DNA of 64,000 nt, from IMG/VR virus record IMGVR_UViG_3300023176_002545. One strand, given 5' to 3'. The DNA comes from a virus. Below the pieces are notes generated by a model. The model was given only the letters and a program-made list of their open reading frames with translations, was not told the DNA's origin and searched no databases. Shown piece after piece: positions 1 to 64,000 of this stretch (position 1 is its first letter; each line of letters begins with the position of its first letter). Both the position numbers and the translations under genes were made by a program.

Positions 1-3000
1 CCAACTGTAGGCGGCAATAGTTACTTCTATAGAAAACTTTACGATCAAATTGGTTACAAAGTTTTAACATATGGAACAGTTTTAAAAACAGTTCAAGAAG
101 TTGTTGATTTTATCTTTGGATATTCAAAATATCTAGAAGAACAAGGATTTATATTTGACAACTATGATAACGAAAATCAAATACTACAAGATTGGGAGAC
201 ATCTATTAAAGAATATGTTTTCTGGACAACACAAAACTGGGCAGAAGGAACAGTTATTGCATTAAGTCCAGGTGCCCAAACATTCTCACTTGATGTTGAA
301 TATACAAACGTAGACAGTTTGAATAACGATTTTTATGATTATGAAATTTATAACAGCTCAGGCACAAGAGTACCTATACAAAATCTTGAAGTAACAAGAG
401 CCAACAACAAGTTTACTGTTGAAAGTTTAGGCGAAGAAGGTATTTACTTTGCTAGATTACATCTAGTTCAAACTGAACATGTTGTATTGCTTGATAATAC
501 AACAGTGTTTAATGACACAATTTACGAAAAGAGTGCAGGATATAGACAAGAACGTATCAAAGTTCTTGGTTATAAAACTATTCTCTGGGACGGTGGTCTA
601 ACAACTCCAGGATTTATATTTGACAATGTTGTTATTAACGACTGGCAACCATTCCAAACTTACAAAATTGGTGACATTGTTAAACACAAAGAATATCTTT
701 ACAGTGCAACTTCAAAAGTTGTTGCTGGAGAATACTTTGACACTAAAAATTGGCAAAAAATTGACAACCAACAAACAAGCGTTCTTTTACCAAACTGGGA
801 TTATAGAGCAGAACAGTTTACAGATTTCTTTGATTTAGATACAGATAACTTTGATACTGAACAACAGCGTTTAGCACAACATACTATTGGTTATCAGAAA
901 CGCCGTTATTTAGAAAATATTATTAATGATGACGTGAGTCAGTACAAGTTTTATCAAGGTATGATACTTGACAAAGGTACTAAAAACGTATTGTCTAAAA
1001 TGTTTGATAAACTAGGTGCTGCTGATAAAGAAAGCCTAGAGTTTTATGAAGAATGGGCAATTAAATCAGGAGACTACGGTGCTGTTGATAGTTTTGTTGA
1101 AGTTGAATATTTAATTGACGAATCACTAGTAAGATTAGAACCTCAACCATTTGAACTTGTTGATGCTATTAATTCATCGTCAACTGACCTAGTATATCGT
1201 CTAAGCAAAGAAGACGTATATTCAAAATTTGACGGTTATAATCATAAACCGTTTATGCAAACTAACAAACTGCCAGACTTTATTAGAACCGCAGGAAACG
1301 TTGACGAAAACGATGTTACAGCAAACGTAAAAACTATAGACGATATTCTTAAACTTAACATTGACGAATTTAAAGTTGGTTCTACAGTTTGGGTTAGTTT
1401 TTATAATTCAACTTGGAATATCCTTAGATTACAAAATTCTAAAATTAATGTTTTGTCAGCAGCAGCGTCTGGAACTGATGTAAGAGTAAAACTTACACAA
1501 CCAAATGCAGTAAGTGTTGGCGACATTATTGGTATTAAAAATATTTCTGCAGAAGTTGATAAGTTTTATAAAGTCAAATCTGTAGACAGTTATACAGTTA
1601 TACTTGCAGCAGACAAAAAACTTGATGAAGATGTTCAAGTTGATGATAGTAGCCAAGGGCTTCTATTTACTTTTGTTGATGCACGTATTCCAGACATGTC
1701 TAGTATCAATGACATTACACCTATTGAAGGCTTCCAACAAGGCGAATACATTTGGGTTGATGGAGAAAAAGGTAACTGGCAAGTACTTGAGAAAAATAAA
1801 GTATATGAACTAGCTGCTATTAACAACAACACTTCAACAACTAGATCGTTTGGCAGTGCAATAGCAGTTGACGAATACAATAGAGACTTTATTGTTGCTG
1901 ATCCAGCACATACTGTTACTGAGACACTACAGCGTGATTCAAATGACGTTGTAACAAAAGTAATTAAAACATCAGACGCAAAGGTTAATGTTTATGCTAG
2001 ACCAAACGATGTAACACAGCATAGACTAATACAAACAATTACATTACCAGAGTCATTATACGAATCTGGATTTAATACACAATATAGTGTAGAAGAGAAA
2101 CGTCCGCTGTTTACAGGGTTTGGATCTGTAATAGCACTATCTCCTGACACTAAGTTTCTTGCTGTTGGTTTACCAGATGCAGGAAATGTACCTTCATATT
2201 TCTTAGGGGACTGGAATTCAGCACTAACATATAATACTGAAGATGTTGTGTTATATAATGGAAAGTTTTATAAAGCATTATCAGACGGACTAATTGCAAC
2301 TTCACCTGATCTAGTAGCAGACTGGGAAGAAGTTGGTTACAATCCAGTCGATAGTAAATCAACTTCTAACAGTGGCGTAGATGGACAAGGTATTGTTGTT
2401 GTTTACGGAAGAACCGGAAGCGGAAGTTTTAGTATTCTCTTTATAATGCAATCACCTGAAATAGAAGCATATCAAAAGTTTGGTGAAAAGATTACTATTG
2501 CTAAAGTAGGTGAAGAAAGTTATAGAATGTTTGTAAGTGCAGTACGCCAAGGTAGCGTTGGTGCTGTATTTGTATTTGACAGAAACATTGATACAGGCGG
2601 CTTATGGAAATACCGTCCAGATTTATACCTACCACTAGCAGCAAATCCAGACGGTACTAGCGATGTTGAAATCAGTACAATTTCTATGGACTTTGGTCAA
2701 AGTGTTGCACATTCAAGAGATGGTAAAATATTAGCAGTTAGTGCTCCAAACGCAAACAGCGTTTATTATGAAAACTACAAAGGTCAGTATAGTCCGAGTC
2801 TTACATATGCTGTAGATACAGTTGTAGAATACAACGGTGCATACTGGAAAAAACTTACCACAGCAGGTGCAGGAACATTGCCGGCACTTGGAATCAACTG
2901 GGAAGAATTAACACAAGATACTAGTGGAAGTTTTGGTAAGGTATTTGTTTACAAGTATGAAAATAACAAATACAACCTTGTACAAACAATAAATGAAAGA

Positions 3001-6000
3001 ACACTAGACAATCTAGACTTTGGGCAAGGAGACAAGTTTGGTTACAGTATTGCATTTACTAAAGATGCTGCAACTCTTGTAATTGGATCGCCTGCTTATG
3101 ATACTAATTTAACTGACACAGGAAAAGTTGTAATTCTTGAAAATGATTTTGCTACAACTTCATCAAATGTAAATTACAGTTTAGTACAAACACTGCAAGT
3201 TAGATCGCAAGTTAATCAACAGTTTGGTGTTGGAGTAAGCATTAGTGACGATGTTATTGTAGTTGGATCTCGCCGAGGCGATCAAATACAACCAATAATG
3301 ATTGACAACGGCGAAACAACATTTGACTCTGATTCAACATATATTTCAAATGTATTTGAAAACACAGGAAAAATTGATGTTTACCGTAAGTACAAAGGTC
3401 AATACACATACGAAGATAGTTTAGTTGTTCCAGACGAAAATGCAAGCAACCTAGGCGAAAACGTAATAGCTAACAAGAATCACGTTATTACAGGCGTTAA
3501 TGCTTATAATGATCTTCAAGGTGCAGTGCTTGATTTCCATAGACCACAAAATGAATCAGTTTGGAAAGTACACAGACAAGCAATATTCCCTGCAGATGTA
3601 ACTAAGATCAAAAGTGCGTTCTTGTATGACACAAGAAAAAATATTGTCTTAAAAGAATTAGATGTTATCGATCCATTGCAAGGAAAAATTGTAGGAGCAG
3701 TAGAACAAGAATTAAAATATAAAACATTTTGGGATCCAGCAGTTTATACTGTTGGCAATGAAACACTAAATGTTGATGAAGTTGGTTCTTGGGACGGTAC
3801 ACATTTAGGCGAAGTATGGTGGGATTTAACTACAGCTCGTTTTGTAAACTATCATCAAAATTCAGCACTCTATAGAGGTAATAACTGGAGTAAATTAAAT
3901 GAGTATGGTAGTATTGATGTATATGAATGGATAAGTTCAAAATTCAAACCTAGTGAATACGATGCTCTATCTGATACTGAAGAAGCGTTGGCATTAGGTA
4001 TTTCAGGAAAATCCAAATATGGTGATGCAGCATATTCTATAGCAAGAGAATACGATCCTGTTGCTAAAATATTTACTAGCAAATATATGTTCTGGGTAAA
4101 AGGTAAAACAACAATACCGTATGTTGAAGGCCGCAGCATGGATGTGTCTTCTATGGCAACATTGATTGCAGATCCTAAAGCAGCTGGATATACACACATT
4201 GCTATAACAAGTAATGACAGTTTTGTGTTATATAATGCAAAACAATATCTAAACGATAAAGATACAGCATTGAATATTAGATTCTGGACAACAGACAAAA
4301 TTGATACAAATATTCATAGACAGTATCAAATAGTTTCTGAAGGATTAGATATTAGTGTTCCTAATGACACTATTGTTGACAAATGGTTTGACAGTTTAGT
4401 AGGATTTACACCTACAGGGCTACCAGTTCCTAATATTAATATTAATGAAAAACAACGTTATGGAATTTTAAACAAGCCAAGACAAAGCATGTTTAAAAAT
4501 AGAATAGAAGCATTAAAACAAGCAGTAGAATACTGTAATTATATTTTCTCTAAAAACGTTCTTGTAGATGATTTTGATTTAACTCCTTTGTTTGAAAAAG
4601 AAGCAGTGCCTGATGAATTTTCAAGATTATATGACCTTGAAATTACAGACGACCTTGAACTTACTTTTATTGCAACAGGTAAATTAACAACTGCTGAGTT
4701 AGAAATAGTTGTTGATGACGGACAAGTAAAAGATGTAATTGTTGTTAACGAAGGTAGAGGTTATATTAAACCTCCAAAACTTGAAGTAGTTGGTCAAGGC
4801 AAGAACGCAGAAATTGAAGCTGAAGTTGATAAGTTTGGTAGAATATCAAATATTATTATTAAAAATCCTGGTACAGGATATTTAGATGATACTTATATTT
4901 CTGTAAGACAATACACAGTATTAAGCACAAACGTTGACAATACAGGTAAATGGGGTCTATACACTTATGACTCTAGAAACAAAAAGTGGCAATTAACTAG
5001 AGTACAATCTTATGATGTAACAAATTATTGGTCATATATTGATTGGTATGCAACTGGGTTTAATGAAAAAACTCCAGTAGACTTTTTGCTAGAAGGATCA
5101 TATCAATTACAAGACATTAATCCAAGACCAGGACAAGTAGTTAAGATTTCTAATATTGGTAGTAGCGGAACTTGGTTATTACTGCAAAGAAACAACGAAG
5201 TTAACGAAAATGATATTAACTTAAATTATAATGTTGTTGGTAGGCAAAATGCTACAATTCAATTGAGTGACGAACTTTATAACTTTGATGCAAATGTATT
5301 GGGGTATGACGGTATTAGTTATGAAGAAATTAACTATGATAGTATTCCTACCCAAGAAGTAAGAGCAATACTGGAAACAATTAGAAATAATATTTTTGTT
5401 GATAATTTACAGGTAGAATTTAACAACTTATTCTTCAACTCAATTCGTTACATAATGGTTGAACAGCCAGCAGTTGATTGGATATTCAAAACAAGTTTTG
5501 TAAAAGCAAAACACAATGTTGGTTCTCTTGAACAACGTTCTACATATAAAAATGATAATCTTATTTCGTATGAAGATTATGTTAACGAAGTTAAACCATA
5601 CAAAACTAAAATTCGTGAATTTGTAAGCAGTTATACTAATGTTGAAACTGTTAATACTCTTACTACAGATTTTGATCTAAAATCAAACAACAATATTAAA
5701 GTAAGAGACAACAGACTTGAACTTGTAGACAACAATTCTACACTAAGCATTTATCCAGACAAGAGTTGGAAAGACAATCACTCATATGGCATAACTGAAA
5801 TTGCAATACAAAATGCAGGAAGCGGATATCAAACAGCACCTGAATTAACAATCCAAGGCGGTGGCGGCACTGGAGCAACTGCTCGTGCATTTATTGGACG
5901 CAATGGTATTATTACTAATGTTGTGGTTACTAACCCTGGAACAGGCTATTATTCAAGACCAGAAGTTATTATAAACGGCTCAGTTGACGACACAGGCGAG

Positions 6001-9000
6001 GACGCAGTTCTTATTGCTGTACTTGGCAATGACACTGTAAGAAAAAATAATCTTACTGTTAAGTTTGATAGAATTGTTGGCACACAAGAAATTTCTACAC
6101 TAGATGTTACAGAAACATTTACAGGTACTGGACTAATAACAACTTTTGCACTAAAATGGCCAGTTGATTTGAGAAAAGGTCTTACAACTGTTACAGTAAA
6201 TGGTACTGAACTTTTAGAAAGTGAATTTACATTAGGAAATGCATCAACGTTCCATGAAACATTTACAAAATCATACGGTCATTTAGAAATTCCTAATCCA
6301 CCCGATGCAACAAATGAAATTGTGGTATCATATAAAAAAGACATTTCGTTCTTAAGAGCATACGATAGAGTCAAATACTATTACATGCCAATTGCTGGTC
6401 AACTTGCAAACGATCCAGGAGCACTAATGACTGGTATTGACTACGGCGGTGTTAATGTAACTGGATTTGGATTTGAACCTTCCGGTGGTTGGGGAACAGA
6501 TGGTACTTCTTGGGATAATGTAACTTGGGAAGGTGCAGACGAAACTTTTACAGATGTTACAATTTACAGTGATAGCAATATAGCAACATATACATTTGAA
6601 CTTCCACCTCCAAGTGGAGAAAGTTGGAACGTATATGTAAACGGTGTAAGAATTGATGATCCTAATTTTGGAACAACAACTCCTGTAACAAATACAAATG
6701 CAGTAATGAAAACAATACATGGTGACGATTCAACTGTTGCATTTGATATTCCTTTACAAGATGTGTCATCTTTAATATTAGGTGATGGAAATTCAGAACA
6801 AATTATTCTAAGAAAAACAACCAGCGATGGTAGTTATATTCCTGTAGGCGTAGACATTGACAGTGTTGTAAATGGTGGTGATTTAGGTTATACAGTTTCA
6901 ACTGGATATAACCCAGAAGATATTACTATGGACGGTGATGGGTTTGTTACTGAAACAACCAGCGGCGGCTTAGAAGAACAATTACCAGGACACGTATCAG
7001 AAGCAATAGACATGTTTGTTTATAACCTATCTAAGAGTGGTGGCCCACAAATTAACAGCATAAGTTATATTGCTGACGGCAATACTAAGAGCTTTGCATA
7101 TATTGCAGATCCGCAAAGTAAAGATGCACTAATTGTTAAAGTTAATGACCGTATATTGCGTCCAACAGAGTACAAGTATACTCCAAACTTTGCAGCATAC
7201 AGTGATTTCTTAAACGCATATCAAAGTAATTTAGATATTAGACAGACTAGACTTCCTGTAGTAACTGCTGAAATTGCAGATATTGATAGTCAACTTACAA
7301 CTCTTAATACTCAGCTTGATGCAGCACTAGATGATATTACAAATGCCAGCCAGGCTATTAGTTTTTGGACTAGTGAAAGAGATTTTTATGAAACTCAAAT
7401 ATTGTTTATACAATCACAGCTATCAGGATTAGATCCGTCAAATCCACTATTTGGTCAACTGCAATCACAGCTTGGTGCAGCTCAAGCAGCTCTAACTAAT
7501 GCAGAAAACAACTTGTCAGATGCACAAGATGATCTAGCAACAGCAGAATCTACTAGAGATGCTGTTAGTGCAGAAATAGCAACACTTGAAAGTGACAAGA
7601 CATCACTTGAAAGCGAGCAAACAGTTTTAGAGTCTGAAATTAGAGATTTAGAAATTGATATTCAATCATTGAATGACTACTTAATAAATCCAGGAAAAAC
7701 TATTATTCTTAATACGGAACCAAATGCTAATGATATTGTTACTATAATGACATTTGGTACTAACGGTAATGACATTATTTTGATTGACGAGTTTAAAGGT
7801 GATGGCAGTACTAATGAATTTGTTACTCCACTTAAATTTACAGACAACTTAAGAGTGTTTGCAACAGTTAACGGTAAACGAGTAAATCCAAGATTGTTTG
7901 TTACAACAGAAGATTATGAACAATCAAACAGATTGGGACTTGACTTTAATCCAACACCTGATGCAAATGCAGATATCAAGTATACTGTTTATAATAGTGA
8001 TGCTCCAGATTACAGTTATATACAAAGACAGATATTTACAACTGATGGAAGTACAACAACTTATGATCTAGATCCTACACCTTATGGTGCAATACCTAGT
8101 GCAAACTTCCTAGTAGTATTTGCAGATAACAAAATGCTTAACGGTGGATACACACAGGTTTATACAGCAACAGACTCAGACGTTTATCAAGTTGATTTAA
8201 GCGATTTTAGTGATGGCGAATTTAGTGCAGATCATACAGAAGTTTATGTTGACGGAGAACTAAGAAGTCTTGGTATAGACTATCAGATTGACTTTGGTAA
8301 TAACGAAATTAATTTTACACCTGGTAAAATCAGTGCTGGACAAGAAATTAAGATATTCATTATGACGCTAGGCGAATATTATGTAATGAACGGCAAGTTG
8401 GTATTCCCAACAGCACCTGCTTCTGGTACAGATATTATGATAATGAGTTTCTATAACACAGACCTGTTTGATACAAAACACAGATCTAAAACAGTACTAA
8501 GCAGAAGAACACTTACACCTGATAGTCAATGGTACAGAAGCAGTGTTGCAGCTAATGCTGGTATTATTTTACTTGATACAAAAGTTTCAAATGCAAACTA
8601 TGTACTAGTTGCAGTCAACGGACAAATGCTAACACCTCACAGAGATTATACTATTATTGAAGGCGGTGCAGCAATACAAGTTGACATTGCTCGTAATATT
8701 AATAAAACAGACAAGTTTAGTATAGTTGTGTTTGATTACGATCCTGTTGAAAAGAGTTTTGCGTTTAGACAGTTTACTGATAATCTAAATAGAACGCATT
8801 ATAAAGCAATCAACACAGATAAATCAACAAAACTTGCTGCTGAATTAAATTGGTATGATAATACTATTATAGTTGAAGATTCAAGCATACTTGATACACC
8901 AAATGCACAACAAAATGTTCCAGGAATTATTTTTATAGGTTCTGAGCGTGTTGAATTTATGAAGAAAGACGGTAACGTACTAAGTCAACTAAGAAGAGGA

Positions 9001-9543
9001 ACACTTGGCACAGCAACTAAAGAAAATTATGCAATAGGTGAAGAAGTACTAAACCAAGGTAAAAGTTTAACTGTTGATTATTTAGACACAGAAATAACAG
9101 AAATATTCTACGGAGATGGTGTAACACAAGAATTTGCACTGCCATACACTCCGAGGTTAAATACATCAACAATTGGTGCCGGTAATACTTGGAATAGACA
9201 ACATGAAACTGATTCAAGCGTTACTCCAGTTCCAGAAACATATGGACAAGCAGATGATATTGAAGTTTTTGTTGAAGGCAAGCGTTTGTTAAAAGCTCCT
9301 TGCACAGCATATAATCCAGATAAAAACCAAGCAAGTCCAGCAGGTGATAGTAATTTACCTGCAGATTTTAGCGTTGACGGTACAGCAAAAGTACGCTTAA
9401 CAGTGCCGCCAAAGGTTGGAGCAAAGATAATTGTTAAGCGTAAACAAGGAGTATTGTGGACAGAGCGTGGAGTTAGCCTAGCAGATACAGAAAATGCCAT
9501 AGGTAAGTTCTTACGTGCTCAAACAGTTTCGTTTCCAAAATAA
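1..9543 (+). CDS. Giant virion structural protein (baseplate wedge/tail-associated), >3180 aa, 5' end outside the window
   Basis: Frame is open from base 1 (PTVGGNSYFYRK...), so the track start at TTG 319 is not the true start. Contains FG-GAP-like repeats, GxGY..P.V.I.GG.G.GA.A motifs (about 4700-4900 and 5790-5990) typical of T4-like baseplate proteins, and many F.GDG...F / V.VNG beta-repeat domains. Heads the structural operon. Confidence 0.8.
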   Translation, partial: PTVGGNSYFYRKLYDQIGYKVLTYGTVLKTVQEVVDFIFGYSKYLEEQGFIFDNYDNENQILQDWETSIKEYVFWTTQNWAEGTVIALSPGAQTFSLDVEYTNVDSLNNDFYDYEIYNSSGTRVPIQNLEVTRANNKFTVESLGEEGIYFARLHLVQTEHVVLLDNTTVFNDTIYEKSAGYRQERIKVLGYKTILWDGGLTTPGFIFDNVVINDWQPFQTYKIGDIVKHKEYLYSATSKVVAGEYFDTKNWQKIDNQQTSVLLPNWDYRAEQFTDFFDLDTDNFDTEQQRLAQHTIGYQKRRYLENIINDDVSQYKFYQGMILDKGTKNVLSKMFDKLGAADKESLEFYEEWAIKSGDYGAVDSFVEVEYLIDESLVRLEPQPFELVDAINSSSTDLVYRLSKEDVYSKFDGYNHKPFMQTNKLPDFIRTAGNVDENDVTANVKTIDDILKLNIDEFKVGSTVWVSFYNSTWNILRLQNSKINVLSAAASGTDVRVKLTQPNAVSVGDIIGIKNISAEVDKFYKVKSVDSYTVILAADKKLDEDVQVDDSSQGLLFTFVDARIPDMSSINDITPIEGFQQGEYIWVDGEKGNWQVLEKNKVYELAAINNNTSTTRSFGSAIAVDEYNRDFIVADPAHTVTETLQRDSNDVVTKVIKTSDAKVNVYARPNDVTQHRLIQTITLPESLYESGFNTQYSVEEKRPLFTGFGSVIALSPDTKFLAVGLPDAGNVPSYFLGDWNSALTYNTEDVVLYNGKFYKALSDGLIATSPDLVADWEEVGYNPVDSKSTSNSGVDGQGIVVVYGRTGSGSFSILFIMQSPEIEAYQKFGEKITIAKVGEESYRMFVSAVRQGSVGAVFVFDRNIDTGGLWKYRPDLYLPLAANPDGTSDVEISTISMDFGQSVAHSRDGKILAVSAPNANSVYYENYKGQYSPSLTYAVDTVVEYNGAYWKKLTTAGAGTLPALGINWEELTQDTSGSFGKVFVYKYENNKYNLVQTINERTLDNLDFGQGDKFGYSIAFTKDAATLVIGSPAYDTNLTDTGKVVILENDFATTSSNVNYSLVQTLQVRSQVNQQFGVGVSISDDVIVVGSRRGDQIQPIMIDNGETTFDSDSTYISNVFENTGKIDVYRKYKGQYTYEDSLVVPDENASNLGENVIANKNHVITGVNAYNDLQGAVLDFHRPQNESVWKVHRQAIFPADVTKIKSAFLYDTRKNIVLKELDVIDPLQGKIVGAVEQELKYKTFWDPAVYTVGNETLNVDEVGSWDGTHLGEVWWDLTTARFVNYHQNSALYRGNNWSKLNEYGSIDVYEWISSKFKPSEYDALSDTEEALALGISGKSKYGDAAYSIAREYDPVAKIFTSKYMFWVKGKTTIPYVEGRSMDVSSMATLIADPKAAGYTHIAITSNDSFVLYNAKQYLNDKDTALNIRFWTTDKIDTNIHRQYQIVSEGLDISVPNDTIVDKWFDSLVGFTPTGLPVPNININEKQRYGILNKPRQSMFKNRIEALKQAVEYCNYIFSKNVLVDDFDLTPLFEKEAVPDEFSRLYDLEITDDLELTFIATGKLTTAELEIVVDDGQVKDVIVVNEGRGYIKPPKLEVVGQGKNAEIEAEVDKFGRISNIIIKNPGTGYLDDTYISVRQYTVLSTNVDNTGKWGLYTYDSRNKKWQLTRVQSYDVTNYWSYIDWYATGFNEKTPVDFLLEGSYQLQDINPRPGQVVKISNIGSSGTWLLLQRNNEVNENDINLNYNVVGRQNATIQLSDELYNFDANVLGYDGISYEEINYDSIPTQEVRAILETIRNNIFVDNLQVEFNNLFFNSIRYIMVEQPAVDWIFKTSFVKAKHNVGSLEQRSTYKNDNLISYEDYVNEVKPYKTKIREFVSSYTNVETVNTLTTDFDLKSNNNIKVRDNRLELVDNNSTLSIYPDKSWKDNHSYGITEIAIQNAGSGYQTAPELTIQGGGGTGATARAFIGRNGIITNVVVTNPGTGYYSRPEVIINGSVDDTGEDAVLIAVLGNDTVRKNNLTVKFDRIVGTQEISTLDVTETFTGTGLITTFALKWPVDLRKGLTTVTVNGTELLESEFTLGNASTFHETFTKSYGHLEIPNPPDATNEIVVSYKKDISFLRAYDRVKYYYMPIAGQLANDPGALMTGIDYGGVNVTGFGFEPSGGWGTDGTSWDNVTWEGADETFTDVTIYSDSNIATYTFELPPPSGESWNVYVNGVRIDDPNFGTTTPVTNTNAVMKTIHGDDSTVAFDIPLQDVSSLILGDGNSEQIILRKTTSDGSYIPVGVDIDSVVNGGDLGYTVSTGYNPEDITMDGDGFVTETTSGGLEEQLPGHVSEAIDMFVYNLSKSGGPQINSISYIADGNTKSFAYIADPQSKDALIVKVNDRILRPTEYKYTPNFAAYSDFLNAYQSNLDIRQTRLPVVTAEIADIDSQLTTLNTQLDAALDDITNASQAISFWTSERDFYETQILFIQSQLSGLDPSNPLFGQLQSQLGAAQAALTNAENNLSDAQDDLATAESTRDAVSAEIATLESDKTSLESEQTVLESEIRDLEIDIQSLNDYLINPGKTIILNTEPNANDIVTIMTFGTNGNDIILIDEFKGDGSTNEFVTPLKFTDNLRVFATVNGKRVNPRLFVTTEDYEQSNRLGLDFNPTPDANADIKYTVYNSDAPDYSYIQRQIFTTDGSTTTYDLDPTPYGAIPSANFLVVFADNKMLNGGYTQVYTATDSDVYQVDLSDFSDGEFSADHTEVYVDGELRSLGIDYQIDFGNNEINFTPGKISAGQEIKIFIMTLGEYYVMNGKLVFPTAPASGTDIMIMSFYNTDLFDTKHRSKTVLSRRTLTPDSQWYRSSVAANAGIILLDTKVSNANYVLVAVNGQMLTPHRDYTIIEGGAAIQVDIARNINKTDKFSIVVFDYDPVEKSFAFRQFTDNLNRTHYKAINTDKSTKLAAELNWYDNTIIVEDSSILDTPNAQQNVPGIIFIGSERVEFMKKDGNVLSQLRRGTLGTATKENYAIGEEVLNQGKSLTVDYLDTEITEIFYGDGVTQEFALPYTPRLNTSTIGAGNTWNRQHETDSSVTPVPETYGQADDIEVFVEGKRLLKAPCTAYNPDKNQASPAGDSNLPADFSVDGTAKVRLTVPPKVGAKIIVKRKQGVLWTERGVSLADTENAIGKFLRAQTVSFPK

Positions 9544-9546
9544 ATA
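9541..9546 (+). promoter_or_regulatory. TAAATA putative late-promoter core (T4 TATAAATA-like), overlapping the TAA stop
   Basis: The motif starts with the stop codon of the giant gene; the same arrangement occurs at 18233-18238. The hexamer is AT-rich, so it is weak evidence alone. Confidence 0.4.
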
Positions 9547-9567
9547 CAGTATGGTAGAGAGAAAAAA

Positions 9568-10179
9568 ATGACAGCTATAAAAGAACCAAGTGGAATACAC
9601 GTAGAAGGACATATTAAAATATATGATCCTGAAACACAAGAAGTTTACGTTAACAAGCGTAATGCTATTCATTATGAGAACATGAGTATTGCTTTAGCAG
9701 AAAGTATTGCTAATGCAGGTCAAGGTAACATATATGAAATGAGCTTTGGCAACGGCGGTACAGCAGTTGATCCAACAGGCATTATTACTTACTTAACACC
9801 TAACTCAACCGGTACTAATGCAAGTTTGTATAACCAAACTTTTAGTAAAGTTGTTGATGACCGTAGCACAGAAAATACTGATCCGCTACGAAACAGAATT
9901 GAAACAAGACACGTCACTGGCGTCAACTACACTGATATAGTCGTTAGCTGTCTACTAGACTATGGTGAGCCAGAAGGACAAGATGCTTTTGATAACTCTA
10001 CCGATACAGAAGCATTGTTTGTATTTGACGAACTTGGTCTAAAAGCAAAACGCACTACAGGTGATAACTTGTTAGTAACACACGTTATTTTCCACCCTGT
10101 GCAAAAATCATTAAACAGACTTATACAGATTGACTATACAGTTAGAATCCAAAGTCTGTCAGGAGGCAGTGAGGTTTAA
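9568..10179 (+). CDS. Putative virion structural protein (baseplate/tail), 203 aa
   Basis: Lies between the giant structural gene and the fibre genes; beta-rich composition; tight operon spacing. Confidence 0.6.
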   Translation: MTAIKEPSGIHVEGHIKIYDPETQEVYVNKRNAIHYENMSIALAESIANAGQGNIYEMSFGNGGTAVDPTGIITYLTPNSTGTNASLYNQTFSKVVDDRSTENTDPLRNRIETRHVTGVNYTDIVVSCLLDYGEPEGQDAFDNSTDTEALFVFDELGLKAKRTTGDNLLVTHVIFHPVQKSLNRLIQIDYTVRIQSLSGGSEV

Positions 10180-10181
10180 CG

Positions 10182-12281
10182 ATGGCATATACTATTAACT
10201 TTAGTGATACTACAAAAGAACCAATCGTTGTAGACGATCTCACTATTAACGAGCAAACTGATCTTAAATTTATTGGTAAAAACACCGCAGGTTATGCAGT
10301 AGCAACAGGCGAAAACTTCTTGCACTTGCTAGAAAATTTTGCTAACATTGATGCACCTAATAACCCAGTTGAAGGTCAGATGTGGTATAACACTACATCA
10401 AACGTGATGTATGTGTTTGATAGTACACAATGGGTTGAAGTAGGCGGTCTTAAAAAATCAAATTCAAAGCCAACAGCAGCAGAAAGCCAAGAAGGCGACT
10501 TATGGGTTGATGCTGGAACAAAGCAATTATATTTGTTTGCTAACGGTGCTTGGATTCTTGTAGGTCCGCAGTTTAGCGAAGGTAACAAGACAGGTATTAT
10601 TGCTGAAGAAGTTATTGATGTTAACAGTAACGCATATCAGGTAATTAAATTATTCATATCAAATGAACTTGTAGCAGTGTTTAGTTCAGCTGAAGAATCA
10701 TCAGGTGTTCCGTATATACGTCCAAGAACACAGATTCCAGGCTTTGAAGTATTATACAAAGGTTTAACACTTAAAAATGCTACAAGTGGCGAAGCATTTA
10801 AATATTACGGCACAGCAGAACGTGCAGAATCATTAAGTATTGCAGGAAGCACAGTTGCAGCAGCAAACTTTTTAAGAAATGACATCAGCGGTGCTATACA
10901 AGGTAACTTGCGTGTAAAAGCAGATGCTGGTATATTCTTAGGTGAAGAAGGTACATTTAATCTGCGTGTTGCAGGCGGTGAGGGTATCCTTACTAACACT
11001 GTTGACGGTGCAGATATCAAAGTACAGGTTAATAATGCAGGTGTAACACTAACACCTATAACAGTTTCTAACACAGGTAATATTACATTTACAAATGAAT
11101 TAACAGTAGATGGAATTGAAACAAGTAGTCCGATTGTAGTTACAGATAATTCTACAAGTACAAATACTCAAACAGGTTCAATAAGAACTGCCGGCGGCAT
11201 TGGTGTTACAGGAACTTCATACTTTAATGATGTTGTAAAAGTTGCAGGAAATTTAACAACTACAAACCTTGTTACAGAAGGTCAAGGCATACACGATATT
11301 GGTAGCAGCACAAACAAATATAGAAATGTGTATGCAACCAATGTTAATACAACTGTACTAAACGTAGAAACTATTACAGGTAACAACCTAACAATTGAAG
11401 GTAACGTTGAAAGTGCTACGTCATTAGCAAACACAACTACATTTAGAATAACTGGTGATGTTATTAGTAATGACATTACATTTGATGGCACAGCAAACCT
11501 TCAAGGTCAGTTTTTACAAGAATTTGAAGCATCACTTGGTCCTGATCTAATTGCTAATAAATCGCTATTGCCACAAGGTGATATTGACAAAGAGGCTGAC
11601 GAAGTTCTTATTAACGATGTTGGTGATAGTTTAAAGAAAACAACCGTACAAAATTTATTAAGTCTAGTATTAGGAACTGTTCCTGTAGGTACAATTTTAC
11701 CATGGGCTGGTGACTTTTCTAACACTGCTACAAGACCTAGCGAAAACTGGTTACTATGTGATGGTAGCCAAGTTAGCCAAACCAAATATAACGAACTTTT
11801 TAATGTACTTGGTGGAGCAAACAATTTATATCCGCAGGTAACTCCAGCGGATCCAGGTAACTTTTATCTTCCAGACTTAAGAGGAAGAATGGTACTTGGT
11901 GTAGATACAATGAACAATGTTAGTGGAACAGGAGGCGGTGCCGCTAACAGAATTACAAATAACGCAGCAGCCGCAGTTGGTAGAACAGGTGGTGCTGAAT
12001 CAAGAGTCTTGAGCGTTACTAATCTACCAGACCACTCACACAACATGGAAAGTACAACAGGGCAACCTTTCTATGCTTACAGAGACTATAACGACGGTAC
12101 AACAGGTGACGGTGTGTCAACAACAGCGTCAGGAACTATAACAGACGGAGCTCAGCTATCGTCTAATGCAGGTGGTGTTGTAGCAACAGATGGTAGTGAT
12201 GTAACTACAGGAAATCCGCTAAACGTGCTTAACCCATACATGGCTCTTAACTACATAATTTACGCTGGGGAAGTTACATAA
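10182..12281 (+). CDS. Tail fibre protein with tail-collar domain, 699 aa
   Basis: Collar signature PVGTILPWAG...WLLCDGSQVSQTKYNELFNVLG...FYLPDLRGR; C-terminal NPYMALNYII as in gp12-like short fibres; N-terminal module shared with the next two genes. Confidence 0.8.
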   Translation: MAYTINFSDTTKEPIVVDDLTINEQTDLKFIGKNTAGYAVATGENFLHLLENFANIDAPNNPVEGQMWYNTTSNVMYVFDSTQWVEVGGLKKSNSKPTAAESQEGDLWVDAGTKQLYLFANGAWILVGPQFSEGNKTGIIAEEVIDVNSNAYQVIKLFISNELVAVFSSAEESSGVPYIRPRTQIPGFEVLYKGLTLKNATSGEAFKYYGTAERAESLSIAGSTVAAANFLRNDISGAIQGNLRVKADAGIFLGEEGTFNLRVAGGEGILTNTVDGADIKVQVNNAGVTLTPITVSNTGNITFTNELTVDGIETSSPIVVTDNSTSTNTQTGSIRTAGGIGVTGTSYFNDVVKVAGNLTTTNLVTEGQGIHDIGSSTNKYRNVYATNVNTTVLNVETITGNNLTIEGNVESATSLANTTTFRITGDVISNDITFDGTANLQGQFLQEFEASLGPDLIANKSLLPQGDIDKEADEVLINDVGDSLKKTTVQNLLSLVLGTVPVGTILPWAGDFSNTATRPSENWLLCDGSQVSQTKYNELFNVLGGANNLYPQVTPADPGNFYLPDLRGRMVLGVDTMNNVSGTGGGAANRITNNAAAAVGRTGGAESRVLSVTNLPDHSHNMESTTGQPFYAYRDYNDGTTGDGVSTTASGTITDGAQLSSNAGGVVATDGSDVTTGNPLNVLNPYMALNYIIYAGEVT

Positions 12282-15200
12282 TGGCATATAGAATTAATAG
12301 AACAGATGGCACATTAATTACTGAAGTAATTGACGGTACTATTGATAGCAACAGTATTGACATAACACTTATTGGTAGAAACTATGCCGGATTTGGTGAA
12401 ATACTAAACGAAAACTTTGTAAAACTACTTGAAAACTTTGCAAGTTCAACTAGTCCAAGAAATCCATTGCAAGGTCAACTTTGGTATGACAAAAATGAAA
12501 ACCGTTTAAAAATTTATGACGGTAGCACATTTAGAGCAGGTGCTGGACCAATTGTTTCAGAATCACAACCAGGCGGACTTGTTGCTGGCGACATTTGGAT
12601 GGACAGTGCAGAAAACCAAATGTGGTTCTATGATGGATCTGATCTTACACTAGCTGGTCCAGTTTATAAAAGAACACAAGGTTTAAGTGGATTTCTTGTA
12701 AGAACTATCCGTGATGATCAGTTACAGCCAGTAACTATTACTGAAGTTTGGGCAGGCGGCACTTTCTTAGGTGCATACTCTCCTAAAAACTTTGTTCCTC
12801 TAGCAAATGAAAGATCTGAGCTTGGTGATAACATATATGCCGGTTTTAACGCAAGCACAGTACAAACATTTACAAACAACAATGTAACAGTTGACACAGC
12901 TAAATTTTTATTAGATGCACAAGGAATTAAACGTGATGCAAGTCAATTCCTACCAACATACAGAGATGGTACTATCAATGGTAGACTAACAGTAGCAGAC
13001 AACAACGGTATTGTTATTGGTTCACAAGGACAAGTAACACACAGTATGTCAAGTGAACGTTACTCAATTGTTAACAATAGAAGTAACCAATCAATGGCAG
13101 TTAGTGTTAGTGTTAATGGTATTAGAGAAAATGCTATTACTATAGATACTCCTAACAGAGCACTTGGTGTATTTGAATCATCTCCTCAACACACACTTGA
13201 TGTTGGCGGTGATGCAAGAATTCAAGGTAACCTAACAGTTGAAGGTGCAACAACTACAATTAGTTCAGTTGAACTAGTAGTTCAAGATGCTAACATTGTA
13301 CTTGGTCAAGGTGCAATTACACCAGCAGACGTTAATGGCGGCGGTATTACACTATCAGCAGCAAATGCACAAATTACTTATGATTCTTCAGACTCAGGTT
13401 ATTGGCACAGTAACATAGATTGGGATCTTGCTTCAGGCAAGTCTTATTATATCAATGGCATAAAAGTTTTAGATAGCACATCTTTAGGTGCTGGTGTTTT
13501 AACATCTAATCTACAGCAAGTTGGTACACTAGCTGATCTACATATTACAGATGCAAATGGTTTATATTTAAACAACAGTACAATATCATCTGTAAACAAT
13601 GTTGTTATTGATAGCACATCTGGAGCAATTATCTTAGGTCAATTAGGATTAAGAGAATTGCAAATTAAAAACATGGCTAATCCAACAGCCGCTCAAGATG
13701 CAACAACTAAACAATATGTTGATACACTTGTTGCAGCAAACGCTGGTGTTAACACTGTTAACGGATTAGGCGGCCAAGCATTGCTAGACTCAAACAGAAT
13801 GCCAGAAGGTACACAAGGCGATGCACTGTTTTGGAATGGTGTTGAATGGACAACAGCAGTTTATACTAACGGACTTGATGGTATAAGTCAAGACCTAAAC
13901 AGAAAATATTACACAGATGAGCGTGTACAACAGTATCTAACTACAAACAATTATACAACCACAACATATGTTAATACAATACGTGATAATATTCTTGGAT
14001 TACCTACTCCTCCAAGCAATATGAATACTCTTGCAGAAATTTCTGCAAGTATTAATGACGATCCAGATTTTAAAGGCTACGTTGATGCACAAGTTGCAAC
14101 ACGTATTAGTGCTGGTGTAAACGTTTTTGCTGGTGTTGGACTTGTTGATGCAGGTAATACACAGTTAACTGGCGACATTACAATTAACGTTGGTGCTGGC
14201 AATGGTATTATTGCTACTGCTAATGAAATCCGTGTTGACATGACAGTGTTTGATACTGACGATCTAACAGAAGGTACACTAAATCAATACTTTACAGCAC
14301 TTCGTGCTAGACAAGCACTTTCAGGTGCAACAGGTGTTACTTACAGCAGTACAACTGGTACCATTGCTATTGGACAAGACGTTGCTACATCAGCAACACC
14401 AACATTTAATGGTATAACAACTACTGGTAATACTATCTTAGGTGGTACTACAACACAAATTAACTCAGCAAACGTTAGACTTGCTGGTACAACAATATTA
14501 ATGAACTCCGATGAAACGGCAGCACCAACAGCAAACGTTGACTTTACAATTGAACGTGGTACTGCTAACAACGTAGCAATACGTTGGAACGAAGCAAGCG
14601 ATCAGTGGGAGTTCTCAAACAACGGTATTACATATACACCACTAGGTAGTGCTAGTGTGTTTACTGGCGACACTGATGGTGTTCCTGAAGGTATAGGTAA
14701 CCTATACTACACTGATGCAAGAGCAAGAGCTGCATTAAGCGGTGGCACTGGCGTAACATACAACAACACAACAGGTGTTATTGCAATTGGACAAGATGTT
14801 GCTACAAATGCTACAGTAAGTTTTGGTGGAGTAAACGTATTAGGCGGCCTTGTAGATACAGATACTTTAGTAGTTTCTACAAGTGCAGAAATAAACAGTT
14901 TGCTTATCTCTAGCAACGAAATAACACACAAACTAGCAACAGGTAATGTTGTTATTAAAGGTGCCGGTGGCGGCGTAGTAGATTTCCAAAGTCCAACAGT
15001 TGGACTAGATACATTTAGCTCAAGATTTACTACTGACGCAATTGAAATCAACGGCAATAAAATACAAACAACAGTTTCTAGTGCAGACCTTGAATTTGAT
15101 GCTAACGGCGGCGGACGAGTTAGAGTATTAACTAGTTTTGTAGTTGACGGAGATCTTATAGTAAATGGAACAACTACAACTGTAGACTCTACAACAGTTA

Positions 15201-18200
15201 GTATTGCAGATAATATTATTACACTTAATAGTAATGCTACAGGTGCTCCGGTTCTAAATGCAGGTATTGAAGTTAACAGAGGTAACTCATTAACTACAGC
15301 ACTACGTTGGAATGAAGCAAGCGACAAATGGGAAGCTACTGAAGACGGAACTAGTTACTTTACTATTCCTTCAACTTCAACTGATCTAGTAGAAGGTACA
15401 AATCTATACTATACTCAAACACGTTTTGATAATGCATTTGCAAATAAAACCACAGACAACTTAGGCGAAGGTCTAACTAATCTTTACTACACAACTACAA
15501 GATTCCAAGCAGACTTTGCAGGATCAAATACTAACCAATTGCCAGAAGGCACTACAAGTCTTTACTTTACAGACGCTAGAGCAAGAGCTGCTATTAGTGT
15601 AACTGGCGACGGTAGTTATGATCCAAACACAGGTATTATCACTATTGATTCACCTGTTGACAGTGTAAATGGACTAACTGGTGTTGTTACACTAACATCA
15701 AATGATGTTTCAGAAGGCAACGTTAATAGATACTTTACAGAAGCTAGAGCAAGATTAAGTCTTGCAGGTGGTACTGGTGTTACTTACAATAACGCAACTG
15801 GTAACATAGCAATTGGGCAAGCAGTTGAAACAACTTCAAATGTAGTATTTGGCGGTGTAACTTCAACAGGTAATGTAGATGTTGGGTCACAAGCAGGTGG
15901 CGGTGGTGCTGGTGGTGCTAAGATAGACATACACAAAGACAATAGTACACTAGACTTTGTTGGAACCGGTCATCTTACACTGCATGGTTATACAGATCCT
16001 AACTTTAAACTAACACTTGGTTATGAAACTAACTCAGACTTTGCATACATACAGGCAGGTTATAACAGTACTGCAACAAATAACTGGAAAACACTAGTTA
16101 TTAACCCTAATGGTGATAATAATTCAGGTAGAGTTGCAATTGGTAAAACTACAGCACAAGCATTGCTTGATGTAAACGGTACTGTAAAAGCACTGGCAAT
16201 TGATACAAATTCACTTAACGTTTCTGAATTAGAAATTTCTGGAACACTAAACTTTAAAGATAACATTATTTCAACAGTCAGTACCAACGCTGATATTGAA
16301 CTAAGACCTGCAGGAACTGGTAATGTTTACTTACCAACTTCTAAATTAGGTATTGGTTATGATCCTATTATTTCAGGTGCTACACCTAGACCATTAAGTT
16401 ATGCACTAGACGTTGATGGCGGCTCAGATGATGTTGTAGGTAGAATTAAAAATACTATTTCAACAACAGACCCTGGTCCTTATTTTAACATTTATAGAGA
16501 TTCACCTAACCCGGCTGACGGAGACTTTATTGGCGGTGTACAACTTACAGGTAACGATAACTTAGGTACTGAAGTTGCATTTGTTAAATTAAGATCTCAA
16601 ATTGCAGACTTTACAAGTTCAACCAAAGCATCTACTTTTATAATTGAAAACTATAAAAACAATGCTTATGTACAACATGTATTTGGCAACGATGAAATTG
16701 TTTTCAACGAAACAGGTGCCGATCTTAACTTCCGTGTAGAAGGAAACGGTGCACCAGATGCATTATTTGTACAAGGTTCAGATGGTAACGTAGGTTTTGG
16801 TACACAGAGTCCAGTACAACGTGTTGACATTAACGGTAACTTAGGTATTGGTAGCGTTGAAGTTATTACTTCTGGTAGAAGTTTAACTAATATTGTTGAC
16901 TATAGTGCAACTGGACAACTACAAATTAGTGGTTCAGCTACACTTGGTGACCTAACATATGCATCAAACCATGCTATGAATGGTAGTGTTACATTTAGTG
17001 ATAATACAAGTTCAATGGTTATTGATGGTTCAGAAATGCGTTCACAGGGTGGCATTACTGTAAGACTTGACACTGACGTTTCAGGCGGTGCTAACGAATA
17101 CTTTAAAGTTATTAACAACGGTGGAACAGAACTATTCAGTGTTAATTCAAGTACAGGTGTTAGTAAATTTGCTAATGCATTTAGCATTCCAGCAGTAGAT
17201 GGTGCATCTAACCAGGCACTTATTACTAATGGATTGGGTGCAGTTACTTGGCAAACTATTAGTTCAACTATTGTTGCAGAAGGTACCAACCTATACTGGA
17301 CACAAAACAGATTTGATACAGCTCTATCTAACAAAACAACTACAAACCTAGGTGAAGGTTTGAACTTGTACTATACTGATGCAAGAGTCCAATCAAAACT
17401 TGCAGCTATTACTGGTTCATTAGCACCAAGTTCAAATGCTACATATGATATAGGTTCACAGATCAACAACTTCCGTACTATGTACCTTAGTACTGGACTT
17501 GGAATTGGTCTAAACACTGCTCTTTCCGCAGAAATACATGTTAGCGGTACAGGCGATCAAGAAATTAGAGCTCAAAGCACTAGTGCAGGCGATGCTATCT
17601 TCCAAGGTATTGGTAGTGGAGCAGGCAAAGGCGGACGCTTTAAAGGTAATCCAGACACTTATATAGGCGGTGCCAACTCAGGTAGCATTTATTTTGAAAG
17701 CGGATTAACTGAAATTATGCGTATGAACTCAAGTCAGTTCATTGTAGGTGGCGGTGCATTTAGTGATACACAAAACCGTGTAATGATTTCAACCAGTGGC
17801 GACATGCAGTTTGGTACAAACACCACTGCACTCCGCACAGTACAGAGCTTTAGAAATGCTAATGGTGAAATAGGTAGTATTACTACTAACGGATCAACCA
17901 CAGCGTTTAACACAACATCGGATTATCGTTTAAAAGACGAAATAGGTTCTATTGACGATGCTGTTGAACGTGTAAAAGCACTAAGACCAATCAAGTTTAC
18001 ATATCTAGCTGATACTGAAGAGCTAGTACATGATGGTTTTATAGCACATGAAGTACAAGAAATTGTACCAAATGCAGTATATGGTGAAAAAGATGCTGTT
18101 GAAGAAGACGGCCGTGTTAAAGCACAGCAGTTAGATCACAGTAAACTTGTGCCTGTACTAACTAGTGCATTGCAAGAAGCGTTAAATAAGATAGACGAGC

Positions 18201-18235
18201 TCGAAGCTCGCCTAGCAAAGTTGGAAAACAAATAA
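12281..18235 (+). CDS. Long tail fibre with C-terminal intramolecular chaperone (peptidase S74-like), 1984 aa
   Basis: C-terminal TSDYRLK..I..AVERVKALRP..F.Y...GFIAHEVQEIVP followed by a coiled coil (LQEALNKIDELEARL); G/T/N-rich repetitive body. Confidence 0.85.
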   Translation: MAYRINRTDGTLITEVIDGTIDSNSIDITLIGRNYAGFGEILNENFVKLLENFASSTSPRNPLQGQLWYDKNENRLKIYDGSTFRAGAGPIVSESQPGGLVAGDIWMDSAENQMWFYDGSDLTLAGPVYKRTQGLSGFLVRTIRDDQLQPVTITEVWAGGTFLGAYSPKNFVPLANERSELGDNIYAGFNASTVQTFTNNNVTVDTAKFLLDAQGIKRDASQFLPTYRDGTINGRLTVADNNGIVIGSQGQVTHSMSSERYSIVNNRSNQSMAVSVSVNGIRENAITIDTPNRALGVFESSPQHTLDVGGDARIQGNLTVEGATTTISSVELVVQDANIVLGQGAITPADVNGGGITLSAANAQITYDSSDSGYWHSNIDWDLASGKSYYINGIKVLDSTSLGAGVLTSNLQQVGTLADLHITDANGLYLNNSTISSVNNVVIDSTSGAIILGQLGLRELQIKNMANPTAAQDATTKQYVDTLVAANAGVNTVNGLGGQALLDSNRMPEGTQGDALFWNGVEWTTAVYTNGLDGISQDLNRKYYTDERVQQYLTTNNYTTTTYVNTIRDNILGLPTPPSNMNTLAEISASINDDPDFKGYVDAQVATRISAGVNVFAGVGLVDAGNTQLTGDITINVGAGNGIIATANEIRVDMTVFDTDDLTEGTLNQYFTALRARQALSGATGVTYSSTTGTIAIGQDVATSATPTFNGITTTGNTILGGTTTQINSANVRLAGTTILMNSDETAAPTANVDFTIERGTANNVAIRWNEASDQWEFSNNGITYTPLGSASVFTGDTDGVPEGIGNLYYTDARARAALSGGTGVTYNNTTGVIAIGQDVATNATVSFGGVNVLGGLVDTDTLVVSTSAEINSLLISSNEITHKLATGNVVIKGAGGGVVDFQSPTVGLDTFSSRFTTDAIEINGNKIQTTVSSADLEFDANGGGRVRVLTSFVVDGDLIVNGTTTTVDSTTVSIADNIITLNSNATGAPVLNAGIEVNRGNSLTTALRWNEASDKWEATEDGTSYFTIPSTSTDLVEGTNLYYTQTRFDNAFANKTTDNLGEGLTNLYYTTTRFQADFAGSNTNQLPEGTTSLYFTDARARAAISVTGDGSYDPNTGIITIDSPVDSVNGLTGVVTLTSNDVSEGNVNRYFTEARARLSLAGGTGVTYNNATGNIAIGQAVETTSNVVFGGVTSTGNVDVGSQAGGGGAGGAKIDIHKDNSTLDFVGTGHLTLHGYTDPNFKLTLGYETNSDFAYIQAGYNSTATNNWKTLVINPNGDNNSGRVAIGKTTAQALLDVNGTVKALAIDTNSLNVSELEISGTLNFKDNIISTVSTNADIELRPAGTGNVYLPTSKLGIGYDPIISGATPRPLSYALDVDGGSDDVVGRIKNTISTTDPGPYFNIYRDSPNPADGDFIGGVQLTGNDNLGTEVAFVKLRSQIADFTSSTKASTFIIENYKNNAYVQHVFGNDEIVFNETGADLNFRVEGNGAPDALFVQGSDGNVGFGTQSPVQRVDINGNLGIGSVEVITSGRSLTNIVDYSATGQLQISGSATLGDLTYASNHAMNGSVTFSDNTSSMVIDGSEMRSQGGITVRLDTDVSGGANEYFKVINNGGTELFSVNSSTGVSKFANAFSIPAVDGASNQALITNGLGAVTWQTISSTIVAEGTNLYWTQNRFDTALSNKTTTNLGEGLNLYYTDARVQSKLAAITGSLAPSSNATYDIGSQINNFRTMYLSTGLGIGLNTALSAEIHVSGTGDQEIRAQSTSAGDAIFQGIGSGAGKGGRFKGNPDTYIGGANSGSIYFESGLTEIMRMNSSQFIVGGGAFSDTQNRVMISTSGDMQFGTNTTALRTVQSFRNANGEIGSITTNGSTTAFNTTSDYRLKDEIGSIDDAVERVKALRPIKFTYLADTEELVHDGFIAHEVQEIVPNAVYGEKDAVEEDGRVKAQQLDHSKLVPVLTSALQEALNKIDELEARLAKLENK
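14252..17395 (+). repeat. Dispersed protein-level repeats in the long fibre: T(D/N).L.EG..NLY(Y/F)T..R, often followed by A.SG.TGVTY...TG.IAIGQ
   Basis: About 8 recognisable copies (near 14252, 14669, three at 15375-15600, 15690, two at 17260-17395), diverged at DNA level. Also two copies of ...ERG/NRG...RWNEASD.WE (about 14550 and 15275). Confidence 0.75.
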
Positions 18236-18238
18236 ATA
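18233..18238 (+). promoter_or_regulatory. TAAATA putative late-promoter core overlapping the TAA stop
   Basis: Same stop-overlapping arrangement as 9541; 33 nt upstream of the next ATG. Confidence 0.4.
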
Positions 18239-18271
18239 CAATAGAACAAACACATTAGGGGTCCAAAAGAA

Positions 18272-19765
18272 ATGGCGTACACAATAAACAGTTTTACCGG
18301 TGTTAACAATGATATTACCATTGAAGACGGTACAGTAAATCAAGCAACTTCCCTAAAAATGATCGGCAAAAACTATGCTGGTTATGGCGAGTTGCAAAAT
18401 GAAAATTTTTACCACCTGCTAGAAAACTTTGCAGGAACAGGAGAACCTGCTCGCAAAGTTACTGGTATGATTTGGTATGATGCAACAGAAAACAGAATTA
18501 GATTTTATGACGGACAAAGATTCCGCCCTGCTTCAGGTGCAGAAGTTAGTACTTCGCAACCAGAAGGACAAACAGCAGGCGATTTTTGGTTTGACAGTGC
18601 AAACGATCAAGTATTTGTTTACACAGGAAACCAATATGTACTCGTAGGTCCACAAACAACTTCACAAGGTCAAGTTACACAGCTAGAAACAGGATTTGCA
18701 AAATCATCTTACGACGGATCCCTAAAACCAATAGTAAGAGCATTTGTAAACGGTGATGTAATTTTTACTATTTCACAAGAGTCATTTCCAATTAACACAG
18801 CTGAAACTGAAAACCTTGACTTGTTAAACTTTACTGAAGTTAAATCAGGTATTACACTAAGAACAACAGGATCAACAGGCTTTACATCAGGACCTACACG
18901 TTTTTGGGGTACTGCAAGTGCTGCTGAAAAACTTGTTGTTAACGGTGCTATTTTTGACTCATCAGAGTTTGTTCAAAAAAATAATCCGGAAATGCTTGCA
19001 CAAACACGTATTCGTGCAGAAGGCAGCAGCGGCGGCCTAACAATTGGTAGTGCTGACACATTTAAGATTTACAACAATGGCAACGTTGCAGTTATTAACA
19101 ACAATGGCGGTACTGACATTGCATTTGCAGACAGTAGTGCTACACGTTTTAGAGTAAGTGCTAATATTTTCAAACCAGAAACTAATGGTACACACGATTT
19201 AGGTGAATCAGGCACTAGATTTAGAGCAATTTATGCAAATACTATTGATGGTACAGTTACACAAGCACAAACATTAGAATATGATGGATTAGGATCAGGA
19301 AATTATGCACAAGCACAAGTTGCTGATAGTCCTTTAACTATTCCTGTACGTGATGGAAGTGGTACTGTATTTGCTACAACATTTAATGGTGTTTCAACTT
19401 CAGCACAATATGCTGACTTGGCAGAAAAATATACAACAAGCGGAGACTTACCAGTCGGAACAGCAGTTGCAGTATGTGGACATGACGATCATGAAGTAGA
19501 TCCTGCAAACGCAGGCGATATTTGTATTGGTGTTGTATCAGCAGAACCAGCATATTTGATGAACAGCGAAGCAGAAGGTCAAGCAATTGGTCTTAAAGGT
19601 CGTGTTCCTGTAAGGGTAAAAGGACCTGTGAAAAAAGGTCAACCAATATATGCTTGGGAAAATGGTGTATGCGGAACAACAGCCGCTACAGCTTTGGTAG
19701 GTATTGCACTTGAATCTAACAGTGAAGAAGGTGAGAAGCTAGTTGAATGCGTACTAAAGGTGTAA
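18272..19765 (+). CDS. Tail fibre protein, 497 aa
   Basis: Shared N-terminal module (IGKNYAGYGE..NENF.HLLENFA...WYD); C-terminal AQYADLAEKY...GRVPVRVKG module seen at fibre C-termini. Confidence 0.75.
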   Translation: MAYTINSFTGVNNDITIEDGTVNQATSLKMIGKNYAGYGELQNENFYHLLENFAGTGEPARKVTGMIWYDATENRIRFYDGQRFRPASGAEVSTSQPEGQTAGDFWFDSANDQVFVYTGNQYVLVGPQTTSQGQVTQLETGFAKSSYDGSLKPIVRAFVNGDVIFTISQESFPINTAETENLDLLNFTEVKSGITLRTTGSTGFTSGPTRFWGTASAAEKLVVNGAIFDSSEFVQKNNPEMLAQTRIRAEGSSGGLTIGSADTFKIYNNGNVAVINNNGGTDIAFADSSATRFRVSANIFKPETNGTHDLGESGTRFRAIYANTIDGTVTQAQTLEYDGLGSGNYAQAQVADSPLTIPVRDGSGTVFATTFNGVSTSAQYADLAEKYTTSGDLPVGTAVAVCGHDDHEVDPANAGDICIGVVSAEPAYLMNSEAEGQAIGLKGRVPVRVKGPVKKGQPIYAWENGVCGTTAATALVGIALESNSEEGEKLVECVLKV

Positions 19766-19768
19766 ACA

Positions 19769-20770
19769 ATGGCAAAAATAACAGCAGAAGCGTTTAATAG
19801 ACTAAGAACACAGATATTAAACATTGTTAACAACAACGATTTTAATAGTAACCCTGAATTAAATGTTAATTACGGCGGATATGGGCAGAATTATACTATT
19901 AATGCTGCACAAAGCGGTTCTGTTATTGGCTACGAAGAACACAAACAACTCTACGATGCAATCGTAGCAGCAAGAGTACACCAAACTGGTGCTATTCCTA
20001 CAACACTTTCAGCAGTTGATCCACTTGATATTATTGGCGATGACGCTACATATAAACTAGATCCAGTAACTAAACAGATTGTTGTTGATGATAGCCTTGC
20101 AGGTTATGATGATATTGAACTAGAAATACAAAGAGCTAAAAACGGTCTTAACAACGGACTGCATGCACTAGGTTCAAGATCAGAATTTGACAAACTAAGT
20201 ACTTCTCGTGCAGACCCATGGGGCAATGATGCTACTACACAAAGTATTGATTGTGAATTTTCAATAGACTTTGGTACTTTTGAATCAGCAAGACGCTTTT
20301 GGAATACCGGAGGCGAAATTAGAATTACTGGTCAACATGCAAACGCATCAGATGCAAAAAACCAATCATGGATTGACCTATTCAGTAACTTTAGTTATTA
20401 CATGAAAGCAAGAAGTTCTGCAGGTACAGCAGGCTCAATTAACGAAGGTTGGTCAGGACTAACTAACACTTATCAGCAAGTAGGTTTTTGGTCTGTTTCA
20501 ACTAATTCACTTTATGCAGAAAACTATGTAAAAATAGAAGCAAAAACAGAACAAGCACTAAACACTAACGGAACAGCAAGATTTTTATACATTAAAGTAA
20601 CATGCGTTGATGCTGACGTGGGCGACGGCGATGCATTTACACCACCAATTCCAGTAGACGAACCTGTACAACCTGGAACAACTATAACACTATCAGAATT
20701 TAGGGCAAACACAGTTTATATTACAGCAGTATCACCAGTCGTGACATTCGCTGGCGGCAATACATTATAA
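19769..20770 (+). CDS. Putative virion structural protein, 333 aa
   Basis: Paralogous to the next gene (FN.LR...YG...R.HQ...F(W/F)..GG.(I/V)...K...W); structural operon context. Confidence 0.6.
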   Translation: MAKITAEAFNRLRTQILNIVNNNDFNSNPELNVNYGGYGQNYTINAAQSGSVIGYEEHKQLYDAIVAARVHQTGAIPTTLSAVDPLDIIGDDATYKLDPVTKQIVVDDSLAGYDDIELEIQRAKNGLNNGLHALGSRSEFDKLSTSRADPWGNDATTQSIDCEFSIDFGTFESARRFWNTGGEIRITGQHANASDAKNQSWIDLFSNFSYYMKARSSAGTAGSINEGWSGLTNTYQQVGFWSVSTNSLYAENYVKIEAKTEQALNTNGTARFLYIKVTCVDADVGDGDAFTPPIPVDEPVQPGTTITLSEFRANTVYITAVSPVVTFAGGNTL

Positions 20771-20779
20771 GGTGACCTA

Positions 20780-22324
20780 ATGGCAGAAGTAACACTAGGA
20801 CAAGGTATTACAGCAGCACAGTATAATGATCTAAGAACTAGAATGTTAGCTGTATGCAGTGATTACGGACTTACTCAAACAGTTATTGAATCCTATCTAG
20901 GAACTACATGGCCTGCTAAAACAGCAGGTTCTACAATTTCAAACACAGACTGGGATAAACTATTCCTTGTAATTTACTGGTGTCGTGTTCATCAATCTAA
21001 CGCTCCTGATGTTGGAATACCACAAACAGCAGATTTTAATCAATTTACCAATGCAACACCTATACAAGCTGGTGACGGCTATGAATACAATACTACTACA
21101 GGTGAACCAATTGGTCCTGGTCCAGACGGTCTAGATCGAGGTTATAACGATCTAGAAGAAGCAGTTCAACTTTGTGAAGAATTTTCATTAACACACGCAG
21201 CAGGACAATTTACTGACGGTGCTAGTCAAGCTACTAGTGCAGACACAAGTTCAACAGCTTGGGGCGGAGGCGTCAACGATAGTAACCTTGGCGGATCACC
21301 AGGTTTTGAACTTGTTGGTGACAACAGTTTAGGTCAAATTAGAAGAGAATTTGATATTGTGTTTACTAATAGTACTACTCGTGATAAATTTTTTGCTATG
21401 GGCGGCGAAGTAACAATGTACGCAAGACTTACAAATTCAAATGGCGTTCCTTTTACAAGCAATCCCGGCGGAGCAAAAGCAAACTGGTGGTACAATCATT
21501 TGAACGTTGCAAATCCTGTCAACTTTGTAATAAACAAACAACTTTTTGATATACTAACAACATCATATCAAACAGTAATTCAAAAGTTTGATAGTGATGA
21601 CAACACTTATCAGTTAAACACAACTAAAATTGAAATGAAACGCAACGCTAATAATAGTGTTATTAGTGTAAAAATAGTATGTGCTGATAACGATAGATCT
21701 TCAAAACAATGGCCAGATGAGCCACGTGATGAAAATGTAGGTCAACGTGTCGCTACCTGGTGTTCAATTAAAACTATTACAGGTGCAACCAATCCATTAT
21801 TTAATACTGTTGGATCACTACCTTCAGTTTCTATAACACAAGCCTGGGTAGTAGAAGCAATTACAGGTCAAGCACCTCCGTCTGCACCTCCAACTCCTCC
21901 AGGTCCTTTTACTCTTAGTGTTTCACAAAAAGGTGATATAACAGGTGCTGGTACAACTTCTTACACACTAGGTACATTTACTATTCCAGCAGAATACTGG
22001 AAGGTTAATGTAAATTTCTCTACTTTTGCCGACGGTAATACCACTTATATCTTTGGAATATTTAAAGATAGGTCTTACTATGGCGGAGACAATCGATTAA
22101 GAATTTACGAAGGTACTACTAGTGGTACTGTTGTGTACGACAGTGGACTTGTTTTAGGCAGAGTTACTGGTTATACATCTAGAAATATTCAAGCACAGTT
22201 TTTAAAAACTATGAACGGCAGCCAGTTATATACTGCACAATTTACCAGTTACGAAGCCAGTGCTGCCCAATGTAATACAGGTTGTACAGTAACAATAACA
22301 GCAGACTTTACTGGCTTCGAATAA
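20780..22324 (+). CDS. Putative virion structural protein with Pro-rich linker and extra C-terminal beta domain, 514 aa
   Basis: Paralog of 19769; QAPPSAPPTPPGP linker followed by about 130 aa of beta-rich sequence. Confidence 0.6.
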   Translation: MAEVTLGQGITAAQYNDLRTRMLAVCSDYGLTQTVIESYLGTTWPAKTAGSTISNTDWDKLFLVIYWCRVHQSNAPDVGIPQTADFNQFTNATPIQAGDGYEYNTTTGEPIGPGPDGLDRGYNDLEEAVQLCEEFSLTHAAGQFTDGASQATSADTSSTAWGGGVNDSNLGGSPGFELVGDNSLGQIRREFDIVFTNSTTRDKFFAMGGEVTMYARLTNSNGVPFTSNPGGAKANWWYNHLNVANPVNFVINKQLFDILTTSYQTVIQKFDSDDNTYQLNTTKIEMKRNANNSVISVKIVCADNDRSSKQWPDEPRDENVGQRVATWCSIKTITGATNPLFNTVGSLPSVSITQAWVVEAITGQAPPSAPPTPPGPFTLSVSQKGDITGAGTTSYTLGTFTIPAEYWKVNVNFSTFADGNTTYIFGIFKDRSYYGGDNRLRIYEGTTSGTVVYDSGLVLGRVTGYTSRNIQAQFLKTMNGSQLYTAQFTSYEASAAQCNTGCTVTITADFTGFE

Positions 22325-22332
22325 ATTCAGTC

Positions 22333-22361
22333 TTGACAAAATTTATCAAATAGTGTAATAT
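22333..22361 (+). promoter_or_regulatory. Sigma70-like promoter TTGACA-N17-TAATAT
   Basis: Perfect -35 at 22333-22338, 17-nt spacer, 4/6 match at -10; GAGG Shine-Dalgarno before ATG 22386; marks the start of the enzyme island. Confidence 0.6.
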
Positions 22362-22385
22362 ATACTAATACACATGAGGTAAATT

Positions 22386-22730
22386 ATGGATCCAAGATTA
22401 GAAAAAGTTCTAGAAGATGTAAATCATATACATTCAATCAACAATCAAAAAAGATTGCTCAAAGAAAAGTATTACGAAGACAGGGTAGTGTTTTCTAATG
22501 GTGGAAAATTTACAGTAACAGATTCTTTTATTGCTTTTGTTAAAGAAGCATCTGCTAACGGAATTATACATTTTATAGATGATAACGATATTCCTGTTGA
22601 GATTGAAGATGTAGACACTTTCTACAACACAATCGTTAACACATATAAAACAGCCACAACACAGTACTATCAAAAGTATAACGCTTTAGTTGAAAGTTCT
22701 AGGAATATAGAGGAATTGCTGTCAATATGA
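22386..22730 (+). CDS. Hypothetical protein, 114 aa
   Basis: GAGG SD; ATGA overlap with the next gene. Confidence 0.7.
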   Translation: MDPRLEKVLEDVNHIHSINNQKRLLKEKYYEDRVVFSNGGKFTVTDSFIAFVKEASANGIIHFIDDNDIPVEIEDVDTFYNTIVNTYKTATTQYYQKYNALVESSRNIEELLSI

Positions 22731-23584
22731 CCACAGGCGTTTTGTTATTTGCATATAACAATACCGCGATTGATTATGTTAAACAAGCAATATACAATGC
22801 AAAACTTGTAAAAAAGCATCTCAATCTTCCGGTAGTTATTGTTACAGATAGTGTTAACTATCTTGAAAAGGCTTTTCCTTTTTATAAGAAATATGTTGAT
22901 CAAGTAATCTTTAAAGATACTGATAAAACCTTTCAAACTAGAGAGTTCTTTGGCGGCGAGCATTTTTCAACAAAAGCAGAATGGAAAAATGTTAATCGAG
23001 GAACAGCATATGATATATCTCCATTTGATACAACAATAGTATTAGATACTGACTATCTAATTAACAATGACAACCTTTTAAAAGTAATTGATCAGCCAGA
23101 CGACTTATTCATATACAAAGATTCTTGTGATATTTCATATGCTAGACAACTCAAAGGTCTAGAAAGAATATCAGATGATACGTTAGATTTTTACTGGGCT
23201 ACAGTATTAGTTTTTAAGAAAACAGAAAGAACTAAAAAGTTGTTTGATCTAGTAAATTGTATTAAACGTCACTATCACTACTTTAGAACTCTTTATAGAA
23301 TAACACCTAAATTGTATAGAAATGATTATGCATTTAGTATTGCTATACACATACTAAATGGATATCAAAAAACAGAGTGGCCAAAACAACCTCCTGGAAA
23401 AATGATATATTCTAGTCCTGCTGATGATTTAATTAGTATAAAAGATGAAAAGTATATATTTGCACTTGGACACGACAAACGTCCAGACAAAGTTAACATA
23501 GTTACAGTTGAAGATCTTAATTTACACGTTATGAACAAGTTACATTTAAACGATTTAATTACTTGGGAGTTTGATCTTGAGTAA
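22727..23584 (+). CDS. GT-A fold glycosyltransferase-like protein (GT8-like), 285 aa
   Basis: SPFDTTIVLDTDYL DxD motif, FYWATVLVF, late RNDYAFSIA and LHVMNK segments resembling GT8. Confidence 0.6.
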   Translation: MTTGVLLFAYNNTAIDYVKQAIYNAKLVKKHLNLPVVIVTDSVNYLEKAFPFYKKYVDQVIFKDTDKTFQTREFFGGEHFSTKAEWKNVNRGTAYDISPFDTTIVLDTDYLINNDNLLKVIDQPDDLFIYKDSCDISYARQLKGLERISDDTLDFYWATVLVFKKTERTKKLFDLVNCIKRHYHYFRTLYRITPKLYRNDYAFSIAIHILNGYQKTEWPKQPPGKMIYSSPADDLISIKDEKYIFALGHDKRPDKVNIVTVEDLNLHVMNKLHLNDLITWEFDLE

Positions 23585-24350
23585 AGGATTTTTAATTTTT
23601 GCACAACCAAACGGAAAAACGGATTATGTTGCACAAGCAGAACTGCTAAAAGCAAGTATTAAAAAATACTGCAACATTAATGATGTTACTATTATTAGTG
23701 AGTTTGAAGAAGATCATGCAAAAAACAGTGAGTGGAAAATAGAAAATCGTTGGAAAGCCTACGAGCTTAGTCCTTATGATGAAACTATTGTACTAGATGC
23801 AGACATGTTGTTTTTTAGGAATGTTGACGATTGGTGGGATAAGTTTTCTAACTATGATATGTTTTTTACTACTGATGTGCTAACATATAGAAAAGAAATA
23901 GCAACTAGCGTTTATTATAGAAAAACATTTATAAAAAATAAATTGCCAAATATCTATACAGCATTTTATTATTTTAAAAAGACACCAAAGACTGAAGCAG
24001 TGTTTAAATTGTTAAAAAGTATTACACTTAATTGGAAGACCTATTATAACATATACCTAAAGAGCATGTTTCAGTCAGGACAGAGTTTTGATTTGAACAT
24101 GGCTCTTGCAATATACATACTAGGTTTAGAAAACGAAACGTCAGATAAAACATTAGTTCCTACGTTTATACATTTAAAACCAAAAATGCAAAATTGGGAT
24201 AAACCTTCAGACAGTGCTGTTGATAGAATACCAGTATATCAATTTGATGATAAACTTATGCTTGACAGTTATATGTTAAATGACATATTGCACTACGTTG
24301 AAGATAAGTTTGTCACTTCTGAAGTCAAGGAGTTTTTTAATGTTAGCTGA
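23571..24350 (+). CDS. GT-A fold glycosyltransferase-like protein (GT8-like), paralog of 22727; TTG start (23571 or 23577)
   Basis: SPYDETIVLDADML DxD motif; FDLNMALA; FIHLKP. Confidence 0.6.
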   Translation: MILSKGFLIFAQPNGKTDYVAQAELLKASIKKYCNINDVTIISEFEEDHAKNSEWKIENRWKAYELSPYDETIVLDADMLFFRNVDDWWDKFSNYDMFFTTDVLTYRKEIATSVYYRKTFIKNKLPNIYTAFYYFKKTPKTEAVFKLLKSITLNWKTYYNIYLKSMFQSGQSFDLNMALAIYILGLENETSDKTLVPTFIHLKPKMQNWDKPSDSAVDRIPVYQFDDKLMLDSYMLNDILHYVEDKFVTSEVKEFFNVS

Positions 24351-24867
24351 TAGACTTAAAGAAGTTTTAGAAAATCAAAGAAAACTTGCAACGCAAAAGT
24401 TTTATGTTTCTTTTGATGAAACAGGGAGAATAACAAGTGTATTTGCAAGCTCAGATGAACCACCGGAAAATTCTGTTGAAATAGATACTACTTTAGCAGA
24501 AGGATTTTTAAGTGGCACAGTGATGAAAACAAAATACACTGTTGCAAAAATTGGTGATAGTCATCAACTTCAAAAAGTAGAACAGCAGTTTAATCTAACG
24601 TCTGGTTCTTCTTTTTATAAAGCACCTGTTGCTAAACAATTAGTTACTCTATTGATTAACAAAAATAAAAATATGCTAACTGTGTTAAACGGAGACAACC
24701 TTGATGGCTCAGCAGTTTTTTATATTTGTGAAAAAAATTGCTTCCATAAACTTAAACAATCTTTAGTATATGATCCTGTAACAAATGTTTATGCATTAAA
24801 TGCAACTGAAAATATTGACATTTACATTCCTGCACACATAAGAAATGTAGGAGTTCAATATGAGTGA
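24340..24867 (+). CDS. Hypothetical protein, 175 aa
   Basis: Start moved to ATG 24340 (AAGGAG SD at 24327-24332); overlaps both neighbours. Confidence 0.6.
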   Translation: MLADRLKEVLENQRKLATQKFYVSFDETGRITSVFASSDEPPENSVEIDTTLAEGFLSGTVMKTKYTVAKIGDSHQLQKVEQQFNLTSGSSFYKAPVAKQLVTLLINKNKNMLTVLNGDNLDGSAVFYICEKNCFHKLKQSLVYDPVTNVYALNATENIDIYIPAHIRNVGVQYE

Positions 24868-26206
24868 TTTTAAATTAAGACTAACTGACTTTGATTTTTA
24901 TTTTTTAGATCAAGGAAGTCCTAATGCAGAAGAAAATTTTTATGATCTAAAAAATAAAATACCTTGGGCTCAGAGGACTTCTAAACTTCCTAAAAAAGAT
25001 TATTTTGTAATAACGGACGACTCAAAACTAAACGATAAGTTTTTAAATCAACCTTTAATTTTTGAAGAAGCAGTAAGAAATGCTACAATTAACTGGCACA
25101 ACAAAAGTATAGTAAATCATTTGACATACGAAACATCTGGTGTGCAGTGGAAAGGCGGAACAGATTTTAGTTTTACTATTGATCATCCAGGTGCAGAAGT
25201 ATATCATGCAGATACGCCTGAACAAGCATACGAAAGTGCCTATAAAGAAATTAAAAATATTCTTGATGGAAAATCATTAGCAAATATTACAGAAGCCGAA
25301 CGCAAAAGAATTTTGATATGGAACTATCTAGGTCTTGATACAGAGAACGGTGATGCTTGTATAAGAGGTGCTCGTGCTGCTTGTAAAGAAATGCTGAGTT
25401 TAACTGAGTGGGCATCTTTGCCTATTGGTTCTCCTTTAACTACATTGCAGTGTCATTTTTATAAAATGGTATACAAAAGCCCTCATAGAATCAGCGGCAA
25501 CATAAAAGAAAACGAAGTTAGTCGTTATGACATTGTGTTTATAAGTTATAATGAGCCTAATGCAGAAGAAAACTGGCAATCATTAAAAGCACGTTTTCCA
25601 AGAGCTCAAAGAGTACACGGAGTAAAAGGTATACATCAAGCACACAAAAAGGCCGCAGAACTGTGTACTAGTCCAATGTTTTGGGTGGTAGACGGTGATG
25701 CAAAGATTGAAGAAGAGTTTAGGTTTACATATAAAGTACCAGATGTTGAATTAGATTTTGTACATGTATGGAGAAGTCGTAATCCTGTTAACGATTTAAT
25801 ATATGGATATGGCGGAATTAAATTATTGCCTAGAGAACTTACATTGAATATGAATATAGATACTGCGGATATGACAACAAGTATTAGCAGCAAGTTTAAA
25901 CCTATGCCTATTGTATCTAATGTTACAGCGTTTAATACTGATCCTTTTAACACTTGGAAAAGTGCATTTAGAGAATGTGTAAAACTAGCGTCACGCTCTA
26001 TTGACAGACAGCATGATGAAGAAACCGAATACAGACTAACACAGTGGCAGTTTGAAGGAAATAAAAGACGTTATGGAGAATACGCACAAATGGGTGCAAA
26101 ACAAGGTCAAGAATACGGTGAAGCTAATGCTGATAAACCTGAAGCACTTAAAAAGATAAACGATTTTGATTGGCTTAAAGAGAGGTTTGAAAATGAAAAT
26201 ACGTGA
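24860..26206 (+). CDS. Glycosyltransferase-like protein (GT-A/GT2-like) with a degenerate N-terminal duplicate domain, 448 aa
   Basis: C-terminal half YDIVFISYNEPNAEENW..L...FP.A.RV.GV.G...AH..AA...FWVVDGD; the N-terminus repeats the same opening (FYFLDQGSPNAEENFYDLK..IPWAQR). Confidence 0.55.
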   Translation: MSDFKLRLTDFDFYFLDQGSPNAEENFYDLKNKIPWAQRTSKLPKKDYFVITDDSKLNDKFLNQPLIFEEAVRNATINWHNKSIVNHLTYETSGVQWKGGTDFSFTIDHPGAEVYHADTPEQAYESAYKEIKNILDGKSLANITEAERKRILIWNYLGLDTENGDACIRGARAACKEMLSLTEWASLPIGSPLTTLQCHFYKMVYKSPHRISGNIKENEVSRYDIVFISYNEPNAEENWQSLKARFPRAQRVHGVKGIHQAHKKAAELCTSPMFWVVDGDAKIEEEFRFTYKVPDVELDFVHVWRSRNPVNDLIYGYGGIKLLPRELTLNMNIDTADMTTSISSKFKPMPIVSNVTAFNTDPFNTWKSAFRECVKLASRSIDRQHDEETEYRLTQWQFEGNKRRYGEYAQMGAKQGQEYGEANADKPEALKKINDFDWLKERFENENT

Positions 26207-27104
26207 TATTGATATTATCTATTTGTCATATGACGAACCTAATGCAGATGAAAACTATGCCGATCTGCTTAAAAAAGCACCTTGGGCTAAACGTGTACAC
26301 GGCGTAGAAGGATCAGATGCCGCACACAAAGCCTGTGCAGAACTTGCAGAAACAGAACGATTTATTACTGTTGACGGTGACAATAAAATTTATGCTGACT
26401 TCTTAGAACAAGAAATAGATTTTAAACAACATCCTTATATGAAAAATGCTGTACTAAGTTGGTGCGGATATAATGTAATCAACGGACTTATGTACAGCAA
26501 TGGCGGTTTAAAATGTTGGCCAAAAGATGTTGTACTAAACATGAAAACACATGAAGCAAGTGAATCAAACGATATTGCTGCTCAAGTAGAATTTTGCTGG
26601 AACTTGGATTATATACAAATGAATAGTTGTTATTCAAAGGTATATAATAACGCTACACCTGCACAAGCATGGAGAGCAGGCTTCCGTGAAGGTGTTAAAA
26701 TGTGTTTGGACAGAGGTCGAAAGTTTAACAGTATAACATTCAAAGATGAAGTCTACTGGCAGAATCTGCATAGACTAATGATATGGCAAATGGTAGGTGC
26801 AGATGTTGAACATGGTATGTGGGCAATATATGGAGCACGATTAGGTTGTGTAATGACTAATCTTGAAAATTGGGATTATGTACAAGTTAGAGATTTTAAG
26901 TACCTAAATAGTCTATGGGAAGAAATAACTCAAGATGTAGATGATACTAATATATTGTGGAAAGTAAGAAAGTTAGGATTTAGACTACAGCAAGAATTAG
27001 GATTGCCTGTTGACTTGCCGTTTACTAGAATTCAAAGCGAAATGTTCAAAGACAGTTATACAAATACAGATCGCACAGGTCAAGGATTTATTGATGTTGA
27101 ATAA
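26193..27104 (+). CDS. Glycosyltransferase-like protein, paralog of the C-terminal domain of 24860
   Basis: DIIYLSYDEPNADENY..L....PWAKRVHGVEG..AAH..CA...FITVDGD; start moved to ATG 26193. Confidence 0.55.
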   Translation: MKIRDIDIIYLSYDEPNADENYADLLKKAPWAKRVHGVEGSDAAHKACAELAETERFITVDGDNKIYADFLEQEIDFKQHPYMKNAVLSWCGYNVINGLMYSNGGLKCWPKDVVLNMKTHEASESNDIAAQVEFCWNLDYIQMNSCYSKVYNNATPAQAWRAGFREGVKMCLDRGRKFNSITFKDEVYWQNLHRLMIWQMVGADVEHGMWAIYGARLGCVMTNLENWDYVQVRDFKYLNSLWEEITQDVDDTNILWKVRKLGFRLQQELGLPVDLPFTRIQSEMFKDSYTNTDRTGQGFIDVE

Positions 27105-28479
27105 ACTAGTAAAAAAATTTGCTAGACAGCTAAAGATTGTAAAAGATCCTATTGACCGTATGACTGAAGTAAAAGAAATTACGGATAAAGTTTCTCCTAC
27201 ATTTTGTTTGGCAAAATGGCATCACACTACAATATATTTACAAACAGGTGAAACGCATAGTTGTTATCATCCTGCACCGCATATTATTCCCTTACACGAA
27301 CTTGAAAACAATCCTAGTGCCCTACACAATACAGTAGAAAAGAAATTACAGCGACGAGAAATGATGGCAGGACTAAAACCTAAAGGGTGTCAGTACTGCT
27401 GGAATATAGAGTGCATGGGCAAAGACTATGTAAGTGACAGGCATGAAAGAAATGCTGGAATCTATACAAAAGAACGATTAGCAGAAATTGTAGACAATGA
27501 TTGGGACTTTAATATTAATCCAGAGTATATTGAAGTTTCATTTGGTAATGAGTGTAATTTAAAATGTGGATACTGTCATCCTAAAGCAAGTAGTAGTTAC
27601 TTTAAAGAAATAGAAGAATATGGCCCTTATGATATGGTTAAAAACCATTCATTTGATACCCGCCGTATGCGTATATACAAAAAGGAAGAAGAAAACCCTT
27701 ATGTACAAGCATGGTGGGACTGGTGGCCCCAGGTAAGTAAAACGCTGAACATATTACGCATTACAGGAGGTGAGCCACTTTTGCAACAGAGTACTTGGCG
27801 TTTGCTTGAGGACCTATCCGAGAATCCTCGTCCTAATCTTGAAATCAATATTAACAGTAATCTTGCTGTTAAAAATATACTTGTAAAACGTCTTGCAGAA
27901 AGGGTTAACAAGTTAATTGAAGAAAAGAAAATTAAACGGTTTAAATTGTTTACTAGTATGGACACTTGGGGAACACCTGCAGAATATATTAGAACTAACT
28001 TAGACTTGTCTGTTTGGGAAAAGAACTTTGATACATGGATGACACAAACAGATCAACCTATTACATTTATGGTTACATTTAATGTGTTGTGTGTAACTAC
28101 ATTTAACAAACTGCTTGAAAAGTTTTTAGAGTGGAGACAGAAATATCAAACTGGTACAAGACGCATACGTTTTGATACACCTTATCTAAAAGAACCTTTG
28201 CAGTACGATATGAATATACTTCCTAAAAGTTTTATGAGTTATATGGAAAGTCATTTAGAATTTATCAAAAGCAATCTAGATGACTATGACGTAAACAAAT
28301 TTACAAAACTTGAATATGAAAAGTTTCGTCGTGTTGTAGATTACATGCGTACTACAAACTATGACGAAGAAACCTTAGATATAGGACGAAAAGATTTTGT
28401 TGCTTGGTTTAAAGAACATGATAGACGTCGAGGAACAAATTTTGCTAAAACGTTTCCTGAATTACATGGTATTTTTTGA
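27094..28479 (+). CDS. Radical SAM enzyme (#1) with N-terminal Twitch/SPASM-like Cys module
   Basis: CNLKCGYC, GGEP; N-terminal FCLAKW...SCYH...CQYCW; start at ATG 27094 with AAGGA SD. Confidence 0.9.
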   Translation: MLNKLVKKFARQLKIVKDPIDRMTEVKEITDKVSPTFCLAKWHHTTIYLQTGETHSCYHPAPHIIPLHELENNPSALHNTVEKKLQRREMMAGLKPKGCQYCWNIECMGKDYVSDRHERNAGIYTKERLAEIVDNDWDFNINPEYIEVSFGNECNLKCGYCHPKASSSYFKEIEEYGPYDMVKNHSFDTRRMRIYKKEEENPYVQAWWDWWPQVSKTLNILRITGGEPLLQQSTWRLLEDLSENPRPNLEININSNLAVKNILVKRLAERVNKLIEEKKIKRFKLFTSMDTWGTPAEYIRTNLDLSVWEKNFDTWMTQTDQPITFMVTFNVLCVTTFNKLLEKFLEWRQKYQTGTRRIRFDTPYLKEPLQYDMNILPKSFMSYMESHLEFIKSNLDDYDVNKFTKLEYEKFRRVVDYMRTTNYDEETLDIGRKDFVAWFKEHDRRRGTNFAKTFPELHGIF

Positions 28480-29691
28480 TGGATACGTTGGGTCGTTGAT
28501 TAACTGATTACCTAAGTAATTTTGAGCAGATTCGATAAGTCTTAAAAATTCACTAATTGTGTAATCATTATAATCAGCAAATTTATAATTGTAGTCTAAT
28601 AAATCTTCATTTTTTAATGACCAATCAATTTGTTGTGAACGTGTCATTTTAGAAAGCATAGTACACACACGAACTATTTCTTTTTCTAATTTATTCCAGC
28701 GTTTAACAATGTCTGGTTCAAAGTCAAACTCGTAGTCAAACCAATCAGTGTATAATTTATAACCTAGTCTTTGAAGATTATAGTTTTGTCCTGTTTGTCC
28801 CCATATAAGCACAGGTGTTTTACATACGATAGGTTTAAAAGTTTTTTCGCTATAGAATAAACTAGTTTCTCCCCAATCACTTTGCATAGTTTCAGAAGTG
28901 AGATTAAACAATACTTGATTTTGTAAACCTACTCCTAAATCGTCAGCCCAGTTAGTTTCAAAGTCGGTTGTATCTGCAATAAGAGGAGTAACCCTTGTTA
29001 GAGTTTGTTCCATTTCTTTAGTAAAAAATTTGTTGGCTTTATATTCTTTTGGGTTTAATCGGTCATGACTAAGCAAACCATACTGTGCTACACCTGCTTC
29101 GTGCAGCCTCCAAGTACAATAACTACGCCAAAATCTATTACGTCTAGTTAAGTTAAGATAAAACTTTCCTTGATAGTTTTGTTCTAAACTTTGTCTACGG
29201 CTAAATCTTCTTTTGCCTTCTGTCATCATAACTTTTTGAAAAGTATCCCAATGCATAATTTCAATAATGTTGATAGGATAGTAATCACCGTGTGTGATAT
29301 GGAAATTTTTAAAATTTGCTTTTTCTCTAAGATTTCCGCTTAAGAAAAATATAGCAGATGGATCTATGTTATTTTTTATTGCACTATTATATAATGCTAT
29401 AGCAACGCTTTGATGTTCTGGTGCCCAACCTTCGTGTGTACCATCTAATATAAAGATACATTTTCTTTGTCGTAACATATCAAGATAAAATGGTTTTATT
29501 GAGCTAAACACATCTGTATCTGTATCAAAAGGAGCATCATAGGAATAGTGTGCAAACAGGACAGTTATACTATTATAAGATCCTTTTTTAAGTAGAGGTA
29601 TATGTTTTTTATAGTGATAAAAGCAGCCAATCTCACTTGGGCACTCTCTAAAATATTTGGTGTTGATAAGCCAGTCTGTTAGGTGTTGCAT
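28462..29691 (-). CDS. GT-B glycosyltransferase-like protein (GT10/fucosyltransferase-like motif), 409 aa
   Basis: FNLTSET...FYSEKTFKPI..KTPVLIWG resembles the GT10 F.L.FEN...Y.TEK....P...G donor-binding motif; divergent from ugd. Confidence 0.45.
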   Translation of the reverse strand: MQHLTDWLINTKYFRECPSEIGCFYHYKKHIPLLKKGSYNSITVLFAHYSYDAPFDTDTDVFSSIKPFYLDMLRQRKCIFILDGTHEGWAPEHQSVAIALYNSAIKNNIDPSAIFFLSGNLREKANFKNFHITHGDYYPINIIEIMHWDTFQKVMMTEGKRRFSRRQSLEQNYQGKFYLNLTRRNRFWRSYCTWRLHEAGVAQYGLLSHDRLNPKEYKANKFFTKEMEQTLTRVTPLIADTTDFETNWADDLGVGLQNQVLFNLTSETMQSDWGETSLFYSEKTFKPIVCKTPVLIWGQTGQNYNLQRLGYKLYTDWFDYEFDFEPDIVKRWNKLEKEIVRVCTMLSKMTRSQQIDWSLKNEDLLDYNYKFADYNDYTISEFLRLIESAQNYLGNQLINDPTYPSKNTM

Positions 29692-29702
29692 TGAAAATCC
29701 AT

Positions 29703-29729
29703 TAAATACTCAGTTAACTAAGATATTTA
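29703..29729. promoter_or_regulatory. Crossed divergent TAAATA motifs (+ at 29703-29708; - at 29724-29729)
   Basis: One motif on each strand in a 50-nt divergent gap, 33 and 32 nt from their respective ATGs. Confidence 0.45.
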
Positions 29730-29741
29730 TGAAGGTACAAT

Positions 29742-30872
29742 ATGAGAATAGCATTTATTGGTTTAGGAAAACTAGGACTACCCTGTGCAGAAGAAATAGC
29801 CAAGAGCGGTCACATAGTTTCAGGATATGATATTGTTGAATGCAATACAAATAACGTCAAACAGTTGCCAACAATACAAGAAACTGTAGAAGGTCAAGAG
29901 ATTGTATTTGTTGCTGTACCAACGCCACACGACCCTGCATATGACGGTAGAGCTCCTACAGCACACCTAGAGCCAAAAGATTTCAGTTACGATATTGTTA
30001 AAGACGTTTTAACAGAATGTAACAAGCACATGAACAAAGACCAACTGCTTGTTTTAATCAGTACAGTGTTACCTGGAACAACTCGTAGAGAATTTATTAA
30101 TTTAGTACCTAATACACGATTTGTGTATAATCCGTATTTGATTGCTATGGGCACAGTTGCATGGGACATGGTAAATCCTGAAATGGTAATGATTGGAACA
30201 GATGATGGCAGTGAAACAGGTGACGCAAAACAGTTGGTAGACTTCTACAAAACTGTAATGCAAAATGATCCACGTTACGTTATTGGTACTTGGGACGAAT
30301 GTGAAGCAATCAAAGTTTTTTATAATACATTTATTAGTACAAAGATTGGACTAGTAAACATGATACAAGATGTTGCACAAAAGCAAGGCAACATCAATGT
30401 TGATGTAGTTACCAAAGCACTAGCAGAAAGTTCGCAACGTATCATGGGTCCTAGTTATATGAAGGCAGGCATGGGCGACGGTGGTGCTTGTCATCCTAGA
30501 GATAATATTGCACTACGTTACATGGCAAAAAATCTACATTTAGGATACGACATTTTTGATAGTATTATGAACGCTAGAGAAATACAAGCACGTAACATGG
30601 CTATTGAAATACTCAAATATGGAAACAAAGTACAGTTTAGTAGTGACAGTTATAAACCAGGTGTAGAATATATAGACGGCAGTTATAGTTTACTAGTACA
30701 GCATTATGTTAAAGAATTAGGTGGCTGGATAGTAGATAAAGATCCTAGCGTATTTGTAAGAGTACATGATACAGATGCAGTACCTGAAAATGTTACTGTT
30801 TTTGACCCTTGGCGTAATTATGAGGGCCAAAATCCTGTAGTACACTATGGAAATACTAGACACAGCAAGTGA
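29742..30872 (+). CDS. ugd: UDP-glucose/GDP-mannose 6-dehydrogenase family protein
   Basis: Rossmann IGLGKLG, VAVPTP, STVLPGT, YNP, EAIKVFYN, catalytic GxGDGGACHPRD. Confidence 0.9.
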   Translation: MRIAFIGLGKLGLPCAEEIAKSGHIVSGYDIVECNTNNVKQLPTIQETVEGQEIVFVAVPTPHDPAYDGRAPTAHLEPKDFSYDIVKDVLTECNKHMNKDQLLVLISTVLPGTTRREFINLVPNTRFVYNPYLIAMGTVAWDMVNPEMVMIGTDDGSETGDAKQLVDFYKTVMQNDPRYVIGTWDECEAIKVFYNTFISTKIGLVNMIQDVAQKQGNINVDVVTKALAESSQRIMGPSYMKAGMGDGGACHPRDNIALRYMAKNLHLGYDIFDSIMNAREIQARNMAIEILKYGNKVQFSSDSYKPGVEYIDGSYSLLVQHYVKELGGWIVDKDPSVFVRVHDTDAVPENVTVFDPWRNYEGQNPVVHYGNTRHSK

Positions 30873-30885
30873 AATATGTTATAAT
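30857..30885 (+). promoter_or_regulatory. Sigma70-like promoter TAGACA-N17-TATAAT with extended -10 (TG)
   Basis: -35 at 30857-30862, -10 at 30880-30885; the ATG at 30891 lies 5 nt downstream, implying a leaderless mRNA. Confidence 0.6.
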
Positions 30886-30887
30886 TA

Positions 30888-31886
30888 ATGATGATTGATG
30901 AGAATACTTTTACTGAAATACCATTTGAAAAGATTGTTAAGTTTGGGCAACGTACCTTATTGGAACAGAACCTATTTACTGTCAGTTGGATTCTTGGTCG
31001 CTTTTGCAATTATAATTGTAGCTATTGCTGGCCCTACGCAAGATCAGACAAACCGGACCATTATGATTTATCCGTTTACAAACAGACAATTGATAATATA
31101 AAATATCAAGCACAGTTAAATGGCTTTAAGAATTTTCATTTTAGTTTCAGTGGAGGCGAACCCACTGCTTATAAATACTTTGGGGAACTTATAGAGTACT
31201 ACTGTAGTGATACAGCACCCGAGTATCAAAGTATACATATGACCACAAATTTATCACCCGGAAGCAAATGGTGGAATAGGTGGTTAGATGCAACAAGTAC
31301 TTTGCAACGTAGAAGTATAACAGCAAGTTTTCACGATGAATTTGCTAACGAGCAAGAGTTTGGAGACAAATGCTTGCAACTAATGAAAGGAGGAACCTTT
31401 GTTACGATTAATCAAGTTATGGTTCCTGAAAGGTTTGAAGAGCTTTACGAACGCCTACAACGATTTGCCGCCAGAGGCATTAGCGTCACTCTCAAACCTC
31501 AGTCCAACAATACTGCCACCGACGTGGTACATGGATATACAAAAGAACAAATTGCAATCATGCAAGCCGGATTCCCACAAAAGTGGCAAGGCGAAAAAAT
31601 CTCGCAAATTGCACTCTACGACGATAAAGGAATAGAGTACGATTTAGATCAAGCAGAACGTTTTAATGCGTTTGGCTTTAATAAGTTTGAAGGCTGGACT
31701 TGTAATGCAGGGTACCAGGGGATAGTTATTAGAGAAAATGAAGTAAAACGTTCCTATTCCTGTCATGAAGAACCTTTAGGAACAATAACCGATGGGTTCA
31801 CTATACATGACGCTCCTAGAAAATGCATTACACGTTCTTGTGTAAGTTCAGCAGATTCTAAACTTCCAAAAGTAAGAGAGATATAA
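30888..31886 (+). CDS. Radical SAM enzyme (#2) with C-terminal Twitch-like module (start 30888 or 30891)
   Basis: CNYNCSYC, GGEPT; C-terminal FEGWTCNAG...YSC...CITRSC. Confidence 0.9.
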   Translation: MMIDENTFTEIPFEKIVKFGQRTLLEQNLFTVSWILGRFCNYNCSYCWPYARSDKPDHYDLSVYKQTIDNIKYQAQLNGFKNFHFSFSGGEPTAYKYFGELIEYYCSDTAPEYQSIHMTTNLSPGSKWWNRWLDATSTLQRRSITASFHDEFANEQEFGDKCLQLMKGGTFVTINQVMVPERFEELYERLQRFAARGISVTLKPQSNNTATDVVHGYTKEQIAIMQAGFPQKWQGEKISQIALYDDKGIEYDLDQAERFNAFGFNKFEGWTCNAGYQGIVIRENEVKRSYSCHEEPLGTITDGFTIHDAPRKCITRSCVSSADSKLPKVREI

Positions 31887-31888
31887 AA

Positions 31889-32320
31889 ATGTTAAAACTA
31901 GTTAATGATGATTGGACATTAGGTTATGTAAAAGACGATCCAGTTCGTCCCCATTTGCCTATGCATTGGAGAATAGTAGACGGTAGAGAAGTTTACACGT
32001 TAGAAGATGACGAAGTAGGTGTTGCCAGGGCTGTTGTTTGTGTAGCATATACCAAAGGTGTTGCTATTACAGAAGAAGAACTAAACAACACAAACGATCC
32101 TGATACAGCAATGTTTTATACTGTATGGAGTTACGACAAAGGTGCTGGTAGAGAAATTATCTTCAGTACAGCAGATGTTATTAAACGTGACAAGCCATAC
32201 ATCAAACGTTTTTGTACACTAAGTCCATTAACTGAAATGGCAGAAAAGTTTCATTTGCGAAATGGTGCAAAGTTATTACGTAAAGGGGACACTTGTCAAA
32301 ACTTTGAGTACATAGTATGA
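31889..32320 (+). CDS. GNAT-fold protein resembling the malonyl-CoA decarboxylase C-terminal domain, 143 aa
   Basis: TAMFYTVWS..KGAGREII...KRFCTLSP parallels the MCD A.FYSIS...G...I...F.TLSP segments. Confidence 0.4.
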   Translation: MLKLVNDDWTLGYVKDDPVRPHLPMHWRIVDGREVYTLEDDEVGVARAVVCVAYTKGVAITEEELNNTNDPDTAMFYTVWSYDKGAGREIIFSTADVIKRDKPYIKRFCTLSPLTEMAEKFHLRNGAKLLRKGDTCQNFEYIV

Positions 32321-32922
32321 AAATTGAACTTGAAGATGTAATGTTCTGGATGGACGCTGTTCGCAACAGTGAAGACAGATATCGTACACTTGAAAGTTTT
32401 TGGAAAGGTCAAATAAGAAGTAAAATATGGTTAACTGAAGCAGTCCAAGCATTAAACTTATACGGTGACAAACGCATTGTAATTCACGGTGGTTGGAATG
32501 GCGTGTTAGCAAGTATTATGTTTAATAGTAAAATTGGAATCAAACATATTACATCTTTAGATATAGATCCTGTTTGTGAAGAAATAGCAAACACTGTAAA
32601 CAAGCGTTATGAGATGGAAGGCAAGTTTACAGCAGTTACAGCAGACATGTGTAATTACAAATATGATGCAGATATAGTAATTAATACCAGTTGCGAACAT
32701 ATTACACAAGAACAATACGAACAATGGTTAGATAATGTTCCTAAAGGAGCAACAGTAGTTTTACAAAGTAATGATTATTTTAATCATGAAGAACATATTC
32801 GTTGTGCAATAGACTTAGATGATTTTACTCAAATGTCTAAAATAAAAGCTCTTTGGCGAGGCACATTAGATACGCCAAAGTATAATCGGTTTATGATAAT
32901 AGGAAAGAAAGACGTTGTTTAA
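32317..32922 (+). CDS. Class I SAM-dependent methyltransferase-like protein, 201 aa
   Basis: IVIHGGWNG motif I, SLDIDP motif II, ADM, DIVINTSCEH. Confidence 0.7.
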   Translation: MKIELEDVMFWMDAVRNSEDRYRTLESFWKGQIRSKIWLTEAVQALNLYGDKRIVIHGGWNGVLASIMFNSKIGIKHITSLDIDPVCEEIANTVNKRYEMEGKFTAVTADMCNYKYDADIVINTSCEHITQEQYEQWLDNVPKGATVVLQSNDYFNHEEHIRCAIDLDDFTQMSKIKALWRGTLDTPKYNRFMIIGKKDVV

Positions 32923-33982
32923 GTTTGAAAGCCTAAAAAGTATACATTTAGAAATTACCAATCGGTGTCAAGCAAGTTGCCCAATGTGTAGTAGAAATGT
33001 GCATGGCGGCTTAGAAAATCCTCTTATCAAAAATCAAGACTGGACAACACAAGACTTTAAAGATGTTTTAAACGAAGAAGTTTTACAACAAGTAGACGGA
33101 TTTTATTTTTGTGGTAACTTTGGTGATCCTATTATTAATAATGACCTAATAGAAATGTGTCGTTACAGCAAACAGACTAATCCTAATTTATATATTCGTA
33201 TACATACCAACGGTGGTGCTAGGTCTCCTGAATGGTGGGAAGAATTACGTTTTGCATTACCTCCTGCACATAATGTTATATTTGCTATTGATGGTTTAGA
33301 AGATACACATAGTTTATATCGTATTGGTACAAAATATGAAACAGTAATAAGAAATGCCAAAGCATTTATAAACGCAGGCGGCACTGCTGAATGGGCTTTT
33401 ATAAAATTTAAACACAACGAACATCAATTAGAAGAAGCAGAACGTAGAGCAAAAGAATTAGGCTTTGCTAGATTTACATACAAAGACAGTGCAAGATTTG
33501 TTGCTACTGAAAAGTTTGAAGTACTTGATAGGTATGGTGATGTATCTTATTATTTAGAACCACCAACTGGAAGTAAAATTAACCTAATTACACAAGACGT
33601 TATTGACAATTACCAAGATATTGTTGATGCTAGTGAGATTGATTGTTATGTTGTACAAACAAAAGAAGTTTATATAGACGCATATAAAAAAGTTATGCCT
33701 TGTTGCTTTTTGTCAAGTATACCTTACAATTATACAAGACAAGACGATAATGTAAAGTATATTAGACAAAAAATGCACTCTCAATATCAAGACCTTATTA
33801 ATGACTTAGGTAACACTAATGCATTAGAACGATCTGTTAAAGACATAATCAACTCAACACCTTGGCAGACTGTATGGAACAAATATTGGGGCGAGAAAAA
33901 ACTAATTACTTGTGCAAGGACATGCGGAGTTAATAAACTCAGCAAACCTAAAGATCAGTTTATAGAAAAGGTAGAACTATGA
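32915..33982 (+). CDS. Radical SAM enzyme (#3) with C-terminal Twitch/SPASM-like module
   Basis: CQASCPMC, GNFGDP; C-terminal DCY...MPCCF...CARTC. Confidence 0.9.
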   Translation: MFKFESLKSIHLEITNRCQASCPMCSRNVHGGLENPLIKNQDWTTQDFKDVLNEEVLQQVDGFYFCGNFGDPIINNDLIEMCRYSKQTNPNLYIRIHTNGGARSPEWWEELRFALPPAHNVIFAIDGLEDTHSLYRIGTKYETVIRNAKAFINAGGTAEWAFIKFKHNEHQLEEAERRAKELGFARFTYKDSARFVATEKFEVLDRYGDVSYYLEPPTGSKINLITQDVIDNYQDIVDASEIDCYVVQTKEVYIDAYKKVMPCCFLSSIPYNYTRQDDNVKYIRQKMHSQYQDLINDLGNTNALERSVKDIINSTPWQTVWNKYWGEKKLITCARTCGVNKLSKPKDQFIEKVEL

Positions 33983-34680
33983 TACATTTTGATCCTAAAT
34001 GGAAAAACATTGGTATAAGCGTAAGTGGCGGTGCTGACAGTGCATTACTAGCATACTTGGTTTGTTCTCAAGTTGAAGATGCTACTGTACATATACTAAG
34101 CCATGTGCGTATGTGGAAAACAAGACCATGGCAGCGTTATGATAGTATTAGAGTTTTTACTTGGCTTGTAAATAGATTTCCTAACATAAGATTTTTACGT
34201 CACGAAAACTTTATTCCGCCTGATTTAGAATACGGTAGCAAAGGTGCTAACATTGAAGATGAATATGGACAACTTCGTAGTGGAGATCAAATTGCTGTAA
34301 GAGCTCATGCTGAATGGATTGCAGCAACAGAAAACTTAGATGTATGGTATGCTGCAAAAAGCAAAAACCCTAGCGATCCTACAATTACAAAAGGTATGCC
34401 CGACCGCAATATTATAGTTGAAGATCCTAATGAACTTGTTAAAGAACACAATGGTGTAACTGTGTGTCATCCGTTTTTATATACAGAAAAAGATTGGATT
34501 GTAAAACAATATATTGATAACGATATTATGGATTTGTTTAACATAACACGCAGTTGTGAAGGCGATTTTGAAAACTTAAATTATACAAACTATATAGTTG
34601 GTGAACCTGTACCAGAGTGCGGAGAATGTTTTTGGTGCCAAGAACGCAACTGGGCCAAGGAAAAGAATAATGTCAAATAA
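33979..34680 (+). CDS. QueC-like PP-loop ATPase, 233 aa
   Basis: ISVSGGADS PP-loop; TRSC...CGECFWC Zn motif matching QueC T.SC...CGxCxxC. Confidence 0.7.
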   Translation: MIHFDPKWKNIGISVSGGADSALLAYLVCSQVEDATVHILSHVRMWKTRPWQRYDSIRVFTWLVNRFPNIRFLRHENFIPPDLEYGSKGANIEDEYGQLRSGDQIAVRAHAEWIAATENLDVWYAAKSKNPSDPTITKGMPDRNIIVEDPNELVKEHNGVTVCHPFLYTEKDWIVKQYIDNDIMDLFNITRSCEGDFENLNYTNYIVGEPVPECGECFWCQERNWAKEKNNVK

Positions 34681-36082
34681 GTATTGGTATCACCCAGAAG
34701 ATACACAACTAGGAAAGTATCAGCGTATCATAGAACAGCAGTCAGGTACGCCTACTTTCTGTGTACTTCCGTGGATACACTTTGCTACACGACCTAATGG
34801 TGACATGCGACTTTGCTGTAGTGCAAATGCAAGCGGTGCTGGAGAAGATCATGAAGTAGGACTTGTTAAAATGGAACACGGCAAGCCTGCAAACTTTGGT
34901 CGAGAAACACCTATGGAAGCATGGAACAATGACTACATGAAAAGTGTACGTACGACTATGCTTAAAGGTGAGATACCTGCTAGTTGCCGCAAGTGCTTTG
35001 AAGAAGAGTCTAAAGGTGTAGCAAGTAAACGTGTATGGGAAAGCGGTACATGGTACGAAGATGGTGTAGACATACCTGAACTAGTTCGCCAGACACAAGA
35101 AGACGGAACCGTTCCTGAAAACTTAAAATACTTAGACTTGCGACTAGGACATACTTGCAATATTAAGTGTGTAATGTGTAGCCCTCATGATAGTTCAAAA
35201 TGGGTAAGCGACTGGCAAAAATTATTTCCACAACTTGACAATGAATCTGTTAAGCAGCAGATGCAGTGGGACAAAAAAGAGTTTAATAACTTCTGGCATG
35301 AAAAGGATACGTTTTGGGAAGAAATGTATGCTCAGATTCCTAATCTAAGACAAGTATACTTTGCTGGCGGCGAACCTCTAATGATCAAAGAACACAAGCA
35401 GTTCATTGAAGAAATAGTACGTCAAGGATATCAAGACAAAATACTGTTACGCTACAATTCAAATGGATTGTTGGTTGATGACGATTTGATTGAACTGTGG
35501 AGTAAGTTTAGAAAAGTTAAGTTTGCAGTAAGTATGGATGCATGTCATGAACGTGATGAGTACATACGTTTCCCTACAGACTTTGAAACAGTAGAACGTA
35601 CATTGCATTTATTAGACAATACTCCTGATAATATACAAACTAGCCTTGCAACAGCAATACAAATATTCAATGTAAAACACTTGCCAGACTTTATGAAGTG
35701 GAAACTAGACAGCGGCTTTAAGAAACTAAATGTAGGCACTGTTCCGGGTGGTACACAAATGGGCGGTGGTTTAGTCAACATGCATTTATTATACATTCCT
35801 ACGTTTTTAAGCATACAGATTCTACCACTAGAAGATAAGCAAGAAGTGCGTGAGCGTTTTATGGACTTTAAAGATTGGCTGTGGAACAACTACAGACAAG
35901 ATGATGATTTTTGGAAGCACAATCCATATGGATGGAAACGCTGGGAGGCAGTTCTTAATCACATGGATGCACAAGACAACAGTCACTTATTACCTGGCTT
36001 CAAAGAGTACACAAACAAACTAGATGCTATTAGAGGTTTGTGTGCAGCAAAAATTTTTCCGGAGTTAGCACACTTGTTATGA
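34670..36082 (+). CDS. Radical SAM enzyme (#4) with N-terminal Twitch/SPASM-like module
   Basis: CNIKCVMC, GGEPL; N-terminal FCVLPWIH...RLCC...CRKCF; start moved to ATG 34670. Confidence 0.9.
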   Translation: MSNKYWYHPEDTQLGKYQRIIEQQSGTPTFCVLPWIHFATRPNGDMRLCCSANASGAGEDHEVGLVKMEHGKPANFGRETPMEAWNNDYMKSVRTTMLKGEIPASCRKCFEEESKGVASKRVWESGTWYEDGVDIPELVRQTQEDGTVPENLKYLDLRLGHTCNIKCVMCSPHDSSKWVSDWQKLFPQLDNESVKQQMQWDKKEFNNFWHEKDTFWEEMYAQIPNLRQVYFAGGEPLMIKEHKQFIEEIVRQGYQDKILLRYNSNGLLVDDDLIELWSKFRKVKFAVSMDACHERDEYIRFPTDFETVERTLHLLDNTPDNIQTSLATAIQIFNVKHLPDFMKWKLDSGFKKLNVGTVPGGTQMGGGLVNMHLLYIPTFLSIQILPLEDKQEVRERFMDFKDWLWNNYRQDDDFWKHNPYGWKRWEAVLNHMDAQDNSHLLPGFKEYTNKLDAIRGLCAAKIFPELAHLL

Positions 36083-37050
36083 TTGTAAAACTACAAAATA
36101 ATCAAGCACAAGATACACTTCGCATAGAATACATGCTGGGCAATCTCTGCAATCATAAATGCTACTACTGTTTTCCGGGCAGTAACGAAGGCGATCAACC
36201 TTGGCCTGATATTGACATAGTCAAACAGAATCTAGGACACCTATTAGAACATTATCGCAACAATGGCAAACCCAAAAGCGAAATATTCTTTGTTGGCGGT
36301 GAACCTACACTGTGGAAAGGCTTGCCTGAACTGTGTACATACTTGAAAGAAAAGTTTGATACACGAATCGAAATAAGTTCAAACGGTAGTAAAAGCATAA
36401 GTTGGTGGAAACGTGAAGCACATAACTTTGATATAGTTGGCATAAGTGTACACAATGAATTTGCAAAATTAGATCATATTAGTGAAGTGTGTGATATTTT
36501 ATATGAGAACAATGTTATGGTAAACGCAGATGTTCTTATGGATCCTTTAGAGTTCGACAAGTGCAAAGAAAACATTGAATATCTAAAAGATAATTCTAAA
36601 TATGAATGGACTATAATTGCTAAACTTGTACATTTTTCTGGTGAACATAGATATACAGATCTACAACTTGACTATTTTCAAGATCCAATAAAGCGTTATC
36701 CTAACAAAGAATGGTACGAAAAGAATGTTAGAAAACCGGAGACACTTATTGCAGTATACAAGCAAGGATTTAGACCGTTCATAGTAAAAGATGATAATTG
36801 GGTAATAAGAAATAAACTAAATCATTTTAAAGATTGGACCTGTAACATTGGTGTTGATTTTATAAAAATTTTTAGTAGCGGACAAATCAGTGGTAACTGT
36901 CAGCAAATATTATACGGTGACAAAATTCACCATAACTTATACAGTAAAGATTTTATACAAAAATACAATCCTAAGATAGTGCCTGTAAAATGTACACAGG
37001 ATATTTGTGGTTGTAGTGAAGAAGCATCATGTACAAAAAGAATTTTTTAG
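36079..37050 (+). CDS. Radical SAM enzyme (#5) with C-terminal Twitch-like module
   Basis: CNHKCYYC, GGEPT; FKDWTCNIG...GNC...CTQDICGC; ATGA overlap with the upstream stop. Confidence 0.9.
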   Translation: MIVKLQNNQAQDTLRIEYMLGNLCNHKCYYCFPGSNEGDQPWPDIDIVKQNLGHLLEHYRNNGKPKSEIFFVGGEPTLWKGLPELCTYLKEKFDTRIEISSNGSKSISWWKREAHNFDIVGISVHNEFAKLDHISEVCDILYENNVMVNADVLMDPLEFDKCKENIEYLKDNSKYEWTIIAKLVHFSGEHRYTDLQLDYFQDPIKRYPNKEWYEKNVRKPETLIAVYKQGFRPFIVKDDNWVIRNKLNHFKDWTCNIGVDFIKIFSSGQISGNCQQILYGDKIHHNLYSKDFIQKYNPKIVPVKCTQDICGCSEEASCTKRIF

Positions 37051-38081
37051 ACACACTAGAACCTAATTACTTTCACATAGAATGGGAAAGCACTCTAAAG
37101 TGTAATCTTGACTGTAGTTATTGTGGCGATGGGCATAACAATAAAATACCTCACCCATCTCTTGAAGACAGTTTGCACACTCTTGATTTTATTGTAGACT
37201 ATGTTAGTGTACAATTTAAAACTCGTCCTAAAGCATTACAACAAGCAAGTTTAAATATTTTAGGTGGTGAAAGTTTATTTCATCCTAATATATTAGAAAT
37301 ACTTGATTACGTAGATCAAAAAAAGAAACAAGTTGACTGGCAATTTTATATTGGAACTATTACAAATGCAGTAGTTGGAAAACGTTTGTGGAAAAGTATA
37401 GTTGAAATGTTAGACTATTTTACAGTTAGTTTTCATGCAGAAGCATTACCAAAACAACGCAAACAAGTAAAAGACAATTTATTATATCTTAAAAAACAAA
37501 ATAAGAACTTTCATGTTAGCATAATGATGCATCCTAAACAATGGGACGTTTGTATTAACATGATAGAGTTTTGTAAAAATCATGACATGCGATACGAAAC
37601 TCGTCAAATCGATCACGATTGGTTTGATTGGCGATTTAATTATACACCAGAACAAGCAGAATTTATAACAGGAAAACGTCCTGCTAGTTTATTGCAAACT
37701 GCAACAGCAATAGTAACACAAGGTGTAAATCTAAGTGCAGAAGGTAGAGCCTGCTGCGGTGGACAAACGCTATGTACAAATTCAGGTTGTACTAAATTTG
37801 TAGATAATAGATTCAAAGGTTGGAATTGCAGTGTAGATAAATTCTTTTTGTACATTAGACAAACTACTGGAGAGATATTTACTAATAAAGACTGTAGAAT
37901 GAACTTTGATGGAAAAGTTGGTCCTATAGGAAATCTTAAAAATACACAAGCATTATTAGACAGAGTAGAACAAGGCACTGACACTATTGTTTGTAAAAAG
38001 TCTAGATGTTGGTGCGGCATTTGTGCTCCTAAAGCACTAGACAAAAAAGACTATGAGAGTATAATGACAAGATATGTTTAA
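37029..38081 (+). CDS. Radical SAM enzyme (#6) with CCGG insert and C-terminal Twitch-like module
   Basis: CNLDCSYC, GGES; RACCGG..LC; FKGWNCSVD...DC...CKKSRCWCGIC. Confidence 0.9.
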   Translation: MYKKNFLDTLEPNYFHIEWESTLKCNLDCSYCGDGHNNKIPHPSLEDSLHTLDFIVDYVSVQFKTRPKALQQASLNILGGESLFHPNILEILDYVDQKKKQVDWQFYIGTITNAVVGKRLWKSIVEMLDYFTVSFHAEALPKQRKQVKDNLLYLKKQNKNFHVSIMMHPKQWDVCINMIEFCKNHDMRYETRQIDHDWFDWRFNYTPEQAEFITGKRPASLLQTATAIVTQGVNLSAEGRACCGGQTLCTNSGCTKFVDNRFKGWNCSVDKFFLYIRQTTGEIFTNKDCRMNFDGKVGPIGNLKNTQALLDRVEQGTDTIVCKKSRCWCGICAPKALDKKDYESIMTRYV

Positions 38082-39318
38082 TTGGTATGTAAAAAATAAA
38101 CTAGGCGAAAGTCTATGTTTAGCAAAGTGGACTAACAGCACAATGCATTTGGGCATAGGAAAGAATCACAGTTGTCATCATCCTAATCCACATGTTGTTC
38201 CTGTTGAAGAAGTGCAAGCAGATCCTAGTGCATTGCACAATAGCTCATACAAACGTAGTGTCAGAAATCAAATGCTCAACGGAGAACGTCCTAGTGAGTG
38301 TGATTACTGTTGGCGTATAGAAGAAACAGAAAAATATAGTGATCGTGTTCTTATGAGCAAGAAGCGTGACAGTTGGCCACATCGCAAAGATATCATTGCC
38401 ACTGACAGATACGATCCTACTATGCTAGAAGTTAGTTTCTCAAACGTGTGCAACTTTAAATGTGCATACTGTGGACCACAGTTTAGCAGTTTGTGGACTA
38501 GCGAAATATCTAACCTTGGTGCGTATCCTACTTCCGACAGTTACAACCAAATACACGAAAAACAAATACTAGACAGAGAACACAATCCTTACATTGAAGC
38601 GTTCTGGGAATATTTGCCTACTATGTATGACAAATTACATACACTTCGTATTACTGGTGGTGAACCTATGCTTAGTAGACACACTGAAAAACTGTTAGAA
38701 TATATTACGCAACATCCTAACAAAAAACTTACAGTTGTAATCAACAGCAACCTAGGTGCTCCAAAACACATCATTGCTAACTTTATTGAACTGCTTGAAA
38801 AAGTGCAGAAAAATGTAAAGCGTATAGAAATAGCAACCAGTGGAGAAAGTTATGGCGGACAAGCAGAATATGTTCGTGACGGATTAAACTATCGAGAATG
38901 GTTATTGAACTGTTATTATGTACTAGCAGCATTGCCTAAACTAAGACTTAACTTGATGTGTGCATACAACGTTTTAAGTATAACAAGTTTTGCTAGATTT
39001 CTAGATGATGTAGTTGCCCTTAAAAAAGAATATAAACGTGTTACGCTCAGTGTTAGTTATGTAAGGCATCCTAGTTTCCTACATGTATCACTAGCACCTA
39101 AAGTATGGAGACCTATACTAGAAGCAAGTTGCGAAAAAATTAAAAAGCATTTTAATAGCGAAACAGTCAAACGTTTTAAGTTTGTACTAGCAGAGTTTGA
39201 TAAGCAACCTACAGAAACACAGTTGCAAGATTTCAAACTGTTTATTTCAGAGTATGATAAACGTAGAGAGAAAAAGTTTTTAGATGTTTTTGGCGAGTAT
39301 GGCTGTATAGTCGGATAG
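38074..39318 (+). CDS. Radical SAM enzyme (#7) with N-terminal Twitch/SPASM-like module
   Basis: CNFKCAYC, GGEPM; N-terminal LCLAKW...SCHH...CDYCW. Confidence 0.9.
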   Translation: MFNWYVKNKLGESLCLAKWTNSTMHLGIGKNHSCHHPNPHVVPVEEVQADPSALHNSSYKRSVRNQMLNGERPSECDYCWRIEETEKYSDRVLMSKKRDSWPHRKDIIATDRYDPTMLEVSFSNVCNFKCAYCGPQFSSLWTSEISNLGAYPTSDSYNQIHEKQILDREHNPYIEAFWEYLPTMYDKLHTLRITGGEPMLSRHTEKLLEYITQHPNKKLTVVINSNLGAPKHIIANFIELLEKVQKNVKRIEIATSGESYGGQAEYVRDGLNYREWLLNCYYVLAALPKLRLNLMCAYNVLSITSFARFLDDVVALKKEYKRVTLSVSYVRHPSFLHVSLAPKVWRPILEASCEKIKKHFNSETVKRFKFVLAEFDKQPTETQLQDFKLFISEYDKRREKKFLDVFGEYGCIVG

Positions 39319-40341
39319 TTCTTTAGCCTTAGGCACACACATTCCACAACCACATCTTTCATTAGGGCAAACAATAGTTCGTTCTTTGTTTGCGTTTGCA
39401 TAAGCAAGTATACTATCAGTGTCTTTAAGGGTGCCTACAGGGCCTCTTAGACCGTCGTGTAGTGCTTGACAGGTCTGATGGTGATACACATTGCCCGTGT
39501 GTTGATCAATGTGTAAGAAGTACTTATTGACGCTGCAAAACCATCCTTTAAAATGTGTATCGACTAGCTCAACTGCTTGCCACTCACCGTTTACTTTGCC
39601 CTGTAAACAGCGACCGCCACAGCATTTACGTCCTAATTCTGTTCCTGCTTTAATTCCTTCGCTAGGTTTTGAAGAATTGGTATAATTGTAAAACCATTCC
39701 TGTTGTTCGTCTGTATAATCGTGTGTTGTTCTACGCAAATTACCATCTGTATCAACAAACCAACCTTTGCGTTCAACATTGCCGTCACCAATAGGACGAG
39801 GATTGTGTTTGATACCTAATATTTTTAACTTTTCACACATTTTAACACCATCAGTCCAGTTGTCTGTGTGCAGCATTACATTAACTTGTAACCAAATACC
39901 AGCTCTGTGCAATAGTTTAATGTTATCGATTGTTTGTTTTCTTAGTCTAGCGTGACCTTCAGTATGGTAACTTACAGTTACACCGTCAAATAACTTAGCA
40001 ATACGATCTGTATTACTTGGATGCCAAGCACCATTAGTAGTTAAACTAAGTCTAAAACGTGTTTCTGTATTTTTAATATGTTCTGCTAGTTGCCAAAACG
40101 CAGGATTAATTGTAGGCTCACCGCCTGTAAAGTTTATGTTAACTAAATCTGAATATATGCTGGTATACTCTTTTATAAATTCAAAAGTTTTTAACAATTC
40201 TTCGTAACTATGCGGAGGACTTACATTGTCGTGGCGACTTGCTTCGCAGTATGAACAGTCAAAGTTACATCTACGTCCAGTATCCCAAGTAACCATTAAG
40301 CGTTCTGGTCCTGTTAAGTTTATAGCACTAGTTTGTATCAT
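39280..40341 (-). CDS. Radical SAM enzyme (#8) with CCGG insert and C-terminal Twitch-like module
   Basis: CNFDCSYC, GGEPT; RKCCGGRCL; FKGWFCSVN...TC...CPNERCGCGMC; ATG at 40341 (TTG at 40347 is an alternative). Confidence 0.9.
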   Translation of the reverse strand: MIQTSAINLTGPERLMVTWDTGRRCNFDCSYCEASRHDNVSPPHSYEELLKTFEFIKEYTSIYSDLVNINFTGGEPTINPAFWQLAEHIKNTETRFRLSLTTNGAWHPSNTDRIAKLFDGVTVSYHTEGHARLRKQTIDNIKLLHRAGIWLQVNVMLHTDNWTDGVKMCEKLKILGIKHNPRPIGDGNVERKGWFVDTDGNLRRTTHDYTDEQQEWFYNYTNSSKPSEGIKAGTELGRKCCGGRCLQGKVNGEWQAVELVDTHFKGWFCSVNKYFLHIDQHTGNVYHHQTCQALHDGLRGPVGTLKDTDSILAYANANKERTIVCPNERCGCGMCVPKAKELSDYTAILAKNI

Positions 40342-41236
40342 TCGCAACCTTTGTTAACGGAATGTCAGCAGCACAAGTACACCATTTGCGTGTACAAATA
40401 ACTGCTTCTTCAGGCGGTTCAAATGATCCATCGTATATATTTCCCAAACTTCCGCCTACTCTGCAAGTAGCTCGATGCACATCACCATCCCAATTAATCA
40501 TTAAACTCTCTAATCCTGCATTACAAGTCCAACCTTCAAACTGATTACGTTGTTCTTTAATAATATCATTAGCGTGTGCAAGTTCTTCATCGTCAATAAC
40601 GCAGTTTTCTTTGGCAGTAGACTTTTGATCTAGTATCCAACGCAGATCTTTTTCTTTATATTTCATGTCATCAAACCAATCGTGCTTTTCTGTCCAGCGT
40701 ATACGTCTAACAACATAAGGAATATTGTGGCCGTCAAACATCATTGCACACTGTTTTACTCTGTCCATGTGTTCGTGATGTGCCATTAGATTAACTTGAT
40801 AAGGAATATTCTTTTCAATTTCGTTTAGTTGTGACCAATGAAGTATATTGTCAGCACATCGACGCCAATTTTTATCATCTTCTACATGCAAACTAAACAC
40901 ATAATGACTTACAGGAAGTCTATTATATAGTTCTGGCGGCAGTGTTGCATTGGTTGTTATGTTAACCCAATCTAATCGTTGGCTAGCGTGTTCAACAATT
41001 TCTTCTATATCAGGATGCACACAAGGCTCACCACCTGTTAAACTTAGTCTAATAGGTTTACCTATTTCATAGAGTGCGTCTATTACATCTAGCATAACTT
41101 TAACATTGGTATGTGGACTAAAGTTGTCATGTATTTCCGCAGGACAATAGGTACAATCTAAATTACAGCGTTTACCAATGTTCCATTCAACATGAATACT
41201 GTCTTGATGATCCCATCTGCTAGTTATTGAATACAT
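40328..41236 (-). CDS. Radical SAM enzyme (#9) with C-terminal Twitch-like module
   Basis: CNLDCTYC, GGEPC; FEGWTCNAG...ATC...CTRKWCTC. Confidence 0.9.
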   Translation of the reverse strand: MYSITSRWDHQDSIHVEWNIGKRCNLDCTYCPAEIHDNFSPHTNVKVMLDVIDALYEIGKPIRLSLTGGEPCVHPDIEEIVEHASQRLDWVNITTNATLPPELYNRLPVSHYVFSLHVEDDKNWRRCADNILHWSQLNEIEKNIPYQVNLMAHHEHMDRVKQCAMMFDGHNIPYVVRRIRWTEKHDWFDDMKYKEKDLRWILDQKSTAKENCVIDDEELAHANDIIKEQRNQFEGWTCNAGLESLMINWDGDVHRATCRVGGSLGNIYDGSFEPPEEAVICTRKWCTCAADIPLTKVANDTN

Positions 41237-42036
41237 TCTACGCCCTTAACTTTATTAAATGATTTTAAGTATTCTATATCTATACCATTTACAGCTAAGT
41301 CTGCAACAGGAATCATACCTAAATTTATATTCTTAAATGTAAAAGATTGTAATTTAAGCCAAAGTTTTATATATGCTTTTCTTATAGCATACAACCAATA
41401 AGGAATAGTAGGACCAAACTTAACCATAAAATCTGCACTATAATATTCTTGTGGTCTAACACCTTGTGCTATGCTGTCTTTGTCTTTAAAAACATCTAAT
41501 ACAGTTTTACCTACTTGACAGTAGTTAATATAAACAGTACCATGTGTCCATCTAAATGTAAAGTGCTTCATATCTTCTTCTGTTAGATTTATTATAGGTC
41601 TGTCTTTGAATGTAACAACTACAGTAGGATGATTTTTTGTTCTAAGTTCTGCTTCTAGTTTGTGTATTAGTACATTAAATCGTTCAACTGCTTCTTGTGC
41701 TTCACTAGGTGCAGTATTAAACCACTCTGTTCCTTTATCTACTTCGCCGCGTAGGTCTTCAAAGAACTTGTGTAAGTAGTTTAAATCTCCTTGCATATCA
41801 GTGCTTGCACTACTAATATATCGATCAATACAAACTCCATGTTGATTTATTTTAGTAATACACTCATTAAGTTCTGGAATAAGATTTTGTGTACCCCAAT
41901 TAGTAAATCTATCTGTTTCGTAAAGCTCGTAATTTTTCAACAGTTCCTCAAACCATTTTTTAGCAATGCTAGTATTTCTTACAGTGAAAGGTATACTAAC
42001 ATTTTCCTTGTCATTTGTCAATACCAAATTAAACAT
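41224..42036 (-). CDS. Hypothetical protein, 270 aa
   Basis: Start moved to ATG 42036, overlapping the upstream stop; embedded between radical SAM genes; no recognisable motif. Confidence 0.65.
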   Translation of the reverse strand: MFNLVLTNDKENVSIPFTVRNTSIAKKWFEELLKNYELYETDRFTNWGTQNLIPELNECITKINQHGVCIDRYISSASTDMQGDLNYLHKFFEDLRGEVDKGTEWFNTAPSEAQEAVERFNVLIHKLEAELRTKNHPTVVVTFKDRPIINLTEEDMKHFTFRWTHGTVYINYCQVGKTVLDVFKDKDSIAQGVRPQEYYSADFMVKFGPTIPYWLYAIRKAYIKLWLKLQSFTFKNINLGMIPVADLAVNGIDIEYLKSFNKVKGVECIQ

Positions 42037-43297
42037 ATGGAGCAAACTCCGGATTAGTAGCAAGAAAATCCTGTCCACGAGTTGCGTCTAAACGTTTATT
42101 AAATTCAATACAGTCAGCCCAGTGTGTGTCGTGCATATCTTTTGCTTCTAAGAAGTTTATGTTGTCTTGTATTTGTTGTAGAGTAACTTGTTTTACAATA
42201 TCGTGTTCTTTTACAAGTTTGTATTCAAGCACCTTATGCTTCATTTGCTCAAGGCGATTAACTATACCTGTCTTTAATAACTTTGGTAGTACTTGTGCAG
42301 AAAGTGCCATTGGATAGTTTACACGATGCGAGTAAAATATAATGCCCATTTCTTCTAAAAAGTATTCTATTACTTTGTCAATCTGCATAATGTTATTTGC
42401 TTGTACAGTAAACGCACCAACTACACGACTTACATTAGGAAATGATTTAAAAACTTTTACGTTTTCTTCTATTTCGCTAAACTTGCCATTGCCTCTAATA
42501 TATTCGTAGACATCGTGTATGCCGTCTATGCTTACATTTACAGCAATGCTTTTAAACTTAGGCCAATAGTCGTGTATAGTACGTCCGCCTTTAATGCCTA
42601 GTGTAGTTCCGTTTGTAGCATACTTTAATTCTATTTGATGACCATACTCTGCAAGTTTGTCTAGTATCTTGTAATGATATGGATCCATTAGAGGTTCGCC
42701 ACCGGCAAACTCTACTCTACGGAAGTACGGTAATAGTTTTTCAAAACTTGTCCACCAATTGTCACTATTGTCAAACGGACCAATATATTGACCTGGAACA
42801 TCAACTAATTTTTGAACAGTAGGTACAAGATAGTTTTCTTCCTTTTCATAAAATTCTGTAACTTGATCCCAATCTTTCCAACTTGTGCTGTCCAAAGGAT
42901 TGCACATACGACACTTCAAATTACATAAATTATTGAGTTTGATTTCCATTGTAGGAAGCTCAAATGGCATGCTATAATCTTCGTTTAAAGCGTCTAGTGC
43001 ATCAGGGTATAAGTTGACCCTTGCTTCTGGTATAACACCCGCTGTATGACGCTGTCGTAAGCTCTGTACACCCTGATCTTCAAGGTCAAAGCACGGTTTG
43101 CATACATCTGGACGCTCGTTATTGAGAACTTGTTTTCGAACAAGTTTCATTGCATCCGAATTCCATGCTTCTTCTAAACTTTGATTTTGGATCCATGCAA
43201 TTGGCTGACTGCGACAGCACACTTTAATTGCACCATCTTCTCTAGTTGCCAATCCAGTAAATGGATGCATACAAAATGTACAACTATTTGATTTCAT
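42029..43297 (-). CDS. Radical SAM enzyme (#10) with N-terminal Twitch/SPASM-like module
   Basis: CNLKCRMC, GGEPL; N-terminal FCMHPF...KVCC...CKPCF. Confidence 0.9.
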   Translation of the reverse strand: MKSNSCTFCMHPFTGLATREDGAIKVCCRSQPIAWIQNQSLEEAWNSDAMKLVRKQVLNNERPDVCKPCFDLEDQGVQSLRQRHTAGVIPEARVNLYPDALDALNEDYSMPFELPTMEIKLNNLCNLKCRMCNPLDSTSWKDWDQVTEFYEKEENYLVPTVQKLVDVPGQYIGPFDNSDNWWTSFEKLLPYFRRVEFAGGEPLMDPYHYKILDKLAEYGHQIELKYATNGTTLGIKGGRTIHDYWPKFKSIAVNVSIDGIHDVYEYIRGNGKFSEIEENVKVFKSFPNVSRVVGAFTVQANNIMQIDKVIEYFLEEMGIIFYSHRVNYPMALSAQVLPKLLKTGIVNRLEQMKHKVLEYKLVKEHDIVKQVTLQQIQDNINFLEAKDMHDTHWADCIEFNKRLDATRGQDFLATNPEFAPYV

Positions 43298-43302
43298 ATC
43301 AA

Positions 43303-43346
43303 TATTTACCGTAATTAAACTAGCAGTTTATTAGAAGCGATAAGTA
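43303..43346. promoter_or_regulatory. Back-to-back motifs: TAAATA (-, 43308-43303) and TAAGTA (+, 43341-43346)
   Basis: Each motif is exactly 5 nt from its ATG (43297 and 43352); no SD present. Confidence 0.55.
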
Positions 43347-43351
43347 CTACT

Positions 43352-44017
43352 ATGTTAACAAAAACAGGTATATTAGTAGATACAGATAAAATTATTGACT
43401 GTTTGCCAACAATGGACGTAGGCAAGCACGAGTTATCAACGCCAACTGGAGACTTCTTTTACGATCCTTGGCAACTAAAACCAGAATATGTTGGAACAGA
43501 ACTAGAAGTATTGTTTAACAGATTAGAACGTCCGGGGCAAGTTAGAGTAAATGTACTAAAAGAAGGACATTGTTATCAACAGCATTCTGATATAGATGAT
43601 AGATATCATTTGTCATTAGATGGTGTAGAGTGTTACCTAATAGATCTTAGCAACGGACAAATGTTTCCAACAACCAAAGACCATCACGTATATGAAATGG
43701 ATGCTGGCCGTTTACACAGTGCAGCAAACTTTGGTTATTATCCAAGATGCCAACTTGTAATACGCAAATTATTACAGCGTAATAAATTATCCAATCCTGT
43801 TAGTGTTGCATTAAAAGCAACACCTGTACCTAGATTGCGTTACAACTTTGATCAAACATTTAGTGTATGGCTCAACAAGTCAAACAAATTAGGAACTATC
43901 AGCAACTTTAATAAACGCAGTGAAACACATATAAGTTTTGATATAGAGTCTGCTAATCTTAATGAAGTAGAACAACTTGTTGATCAAAGTGGATTACCTA
44001 TTGAGATTATTTTATGA
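43352..44017 (+). CDS. 2OG-Fe(II) oxygenase / Asp-Asn beta-hydroxylase-like protein, 221 aa
   Basis: YQQHSD...RYHL...GRLHSAAN: HxD...H facial triad in a DSBH pattern. Confidence 0.65.
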   Translation: MLTKTGILVDTDKIIDCLPTMDVGKHELSTPTGDFFYDPWQLKPEYVGTELEVLFNRLERPGQVRVNVLKEGHCYQQHSDIDDRYHLSLDGVECYLIDLSNGQMFPTTKDHHVYEMDAGRLHSAANFGYYPRCQLVIRKLLQRNKLSNPVSVALKATPVPRLRYNFDQTFSVWLNKSNKLGTISNFNKRSETHISFDIESANLNEVEQLVDQSGLPIEIIL

Positions 44018-44556
44018 AAACTTTAGAAAAATATCATAACGGAGTGCTTGGTCCTGTAAGTGCTTTGTATGAAGCACGATACAATGACTATTGTATGTTT
44101 ATACAGTTTAAAGATAAATTTTGGTTTGACAGAGAAATGCAATATTACAATGAACTCAAAGGCAAACCTTACTGTTATAAAATGTTAGAAGTTGACAAGT
44201 CGCAGTTACTAATATCTTATGGTTATCAAAAAAATCTAAATCATTTGATTTATGAAAATGCTTCAATAGAATTTGACTACAAACAAGAAGTTAGAAAAAT
44301 ATTAGACGATTTAGAACAACAAGGTATAAAAAAGATTAATGTATATCCACACACATTTTTTGTAGAAGACGGCCAATTAAAAATATCAGACTTATACGGA
44401 TGCACTACAAAGTTTACACTAATACCGCAAGAAATGTTAGGTAACATAATAAATGATGAACAAAGATTTAAATTTATAGACGGATATCTTGATTGTGAAG
44501 CATCGTATGATTATACAATTAAAAACAGTACAAACTATTGGCCGGAGGAGATTTAA
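44014..44556 (+). CDS. Protein-kinase-like fold protein with degenerate catalytic loop, 180 aa
   Basis: WFDREMQYY (alphaC-like); GIKKINVYPHTFFVEDGQLKISDLYG aligns to HRDLKPEN...DFG. Confidence 0.5.
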   Translation: MKTLEKYHNGVLGPVSALYEARYNDYCMFIQFKDKFWFDREMQYYNELKGKPYCYKMLEVDKSQLLISYGYQKNLNHLIYENASIEFDYKQEVRKILDDLEQQGIKKINVYPHTFFVEDGQLKISDLYGCTTKFTLIPQEMLGNIINDEQRFKFIDGYLDCEASYDYTIKNSTNYWPEEI

Positions 44557-45101
44557 TGGCAGAGTTTATTGGAATATGTGACACAATAGACTGGCAAGGA
44601 TTGCTAGAAAAATTAATGCAAGAAGAAGCAGGCTATGTAGGACCTAGACACGATGTAGGCATGGATGTGCCTGGCATTGAAGAAGTGGGCGGTCCTTTAC
44701 GTGCAGCAGGATACAAAATGGACCACGAAGGTGGCAATATGCGTTGGGATATGCTGTTACCAGGCGAACAGTTTGACCAATCTATTGCAGATAAGTTCTG
44801 TGAGTTTGTAGGCATGGACAGTTATATTAATTGTTGGATTAGTCGTGTAAAGCCAGGCGATGTTGCACCTTGGCATTGGGACGTTACAGATGATGAAAAA
44901 ACACTTGAAGCAGGTAAACCCCTGCAACGTTATCATTGTCATGTGAGCGGACCTGAAGATGGTCATACACTTATTGTAGGCGATACTTGTTTGTACAAAC
45001 AACCACAAGGTGCAGTATGGAAGTGGCCTGATCGTAAAAGTTGGCATGCTGGTGCAAATGCAGGACTAGTGCCTAAGTATCTGTTTAACATTTGGGGATA
45101 A
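44556..45101 (+). CDS. 2OG-Fe(II) oxygenase / beta-hydroxylase-like protein
   Basis: ISRVKPGDVAPWHWD...RYH...WHAGANAG; start at ATG 44556. Confidence 0.7.
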   Translation: MAEFIGICDTIDWQGLLEKLMQEEAGYVGPRHDVGMDVPGIEEVGGPLRAAGYKMDHEGGNMRWDMLLPGEQFDQSIADKFCEFVGMDSYINCWISRVKPGDVAPWHWDVTDDEKTLEAGKPLQRYHCHVSGPEDGHTLIVGDTCLYKQPQGAVWKWPDRKSWHAGANAGLVPKYLFNIWG

Positions 45102-45102
45102 T

Positions 45103-45688
45103 ATGAAAGCAATAATAACTGGAGCAAGTTCCGACATAGGAAAACTTATAGTAGATCATTTTGATTTTGATTGGGTTCCTGTTGATAGAACACACGGTAT
45201 TACTTTGCCAGATGATGCTGACATGATAAAAGAAGCAATAAGACATAGTGATTTATTTTTTAACATTGCACAGTTTGATACAATACAATCTGATTTGTTA
45301 GCAATGGTTTGGAATGTTTGGAATATGCAAGAAAACAAAACTCCTAAAAAAATTATTAGTTTTGGTAGTATAGTTACAGAAATGTCCATGCAAACTATTT
45401 TAGATCTTAATGACTTTGATTATTTTAATAGAGCTAGAAAAGAGTGGATATATTGCAGAAAAACTTTTGTTAAACAAAACACACGATGAGTACAAAAATC
45501 TTCATCTTACAGGATATAACAAAGGCTACGCTTTACCTCAAAGCATACTAATTAAACTTGGAAATGTTCTTTACAAAGAACTAAGAAGTCACGAACCATA
45601 CACAACAGCTGAACAACTACTTAATGCTATTGATTATGTTGTTAACAATGAAACGTATATTAGTGATTTAGAGTTACGCTGGAATTAA
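45103..45688 (+). pseudogene. Short-chain dehydrogenase/reductase split by a +1 frameshift
   Basis: Frame 1 (45103-45489) carries the Rossmann motif IITGASSDIG and KIISFGS. Frame 2 (from about 45410-45452 to 45688) carries YIAEK (YxxxK) and an SDR-like C-terminus. Confidence 0.65.
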
Positions 45689-46179
45689 ACAAACTCAGTA
45701 ACTTGTAAAACAAATCTTGGTGTAAATCCTATATTAGCAGCACCGTGATTATCTTGTGCAACATCATATACAAAAACATCACCAGCACGATAGTTTGTTA
45801 TTAGCTCGTCTTTGATAATAAACACATGGCCTGCTTCATAGTCCTGTAATGGCATCCAATAGCGTTTACAATTATTTTTTAGTGTTGGGGGATCTTCGTG
45901 CATAGGCATAATATCCCCAGGCATCATTTTTGTAATCCACCAATGAATTTTTCCTGTACACCATGGAGGTGTTATTTGCATAGGAATATCTTGAGATTCA
46001 AATATGTGCCAGTAAGTTGCTGTTAAATCATATCCAGCATTTACACCATGATTGTAAGTTTCGTATTCGTCTAAAGAATGTTTGGGTATGTTATTAGGTC
46101 TTGGTTGCCCTTTGTTAGACAACAAATAATCTATTAATCCGTTAGGAATAATGTCTATGTAATTTCCAACATAATGCAT
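45685..46179 (-). CDS. 2OG-Fe(II) oxygenase / beta-hydroxylase-like protein, 164 aa
   Basis: TKMMPGDIMPMHED...RYW...NHGAANIG..PRFVLQ. Confidence 0.7.
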   Translation of the reverse strand: MHYVGNYIDIIPNGLIDYLLSNKGQPRPNNIPKHSLDEYETYNHGVNAGYDLTATYWHIFESQDIPMQITPPWCTGKIHWWITKMMPGDIMPMHEDPPTLKNNCKRYWMPLQDYEAGHVFIIKDELITNYRAGDVFVYDVAQDNHGAANIGFTPRFVLQVTEFV

Positions 46180-46988
46180 TAGTAACTCTCTAGATGACTA
46201 ATACCTAGTACTTTTCTAAACTCAGGAGTAAAAGTACAGTCAACACGTAGTCCGTATTCAACTTCATTTGAATGTTCACCACCATGCCAGTCTTGATCGT
46301 TCCAAAACGCAGCATTAGAATTTATGTAGTGTTTGTTTTGTGTTTCTGGATCCCATATATAGAATCCACGTTTTGTACGATAGCGAATGTGTATAAACTC
46401 GTTAGTGTGATTGCTGTATCCTTGATCGTTACCGTTCTTGCCATCTAAGTCTCTGTGTTCAAAAGCATGTCCATTATGGTCACAGTGAAAGAATATAACA
46501 CGACCTATACGATCAATTATATTTTCAGTAACTAAGTTTTCAACCCACTTAACAACACCTGGAAAGTATTGCTGTTCTTCTGTAGGTTTACGTTCTGCAT
46601 TGCGTTCATCCCAGGAACCTTCTTCCCAAAGGAAGTAATAAATGTAAGGGTCATTTGCACCCATTGCTCCTTTGAGATAGCGTGTAAATGTGTTACGTTG
46701 TTTGTAGTCTTTAAAATCTGTAGGAAATATTTCACTTCCTTGTACACGAATAGGATGATCTTCTGGAAGTGCTTGATACTCTGCAAATGCTTGATATATA
46801 GGTTTCCAGTTTAAAATGTAGCTCATGTCGTCAAATTTAAAACCCGGCGACATCCATGTTCCTTCTTTTGCATACTCACGTGCAAGTGCAAACCCTTTAC
46901 ATATTTCAGGGTGCAGGTCTCTAAATCCTTTTATATCTAAGTAAGGATCTAAATCTATATAGGGTTTCCCACCAATTCCTCTTATCAT
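46179..46988 (-). CDS. 2OG-Fe(II) oxygenase-like protein, 269 aa
   Basis: HAFEHRD...FIH...DWHGG...LRVD; N-terminal extension. Confidence 0.55.
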   Translation of the reverse strand: MIRGIGGKPYIDLDPYLDIKGFRDLHPEICKGFALAREYAKEGTWMSPGFKFDDMSYILNWKPIYQAFAEYQALPEDHPIRVQGSEIFPTDFKDYKQRNTFTRYLKGAMGANDPYIYYFLWEEGSWDERNAERKPTEEQQYFPGVVKWVENLVTENIIDRIGRVIFFHCDHNGHAFEHRDLDGKNGNDQGYSNHTNEFIHIRYRTKRGFYIWDPETQNKHYINSNAAFWNDQDWHGGEHSNEVEYGLRVDCTFTPEFRKVLGISHLESY

Positions 46989-46993
46989 GTTAA

Positions 46994-47010
46994 TACTTAT
47001 CAGGTAAGTA
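46994..47010. promoter_or_regulatory. Back-to-back TAAGTA motifs (- at 46999-46994; + at 47005-47010)
   Basis: Each is exactly 5 nt from its ATG (46988 and 47016) in a 27-nt divergent gap. Confidence 0.55.
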
Positions 47011-47015
47011 TGTAT

Positions 47016-47720
47016 ATGAACAACGAGTTTGAATACTATTATAACAATGTACCGGGCAAAGGCTTGTGCAGAAACAACTTAATCTACACAAGTCTTATGA
47101 ATGATGAACAAACAGTGTTTTGTCAATGGTACCACAATGATAGCGAATACCATAAAGGTAAAAATGAAGTAGTTGATCCTGCAAAGATGGACGAGAAGTG
47201 GAGACGCGAAGTTAGCTTCTTAAAACGTATGCAAGAAAACTATCCACAACACGTACCTGAAATACTTGATATAGATTATACTGAAAAGAAAATAATGCTT
47301 CGTGTTGAAGGTCCAGATTTTTGGGAACAGGCAGGCTGCTTAGAAGAAAACTACAACAGCGTTCTTCCAGACTGGAAAGAGCAGATGCTTGAAATAACAC
47401 AGGCACACAAAGACTTAGGCATATACAAATACAGTATGCATCCTAGCAGTTACTTTGTAGTAGACGGCAAGCTCAAAAGTATTAACTATTTCTTTGCTTA
47501 TGATGAGCGTGAACCAGGCATAACAGTGCGTAGTGTACTAAGCCATATAAGTGAAGATAGACGCAAAGAGCTATTGCCTAAGATGGAATCTATGGGCATA
47601 GAACTAGATAAAATTGCTGATTTGCATATGCTACAGCACCTTTGCTTTGCTAGTTTTAGTAATAATTACCCTGCAGACTTTATACAAAAATCCAAAGAAA
47701 TATACCAAGATATGGTATAA
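47016..47720 (+). CDS. Protein-kinase-like fold protein with degenerate catalytic motifs (start 47016, or 47010)
   Basis: KWRREVSFL, HVPEILDID, GIYKYSMHPSSYFVVDGKLKSINYF; paralogous to 44014. Confidence 0.5.
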   Translation: MNNEFEYYYNNVPGKGLCRNNLIYTSLMNDEQTVFCQWYHNDSEYHKGKNEVVDPAKMDEKWRREVSFLKRMQENYPQHVPEILDIDYTEKKIMLRVEGPDFWEQAGCLEENYNSVLPDWKEQMLEITQAHKDLGIYKYSMHPSSYFVVDGKLKSINYFFAYDEREPGITVRSVLSHISEDRRKELLPKMESMGIELDKIADLHMLQHLCFASFSNNYPADFIQKSKEIYQDMV

Positions 47721-47755
47721 AAGAACCATTAAATCGTAAACCACGCTTTAACCAC

Positions 47756-47791
47756 AAAAAAACCGCATTAAAACCTAAGTTAAATGCGGTT
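47756..47791 (-). terminator. Intrinsic terminator (possibly bidirectional) between convergent genes
   Basis: Perfect 9-bp stem AACCGCATT (47761-47769) / AATGCGGTT (47783-47791); A-run 47756-47762 gives a U-tract on the - strand. Confidence 0.7.
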
Positions 47792-47808
47792 CTTATAAAA
47801 ACGTATTA

Positions 47809-48030
47809 TTATGCACTGAGCAGTGCTGTGATACCATTCCTAACTTCTCTAAACTTTTTAGACGCTGTAACAATGTATATAGAGTCTGACTCTACATTTT
47901 TAACAAATAATGCATGTTCAGTGTCGTTAGAATATACATGAGTTAGTAGTGTTATGCCCTCTGGATTAGGGTTCATAATAGCAACGATTTCGTTGTTTTC
48001 GATGTTGTATACGCCTACATTTAAATTCAT
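47809..48030 (-). CDS. Hypothetical protein, 73 aa
   Basis: ATG start 1 nt after the upstream stop; ends before the terminator. Confidence 0.55.
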   Translation of the reverse strand: MNLNVGVYNIENNEIVAIMNPNPEGITLLTHVYSNDTEHALFVKNVESDSIYIVTASKKFREVRNGITALLSA

Positions 48031-48031
48031 T

Positions 48032-48793
48032 TTATTTTACCTCAAAAACATCAGAGTTAAGATCGTCTGTGTATCTATTTACTAATTGTCTATCTGAATA
48101 CAGTTGGGGATTTAAAATTATGTGATCACCAAATATATCTACACCATGTAAGCTATGGTTTGGCAACCAAAAACACATGTATTTTGCATAATCAGAAGCA
48201 CCTGTGCCTAGCACATATCTGTTTGTATAAGATAATGGTGACTGCCAATATACTTCCATGTTGTCATTTACATAAAATGATTGATAGTTAAACTTATGAT
48301 CAGGCCATACTTTCATGCCCATTGGTTGATCTGCTAAAGTATTTAAAAACTTTACAGTGTTTGCAGCATAGGTATTAAATAACGCATCATTATTTTTTGC
48401 TTGTGTGCAAATAGCACCCCATACGTTGTAACAACCTGCATAGGGTTTTGCCCATACATCATACATCCATAGTTTGCCGTCAATTTCAACTTCTTCGTGG
48501 GTTTCATTTGTTGCAACAGTAATACCGTTTGAACGCATAACAGTTCTAAATTGATTATGCATATCAATTGTAGTATTTAAACCTAAATCGTTTAGGGTGT
48601 AATAATGTGTAGGAGTATGGTACTCAACTATTGTACCTTCTTGATTATTTCTATAGTTTCGACGTTCAACATTCCAGTATGTTTCACCTGGAGGGCTGAA
48701 TGCTACTAGAGTATCGCGATCTACGTTATAATGTGCCGCACGATTCTTTTCTAGTTTATTTGTTATTAAATCATGTAGTTCTGTTGCTTGCAT
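48032..48793 (-). CDS. Hypothetical protein, 253 aa
   Basis: Long ORF; AGGA SD and TAAATA (48823-48818) upstream. Confidence 0.7.
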   Translation of the reverse strand: MQATELHDLITNKLEKNRAAHYNVDRDTLVAFSPPGETYWNVERRNYRNNQEGTIVEYHTPTHYYTLNDLGLNTTIDMHNQFRTVMRSNGITVATNETHEEVEIDGKLWMYDVWAKPYAGCYNVWGAICTQAKNNDALFNTYAANTVKFLNTLADQPMGMKVWPDHKFNYQSFYVNDNMEVYWQSPLSYTNRYVLGTGASDYAKYMCFWLPNHSLHGVDIFGDHIILNPQLYSDRQLVNRYTDDLNSDVFEVK

Positions 48794-48830
48794 GAATATT
48801 TCCCATCCTATATAGTATATTTATCCAGAA

Positions 48831-49148
48831 CTATTTCTTTTTAAACTTACCCTTCATAAACTTACGGGTGTTCTTAATCATGTCTCGTTTTACTCGTTGA
48901 GTATGTACTCTAAAGTCTATTGAAGCTATTTGATCTTCGTATTCTTCTAGCATTTCTGCTACAACTTGTTCAGCCGTAGCACCGTCCTCTAAGAGTTCCT
49001 TAGAGTCCATTTGTATTTCCCATACTTCTTGATCGGTAAACGTAACACGAATAGACTGGAGGTACTCAGCGGGAATAGCTTTTATGCTAATATCGCCAAA
49101 TACCTCCGGCCAGCTTGCAATCACGTCGTTAGGTAGTTTTCTTGCCAA
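48831..49148 (-). CDS. Hypothetical protein, 105 aa (TTG start)
   Basis: Start moved to TTG 49148 (LARKLPNDV...), avoiding a long overlap with the upstream gene. Confidence 0.6.
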   Translation of the reverse strand: MARKLPNDVIASWPEVFGDISIKAIPAEYLQSIRVTFTDQEVWEIQMDSKELLEDGATAEQVVAEMLEEYEDQIASIDFRVHTQRVKRDMIKNTRKFMKGKFKKK

Positions 49149-49758
49149 GGCTCTTCTTCTTTGTTGGAGAAAGTGTCTCGGCTTCTTCGCGTAATCTTTT
49201 AGCTTCTTTGAACAATGCATCCGCTTGCGAACGATATTGTGCAGCCAAATCTTCGTCTGTTAGAACACCGGGATCATCTGCTGACTGGGCAGGCTGAGGA
49301 GCCTCAGTTGGTTGTGGCATTTCTGACACACTGCCAAGTTCTTGTACCTCGGCGGTATTGCGTTGCGTAGGTGAAATAGTCAAATCATCAATTGAAACAC
49401 CTCTCTGTTCGGCAACCATTTTGTTAAGGTCACTTAGTAAGATAGATGATGATGCGTTTGGAATCATTTCAACTTGTGCGGTTGAAACTTTAGTTAAAAT
49501 TCCTCTTCGATGGAAACTTACTAACATACTATCACTAGTTTCTGGAAGAGATGCTCTATCTAATGCTTCACCTAATTCGTATGCAGTTTGACCTGCATTA
49601 GACTCGACGACTTTCATAAGAGCATCGTGATCTGCATCAGTTAGTGACTCTGTAGGAATCACTAGAGCTGAAGTTGCATCACCCGGAATAGTCCGAAATG
49701 CAACTGCAACTTTTCTCTTATTAGTAGTCATTCTGCCTACGTGTTTTAAATCAGGCAT
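49129..49758 (-). CDS. Hypothetical protein, 209 aa
   Basis: AGGA SD; codon usage typical of a well-expressed gene; helical C-terminus. Confidence 0.75.
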   Translation of the reverse strand: MPDLKHVGRMTTNKRKVAVAFRTIPGDATSALVIPTESLTDADHDALMKVVESNAGQTAYELGEALDRASLPETSDSMLVSFHRRGILTKVSTAQVEMIPNASSSILLSDLNKMVAEQRGVSIDDLTISPTQRNTAEVQELGSVSEMPQPTEAPQPAQSADDPGVLTDEDLAAQYRSQADALFKEAKRLREEAETLSPTKKKSLGKKTT

Positions 49759-49763
49759 AACTA

Positions 49764-50078
49764 TTATCCTTTTGGCTGAGCTTCCTGGGCAGCTTTAGCA
49801 GCTTCTGCTTGCTTTTGAACTTCTTCTAGGAACCCATTTAGTTTATCATAAAGCGTACCTACAGTAACCATTTCGCCTGGGCGGAATGCACCACGTGCTG
49901 ATGCAACATCAATTAATGTACGCATAGCGGCAAGATCTTGAATGTTTAGTTCTTTGCCTTGTGGCTCTTGTGCAGGTGCTTCACCTTTAGTAGCGTTCTG
50001 CAACTCTTCTGCTTTAGCGGCTGCTTGAGCTACTTGTGCATCATGTGCTTCTGCTACGGTCTTTGTTTCTTCAGTCAT
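49764..50078 (-). CDS. Hypothetical protein, 104 aa, Ala/Glu/Gln-rich
   Basis: AAGGAG SD; TATAAGTA motif at 50115-50108 upstream. Confidence 0.75.
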   Translation of the reverse strand: MTEETKTVAEAHDAQVAQAAAKAEELQNATKGEAPAQEPQGKELNIQDLAAMRTLIDVASARGAFRPGEMVTVGTLYDKLNGFLEEVQKQAEAAKAAQEAQPKG

Positions 50079-50127
50079 ATCTTTCTCCTTTGATTGAATT
50101 GTACAATTACTTATAACTGTTATTATC

Positions 50128-50406
50128 TTAGTACTTTAAAAGTGGACAAGCTAATTGGAAATAACTTGCTTCTGATGGGTTTTCAAACCCTATTCTGAGT
50201 ACTGTACGCTGTTGAGCTTCTATATCTACATGTTTGTTTAGATAGTATCTACCAGATAAGTTATGTGTAATCCACGTATCAATTGCAGATTCCATATTGT
50301 ATCTTAGTTTTTCTATATCAACAAAATGTAAATGTTCTGCAGGATAATGATATTTCCTGCAATTAAAATAGTCTAAAGGATTAGGCTTTCCTTTAATTAT
50401 TGGCAT
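50128..50406 (-). CDS. Hypothetical protein, 92 aa
   Basis: TAATG overlap with the VWA gene stop. Confidence 0.65.
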   Translation of the reverse strand: MPIIKGKPNPLDYFNCRKYHYPAEHLHFVDIEKLRYNMESAIDTWITHNLSGRYYLNKHVDIEAQQRTVLRIGFENPSEASYFQLACPLLKY

Positions 50407-51638
50407 TATGCAGCCTCTTCGTAGTGTGCTGTAACACCAAACGGTGCTTGAATGTCCTTTCGACCATTACTGTGAATTACAAATACTGTATCACAGTAAT
50501 CTTCTTCACCCCAGCTACCCCATGGGTAACCGTCTGTAAACATAATAAACTTCTTAGGAACAATATCATTTTCTTTCATGTATTCCCAATTAGCCATAAA
50601 CTCTGTGCCGCCACCGCCATAGATTTCATAGTCCATAATATCTTCGCCAGTATCTGAACCAAAATCTTGTTCGTTATAAACAGCAGTGTCAAAACACCAC
50701 AACTTAATATTGTATTCTTTGTATTCTTCCATAATGCCTTTGATCTCGCCTAGGAAGTCTTTTGCCTGTTCATCACCAATTGAACCGCTCATATCTAGTG
50801 CAATACAAATATCAATAGTTTGATCAAAGTTCATACCTGGAAGTACTGCACCGGTGTGCCAACCCTTACGTGAAGGACGACTAAATGTATAATCGTTACG
50901 AATAGTACTTTGAATCTGTTGACGTAGTAGTTCACGCCAATTCATCTTAGGCTCAGTAAGCTCTTTGATCATACGCTGAATTTCACCAGGTACATTACCA
51001 GCACCTGCACTCTGTGCGGCATTGATCATTGATTCTTTAATTTCGTCACGGATCTTACGAAGTTCTTCTTTAGTGTAAGAAGGACGGCTACCTTTGCCTT
51101 CGCCGTCTTGTTCTTCACCACTTTTACCTTCGCCTTTGTCCTTGTCGCCTTCGCCTTCCCAGTCAATGTGTTCGTCTAGTAGTTGGCCTAGTGCTTCGAG
51201 TTCTTCGTCATCATACTTTCCGTAGATGTCATCGTAAACAGCTTCTGAACTCCAACCTTCGTATTTGAAGTCTTGGAAAATTGGAAACTGATCTACTTTT
51301 TCACCAATGCGTTCACGCACCAAAGTATTGTTTACAATGTAATCTGCGGCAATATTATAAATTTTAGGATCACGATCTTCACGGCGTGTTAAGTGATCAT
51401 ATACGCAGTGTAAAATTTCGTGTGCAATAACAAACTCAATTTGTCGAGTTGTTAGTTGTTCAAAAAACTGTCTGTTCCAATATAAGTTGCGACCATCTGT
51501 TGCCGCGGTAGGAAGCCAATCGTTATTCTCAATAATTCTGAGTCGAGTAGCCATGTTACCAAAAAACGGATGACGCATTAGCAAGCCAATACGTGCTACA
51601 ATAATTTTATCTAGAATTTCATCACCAGTTTGTTGCAT
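50406..51638 (-). CDS. VWA domain protein with N-terminal HExxH metallopeptidase-like domain (DUF2201-type)
   Basis: AATDG...AHEILHCVYDH; acidic/Gly linker; MIDAS DMSGS...GGGT...TDG. Start moved to ATG 51638 after an AAGGA SD. Confidence 0.85.
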   Translation of the reverse strand: MQQTGDEILDKIIVARIGLLMRHPFFGNMATRLRIIENNDWLPTAATDGRNLYWNRQFFEQLTTRQIEFVIAHEILHCVYDHLTRREDRDPKIYNIAADYIVNNTLVRERIGEKVDQFPIFQDFKYEGWSSEAVYDDIYGKYDDEELEALGQLLDEHIDWEGEGDKDKGEGKSGEEQDGEGKGSRPSYTKEELRKIRDEIKESMINAAQSAGAGNVPGEIQRMIKELTEPKMNWRELLRQQIQSTIRNDYTFSRPSRKGWHTGAVLPGMNFDQTIDICIALDMSGSIGDEQAKDFLGEIKGIMEEYKEYNIKLWCFDTAVYNEQDFGSDTGEDIMDYEIYGGGGTEFMANWEYMKENDIVPKKFIMFTDGYPWGSWGEEDYCDTVFVIHSNGRKDIQAPFGVTAHYEEAA

Positions 51639-51664
51639 AGCCTGTTCCTTCATTTTCTATATAT

Positions 51665-51693
51665 AGTATAACAGTATTTAATAGGATTGTCAA
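51665..51693 (-). promoter_or_regulatory. Sigma70 promoter TTGACA-N17-TATACT (extended -10) with TAAATA in the spacer
   Basis: -35 at 51693-51688, -10 at 51670-51665. Confidence 0.75.
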
Positions 51694-51702
51694 GAGGAAT
51701 AT

Positions 51703-51734
51703 AAAATTAGGGGATCCATTTCTGAATCCCCTAA
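51703..51734 (-). terminator. Intrinsic terminator after the AAA ATPase gene
   Basis: Perfect 9-bp inverted repeat TTAGGGGAT (51707-51715) / ATCCCCTAA (51726-51734), followed by UUUU on the - strand. Confidence 0.7.
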
Positions 51735-51742
51735 AGTGGGCT

Positions 51743-52831
51743 TTAGCCCTTCTGGGCAGCCGCGATATACTTGCCGTAGTTCTCGTGGAACTCATCAAAG
51801 TTATCAAGCTCATCCGGGTCAATTGGCAAACCGTATTGTGTAATAGCAAGTTTGACACCCATTACAATAAGCTCAGTCTCAAAGTTATCCATCGCAAAAC
51901 GCAGATAGTTATCAACCATTTCGTTGAACTTGTCTGAGTTTTTATCAGATGCTTCTTTGAGTTCGTAGCAGAGTGAGACCGTTAAGGAATACATGGCACT
52001 GATTTCTTTGGTCTTAAGCTCTTTAACTTTACCAACAAGAATATCAGTTGGGTTAGGCATGCTTGCGGCAAACTTGCGGTGTGCCATAAACTTTACTGCC
52101 AAACCTTCACCTACTGCTCCAGAAACTAGATCGGTAGTTGTGTTTTCGTCATCGTCGTCTTCAAGCAACTCAGAAACAAAAGACCAACTACGTGGTGTTG
52201 CGAAAGAACGTGAAGGACTCTTAGGATCAAAGTCATACAAGTCTTTCTTAGAAAAAGTCAAGTAACCTACAACGTCTTTGTGGATTTTGTTTTCAGCGGC
52301 CCACTGGAACCAGTCTTCAAAATCAACTGCCATTTCCAAGTGAACAAAACGGTTAGCTAACGGAGCAGGCATACGATAAGTAACACCTTTGTCTGCTTCG
52401 CGGTTACCTGCCGCAATAATAAGAACGTTGTCTGGAAGGACATACTGTCCAACTCGACGGTTAAGAATAAGTTGATATGCTGCCGCTTGTACTGCTGGAG
52501 CCGCAGAGTTCATTTCGTCTAGGAAAAGAACAATGTGGTCGTATTTTGCAGCCATTTCTGCATCAGGCAATTCCATTGGAGGAGCCCATTTCATGCAGTT
52601 GTCATTTGCCGCATAGTACGGGATACCTTTAATGTCTGTAGGTTCCCAAAGTGAAAGTCGAATGTCAATTAGATGACTATTGTTAAAGCCTTCGGTAATC
52701 TGCTTTACAATGTCTGATTTACCAATACCTGGAGGACCCCATAAAAAGATTGGACGCTTTTTACTAAAAGCTCGTTGAATGCTTTTCTTAGCATTGTTTG
52801 GAGTCACGGTACGAACTGCGATATTTTCCAT
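51743..52831 (-). CDS. MoxR-like AAA+ ATPase
   Basis: Walker A GPPGIGKS, Walker B LFLDE, AAGNR, LANRF; start moved to ATG 52831 after a GAGGGA SD. Confidence 0.9.
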   Translation of the reverse strand: MENIAVRTVTPNNAKKSIQRAFSKKRPIFLWGPPGIGKSDIVKQITEGFNNSHLIDIRLSLWEPTDIKGIPYYAANDNCMKWAPPMELPDAEMAAKYDHIVLFLDEMNSAAPAVQAAAYQLILNRRVGQYVLPDNVLIIAAGNREADKGVTYRMPAPLANRFVHLEMAVDFEDWFQWAAENKIHKDVVGYLTFSKKDLYDFDPKSPSRSFATPRSWSFVSELLEDDDDENTTTDLVSGAVGEGLAVKFMAHRKFAASMPNPTDILVGKVKELKTKEISAMYSLTVSLCYELKEASDKNSDKFNEMVDNYLRFAMDNFETELIVMGVKLAITQYGLPIDPDELDNFDEFHENYGKYIAAAQKG

Positions 52832-52882
52832 TTGTATTCCCTCTTGTGTCATTCAGTGCCAGTTATTTCTAACTATGTATAT

Positions 52883-52911
52883 ATAATAGCATCGCCCTAG
52901 GCAAAGGTCAA
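52883..52911 (-). promoter_or_regulatory. Sigma70 promoter TTGACC-N17-TATTAT (extended -10)
   Basis: -35 at 52911-52906, -10 at 52888-52883. Confidence 0.7.
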
Positions 52912-52929
52912 CCACTTTTTTGCTGAAAA

Positions 52930-54246
52930 TTAAATCTTTTCGCCAATTTCAAATCCGCGGAATGTTTTAAATCGCGGAAAACGTAGACTATATGTGCCGT
53001 CTTGATTTTGGGTAACAGCGTCTGCTCTAACCTCTACTAGATTGCTGATAATAGCATCACGATGGTTCCAAAAATCATCGCGGTTAGCATCACTAAACCC
53101 ACTACCGACATTAACGCGAATATCTTTTCCATCATCGGTCCCGGAGCATACAAACGCTCCCAATCTGCCTTCATTCCTGCCAGTACCTTCTTCAACATCT
53201 ACTACCTCCAATGTTACTTCAATAAATGGCTTTGCTTTGAGCCAAGCATGAGTTCGTTTGCATTCGTATGGTGCATCAACATCCTTGATCATTACACCTT
53301 CGTAACCACCGTCTACAGCCGCTTTATTAAGCTCTACAAAGCGTTTTTGTCCTTCATCAGTGTCTAAGTCTACTGTTTCCCAGTCCAACGCTTGTACGTG
53401 CTTTAAGACGTCTTTATGCTCCTCTACCCAATGCTTGGTAATAGCACTTCTAAACGACTGAGGCTTATCCCACTTACCGTTTTTAAAGTTACCTAGCGGA
53501 ATAGTATCAAAAACGTGTAGTACAGCATCGCCTGCGGCTACGTTATCCTTACGATGTACTTGCTTCATTAGATCCTGGAAGTTTGAACTCATTACCTCAC
53601 CGTCTAGCACCAGCGGATACGGCACAGGATACTCTTGCACCACAGCACGAATTTCTTCAATGATGTGATCAAAGTTATGAAACTGTTTTCCGTTGCGGCT
53701 GTACATTTCAATCTTCTTGCCGTGACGATCGTGAATAACACATAGTACACGAACGCCATCAAGTTTAACTTCGATCTGTTTCTTGCCAGTCATTTTCTTT
53801 TCGTGATTGGCTGAGTCATGTGCAAGAGCACAAGTGAATACAGGTACAGTACCAGGCACCACTTTGTTCACGGTCTTTTCACTTACTCCGCAACGTAGGT
53901 CCTTGATAAGGATACGACGATACCAATCATTCCACTGTTCTGTAGTAGCAACACTCATTGCTAATTCAATAGCATCACGAGCTGCGTGTCCTGTCAACGC
54001 ACGAGCATTTAGATCGTGTGCCAAATCAAGAAAGACATCCCATGACAAACCTTGTCCAGTTAATACATCTGAACGCACAGGAACCTGCTTTACACCAAAA
54101 GTGTACAGTGGATCTAGTGCCATACGCAATCCTTCAAAGAACTCTGGAAGTCCTTCTTCGTGTGCCGCTCGTAGAATATCTTCTTTATTGATGCGACTGT
54201 TGTGGATTTCAAGTTGTCGGATAATGCTGTCTGGTTGCGTTCTCAT
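52930..54246 (-). CDS. lig: ATP-dependent DNA ligase
   Basis: KLDGVR (motif I), LDGE, FD, EGVMIK, WLKAK, OB-fold ...SLRFPRF. Confidence 0.95.
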   Translation of the reverse strand: MRTQPDSIIRQLEIHNSRINKEDILRAAHEEGLPEFFEGLRMALDPLYTFGVKQVPVRSDVLTGQGLSWDVFLDLAHDLNARALTGHAARDAIELAMSVATTEQWNDWYRRILIKDLRCGVSEKTVNKVVPGTVPVFTCALAHDSANHEKKMTGKKQIEVKLDGVRVLCVIHDRHGKKIEMYSRNGKQFHNFDHIIEEIRAVVQEYPVPYPLVLDGEVMSSNFQDLMKQVHRKDNVAAGDAVLHVFDTIPLGNFKNGKWDKPQSFRSAITKHWVEEHKDVLKHVQALDWETVDLDTDEGQKRFVELNKAAVDGGYEGVMIKDVDAPYECKRTHAWLKAKPFIEVTLEVVDVEEGTGRNEGRLGAFVCSGTDDGKDIRVNVGSGFSDANRDDFWNHRDAIISNLVEVRADAVTQNQDGTYSLRFPRFKTFRGFEIGEKI

Positions 54247-54406
54247 AATATTCTGGTTCCATGCCTAATGATTTGTGAAAGTCAAATACTTCATACCCTT
54301 TTAACATATATATTATAGCATCACGAGGGGGGCAGAGCAAGAGTTTTTCTTCCGTTTTCTTGCCCTGCTCCCATTTTTCAATGCTATAAAGACGATGTTC
54401 AATCAT
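54209..54406 (-). CDS. Possible 65-aa protein overlapping the ligase promoter and 5' end
   Basis: ATGA overlap with the phosphoesterase stop supports translation, but the ORF contains the promoter and overlaps lig by 38 nt. Confidence 0.35.
   Translation of the reverse strand: MIEHRLYSIEKWEQGKKTEEKLLLCPPRDAIIYMLKGYEVFDFHKSLGMEPEYYENATRQHYPTT
54312..54340 (-). promoter_or_regulatory. Sigma70 promoter TTGCTC-N17-TATAAT (extended -10)
   Basis: -35 at 54340-54335, -10 at 54317-54312; shares GATGC-TAT(A/T)AT-ATATA with the 52883 promoter. Confidence 0.65.
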
Positions 54407-54936
54407 CGTACTCTCAATTCCTCAATGTTAATTGGAGTGTAGTTGATTTGCTCAACACACACGCATTTGTGGAACTCAGTTGGCGATGGATTCTGGTGAA
54501 TGTGTCCGTGTACGTTTACCATACTGCCTTCGCCGAATCTGTGACTTTCCGCCAATGTACTGTTGTGTACAGGAACGTGAGTCAACAACAATCCAAACTC
54601 TGGAAACATTCTCCACATGTCGATCTTGCCCCACCAGCCGCCAGCAGCGTGGAACTTGATGTTGTCGTGGTTACCGACGATCAAACGCTTCTGTCCGTTC
54701 AAGCGAGGCATGTTAGTGTCCATCCACTCTTGTTTGCGAGTGCCAAACAACACATCGCCCAAGTGGTACACTTTGTCACCTGGCTTGACTACACTGTTCC
54801 AGTTAGCAATCATAGTCTCGTTCATTTCGTCTACGTCCGCGAAGTTACGAGTAGGTTTGCCAACCTTGTCAGTGAAGTTTAAGATGTTGGCGTGATCAAA
54901 GTGTGTGTCACTGATTACCCAAATATCTCTTGCCAT
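54403..54936 (-). CDS. Calcineurin-like metallophosphoesterase, 177 aa
   Basis: SDTH, GD, GNHD, TH, HGHIH motifs; AGAGGG SD. Confidence 0.9.
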   Translation of the reverse strand: MARDIWVISDTHFDHANILNFTDKVGKPTRNFADVDEMNETMIANWNSVVKPGDKVYHLGDVLFGTRKQEWMDTNMPRLNGQKRLIVGNHDNIKFHAAGGWWGKIDMWRMFPEFGLLLTHVPVHNSTLAESHRFGEGSMVNVHGHIHQNPSPTEFHKCVCVEQINYTPINIEELRVR

Positions 54937-54981
54937 AGTGTTACCCTCTTATCTAATATTTGTTAGTTTAATTTCATTTAA

Positions 54982-55686
54982 CTAGTTTGTCAAGTGGTTT
55001 ATAATAAATTTGGCAACTTTTTTGAATGCATAACTATTCAAATGACAACCGTCTTCTATACTAATGTCGTTTTTTAGCATACGATCATACTTTTTAATGT
55101 AGTTTGATGTTGCTTCTAGCCAAACACTTACATCAGCGTGTTTTAAGTTACCCATAAGTTTTAAGTCACCGCTGCCATCATGTACACTGTACTTTTCTGT
55201 GTCTATTGTACTATCTAAAAAATTTAGTATACTAGGTATAACTACTTTGATGTTATGTGTTTTGTAGTTGTCTATTCTACTAAGTCCACCTAAACATAAT
55301 ACTTTAGTGTTGTATTGTAATTGAATAGCGTCTAATCTGTCAAGTATTTCTTTTTGTCTTGTAACTAGTATGTTTTCTAAATCTATGTGATGTGGAAGAG
55401 AATCTTCGTTTGAATCTCTTCTGTGTCGTAACAAATCACTTTGTATAAAAATAACACAAGGATAATTATGATATTCTAATGCACATTCTATGCTATCTAG
55501 TATATCGTAATTATTGTAGCCGCCACATGAAATGTTTTGTACACTAATATGTTCGTCTAGATGTGTAGCAAGTCCTTGATGTTCGTGCGGCACACCCCAG
55601 CTATCAGCACACAATAATACCTTACATGTCTTGTCTAGTAAATGTGTATCTCGTGGTAGTTGATGTGTATCTAAACGTTTTTTCAT
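54982..55686 (-). CDS. SGNH/GDSL-like hydrolase, 234 aa
   Basis: CADSWG (block I variant), SCGGYNN (block II), DGCHLN (block V DxxH). Confidence 0.5.
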   Translation of the reverse strand: MKKRLDTHQLPRDTHLLDKTCKVLLCADSWGVPHEHQGLATHLDEHISVQNISCGGYNNYDILDSIECALEYHNYPCVIFIQSDLLRHRRDSNEDSLPHHIDLENILVTRQKEILDRLDAIQLQYNTKVLCLGGLSRIDNYKTHNIKVVIPSILNFLDSTIDTEKYSVHDGSGDLKLMGNLKHADVSVWLEATSNYIKKYDRMLKNDISIEDGCHLNSYAFKKVAKFIINHLTN

Positions 55687-56063
55687 TGTTCTTTGGATTG
55701 CCTGTTCATTGCTTTTGTAAGTCCATACTTGCGTATGTCTCCGCTGAAAAGATGCAATTCGACTGCTTTCTTTTCATCAGTAACTACAATGCCATGACGT
55801 CCAACCCAATAAGGACAATTAATAAATCTGTCTAAAAAAATAATAACTTGGCTAGTTATTTTAAAGTCTTTTGGAAAAGGAACATCGTATGTTTGTATTT
55901 GTAGTTCCTCGGTGATGAACATCATCCCTTCATCAGTTAATCTAAGGCCACCGTTAAGTCGTGTGTTTTGCCACCATACAGGCAAGTTTTGTTTTAAAGT
56001 AACTTCGTTAACTGCTTGTCCTGATGATCTTAGAAAAACTTTTGTAAGGGATTCTTTATTCAT
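55683..56063 (-). CDS. Hypothetical protein, 126 aa
   Basis: ATG 56063 overlapping the upstream stop region; continuous operon. Confidence 0.7.
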   Translation of the reverse strand: MNKESLTKVFLRSSGQAVNEVTLKQNLPVWWQNTRLNGGLRLTDEGMMFITEELQIQTYDVPFPKDFKITSQVIIFLDRFINCPYWVGRHGIVVTDEKKAVELHLFSGDIRKYGLTKAMNRQSKEQ

Positions 56064-56349
56064 TTTCACTTTCTATTGTCCCCTGAGTAAGTTTATAAAC
56101 GGCAAACTCGTCGGTGTCGAATAGAGTGTTTAATTTTTTTGATAAGTTATGTGCGTGGCCTGGGTTAGAAAAACTTGTTTTCTTATATTTAGGTCCTGGA
56201 TAGCTCGTTAACATATTAGAGCTTTTTAAGTTAAAAGGCTTTCCCTGGAAAAACACAGCCCAGATTGCTTCAGAGTCAAGAATTTGTTCTACTTTGTAAG
56301 TTTTCTTATTTACATGCTCTAATAGCACATTTGGTTTAGGTCTGCTCAT
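56056..56349 (-). CDS. Hypothetical protein, 97 aa
   Basis: AAGGA SD; upstream hairpin and TAAATA motif. Confidence 0.75.
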   Translation of the reverse strand: MSRPKPNVLLEHVNKKTYKVEQILDSEAIWAVFFQGKPFNLKSSNMLTSYPGPKYKKTSFSNPGHAHNLSKKLNTLFDTDEFAVYKLTQGTIESENE

Positions 56350-56386
56350 ATGCGTATTTCCTTAAAATAAACTACGCATATATTTA
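56348..56386 (-). promoter_or_regulatory. RBS-occluding hairpin plus putative late promoter
   Basis: Perfect 9-bp inverted repeat at 56348-56356 / 56373-56381; SD in the loop, AUG at the stem base; TAAATA at 56386-56381. Confidence 0.55.
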
Positions 56387-56394
56387 TCCTTTTT

Positions 56395-56646
56395 TTAGCT
56401 TTTGCCCCAACCTGAACCGCCATCTAATTCAACGGTAATATCTTCTGTAGATGTGTTTGATGAAGAGTTTCTTAATAGATCTTCGTAGTTGCCTGCAAGT
56501 CTTGACATAACAATACCTAGAGTATTTGCTAGTGTACGAGCAGTTGCCATAGTAAGTTTTACTTCTTTCTGATTGGCTTTGTCTAACTGTTCAACAGTTT
56601 TAATAAACTGCTGTATTGGCAATGTATTCAATGGTTCACTTGGCAC
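56395..56646 (-). CDS. Hypothetical protein, 83 aa (GTG start)
   Basis: GGAG SD; overlaps the upstream stop. Confidence 0.65.
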   Translation of the reverse strand: MPSEPLNTLPIQQFIKTVEQLDKANQKEVKLTMATARTLANTLGIVMSRLAGNYEDLLRNSSSNTSTEDITVELDGGSGWGKS

Positions 56647-57103
56647 GACTCAACTCCTGACGCATTTCAATATCTGTTTTAAAAGGTCCTTTATATTCAT
56701 ATCGCTCAAGTGTAATTAGCTTAGGACAATGACTTTTAACCCAACCTTTGTCAAATTTAATAATATAGTAACCTGCACAATAAAGACTCTTTGACTTTTC
56801 ACTTTTAGTAAACAGTGGAAGGTTGCGTTTCACATCATACATAGTATTGTATGGTTTTCCGCTGGTTGTGTAACCATTAATTTCTTTTACATCATCAACA
56901 CTAACAATTTTAGTTTTTGCTTCAAAAAAGTCAGGACCAAATGTTTTGATAAGAGACTTTTTGCTATTGTAATTGCTTACACCTCTAGCACTACTAATCA
57001 CATACTTGTTATTTTCATCTATACGTAACGTACCTACTCTAGTTCCTTGTTCTTCTAAGATCCAGAACTTCCCGTCAAGTATAGGCTTTGCTTTTACAGT
57101 CAT
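56636..57103 (-). CDS. Hypothetical protein, 155 aa
   Basis: GAGG SD; ATGA overlap with the rnh stop. Confidence 0.75.
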   Translation of the reverse strand: MTVKAKPILDGKFWILEEQGTRVGTLRIDENNKYVISSARGVSNYNSKKSLIKTFGPDFFEAKTKIVSVDDVKEINGYTTSGKPYNTMYDVKRNLPLFTKSEKSKSLYCAGYYIIKFDKGWVKSHCPKLITLERYEYKGPFKTDIEMRQELSRAK

Positions 57104-58086
57104 ACAGGGTACCTCGCTGCCAATGGTTTAGAATATTGTTCTGCTTGGTCTGCAATACGTTGCATATCCCATTTAGCACAGAACTTCATTAAGCGTAATC
57201 CAACTTGTGCAATTTCTTTAGGTTGCACAGATGTTACGGTATTATTTATAATCTCTCTAATCTCTGCAGGTTGTGCAGTCAAATCACAAAGAGTTACATT
57301 GCGATTGTAGTCATCTAGTACACGATGTTCATCGCCATTATGATCAACCCAACGCTGTAGCATAAGATTATTCCAGTTAAAACCTTTCGTTGTTTTATCT
57401 TCGAACGCTTCAAGTAATCCAACTTTGTTTTTTGTGCCTTTTGTTCGTACACCTGGGTAAGCACTGAATACGTTATCACTAGTATCTCCTCGCATACATT
57501 TTTCAAACAGTAACCATTGTGGATCAGGAGCACCTTTAGGCTCACCTGTCTTTTTATCTATAACAGGTTGCTTTTTCTTATCGTCAAAGTAACCTTCATG
57601 TGTAATAATTGTATTGCTAACACCATTGTACTGTTTTACATTAGGTGCAATAAGTTGTGCAAAGTCACCATCTGTACTAATAATAACGTGATCGTCATCT
57701 GGATGATTTTGTACCCAACCTGCAATAAGATCATCTGCTTCTAGTTGCGGATGTCGAATCATTGTACAGTTAGTTTTAGTATCAATAAAATCTTTAAACT
57801 CATCAAAGATTTCCCAAAACACTTTATCTTCTTCTGCTTCACGCGGATTCATTGCATCGCGTGTTTCTTGTCTGTTACGTTTGTATGGCTCGTAATAATC
57901 TTTACGCCAACTACGGCCTTCTAAACAAAACACCACATGATCTGCATTAAAGTCATTCCATGCTTTTTTAATGCTGTTAAGTGTAATGTGTAATGCCATA
58001 CCTACTTTAGTATCTACATCGCCACGTACAACATGACGAGCTCTAAAGAAAGTGTTAGCAGTGTCTACTAATACATATGTACTCAT
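57100..58086 (-). CDS. rnh: T4-type RNase H / 5'-3' exonuclease (FEN1/PIN family)
   Basis: LVDTAN, FCLEG, EADDLIA, STDGDF, GDTSDNV acidic motifs. Confidence 0.9.
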   Translation of the reverse strand: MSTYVLVDTANTFFRARHVVRGDVDTKVGMALHITLNSIKKAWNDFNADHVVFCLEGRSWRKDYYEPYKRNRQETRDAMNPREAEEDKVFWEIFDEFKDFIDTKTNCTMIRHPQLEADDLIAGWVQNHPDDDHVIISTDGDFAQLIAPNVKQYNGVSNTIITHEGYFDDKKKQPVIDKKTGEPKGAPDPQWLLFEKCMRGDTSDNVFSAYPGVRTKGTKNKVGLLEAFEDKTTKGFNWNNLMLQRWVDHNGDEHRVLDDYNRNVTLCDLTAQPAEIREIINNTVTSVQPKEIAQVGLRLMKFCAKWDMQRIADQAEQYSKPLAARYPV

Positions 58087-58796
58087 TTTTCAAATATTCT
58101 CTTCATTGATCGTTTAAACAGGTTGTACATGTCTTCTAACTTTAGTCCTGGATAGTAATCTTTTAAACTAGTTGCCTTTGCTTGTTCTTGCAGTAGTAGA
58201 TGTTTGCGATCAGAATCTTCAACTCTAACAAGTTTTACAGTGTCGTCTGTTCTAAATCTAACTGCATACAAAGGATCACCTCTTTTAAATTTTACTTCTG
58301 TTACGCCAGGCTTTACAAAAAACGTAAAGTTAGTAGGCCTGCACCATTTACTAATATTAAACTCACCTGGCATATTTGTCAAGTCTAAATTTACCAAAGG
58401 AGGCTGAACTATTTCCATTATAATGTTATCACCGTTGTTTACAAAATAGTATTGTAATCCAACGTTTATGCAAGGTATTCCGTTCATTAGTTTGCTTTCA
58501 GGTGCATTTACATCTAAATAAGGACCAAGTGGTCTTGATTTTGATCTAGTATTGCTAATGCCCCAATGCTCGTCGCTGATTTTTCCAATTGTAAAATCAA
58601 TAGGACTAGTAATATAGAATGTGTTTTTTACGTGGCTTGTAAATGCAGGACATTTAAAAACATCCATAGTACCATACTTGTCTTTAAGATAAGACAATAC
58701 AGGAACAGGTTCGTTAATCAAAAGATCATCTTCGAACAAGTTGCTTATTTGTTGTCTGGTACTGGACAACATTCCAAAATACTCAACAGTTTGCAT
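58083..58796 (-). CDS. Hypothetical protein, 237 aa (possible beta-clip/dUTPase-like C-terminal region)
   Basis: KCPAF...PGEFNISKWCRP...F.RGDPL pattern; TAATG overlap with the upstream gene. Confidence 0.6.
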   Translation of the reverse strand: MQTVEYFGMLSSTRQQISNLFEDDLLINEPVPVLSYLKDKYGTMDVFKCPAFTSHVKNTFYITSPIDFTIGKISDEHWGISNTRSKSRPLGPYLDVNAPESKLMNGIPCINVGLQYYFVNNGDNIIMEIVQPPLVNLDLTNMPGEFNISKWCRPTNFTFFVKPGVTEVKFKRGDPLYAVRFRTDDTVKLVRVEDSDRKHLLLQEQAKATSLKDYYPGLKLEDMYNLFKRSMKRIFEK

Positions 58797-59191
58797 TAAC
58801 TAACTTCGCTTTTGTCTTTGTCAATTGGCACTACGTTAATATAACCCATTCCTCTATCAGATGATTGACCATCTTCTTCTAGCATTTGAATAACAATAGT
58901 TCTAAACCATTTGTCAACTATCTGTTCAGGAGTTTCACCTTTGTATCCTGCATCAAGTAACTGTTCAATAAACTCGTTGTTCCAATCAAGTTCAAAGAAA
59001 CCGTTTCGAATATTATCAGGATTAATTTGTGTATCAAGTACAGCAACCCAAGGTTTGCCTTCTTTTGTTGCAGCCTGTTTTTCAGCCTCAAGAGCTTCTC
59101 GGCGAATTTCTTCCTGTGTCTTTTCTTTTACAGGTTCTTCAATCTTAGATTTGATTCCTGCATCTCTTACTAGTTTACTCCACCATCCCAT
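58796..59191 (-). CDS. Hypothetical protein, 131 aa
   Basis: AAGGAG SD; overlaps both neighbours. Confidence 0.75.
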   Translation of the reverse strand: MGWWSKLVRDAGIKSKIEEPVKEKTQEEIRREALEAEKQAATKEGKPWVAVLDTQINPDNIRNGFFELDWNNEFIEQLLDAGYKGETPEQIVDKWFRTIVIQMLEEDGQSSDRGMGYINVVPIDKDKSEVS

Positions 59192-59709
59192 TACATATGT
59201 CTCCTTACACGTTCAACAAAAGCATCGTCAACATTGACTTTTGCTTTTGCTTGTTGTTCTTTTTCAAATTCGTCTGGGTCAAACGCATTCTCAAGTCCCC
59301 CACGCATTTCCGAATAAGGATATGTGTAGTCGCGGCGTAAACCGCCATCCTTTTTCCATGCAGACTTCTGCAACTTCTTTGACGTTGAGGTTGTATTCTT
59401 CACTGCGTCCGCCCAGCGGCATACAATATACCGGACATTGTACCCCGGCGTCTCTGTAAGCCTCCACAGCTCTTTCAGCTTCTTCAATGTCGTCACGATT
59501 AGCGACAACAAACTTGAGATAAAGGTCACTACCGTCAACAAGGCTATACTCACGAGCGACAGCAGGCAGTATAGCAGTATCCCAAGGTTCTCCGCTAACA
59601 CTAAGTTTTGGGGAACAAGACCACGTGACTGCAAATCTGTTTTGATCTGTGAGATAGTTGAAGAAATCATCATGTAGATGTTGTGTAGTGTTTGTTTCAA
59701 ATGTAACAT
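59191..59709 (-). CDS. Probable overprinted ORF in the +1 frame of queE, with a long hydrophobic segment; start uncertain (59709, 59673 or 59307)
   Basis: 172 stop-free codons; queE codon usage is atypical across the overlap; its TAA overlaps the next ATG (TAATG at 59191). Confidence 0.5.
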   Translation of the reverse strand: MLHLKQTLHNIYMMISSTISQIKTDLQSRGLVPQNLVLAENLGILLYCLLSLVSIALLTVVTFISSLLSLIVTTLKKLKELWRLTETPGYNVRYIVCRWADAVKNTTSTSKKLQKSAWKKDGGLRRDYTYPYSEMRGGLENAFDPDEFEKEQQAKAKVNVDDAFVERVRRHM

Positions 59710-60184
59710 TTTTCAAGTCCTGCATCTTTGGATGCTCAAATAAATCGATGTATAACTTTTGCCATGCAAGCAAAGGCTCTCCACCTGTCATAATTAAATG
59801 GATATCTTGTCCATTATCCTGTGTCCACTTACCATTAGGAGTAAGTGACAATAAATGTTCAACAACTTCGTCTACTTCTTTAAGCATATTAAAGTCTTTA
59901 AACTCAGGATAGATACTTGCATATGTATCACAGCCTGTGTGAATAATAGGTAAGTCGTTAAACTCCTTTGTAGTCTTGTGTACACCAGCATCGATAAGAG
60001 CCTTAACTTCGTCGTTATACTTCTTACCTTCTTTGTGCAGTGTCCATCTATCTTTTGTTTCGCCAGTACCAAAGTTCATGCAGCGAAAGTTACAACCAAA
60101 GGTACGTAGAAATACACTAGGTACTCCTACAAACTTACCTTCACCTTGTACGCTATAAAATGCTTCTGAATATCTTAACTTCAT
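59291..60184 (-). CDS. queE: 7-carboxy-7-deazaguanine synthase-like radical SAM enzyme
   Basis: SEAFYSVQGEG..G.PSVFLRTFGCNFRC...GCDT, TGGEPL, ETN, SPK, C-terminal PRLHISLFGN; next to folE. Confidence 0.85.
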   Translation of the reverse strand: MKLRYSEAFYSVQGEGKFVGVPSVFLRTFGCNFRCMNFGTGETKDRWTLHKEGKKYNDEVKALIDAGVHKTTKEFNDLPIIHTGCDTYASIYPEFKDFNMLKEVDEVVEHLLSLTPNGKWTQDNGQDIHLIMTGGEPLLAWQKLYIDLFEHPKMQDLKNVTFETNTTQHLHDDFFNYLTDQNRFAVTWSCSPKLSVSGEPWDTAILPAVAREYSLVDGSDLYLKFVVANRDDIEEAERAVEAYRDAGVQCPVYCMPLGGRSEEYNLNVKEVAEVCMEKGWRFTPRLHISLFGNAWGT

Positions 60185-60870
60185 CGCGGTGCAAACTCCT
60201 GTTGCAGTTTAATGTTATCAAAGAACTCTTTCTTTGTACCTGCATCATCTTTGAAACTACCTTTTAGTACAGTTGTTTGTGTAAGACTACTGTGTGCCAT
60301 AATGCCACGGTTCTCACAACAACCGTGTGTTGCTTGGATATAAACACCTAAGTGTTTAGCACCTGTTGCTTTTGCAATCTCACGTGCAATATCATTTGCA
60401 AGTTCTTCTTGCAGTGTGCCACGTCTAGCACACCACTGTGCAATACGTGTATACTTTGACAAGCCAATTAGTTTGTCTGCGGCAATAATACCAATGTATG
60501 CTACACCGCTTACTGGTTGGTGATGATGTGAACACATGCTCTTTAGTTCTGAACGAACCACTAGCATACCTTCATAACGATCATCGCTGTCATTTGGAAA
60601 TGCTGTTGCACTTGGAATAGGATCATATCGTCCACTCATAATTTCATTAAAATACATCTTTGCAAGACGTCTTGCAGTACCTTTTGAGTTTGGATCATTA
60701 TGTCGATCAATTACAAGTGAATCTAATACTTGCTCAAACGCTTCAGTTGCTTCTTCAATCAACTGTTCTTTGTCGCCCGCTTGTAGGACTTCTGAAATGT
60801 TGTCACCTGCCCAATAGCGGATACCAGCATCTTCTAGTTTTGCTTTAATTTGTAGTGCTTTGCTCATCAA
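60181..60870 (-). CDS. folE: GTP cyclohydrolase I
   Basis: TARRLAKMY, SMCSHHHQP, IGLSKYTR, QE, HGCCENRG. Confidence 0.95.
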   Translation of the reverse strand: MMSKALQIKAKLEDAGIRYWAGDNISEVLQAGDKEQLIEEATEAFEQVLDSLVIDRHNDPNSKGTARRLAKMYFNEIMSGRYDPIPSATAFPNDSDDRYEGMLVVRSELKSMCSHHHQPVSGVAYIGIIAADKLIGLSKYTRIAQWCARRGTLQEELANDIAREIAKATGAKHLGVYIQATHGCCENRGIMAHSSLTQTTVLKGSFKDDAGTKKEFFDNIKLQQEFAPR

Positions 60871-60913
60871 TGTTTTTACTCCGAGTTAAAGACGAGGATG
60901 TCTTATTGTTTAT

Positions 60914-60942
60914 AGTATACACTTATTTAGGTTTTATGTCAA
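60914..60942 (-). promoter_or_regulatory. Sigma70 promoter TTGACA-N17-TATACT with TAAATA in the spacer
   Basis: -35 at 60942-60937, -10 at 60919-60914, TAAATA at 60929-60924. Confidence 0.75.
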
Positions 60943-60944
60943 GT

Positions 60945-61157
60945 TTATTCTTTAAAATAACCGTCAATAACTTCCAAAACATCATGATACTTTGCTATTT
61001 CCATCATTTCTTTTTCAATTTCATCACCAATGTTTCCGTGTTCTCCAATTCCTACAGGATTGTTTAGTAGCACTTCTACGTTAATGCGATGTTTTTCAAT
61101 GTGTCCTAGAGCATGATCTCTAGCAGCCTTCAGCAAATGCGATCTCAAGTTGGTCAT
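60945..61157 (-). CDS. Hypothetical protein, 70 aa
   Basis: AAGGA SD before ATG 61157. Confidence 0.65.
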   Translation of the reverse strand: MTNLRSHLLKAARDHALGHIEKHRINVEVLLNNPVGIGEHGNIGDEIEKEMMEIAKYHDVLEVIDGYFKE

Positions 61158-61539
61158 TGTTTTTCCTTTCATATTTTTGCTGTGACGGAATGACGCCTCG
61201 AACGCCGCCTCTTGGATCTTCCATATCTCCGTCTCTACGGAAGATCAAATGAACATGTGGATACATGCAAGTTTGCCCTGCACTTTCTCCCATATTAATT
61301 CCTACATTAAATCCTGTAATAGGATTACTATCTGATTCAACATTCATTGTACCCATTTCCATAGCAAACTTAAAACATTTTAAAATGTTTTCTTGTGTGT
61401 TTTCTTTTGGAACAACTAGAGTATGTCCTAGTGTTACGGGATAGATATCTTCGTATACAACAAAGTCCCTAGTATTTAAAAACACTTGAGTCCAAGGTGC
61501 TCTACCTTCTTCTTGTGCCTTTTCTAATGTATCAATCAT
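61120..61539 (-). CDS. HIT family nucleotide hydrolase
   Basis: DIYPVTLGHTLVVP; GFNVGIN.G..AGQT..YPHVHLI (first His of the triad replaced by Tyr). Confidence 0.85.
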   Translation of the reverse strand: MIDTLEKAQEEGRAPWTQVFLNTRDFVVYEDIYPVTLGHTLVVPKENTQENILKCFKFAMEMGTMNVESDSNPITGFNVGINMGESAGQTCMYPHVHLIFRRDGDMEDPRGGVRGVIPSQQKYERKNNDQLEIAFAEGC

Positions 61540-61690
61540 CTTTTTCCTTAATATGCCGATAGTCTAAATACCCAGAACACCATTCATAAAATTGTCTATC
61601 AGTGTCTGCCCAACATTCTGCAAAGACTTTGTCTTTTTTACGCATTTCTTTGTATTGTTTTCTTGCTTCTTTTTCAGTTATTTGAGTCAT
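61532..61690 (-). CDS. Small protein, 52 aa (MTQITEKEARKQYKEMRKKDKVFAECWADTDRQFYEWCSGYLDYRHIKEKDD), missing from the ORF track
   Basis: AGGAG SD; fills the 134-nt gap and overlaps both neighbours. Confidence 0.7.
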   Translation of the reverse strand: MTQITEKEARKQYKEMRKKDKVFAECWADTDRQFYEWCSGYLDYRHIKEKDD

Positions 61691-62246
61691 ACTCTCCTAC
61701 ATTCTCCCAGGGATATACTAACCATACATCTTCCTCGGCTTTGTTTACTTCGTGTGTACTGTAACTTACACCATCAAATTCTGAACTTAAATTTTCTGTA
61801 ATAACTGCAAAGCGGACATTGTTGCCCCAGACACTATTCCAGTCTTCTGAATCTGGCAAACAAGTGCTTTGCCAATCTTCTTTAATCCAGTTAAACGTAG
61901 CACCAGTATCGTTGATATCATCTACAATAAGAATGTTTTTACGGTTGTCTGCACTTGTTTTGTTATGCCCCATTGCAGGATCATAGTAATCACTTGATAC
62001 ATAACCGTAAGCATCTTCGCTCATCCAACAGTTAGTTTCGCTTTCGCTATCATCGTCACGTAAACTTACCTTTAGTGCTTCACACCGAATTTTTAACATA
62101 TTACTAAGAATAGTAGCAGGTACGTTGCCACCTCGTGTAATCCCTACAATATAATCAGGCTTCCAGTTGTCGTTGTACATTTGTAGTGCGATACTTAGGC
62201 AAGCACGTTCTACATCTTGCCAACTATAATAATGTTTCTTAATCAT
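61674..62246 (-). CDS. Type I phosphoribosyltransferase (Gpt/Hpt-like)
   Basis: IVGITRGG; PRPP-binding LIVDDINDTGAT; C-terminal WLVYPWE. Confidence 0.85.
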   Translation of the reverse strand: MIKKHYYSWQDVERACLSIALQMYNDNWKPDYIVGITRGGNVPATILSNMLKIRCEALKVSLRDDDSESETNCWMSEDAYGYVSSDYYDPAMGHNKTSADNRKNILIVDDINDTGATFNWIKEDWQSTCLPDSEDWNSVWGNNVRFAVITENLSSEFDGVSYSTHEVNKAEEDVWLVYPWENVGEYDSNN

Positions 62247-62451
62247 TTTGTTTTTTCCGTAGTTTAGGATGGATAGTACGATCGTTGTAGATGTCGCCTG
62301 CCAGTGCTTGTATTTGTTCTACAAGGTGTGTAACGCTATCTACGTCATAAGGCTCACCCGGAGCCTTTTTATATTTTTCTCTGTGTGCTTGCACAGCCAA
62401 TCCGTGCATTGCACTAATCTTGTCCATAAGATCTTGAATAGTGTGTTGCAT
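62239..62451 (-). CDS. Hypothetical protein, 70 aa
   Basis: TAATG overlap with the upstream gene. Confidence 0.6.
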   Translation of the reverse strand: MQHTIQDLMDKISAMHGLAVQAHREKYKKAPGEPYDVDSVTHLVEQIQALAGDIYNDRTIHPKLRKKQND

Positions 62452-62972
62452 TATTCGCCCTTTGCTCCTCTTGCAAGATATTCTTCATTGTGAATCCAAC
62501 GGTATCCTGCATCAGCAATGTTTTCTACTTTTGTTGCATGTACAAAACGAACAAATCCCCATTCTTTTTGTTTGCGTCCCATAAAGAACAAACTCCAGCA
62601 AGGAATTTCATTACCGTCTGCGTCTTTAGCAAGTTCAAGCCAATGCAAATCATCTGGCTTACGAATACGGAAGTGTCCAGGGCCACGCCATACTTTTGTA
62701 GCACCTACAACAGCACCTTCTTTACTAATGATAGGAATGTGTTCCCAATAGCCGCCTTTAAGAATGAATGTAGCATATCCCCAAGGATGGTCGTGTAGTG
62801 TAGGTTCATCACTTTTTAAAACTTTGTGTAGTGTGATGTTAAAAGGAAAGTTCTTTCTGTCCTTTAAGAATACATAGTATCTAATAAGATAAGGCTCTGT
62901 TGAGCCACGTTCTGTGATTACTCGACGTCTGCCGAGCTTGTCCATAATCTTAGAAAGGAATGTCTTCATCAT
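62451..62972 (-). CDS. Cupin-like protein, 173 aa
   Basis: LHDHPW...ILKGGY.E...LH cupin-type metal motif. Confidence 0.5.
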   Translation of the reverse strand: MMKTFLSKIMDKLGRRRVITERGSTEPYLIRYYVFLKDRKNFPFNITLHKVLKSDEPTLHDHPWGYATFILKGGYWEHIPIISKEGAVVGATKVWRGPGHFRIRKPDDLHWLELAKDADGNEIPCWSLFFMGRKQKEWGFVRFVHATKVENIADAGYRWIHNEEYLARGAKGE

Positions 62973-63264
62973 CTATTTCTCCTGCCTTTATTTTGCCTTC
63001 GTAGTCTTTTTCACACATGTCGTATATTACAATAAATTTTTCCCATACTTGTTTGAGTGCAGGATATTCTTTGCACATACTTTCAATTGTTGACCTAGAT
63101 AGTCTAGTATCAACATAACCTGAATTAATAGTAAATGTTCCGTCACTACCTACCCAGTCTGTGTCTAAAGTAGTACTATTAAAAGTTATAGTTGATCCAA
63201 TGTCGCTAGTATAGTCTACATTGATATCTCCAATATCAATTGTAATAGTTCCGTCGTCACCCAT
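62950..63264 (-). CDS. Hypothetical protein, 104 aa
   Basis: TAATG overlap; low-complexity D/T/I N-terminus; ends DDEDIPF. Confidence 0.6.
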   Translation of the reverse strand: MGDDGTITIDIGDINVDYTSDIGSTITFNSTTLDTDWVGSDGTFTINSGYVDTRLSRSTIESMCKEYPALKQVWEKFIVIYDMCEKDYEGKIKAGEIDDEDIPF

Positions 63265-64000
63265 TATCTAATATTCTCCCAAATAGTTGCATACAATGCA
63301 TCACCACTAAAAAAGTCGTTTGTTAGTTTGTGTTTTAGTTTTTGAATACTAGGAACATAACTATCATAGTTGTCGATATAATCACGTAATTGTTTTACAA
63401 TTTTATCTTTGTTTGCTTCATAAGACTTGTAGTCTTTGGTCCATGTACTTGCATACTTAAATTCATTACCATACATTTCAACATAACTAAGTCTGTTGGG
63501 CACCATAGGAATTGCACCTACAATAGCACCTTCATATGCACTAATACCTAGTGTTTCTTGTAGGTTAGCACTAAACACTACTTTTGCTTCGCCTAGCAAG
63601 TTATGATATTCGTTTTTAGTAAGCTCTTGTTCTTGACAAACGACAAACTCAACATCGTTAAATTCTTTTTTAAGATCTCTAAAAATTTCTGGCTGTTTCT
63701 CAGGAGCAATACGATGCGGAAATAATACTAGGTTACGTTTTTCCATGTTTGTATAAGGAACTAGGGTATCTTCCAAATACTCCATTGGCCAACCTACACG
63801 AACAATTTTATTTGTTTTTAAGTTATCTTCAACCCACTTGTCCTGTTCTTGACTAGCATATTTTGCAAAGCCTTTTGCAAACAGTCTAATATGAAAGTCT
63901 GTAGCAAAGTAGTTGTGGTCGTAGCATTGAAACATTGAATACTCTGCATGACGTACCCAATATCTGTCGCCGATTAGCCTACCCAGGAAATCATGAGGAT
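63264..64000 (-). CDS. GT-B (GT4-like) glycosyltransferase, 5' end outside the window
   Basis: Frame open to the window edge (..PHDFLGRLIGDRYWVRHAEYS); FPHRIAPEK and SANLQETLGISAYEG..GAIP match GT4 motifs. Confidence 0.75.
   Translation of the reverse strand, partial: PHDFLGRLIGDRYWVRHAEYSMFQCYDHNYFATDFHIRLFAKGFAKYASQEQDKWVEDNLKTNKIVRVGWPMEYLEDTLVPYTNMEKRNLVLFPHRIAPEKQPEIFRDLKKEFNDVEFVVCQEQELTKNEYHNLLGEAKVVFSANLQETLGISAYEGAIVGAIPMVPNRLSYVEMYGNEFKYASTWTKDYKSYEANKDKIVKQLRDYIDNYDSYVPSIQKLKHKLTNDFFSGDALYATIWENIR

Follow-up and report, generated by a model that had tools for sequence, protein, structure and literature searches.

A conserved island of radical SAM genes behind the tail fibres of an uncultured jumbo phage, possibly for building and editing a virion glycan

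The window, the whole 64,000-nucleotide stretch of viral DNA analysed here, carries a conserved block of about 25 kb directly 3' of the tail-fibre genes of an uncultured water phage. This island encodes ten radical SAM (rSAM) enzymes together with glycosyltransferases, a nucleotide-sugar dehydrogenase and Fe/2OG oxygenases (Table 1). It may be part of the fibre (host-recognition) module of a T4-type jumbo phage with a genome near 350 kb. Our preferred reading, held tentatively and with somewhat less than even confidence, is that its products build a glycan in the cytoplasm and tailor it by radical and oxidative chemistry, probably on the virion fibres.

The upstream neighbours of the island gave PHROG tail-fibre matches, in line with the position reported in an initial annotation of this DNA. 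That annotation had also proposed a dedicated, linked multi-step pathway, and the linkage is indeed conserved: the entire island, including its junction with the fibre genes, is fully syntenic in the close relative G001, and a core of about 12 genes was found again in the majority of 80 IMG/VR loci, which come from phages with genomes near 350 kb. A search with B3 as the query recovered 132 IMG/VR relatives; no cultured phage was found with the island.

Table 1. Genes and promoter boxes of the island, with the evidence for each assignment
Position	Strand	Feature	Evidence
22386..22730	+	114-aa protein, first gene after fibres	no Pfam match; 49% identity in G001, same place; 38% in L045, L052
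22727..23584	+	GT8-like (GT-A) glycosyltransferase, paralogue 1	paralogue of 23571; family profile
23571..24350	+	GT8-like (GT-A) glycosyltransferase, paralogue 2	family profile; weak Pfam Mannosyl_trans3 match
24280..24867	+	195-aa protein	no family match; 40% identical homologue, same place in G001
24860..26206	+	two-domain GT-A glycosyltransferase, internal duplication	each half aligned with 26166-27104
26193..27104	+	GT-A glycosyltransferase, TarS/TarP/WrtF-like fold	AF2 model pLDDT 85.8; Foldseek
27094..28479	+	rSAM A3a, N-terminal twitch	NF033640 316 bits; motif CNLKCGYC
28462..29691	-	409-aa protein, weak GT10-like lead	no Pfam, NCBIfam or PHROG match
29742..30872	+	nucleotide-sugar dehydrogenase, ugd-like	PF03721 and PF00984 above cut-off
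30888..31886	+	rSAM B2, C-terminal four-Cys, core gene	PF04055 48 bits; orthologues in 50/80 loci
31889..32320	+	143-aa protein, weakly GNAT/MCD-like	PF05292 22.3 bits, below cut-off of 23.2
32317..32922	+	probable class I SAM methyltransferase, core gene	Methyltransf_25 and PrmA, sub-threshold; 68/80 loci
32915..33982	+	rSAM S, singleton family, core gene	PF04055 37.4 bits; CQASCPMC; 63/80 loci
33979..34680	+	PP-loop ATP pyrophosphatase (PP), core gene	41/80 loci; heads PP-A2-B1 operon there
34670..36082	+	rSAM A1, N-terminal twitch	NF033640 390 bits
36079..37050	+	rSAM B4	PF04055 47.7 bits; family B by blastp and alignment
37029..38081	+	rSAM B5, CCGG insert	PF04055 27.6 bits, just under cut-off; aligned with family B
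38074..39318	+	rSAM A3b, N-terminal twitch	NF033640 290 bits; 31% identical to A3a
39280..40347	-	rSAM B3, CCGG insert	PF04055 56.7 bits
40328..41236	-	rSAM B1, core gene	PF04055 50.3 bits; 56/80 loci
41224..42078	-	U41, ~280 aa, between A2 and B1	no family match; same position in 18/80 loci
42029..43297	-	rSAM A2, N-terminal twitch, core gene	NF033640 335 bits
43295..43354		back-to-back late-type boxes, 5 nt before each ATG, leaderless	GGTAAATA-N5-ATG and GATAAGTA-N5-ATG
43352..44017	+	Fe/2OG beta-hydroxylase O1, AspH/Cpz10-like	profile A3 vs PDB 7v4f (Cpz10), E 1e-15
44014..44556	+	K1, small kinase-like, weak paralogue of K2	blastp to 47010-47720, E 4e-4, 40 aa; sole link
44538..45101	+	cupin-type oxygenase O2	H113, D115, H170 invariant in 17-sequence alignment
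45103..45688	+	short SDR-like gene, two overlapping ORFs by frameshift	homology to L004 protein
45685..46179	-	cupin-type oxygenase O3, paralogue of O2	blastp to 44538, E 4e-9; same invariant HxD..H motif
46179..46988	-	Fe/2OG oxygenase X, prolyl-hydroxylase-like fold, highly conserved	AF2 pLDDT 82.5; Foldseek
46986..47018		second back-to-back late-type box pair	GATAAGTA-N5-ATG and GGTAAGTA-N5-ATG
47010..47720	+	K2, kinase fold	profile A4 vs TTK kinase domain, E 4e-5

A six-frame search of the window (ORFs of at least 150 aa) returned exactly 10 occurrences of CxxxCxxC, all located between 27553 and 42925. Each of the ten proteins matched PF04055 in Pfam, and for eight the score exceeded the gathering threshold of 29.5 bits. 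The two below it were A3a (27010/27094-28479, 26.7 bits) and B5. The rSAM call stands for A3a because of its NF033640 score, and for B5 because of its paralogy to B3 (29% identity, E 2e-54), so that all ten genes initially counted were retained. Ten is not an unusual number among the relatives: across the phage clade the number of rSAM genes per 21 kb has a median of 6 and a maximum of 10.

The ten enzymes sort into four with an N-terminal twitch (family A), five with C-terminal four-Cys sites (family B) and one singleton (S), and they are three ancient families rather than a single recent expansion. The family A proteins scored 290 to 390 bits over their full length against NF033640, an NCBIfam model of an N-terminal twitch rSAM subfamily (cut-off, 170 bits), and they share four invariant N-terminal Cys in addition to CxxxCxxC. 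In A2, a Pfam SPASM match covers residues 9-69. No NF033640 member with a characterised function was found among the NCBIfam and PDB matches or in the literature searched; membership thus gives neither substrate nor reaction. Other similarities were generic and weak (MoaA, viperin, AhbC/NirJ and peptide maturases), and none reached a family cut-off. As only generic NCBIfam and PDB rSAM matches were obtained and no island enzyme has a characterised close relative, no reaction was assigned to any of them. This weighs against the glycan reading, and it agrees with the earlier statement that no characterised pathway matches the island.

Of all the island's genes A1 is the most conserved, with more than 4000 database clusters and best identities of 74-90%; it gave no PDB sequence match. 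In the tree, A1 formed one phage clade with short branches and A2 also one phage clade, and A3a fell among copies from Bdellovibrionota and Leptospiraceae in a mixed clade. A1 keeps 74-90% identity across phages in which the B3 orthologues drop to 27%, a pattern that would fit a substrate that is small and universal, for instance a nucleotide-sugar.

The sugar genes lie in the left part of the island (22.4-30.9 kb). Five GT-like genes had been listed there, of which four (22727, 23571, 24860 and 26193) are supported as GT-A. The remaining one, at 28462, kept only a weak GT10 lead: its GT10 neighbours in the Atlas were sub-threshold, and in phage clusters the same fold occurs joined to an epimerase or methyltransferase. 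The profile of the 22727/23571 family (A8) matched glycogenin over the nucleotide-binding and DxD region (E 8e-6), and one domain of the 24860 protein is about 60% identical to c25, a 224-aa neighbour of B2 in relatives. The model of 26193..27104, in which DxD is invariant in the alignment, returned 66 PDB matches at E<1e-3 in Foldseek; those listed were nearly all GT-A glycosyltransferases, with PBCV-1 A64R among them, and a few were GT-A-like nucleotidyltransferases. The ugd call was upheld by its two Pfam domains, with the NCBIfam subfamily model TIGR03026 reaching 138 of the 189.8 bits required. The four GT-A genes and the nucleotide-sugar dehydrogenase argue for the glycan reading.

For the methyltransferase, GNAT-like and QueC-like genes, the matches remained sub-threshold. 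Rossmann-type motifs are present in the probable methyltransferase, and the GNAT-like protein has no homologue in the 80 loci. The PP-loop protein showed weak N-terminal PP-loop matches to TilS and NAD synthase; its identification as QueC was rejected by threshold (PF06508, 16.2 bits where 22 are required, the match being confined to the C-terminal Zn motif). The four HxD..H oxygenases were borne out, O1 by its profile, X by its fold, and O2 and O3 by the invariant motif only. H78, D80 and H122 are invariant in O1, as are H178, D180 and H235 in X; O2 had no PDB sequence match. Foldseek gave 77 matches at E<1e-3 for X, and those listed were nearly all Fe/2OG oxygenases, including PBCV-1 vCPH. 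The motifs of the predicted SDR are present in a gene split by a frameshift, with ORF1 (TGxxxxIG) and ORF2 (YxxxK) aligning to residues 1-104 and 101-151, respectively, of the intact 168-aa L004 homologue. Of the two proteins described as kinase-like, K2 was supported by its profile, although it probably lacks the catalytic Asp, as HPSS and INYFF occupy the HxD and DFG sites in the consensus. K1 gave no family match and is linked to K2 only by the weak blastp match.

We then considered the surroundings of the core in relatives. Of 28 loci that carry the core and span 20 kb or more, 19 have a sugar gene inside or directly beside the rSAM operons (NDP-sugar 4,6-dehydratase/epimerase c16, the GT-A gene c25 or ugd), which favours the glycan reading; the 9 loci without a recognisable sugar gene within 21 kb count against it. 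The position of the island directly after the fibre genes, syntenic in G001, is a further argument for this reading. So are the late-type boxes. TAAATA/TAAGTA boxes occur at both divergent junctions, accounting for four of four pattern matches in the window where 0.8 were expected, and such a box precedes O1 in 77% and PP in 65% of relatives, compared with 7% for other ORFs. By analogy with T4 late promoters, the island is probably expressed late, and this reliance on analogy tempers the argument.

The rSAM families of the island are also expanded in predatory Bdellovibrionota. Copies of B2, 44-45% identical, close N_Twi arrays in Bdellovibrionales, and copies of S are 30-32% identical in the Bdellovibrionales locus L085. 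These arrays adjoin genes for asparagine synthase, aminotransferase, SDRs, peptide ABC transporters and RseP and no sugar genes, which speaks against the glycan reading. It is favoured by the independent linkage in a Lysobacterales genome, whose sole N_Twi rSAM lies in a run of GT4, two PhyH dioxygenases, an FGE-domain protein, the rSAM, CBM4_9 and GT87.

Taken as a glycan pathway, the left part of the island would supply and transfer sugars, the ugd-like dehydrogenase providing a uronic acid and two GT8-like and two TarS/TarP-like GT-A enzymes its transfer. The conserved core (30.9-47.7 kb) would comprise three twitch-type rSAM families, each with one predicted auxiliary 4Fe-4S site, together with the SAM methyltransferase, the PP-loop ATPase, four Fe/2OG hydroxylases, the short SDR and the kinase-fold proteins. 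These enzymes may perform C-H activation on nucleotide-sugars or on the assembled glycan, with oxidation, epimerisation, deoxygenation or C-methylation as candidate rSAM reactions, followed by hydroxylation, methylation and amidation. The acceptor would be a virion protein, probably that of the fibres, and it would receive its glycan in the cytoplasm while virions are assembled. The chemistry is cytoplasmic, in keeping with this reading, since none of the 30 island proteins contains a segment resembling a membrane span and no gene of the Wzx/Wzy/WaaL type was found. A glycan had been one of several targets proposed at the outset, alongside a virion protein surface, a hypermodified base and a small molecule; the GT-A folds, the nucleotide-sugar enzymes among the rSAM core of relatives and the bacterial glycan locus now support it, and the fibres are its presumed site. 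Against this reading, the fibres yielded neither a glycan acceptor nor a glycosylation motif, and oxygenases of the AspH and prolyl-hydroxylase kinds, like kinase folds, are found just as typically in protein modification.

It may be instead that the core alters side chains of virion or fibre proteins directly, by cross-linking, epimerisation or hydroxylation, the sugar genes being a separate neighbouring module. SPASM/twitch rSAM enzymes act mostly on peptides and proteins, and the generic NCBIfam matches to RiPP maturases, the resemblance of X to prolyl hydroxylases including viral vCPH, the AspH (PF05118) and P4H-type (PF13640) genes of relatives and the nine core loci devoid of recognisable sugar genes all point this way. 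However, there is no conserved precursor-like small ORF in or beside the rSAM core, whose tight packing leaves no space for one, and the rSAM proteins appear to lack an RRE-type domain, since Pfam reported only rSAM, Fer4_12 and SPASM families for them, save one sub-threshold AEP_C962R match. The fibre proteins are nearly Cys-free and have no collagen-like repeats, the fibres are conserved far less than A1, a poor fit to a fast-evolving protein substrate, and Cpz10, which among solved structures comes closest to O1, hydroxylates a small molecule. We consider direct protein modification unlikely. A diffusible small molecule or cofactor, nucleoside-type or sugar-derived, for host manipulation or competition between phages is a doubtful product in our view. 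The make-up of the island (rSAMs, methyltransferase, PP-loop ligase, SDR, kinase fold, GTs and a Cpz10-like hydroxylase) does resemble secondary metabolism, all its proteins are soluble, A1, A2 and X are very strongly conserved, and the same families are scattered in predatory bacteria. Yet we saw no gene for export, resistance or scaffold formation in the island, which sits within the structural module behind the fibres and has late-type boxes, and the GT-A genes and the CBM/GT87 neighbours in Lysobacterales suggest polymers or glycoconjugates.

To our knowledge, no serotype-converting phage has an rSAM and oxygenase core of such size, which is one reason to give still less credence to a remodelling of host LPS or capsule that would block superinfection. 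Moreover, the island lacks a membrane step as well as any flippase, polymerase or ligase, and its late-type boxes suggest that expression would come when exclusion can no longer help. Nevertheless, altered nucleotide-sugars could enter a host export pathway, the island has GT8-like genes and ugd, and surface remodelling against superinfection has been proposed for the GT8-rich host recognition clusters (HRCs) of pelagimyophages (PMC7029224). Hypermodification of DNA or nucleotides, for instance with the PP-loop protein as QueC of a 7-deazaguanine pathway and rSAMs replacing or extending QueE, seems very improbable. It draws on the weak QueC C-terminal motif and on generic rSAM matches to MoaA, QueE and viperin, but the QueC score failed its cut-off. 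The PP-loop gene belongs to the core in 41 loci, yet no TGT/DpdA match was found in five relatives, among them a contig that is 80% complete; as these contigs are fragmentary, the evidence is weak. The island encodes no DNA-binding or base-exchange enzyme, and its GT-A folds are of the sugar-to-glycan or sugar-to-protein type.

Among known systems, chlorovirus PBCV-1 and some mycobacteriophages glycosylate their own virion proteins in the cytoplasm with soluble GT-A enzymes, and the island recalls PBCV-1 through the A64R and vCPH structures among its fold matches. We know of no radical SAM enzymes in those systems; the island has them, and for this phage virion glycosylation is a prediction. 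Like the twitch-type sugar and cofactor enzymes BtrN and MoaA and the SPASM peptide maturases, the island enzymes combine an rSAM core with one auxiliary 4Fe-4S module, which unlike theirs is N-terminal in family A. Cpz10 is the Fe/2OG beta-hydroxylase of caprazamycin biosynthesis, a Streptomyces nucleoside antibiotic (PMC9814697); O1 resembles it in the catalytic core and the HxD..H motif, but only about 100 residues align and the pathway context is unrelated. Finally, the island is like the HRCs of pelagimyophages and cyanomyophages, large variable islands in the structural module of T4-type aquatic myophages, in which rSAM cassettes have already been mentioned in passing, without families, core or function (Zaragoza-Solas et al. 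2020, PMC7029224). The structural proteins of the window, by contrast, match jumbo phages of the Rak2/GAP32/Atu_ph07 type, and its relatives have genomes of about 350 kb, compared with 150-200 kb in the phages of that study.

The motif CxxxCxxC occurs exactly ten times in those open frames of the window that are 150 aa or longer, all at positions 27553-42925, and all ten proteins matched the radical SAM domain PF04055 in Pfam, eight of them at or above its gathering cut-off of 29.5 bits. The two below the cut-off, A3a (open frame from 27010; 26.7 bits) and B5 (37029; 27.6 bits), were secured by a score of 316 bits against NF033640, the N-terminal-twitch radical SAM subfamily of NCBIfam, and by clear paralogy with B3 (39280), respectively. 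Since the motif is limited to ten proteins that all match PF04055, with the two borderline ones secured otherwise, the ten radical SAM genes of the initial annotation were correctly counted and are not the product of chance. The genes of the island overlap or abut, and we read their layout as six units.

Features of the window and named genes of the island (gene starts, except where a range is given)
Feature	Position	Description
Giant structural and fibre ORFs	1-22324	PHROG tail-fibre matches
Island	22386-47720	30-gene block directly after the fibre ORFs
Replication genes	downstream of 47720	minus strand
Radical SAM family A	27094 (A3a), 34670 (A1), 38074 (A3b), 42029 (A2)	full-length NF033640 members
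Radical SAM family B	30888 (B2), 36079 (B4), 37029 (B5), 39280 (B3), 40328 (B1)	CxxxCxxC near the N-terminus, C-terminal Cys module
Radical SAM protein S	32915	singleton
ugd	29742-30872	dehydrogenase gene
MT	32317	methyltransferase-like
PP	33979	PP-loop protein
U41	41224	
O1, O2, O3, X	43352, 44538, 45685, 46179	HxD..H proteins
K1, K2	44014, 47010	kinase-like

By blastp and NCBIfam, the ten proteins fall into three groups, family A (n = 4), family B (n = 5) and the singleton S. Against the NF033640 cut-off of 170 bits (full-length score), A1 (open frame from 34598) reached 390, A2 335 and A3b 290 bits, and the six proteins outside family A scored 34-44 bits. All four family A paralogues share the invariant residues C31, C50, C106 and C109 upstream of C163/C167/C170, and in two paralogues Pfam places a SPASM match at the N-terminus. 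Family B carries the C-terminal module F-K-G-W-x-C...C...C...C; C271, C293, C327 and C332 are invariant in seven aligned sequences, two of them bacterial, and SPASM was undetected by Pfam. None of the ten proteins reached the family cut-off of a functionally named family. Among PDB sequences A1 had no match, and B3 and S had matches to viperin, MoaA or Tes that were generic only; literature searches on N-terminal-twitch enzymes gave nothing specific and no characterised member. In a tree of 68 family A proteins, A1 and A2 each form one well-supported phage clade, and both A3 copies group with Bdellovibrionota and Leptospiraceae sequences in a mixed clade. This placement argues that the family A paralogues of the island are old, distinct lineages and not recent duplications.

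From the 132 IMG/VR stretches returned by a query with B3, we kept 80 and clustered their ORFs to define a core. Its main genes occur in about 50-68 of these 80 loci, the flanking genes in fewer. The core comprises B2-MT-S-A1 on one strand and PP-A2-(U41)-B1-B3 on the other, with O1, O2, O3, X and K2 flanking, and its intergenic gaps do not exceed 55 bp. Per 21 kb of locus, the relatives hold a median of 6 radical SAM genes and at most 10. Their extra genes, which sit within the core operons in several cases, encode SDRs, P4H-type and AspH-type oxygenases, a B12-radical SAM protein and an NDP-sugar 4,6-dehydratase/epimerase, and among 28 loci that bear the core and span at least 20 kb, 19 have a recognisable sugar gene. 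The closest relative (G001, a 160-kb contig) is syntenic with the window from the giant fibre gene to K2, at 40-98% aa identity; the fibres had one weak match in the 80 loci, and their synteny was established from further G001 sequence. The linkage of the island genes is conserved across relatives, with the core in most of the loci. A 203-aa structural protein (9568-10179) shares 98.5% identity with its G001 counterpart and 55% with proteins of two phages of 470-490 kb, Sinorhizobium phage Phosso and Agrobacterium phage Atu_ph07. It is much better conserved than the adjoining fibres.

The structural proteins of the window match those of Rak2/GAP32/Atu_ph07-type jumbo phages, and the relatives measure about 350 kb by CheckV estimate, one of them with a Gp23-type capsid gene. 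A1 matched more than 4000 database clusters (74-90% identity for the best ones), and A3a more than 7500. No near-identical DNA was found in cultured phages, and tblastn with A1 over 50,697 phage records brought up three jumbo-phage matches, all of them weak, so that neither search located the core in a cultured phage; the core accessory proteins had no match in PHROGs. A1, the best-conserved enzyme of the island, has thousands of relatives in the environment at 74-90% identity and is carried by no cultured phage. It follows that 15-25 kb in an abundant group of aquatic giant phages is given over to uncharacterised chemistry. Another relative, the 281-kb IMG/VR contig G003, has two separate radical SAM islands, at C1:144-152 kb and 230-259 kb, and about ten N-terminal-twitch genes above the cut-off.

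The dehydrogenase gene ugd was confirmed at the family level (UDP-glucose/GDP-mannose dehydrogenases) by its N-terminal NAD domain (PF03721, 63 bits) and central domain (PF00984, 62.9 bits), both above their cut-offs. Its C-terminal domain was undetected and TIGR03026 stayed below cut-off. Among the five genes called glycosyltransferase-like, four (22727, 23571, 24860 and 26193) were upheld by fold, profile or paralogy. The AF2 model of 26193-27104 has a GT-A fold (pLDDT 85.8) with an invariant D61xD63 and Foldseek matches that include TarS, TarP, WrtF, RmlT, K4CP and PBCV-1 A64R; 24860-26206 is a tandem duplication of this domain, a paralogue by blastp. The family profile of the 22727/23571 pair matched glycogenin (GT8; E 8e-6), with LDxD present. 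The fifth gene, 28462-29691, has a weak GT10 lead, its Atlas feature neighbours at 0.78-0.79 being under the level at which that tool gives more than a lead, and no GT10 domain was matched by Pfam or NCBIfam. The junction of this minus-strand gene with ugd (29691-29742) contains a near-perfect palindrome, TTAAATACTCAGTTAACTGAGTATTTAA, in which about 38 nt separate the TAAATA boxes from each ATG, in contrast to the putatively leaderless junctions further on.

Among the four proposed oxygenases, X has a prolyl-hydroxylase-like fold (AF2 pLDDT 82.5) with H178/D180/H235 invariant, and the profile of O1, which has the HxD..H triad, matched the Fe/2OG beta-hydroxylase Cpz10 (E 1e-15); O2 and O3 are candidates by their invariant triad only. 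Hhalign found no relation between X and O1, and the GT-A and O2 profiles had no match among PDB sequences. For the two kinase-like proteins, a weak kinase-fold profile match was retained for K2 (E 4e-5). The K2 family consensus has HPSS and INYFF at the HxD and DFG positions, so that both catalytic Asp residues are absent, and K1 and K2 are probably pseudokinases or users of other chemistry. The methyltransferase and GNAT-like calls go no further than sub-threshold matches plus motifs. A 143-aa GNAT/MCD-like ORF (31889-32320) lies between B2 and MT; it has no homologue in the 80 loci, and in the close relative L004 B2 and MT adjoin with no ORF between. The ORF gives the impression of having been inserted recently into a conserved operon. 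A frameshift divides the short SDR-like gene at 45103-45688 into overlapping ORFs, the first with TGxxxxIG and the second, in another frame, with YxxxK; the homologue in L004 is an intact 168-aa ORF. The split may reflect a sequencing error, decay to a pseudogene or programmed frameshifting. The unannotated accessory proteins gave no usable match in Pfam (E up to 5), PHROGs or NCBIfam.

Back-to-back RRTAARTA boxes lie exactly 5 nt before the ATG at the divergent junctions 43297/43352 and 46988/47016. The pattern RRTAARTA-N5-ATG has only four matches in the window, all at these two junctions, for 0.8 expected. In the relatives, such a box precedes 77% of the O1, 65% of the PP, 55% of the K2 and 48% of the X genes. 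The figure is about 7% for the other ORFs, and for most genes internal to operons it is about 0-5%. The T4 late promoter is TATAAATA, and because the boxes resemble it, we propose late expression; the arrangement suggests that the island is expressed late and leaderless.

None of 14 control genomes has a family A protein over the cut-off, and the family is thus nearly absent from ordinary genomes as represented by these controls. It is expanded in predatory Bdellovibrionota: the 1.9-Mb Bdellovibrionales MAG G004 holds about 16 copies, a further MAG about 13 and Halobacteriovorax marinus 5, the last being a named, described species whose assembly is labelled 'isolate'; by the tree, these arrays are lineage-specific tandem duplications. 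Arrays lie at C1:792-803 kb, 1068-1073 kb and 1083-1093 kb of G004 and at loci L081, L087 and L110. Arrays of this type consist of 3-7 N-terminal-twitch genes of near-identical length with spacers of about 60 bp. A B2-like radical SAM gene, 44-45% identical, closes both arrays in which the closing gene was seen (L087 and L110), and S-like genes co-occur with the Bdellovibrionales arrays. Next to these arrays lie asparagine synthase, aminotransferase, SDR or housekeeping genes and no sugar genes. An 879-aa ORF beside one array was considered as a fibre and ruled out, being an S9 peptidase. In a Lysobacterales MAG (L083:5317-14626), by contrast, the single family A gene follows genes for a GT4, two PhyH dioxygenases and an FGE-sulfatase-domain protein, and genes for a CBM4_9 protein and a GT87 come after it. 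This compact locus of glycan type repeats independently the trio of radical SAM enzyme, Fe/2OG oxygenase and glycosyltransferase, and it may serve as a simpler bacterial model for radical SAM-plus-oxygenase chemistry.

Beside the enzyme classes, linkage and promoter boxes observed here, we infer substrates, reactions, timing and a target for the island. The reading that we tentatively favour, at somewhat under even chances, is a soluble pathway; none of the 30 island proteins has a membrane-span-like segment. Its enzymes would make a uronic-acid-containing glycan, which would then be tailored by radical and oxygenase chemistry. The pathway would be expressed along with the virion genes, and virion proteins would be the most likely acceptor of the tailored glycan. 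If the product decorates fibres, it would add a new layer of host-range determination and would, to our knowledge, be the first radical-SAM-tailored virion modification. Direct modification of proteins is an unlikely alternative in our estimate; collagen-like or Cys-rich motifs, candidate substrates for hydroxylation or thioether formation, were searched for in the fibres and none was found. A RiPP cluster was also considered. No conserved small ORF that could encode a precursor peptide is present in the core (the small ORF clusters c33 and c43 fall outside it, and c43 resembles IF-1), and Pfam found no RRE (PqqD-like) domain on the ten radical SAM proteins, although remote RREs could escape detection; it found only radical SAM, Fer4_12 and SPASM domains and one sub-threshold AEP_C962R match on S (32915-33982). 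As neither a precursor nor an RRE was found, this reading was dropped.

A soluble metabolite as the product is less probable again. Remodelling of the host surface, to which we give still less credence, is the role proposed for the host recognition cluster of pelagimyophages (PMC7029224). Modification of DNA or nucleotides seems very improbable, and the QueC-like call fell: the PP-loop protein scored 16.2 bits against PF06508, under the cut-off of 22, over residues 155-228 only and not the whole domain, and had only weak TilS and NAD synthase PP-loop matches in NCBIfam.

A broader view, which we consider speculative and rather unlikely, is that the radical SAM/oxygenase core would be a self-contained, horizontally exchanged pathway common to aquatic jumbo phages and predatory Bdellovibrionota. 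It would put a hitherto unknown radical-made modification, on sugar or protein, on the apparatus that recognises Gram-negative cells, and arrays of paralogous twitch enzymes would diversify this chemistry to track host or prey surface diversity.

The arrays of 5-16 N-terminal-twitch paralogues in phages and predatory bacteria are a rich source of new C-H functionalising enzymes, and H. marinus, with its five members, may give the experimental entry that uncultured phages lack.

Our literature searches on jumbo-phage radical SAM islands gave nothing specific, and the nearest published description is the pelagimyophage host recognition cluster, which combines GT8-rich glycosyltransferases, a UDP-glucose dehydrogenase and 'radical SAM cassettes' beside fibres (PMC7029224). 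In T4-like aquatic myophages this variable cluster is part of the structural module, where VrlC and gp14 bound it; its radical SAM genes were not analysed in that work (PMC7029224). The island resembles it in fibre adjacency and gene content and is a candidate cluster of this kind. To that description we add a defined core, the division of the radical SAM enzymes into three families with a tree, the assignment of folds, the solubility of all island proteins, and the Lysobacterales linkage. With its uncharacterised enzymology, the island stands as a large and complete representative of its type, in a jumbo-phage lineage.
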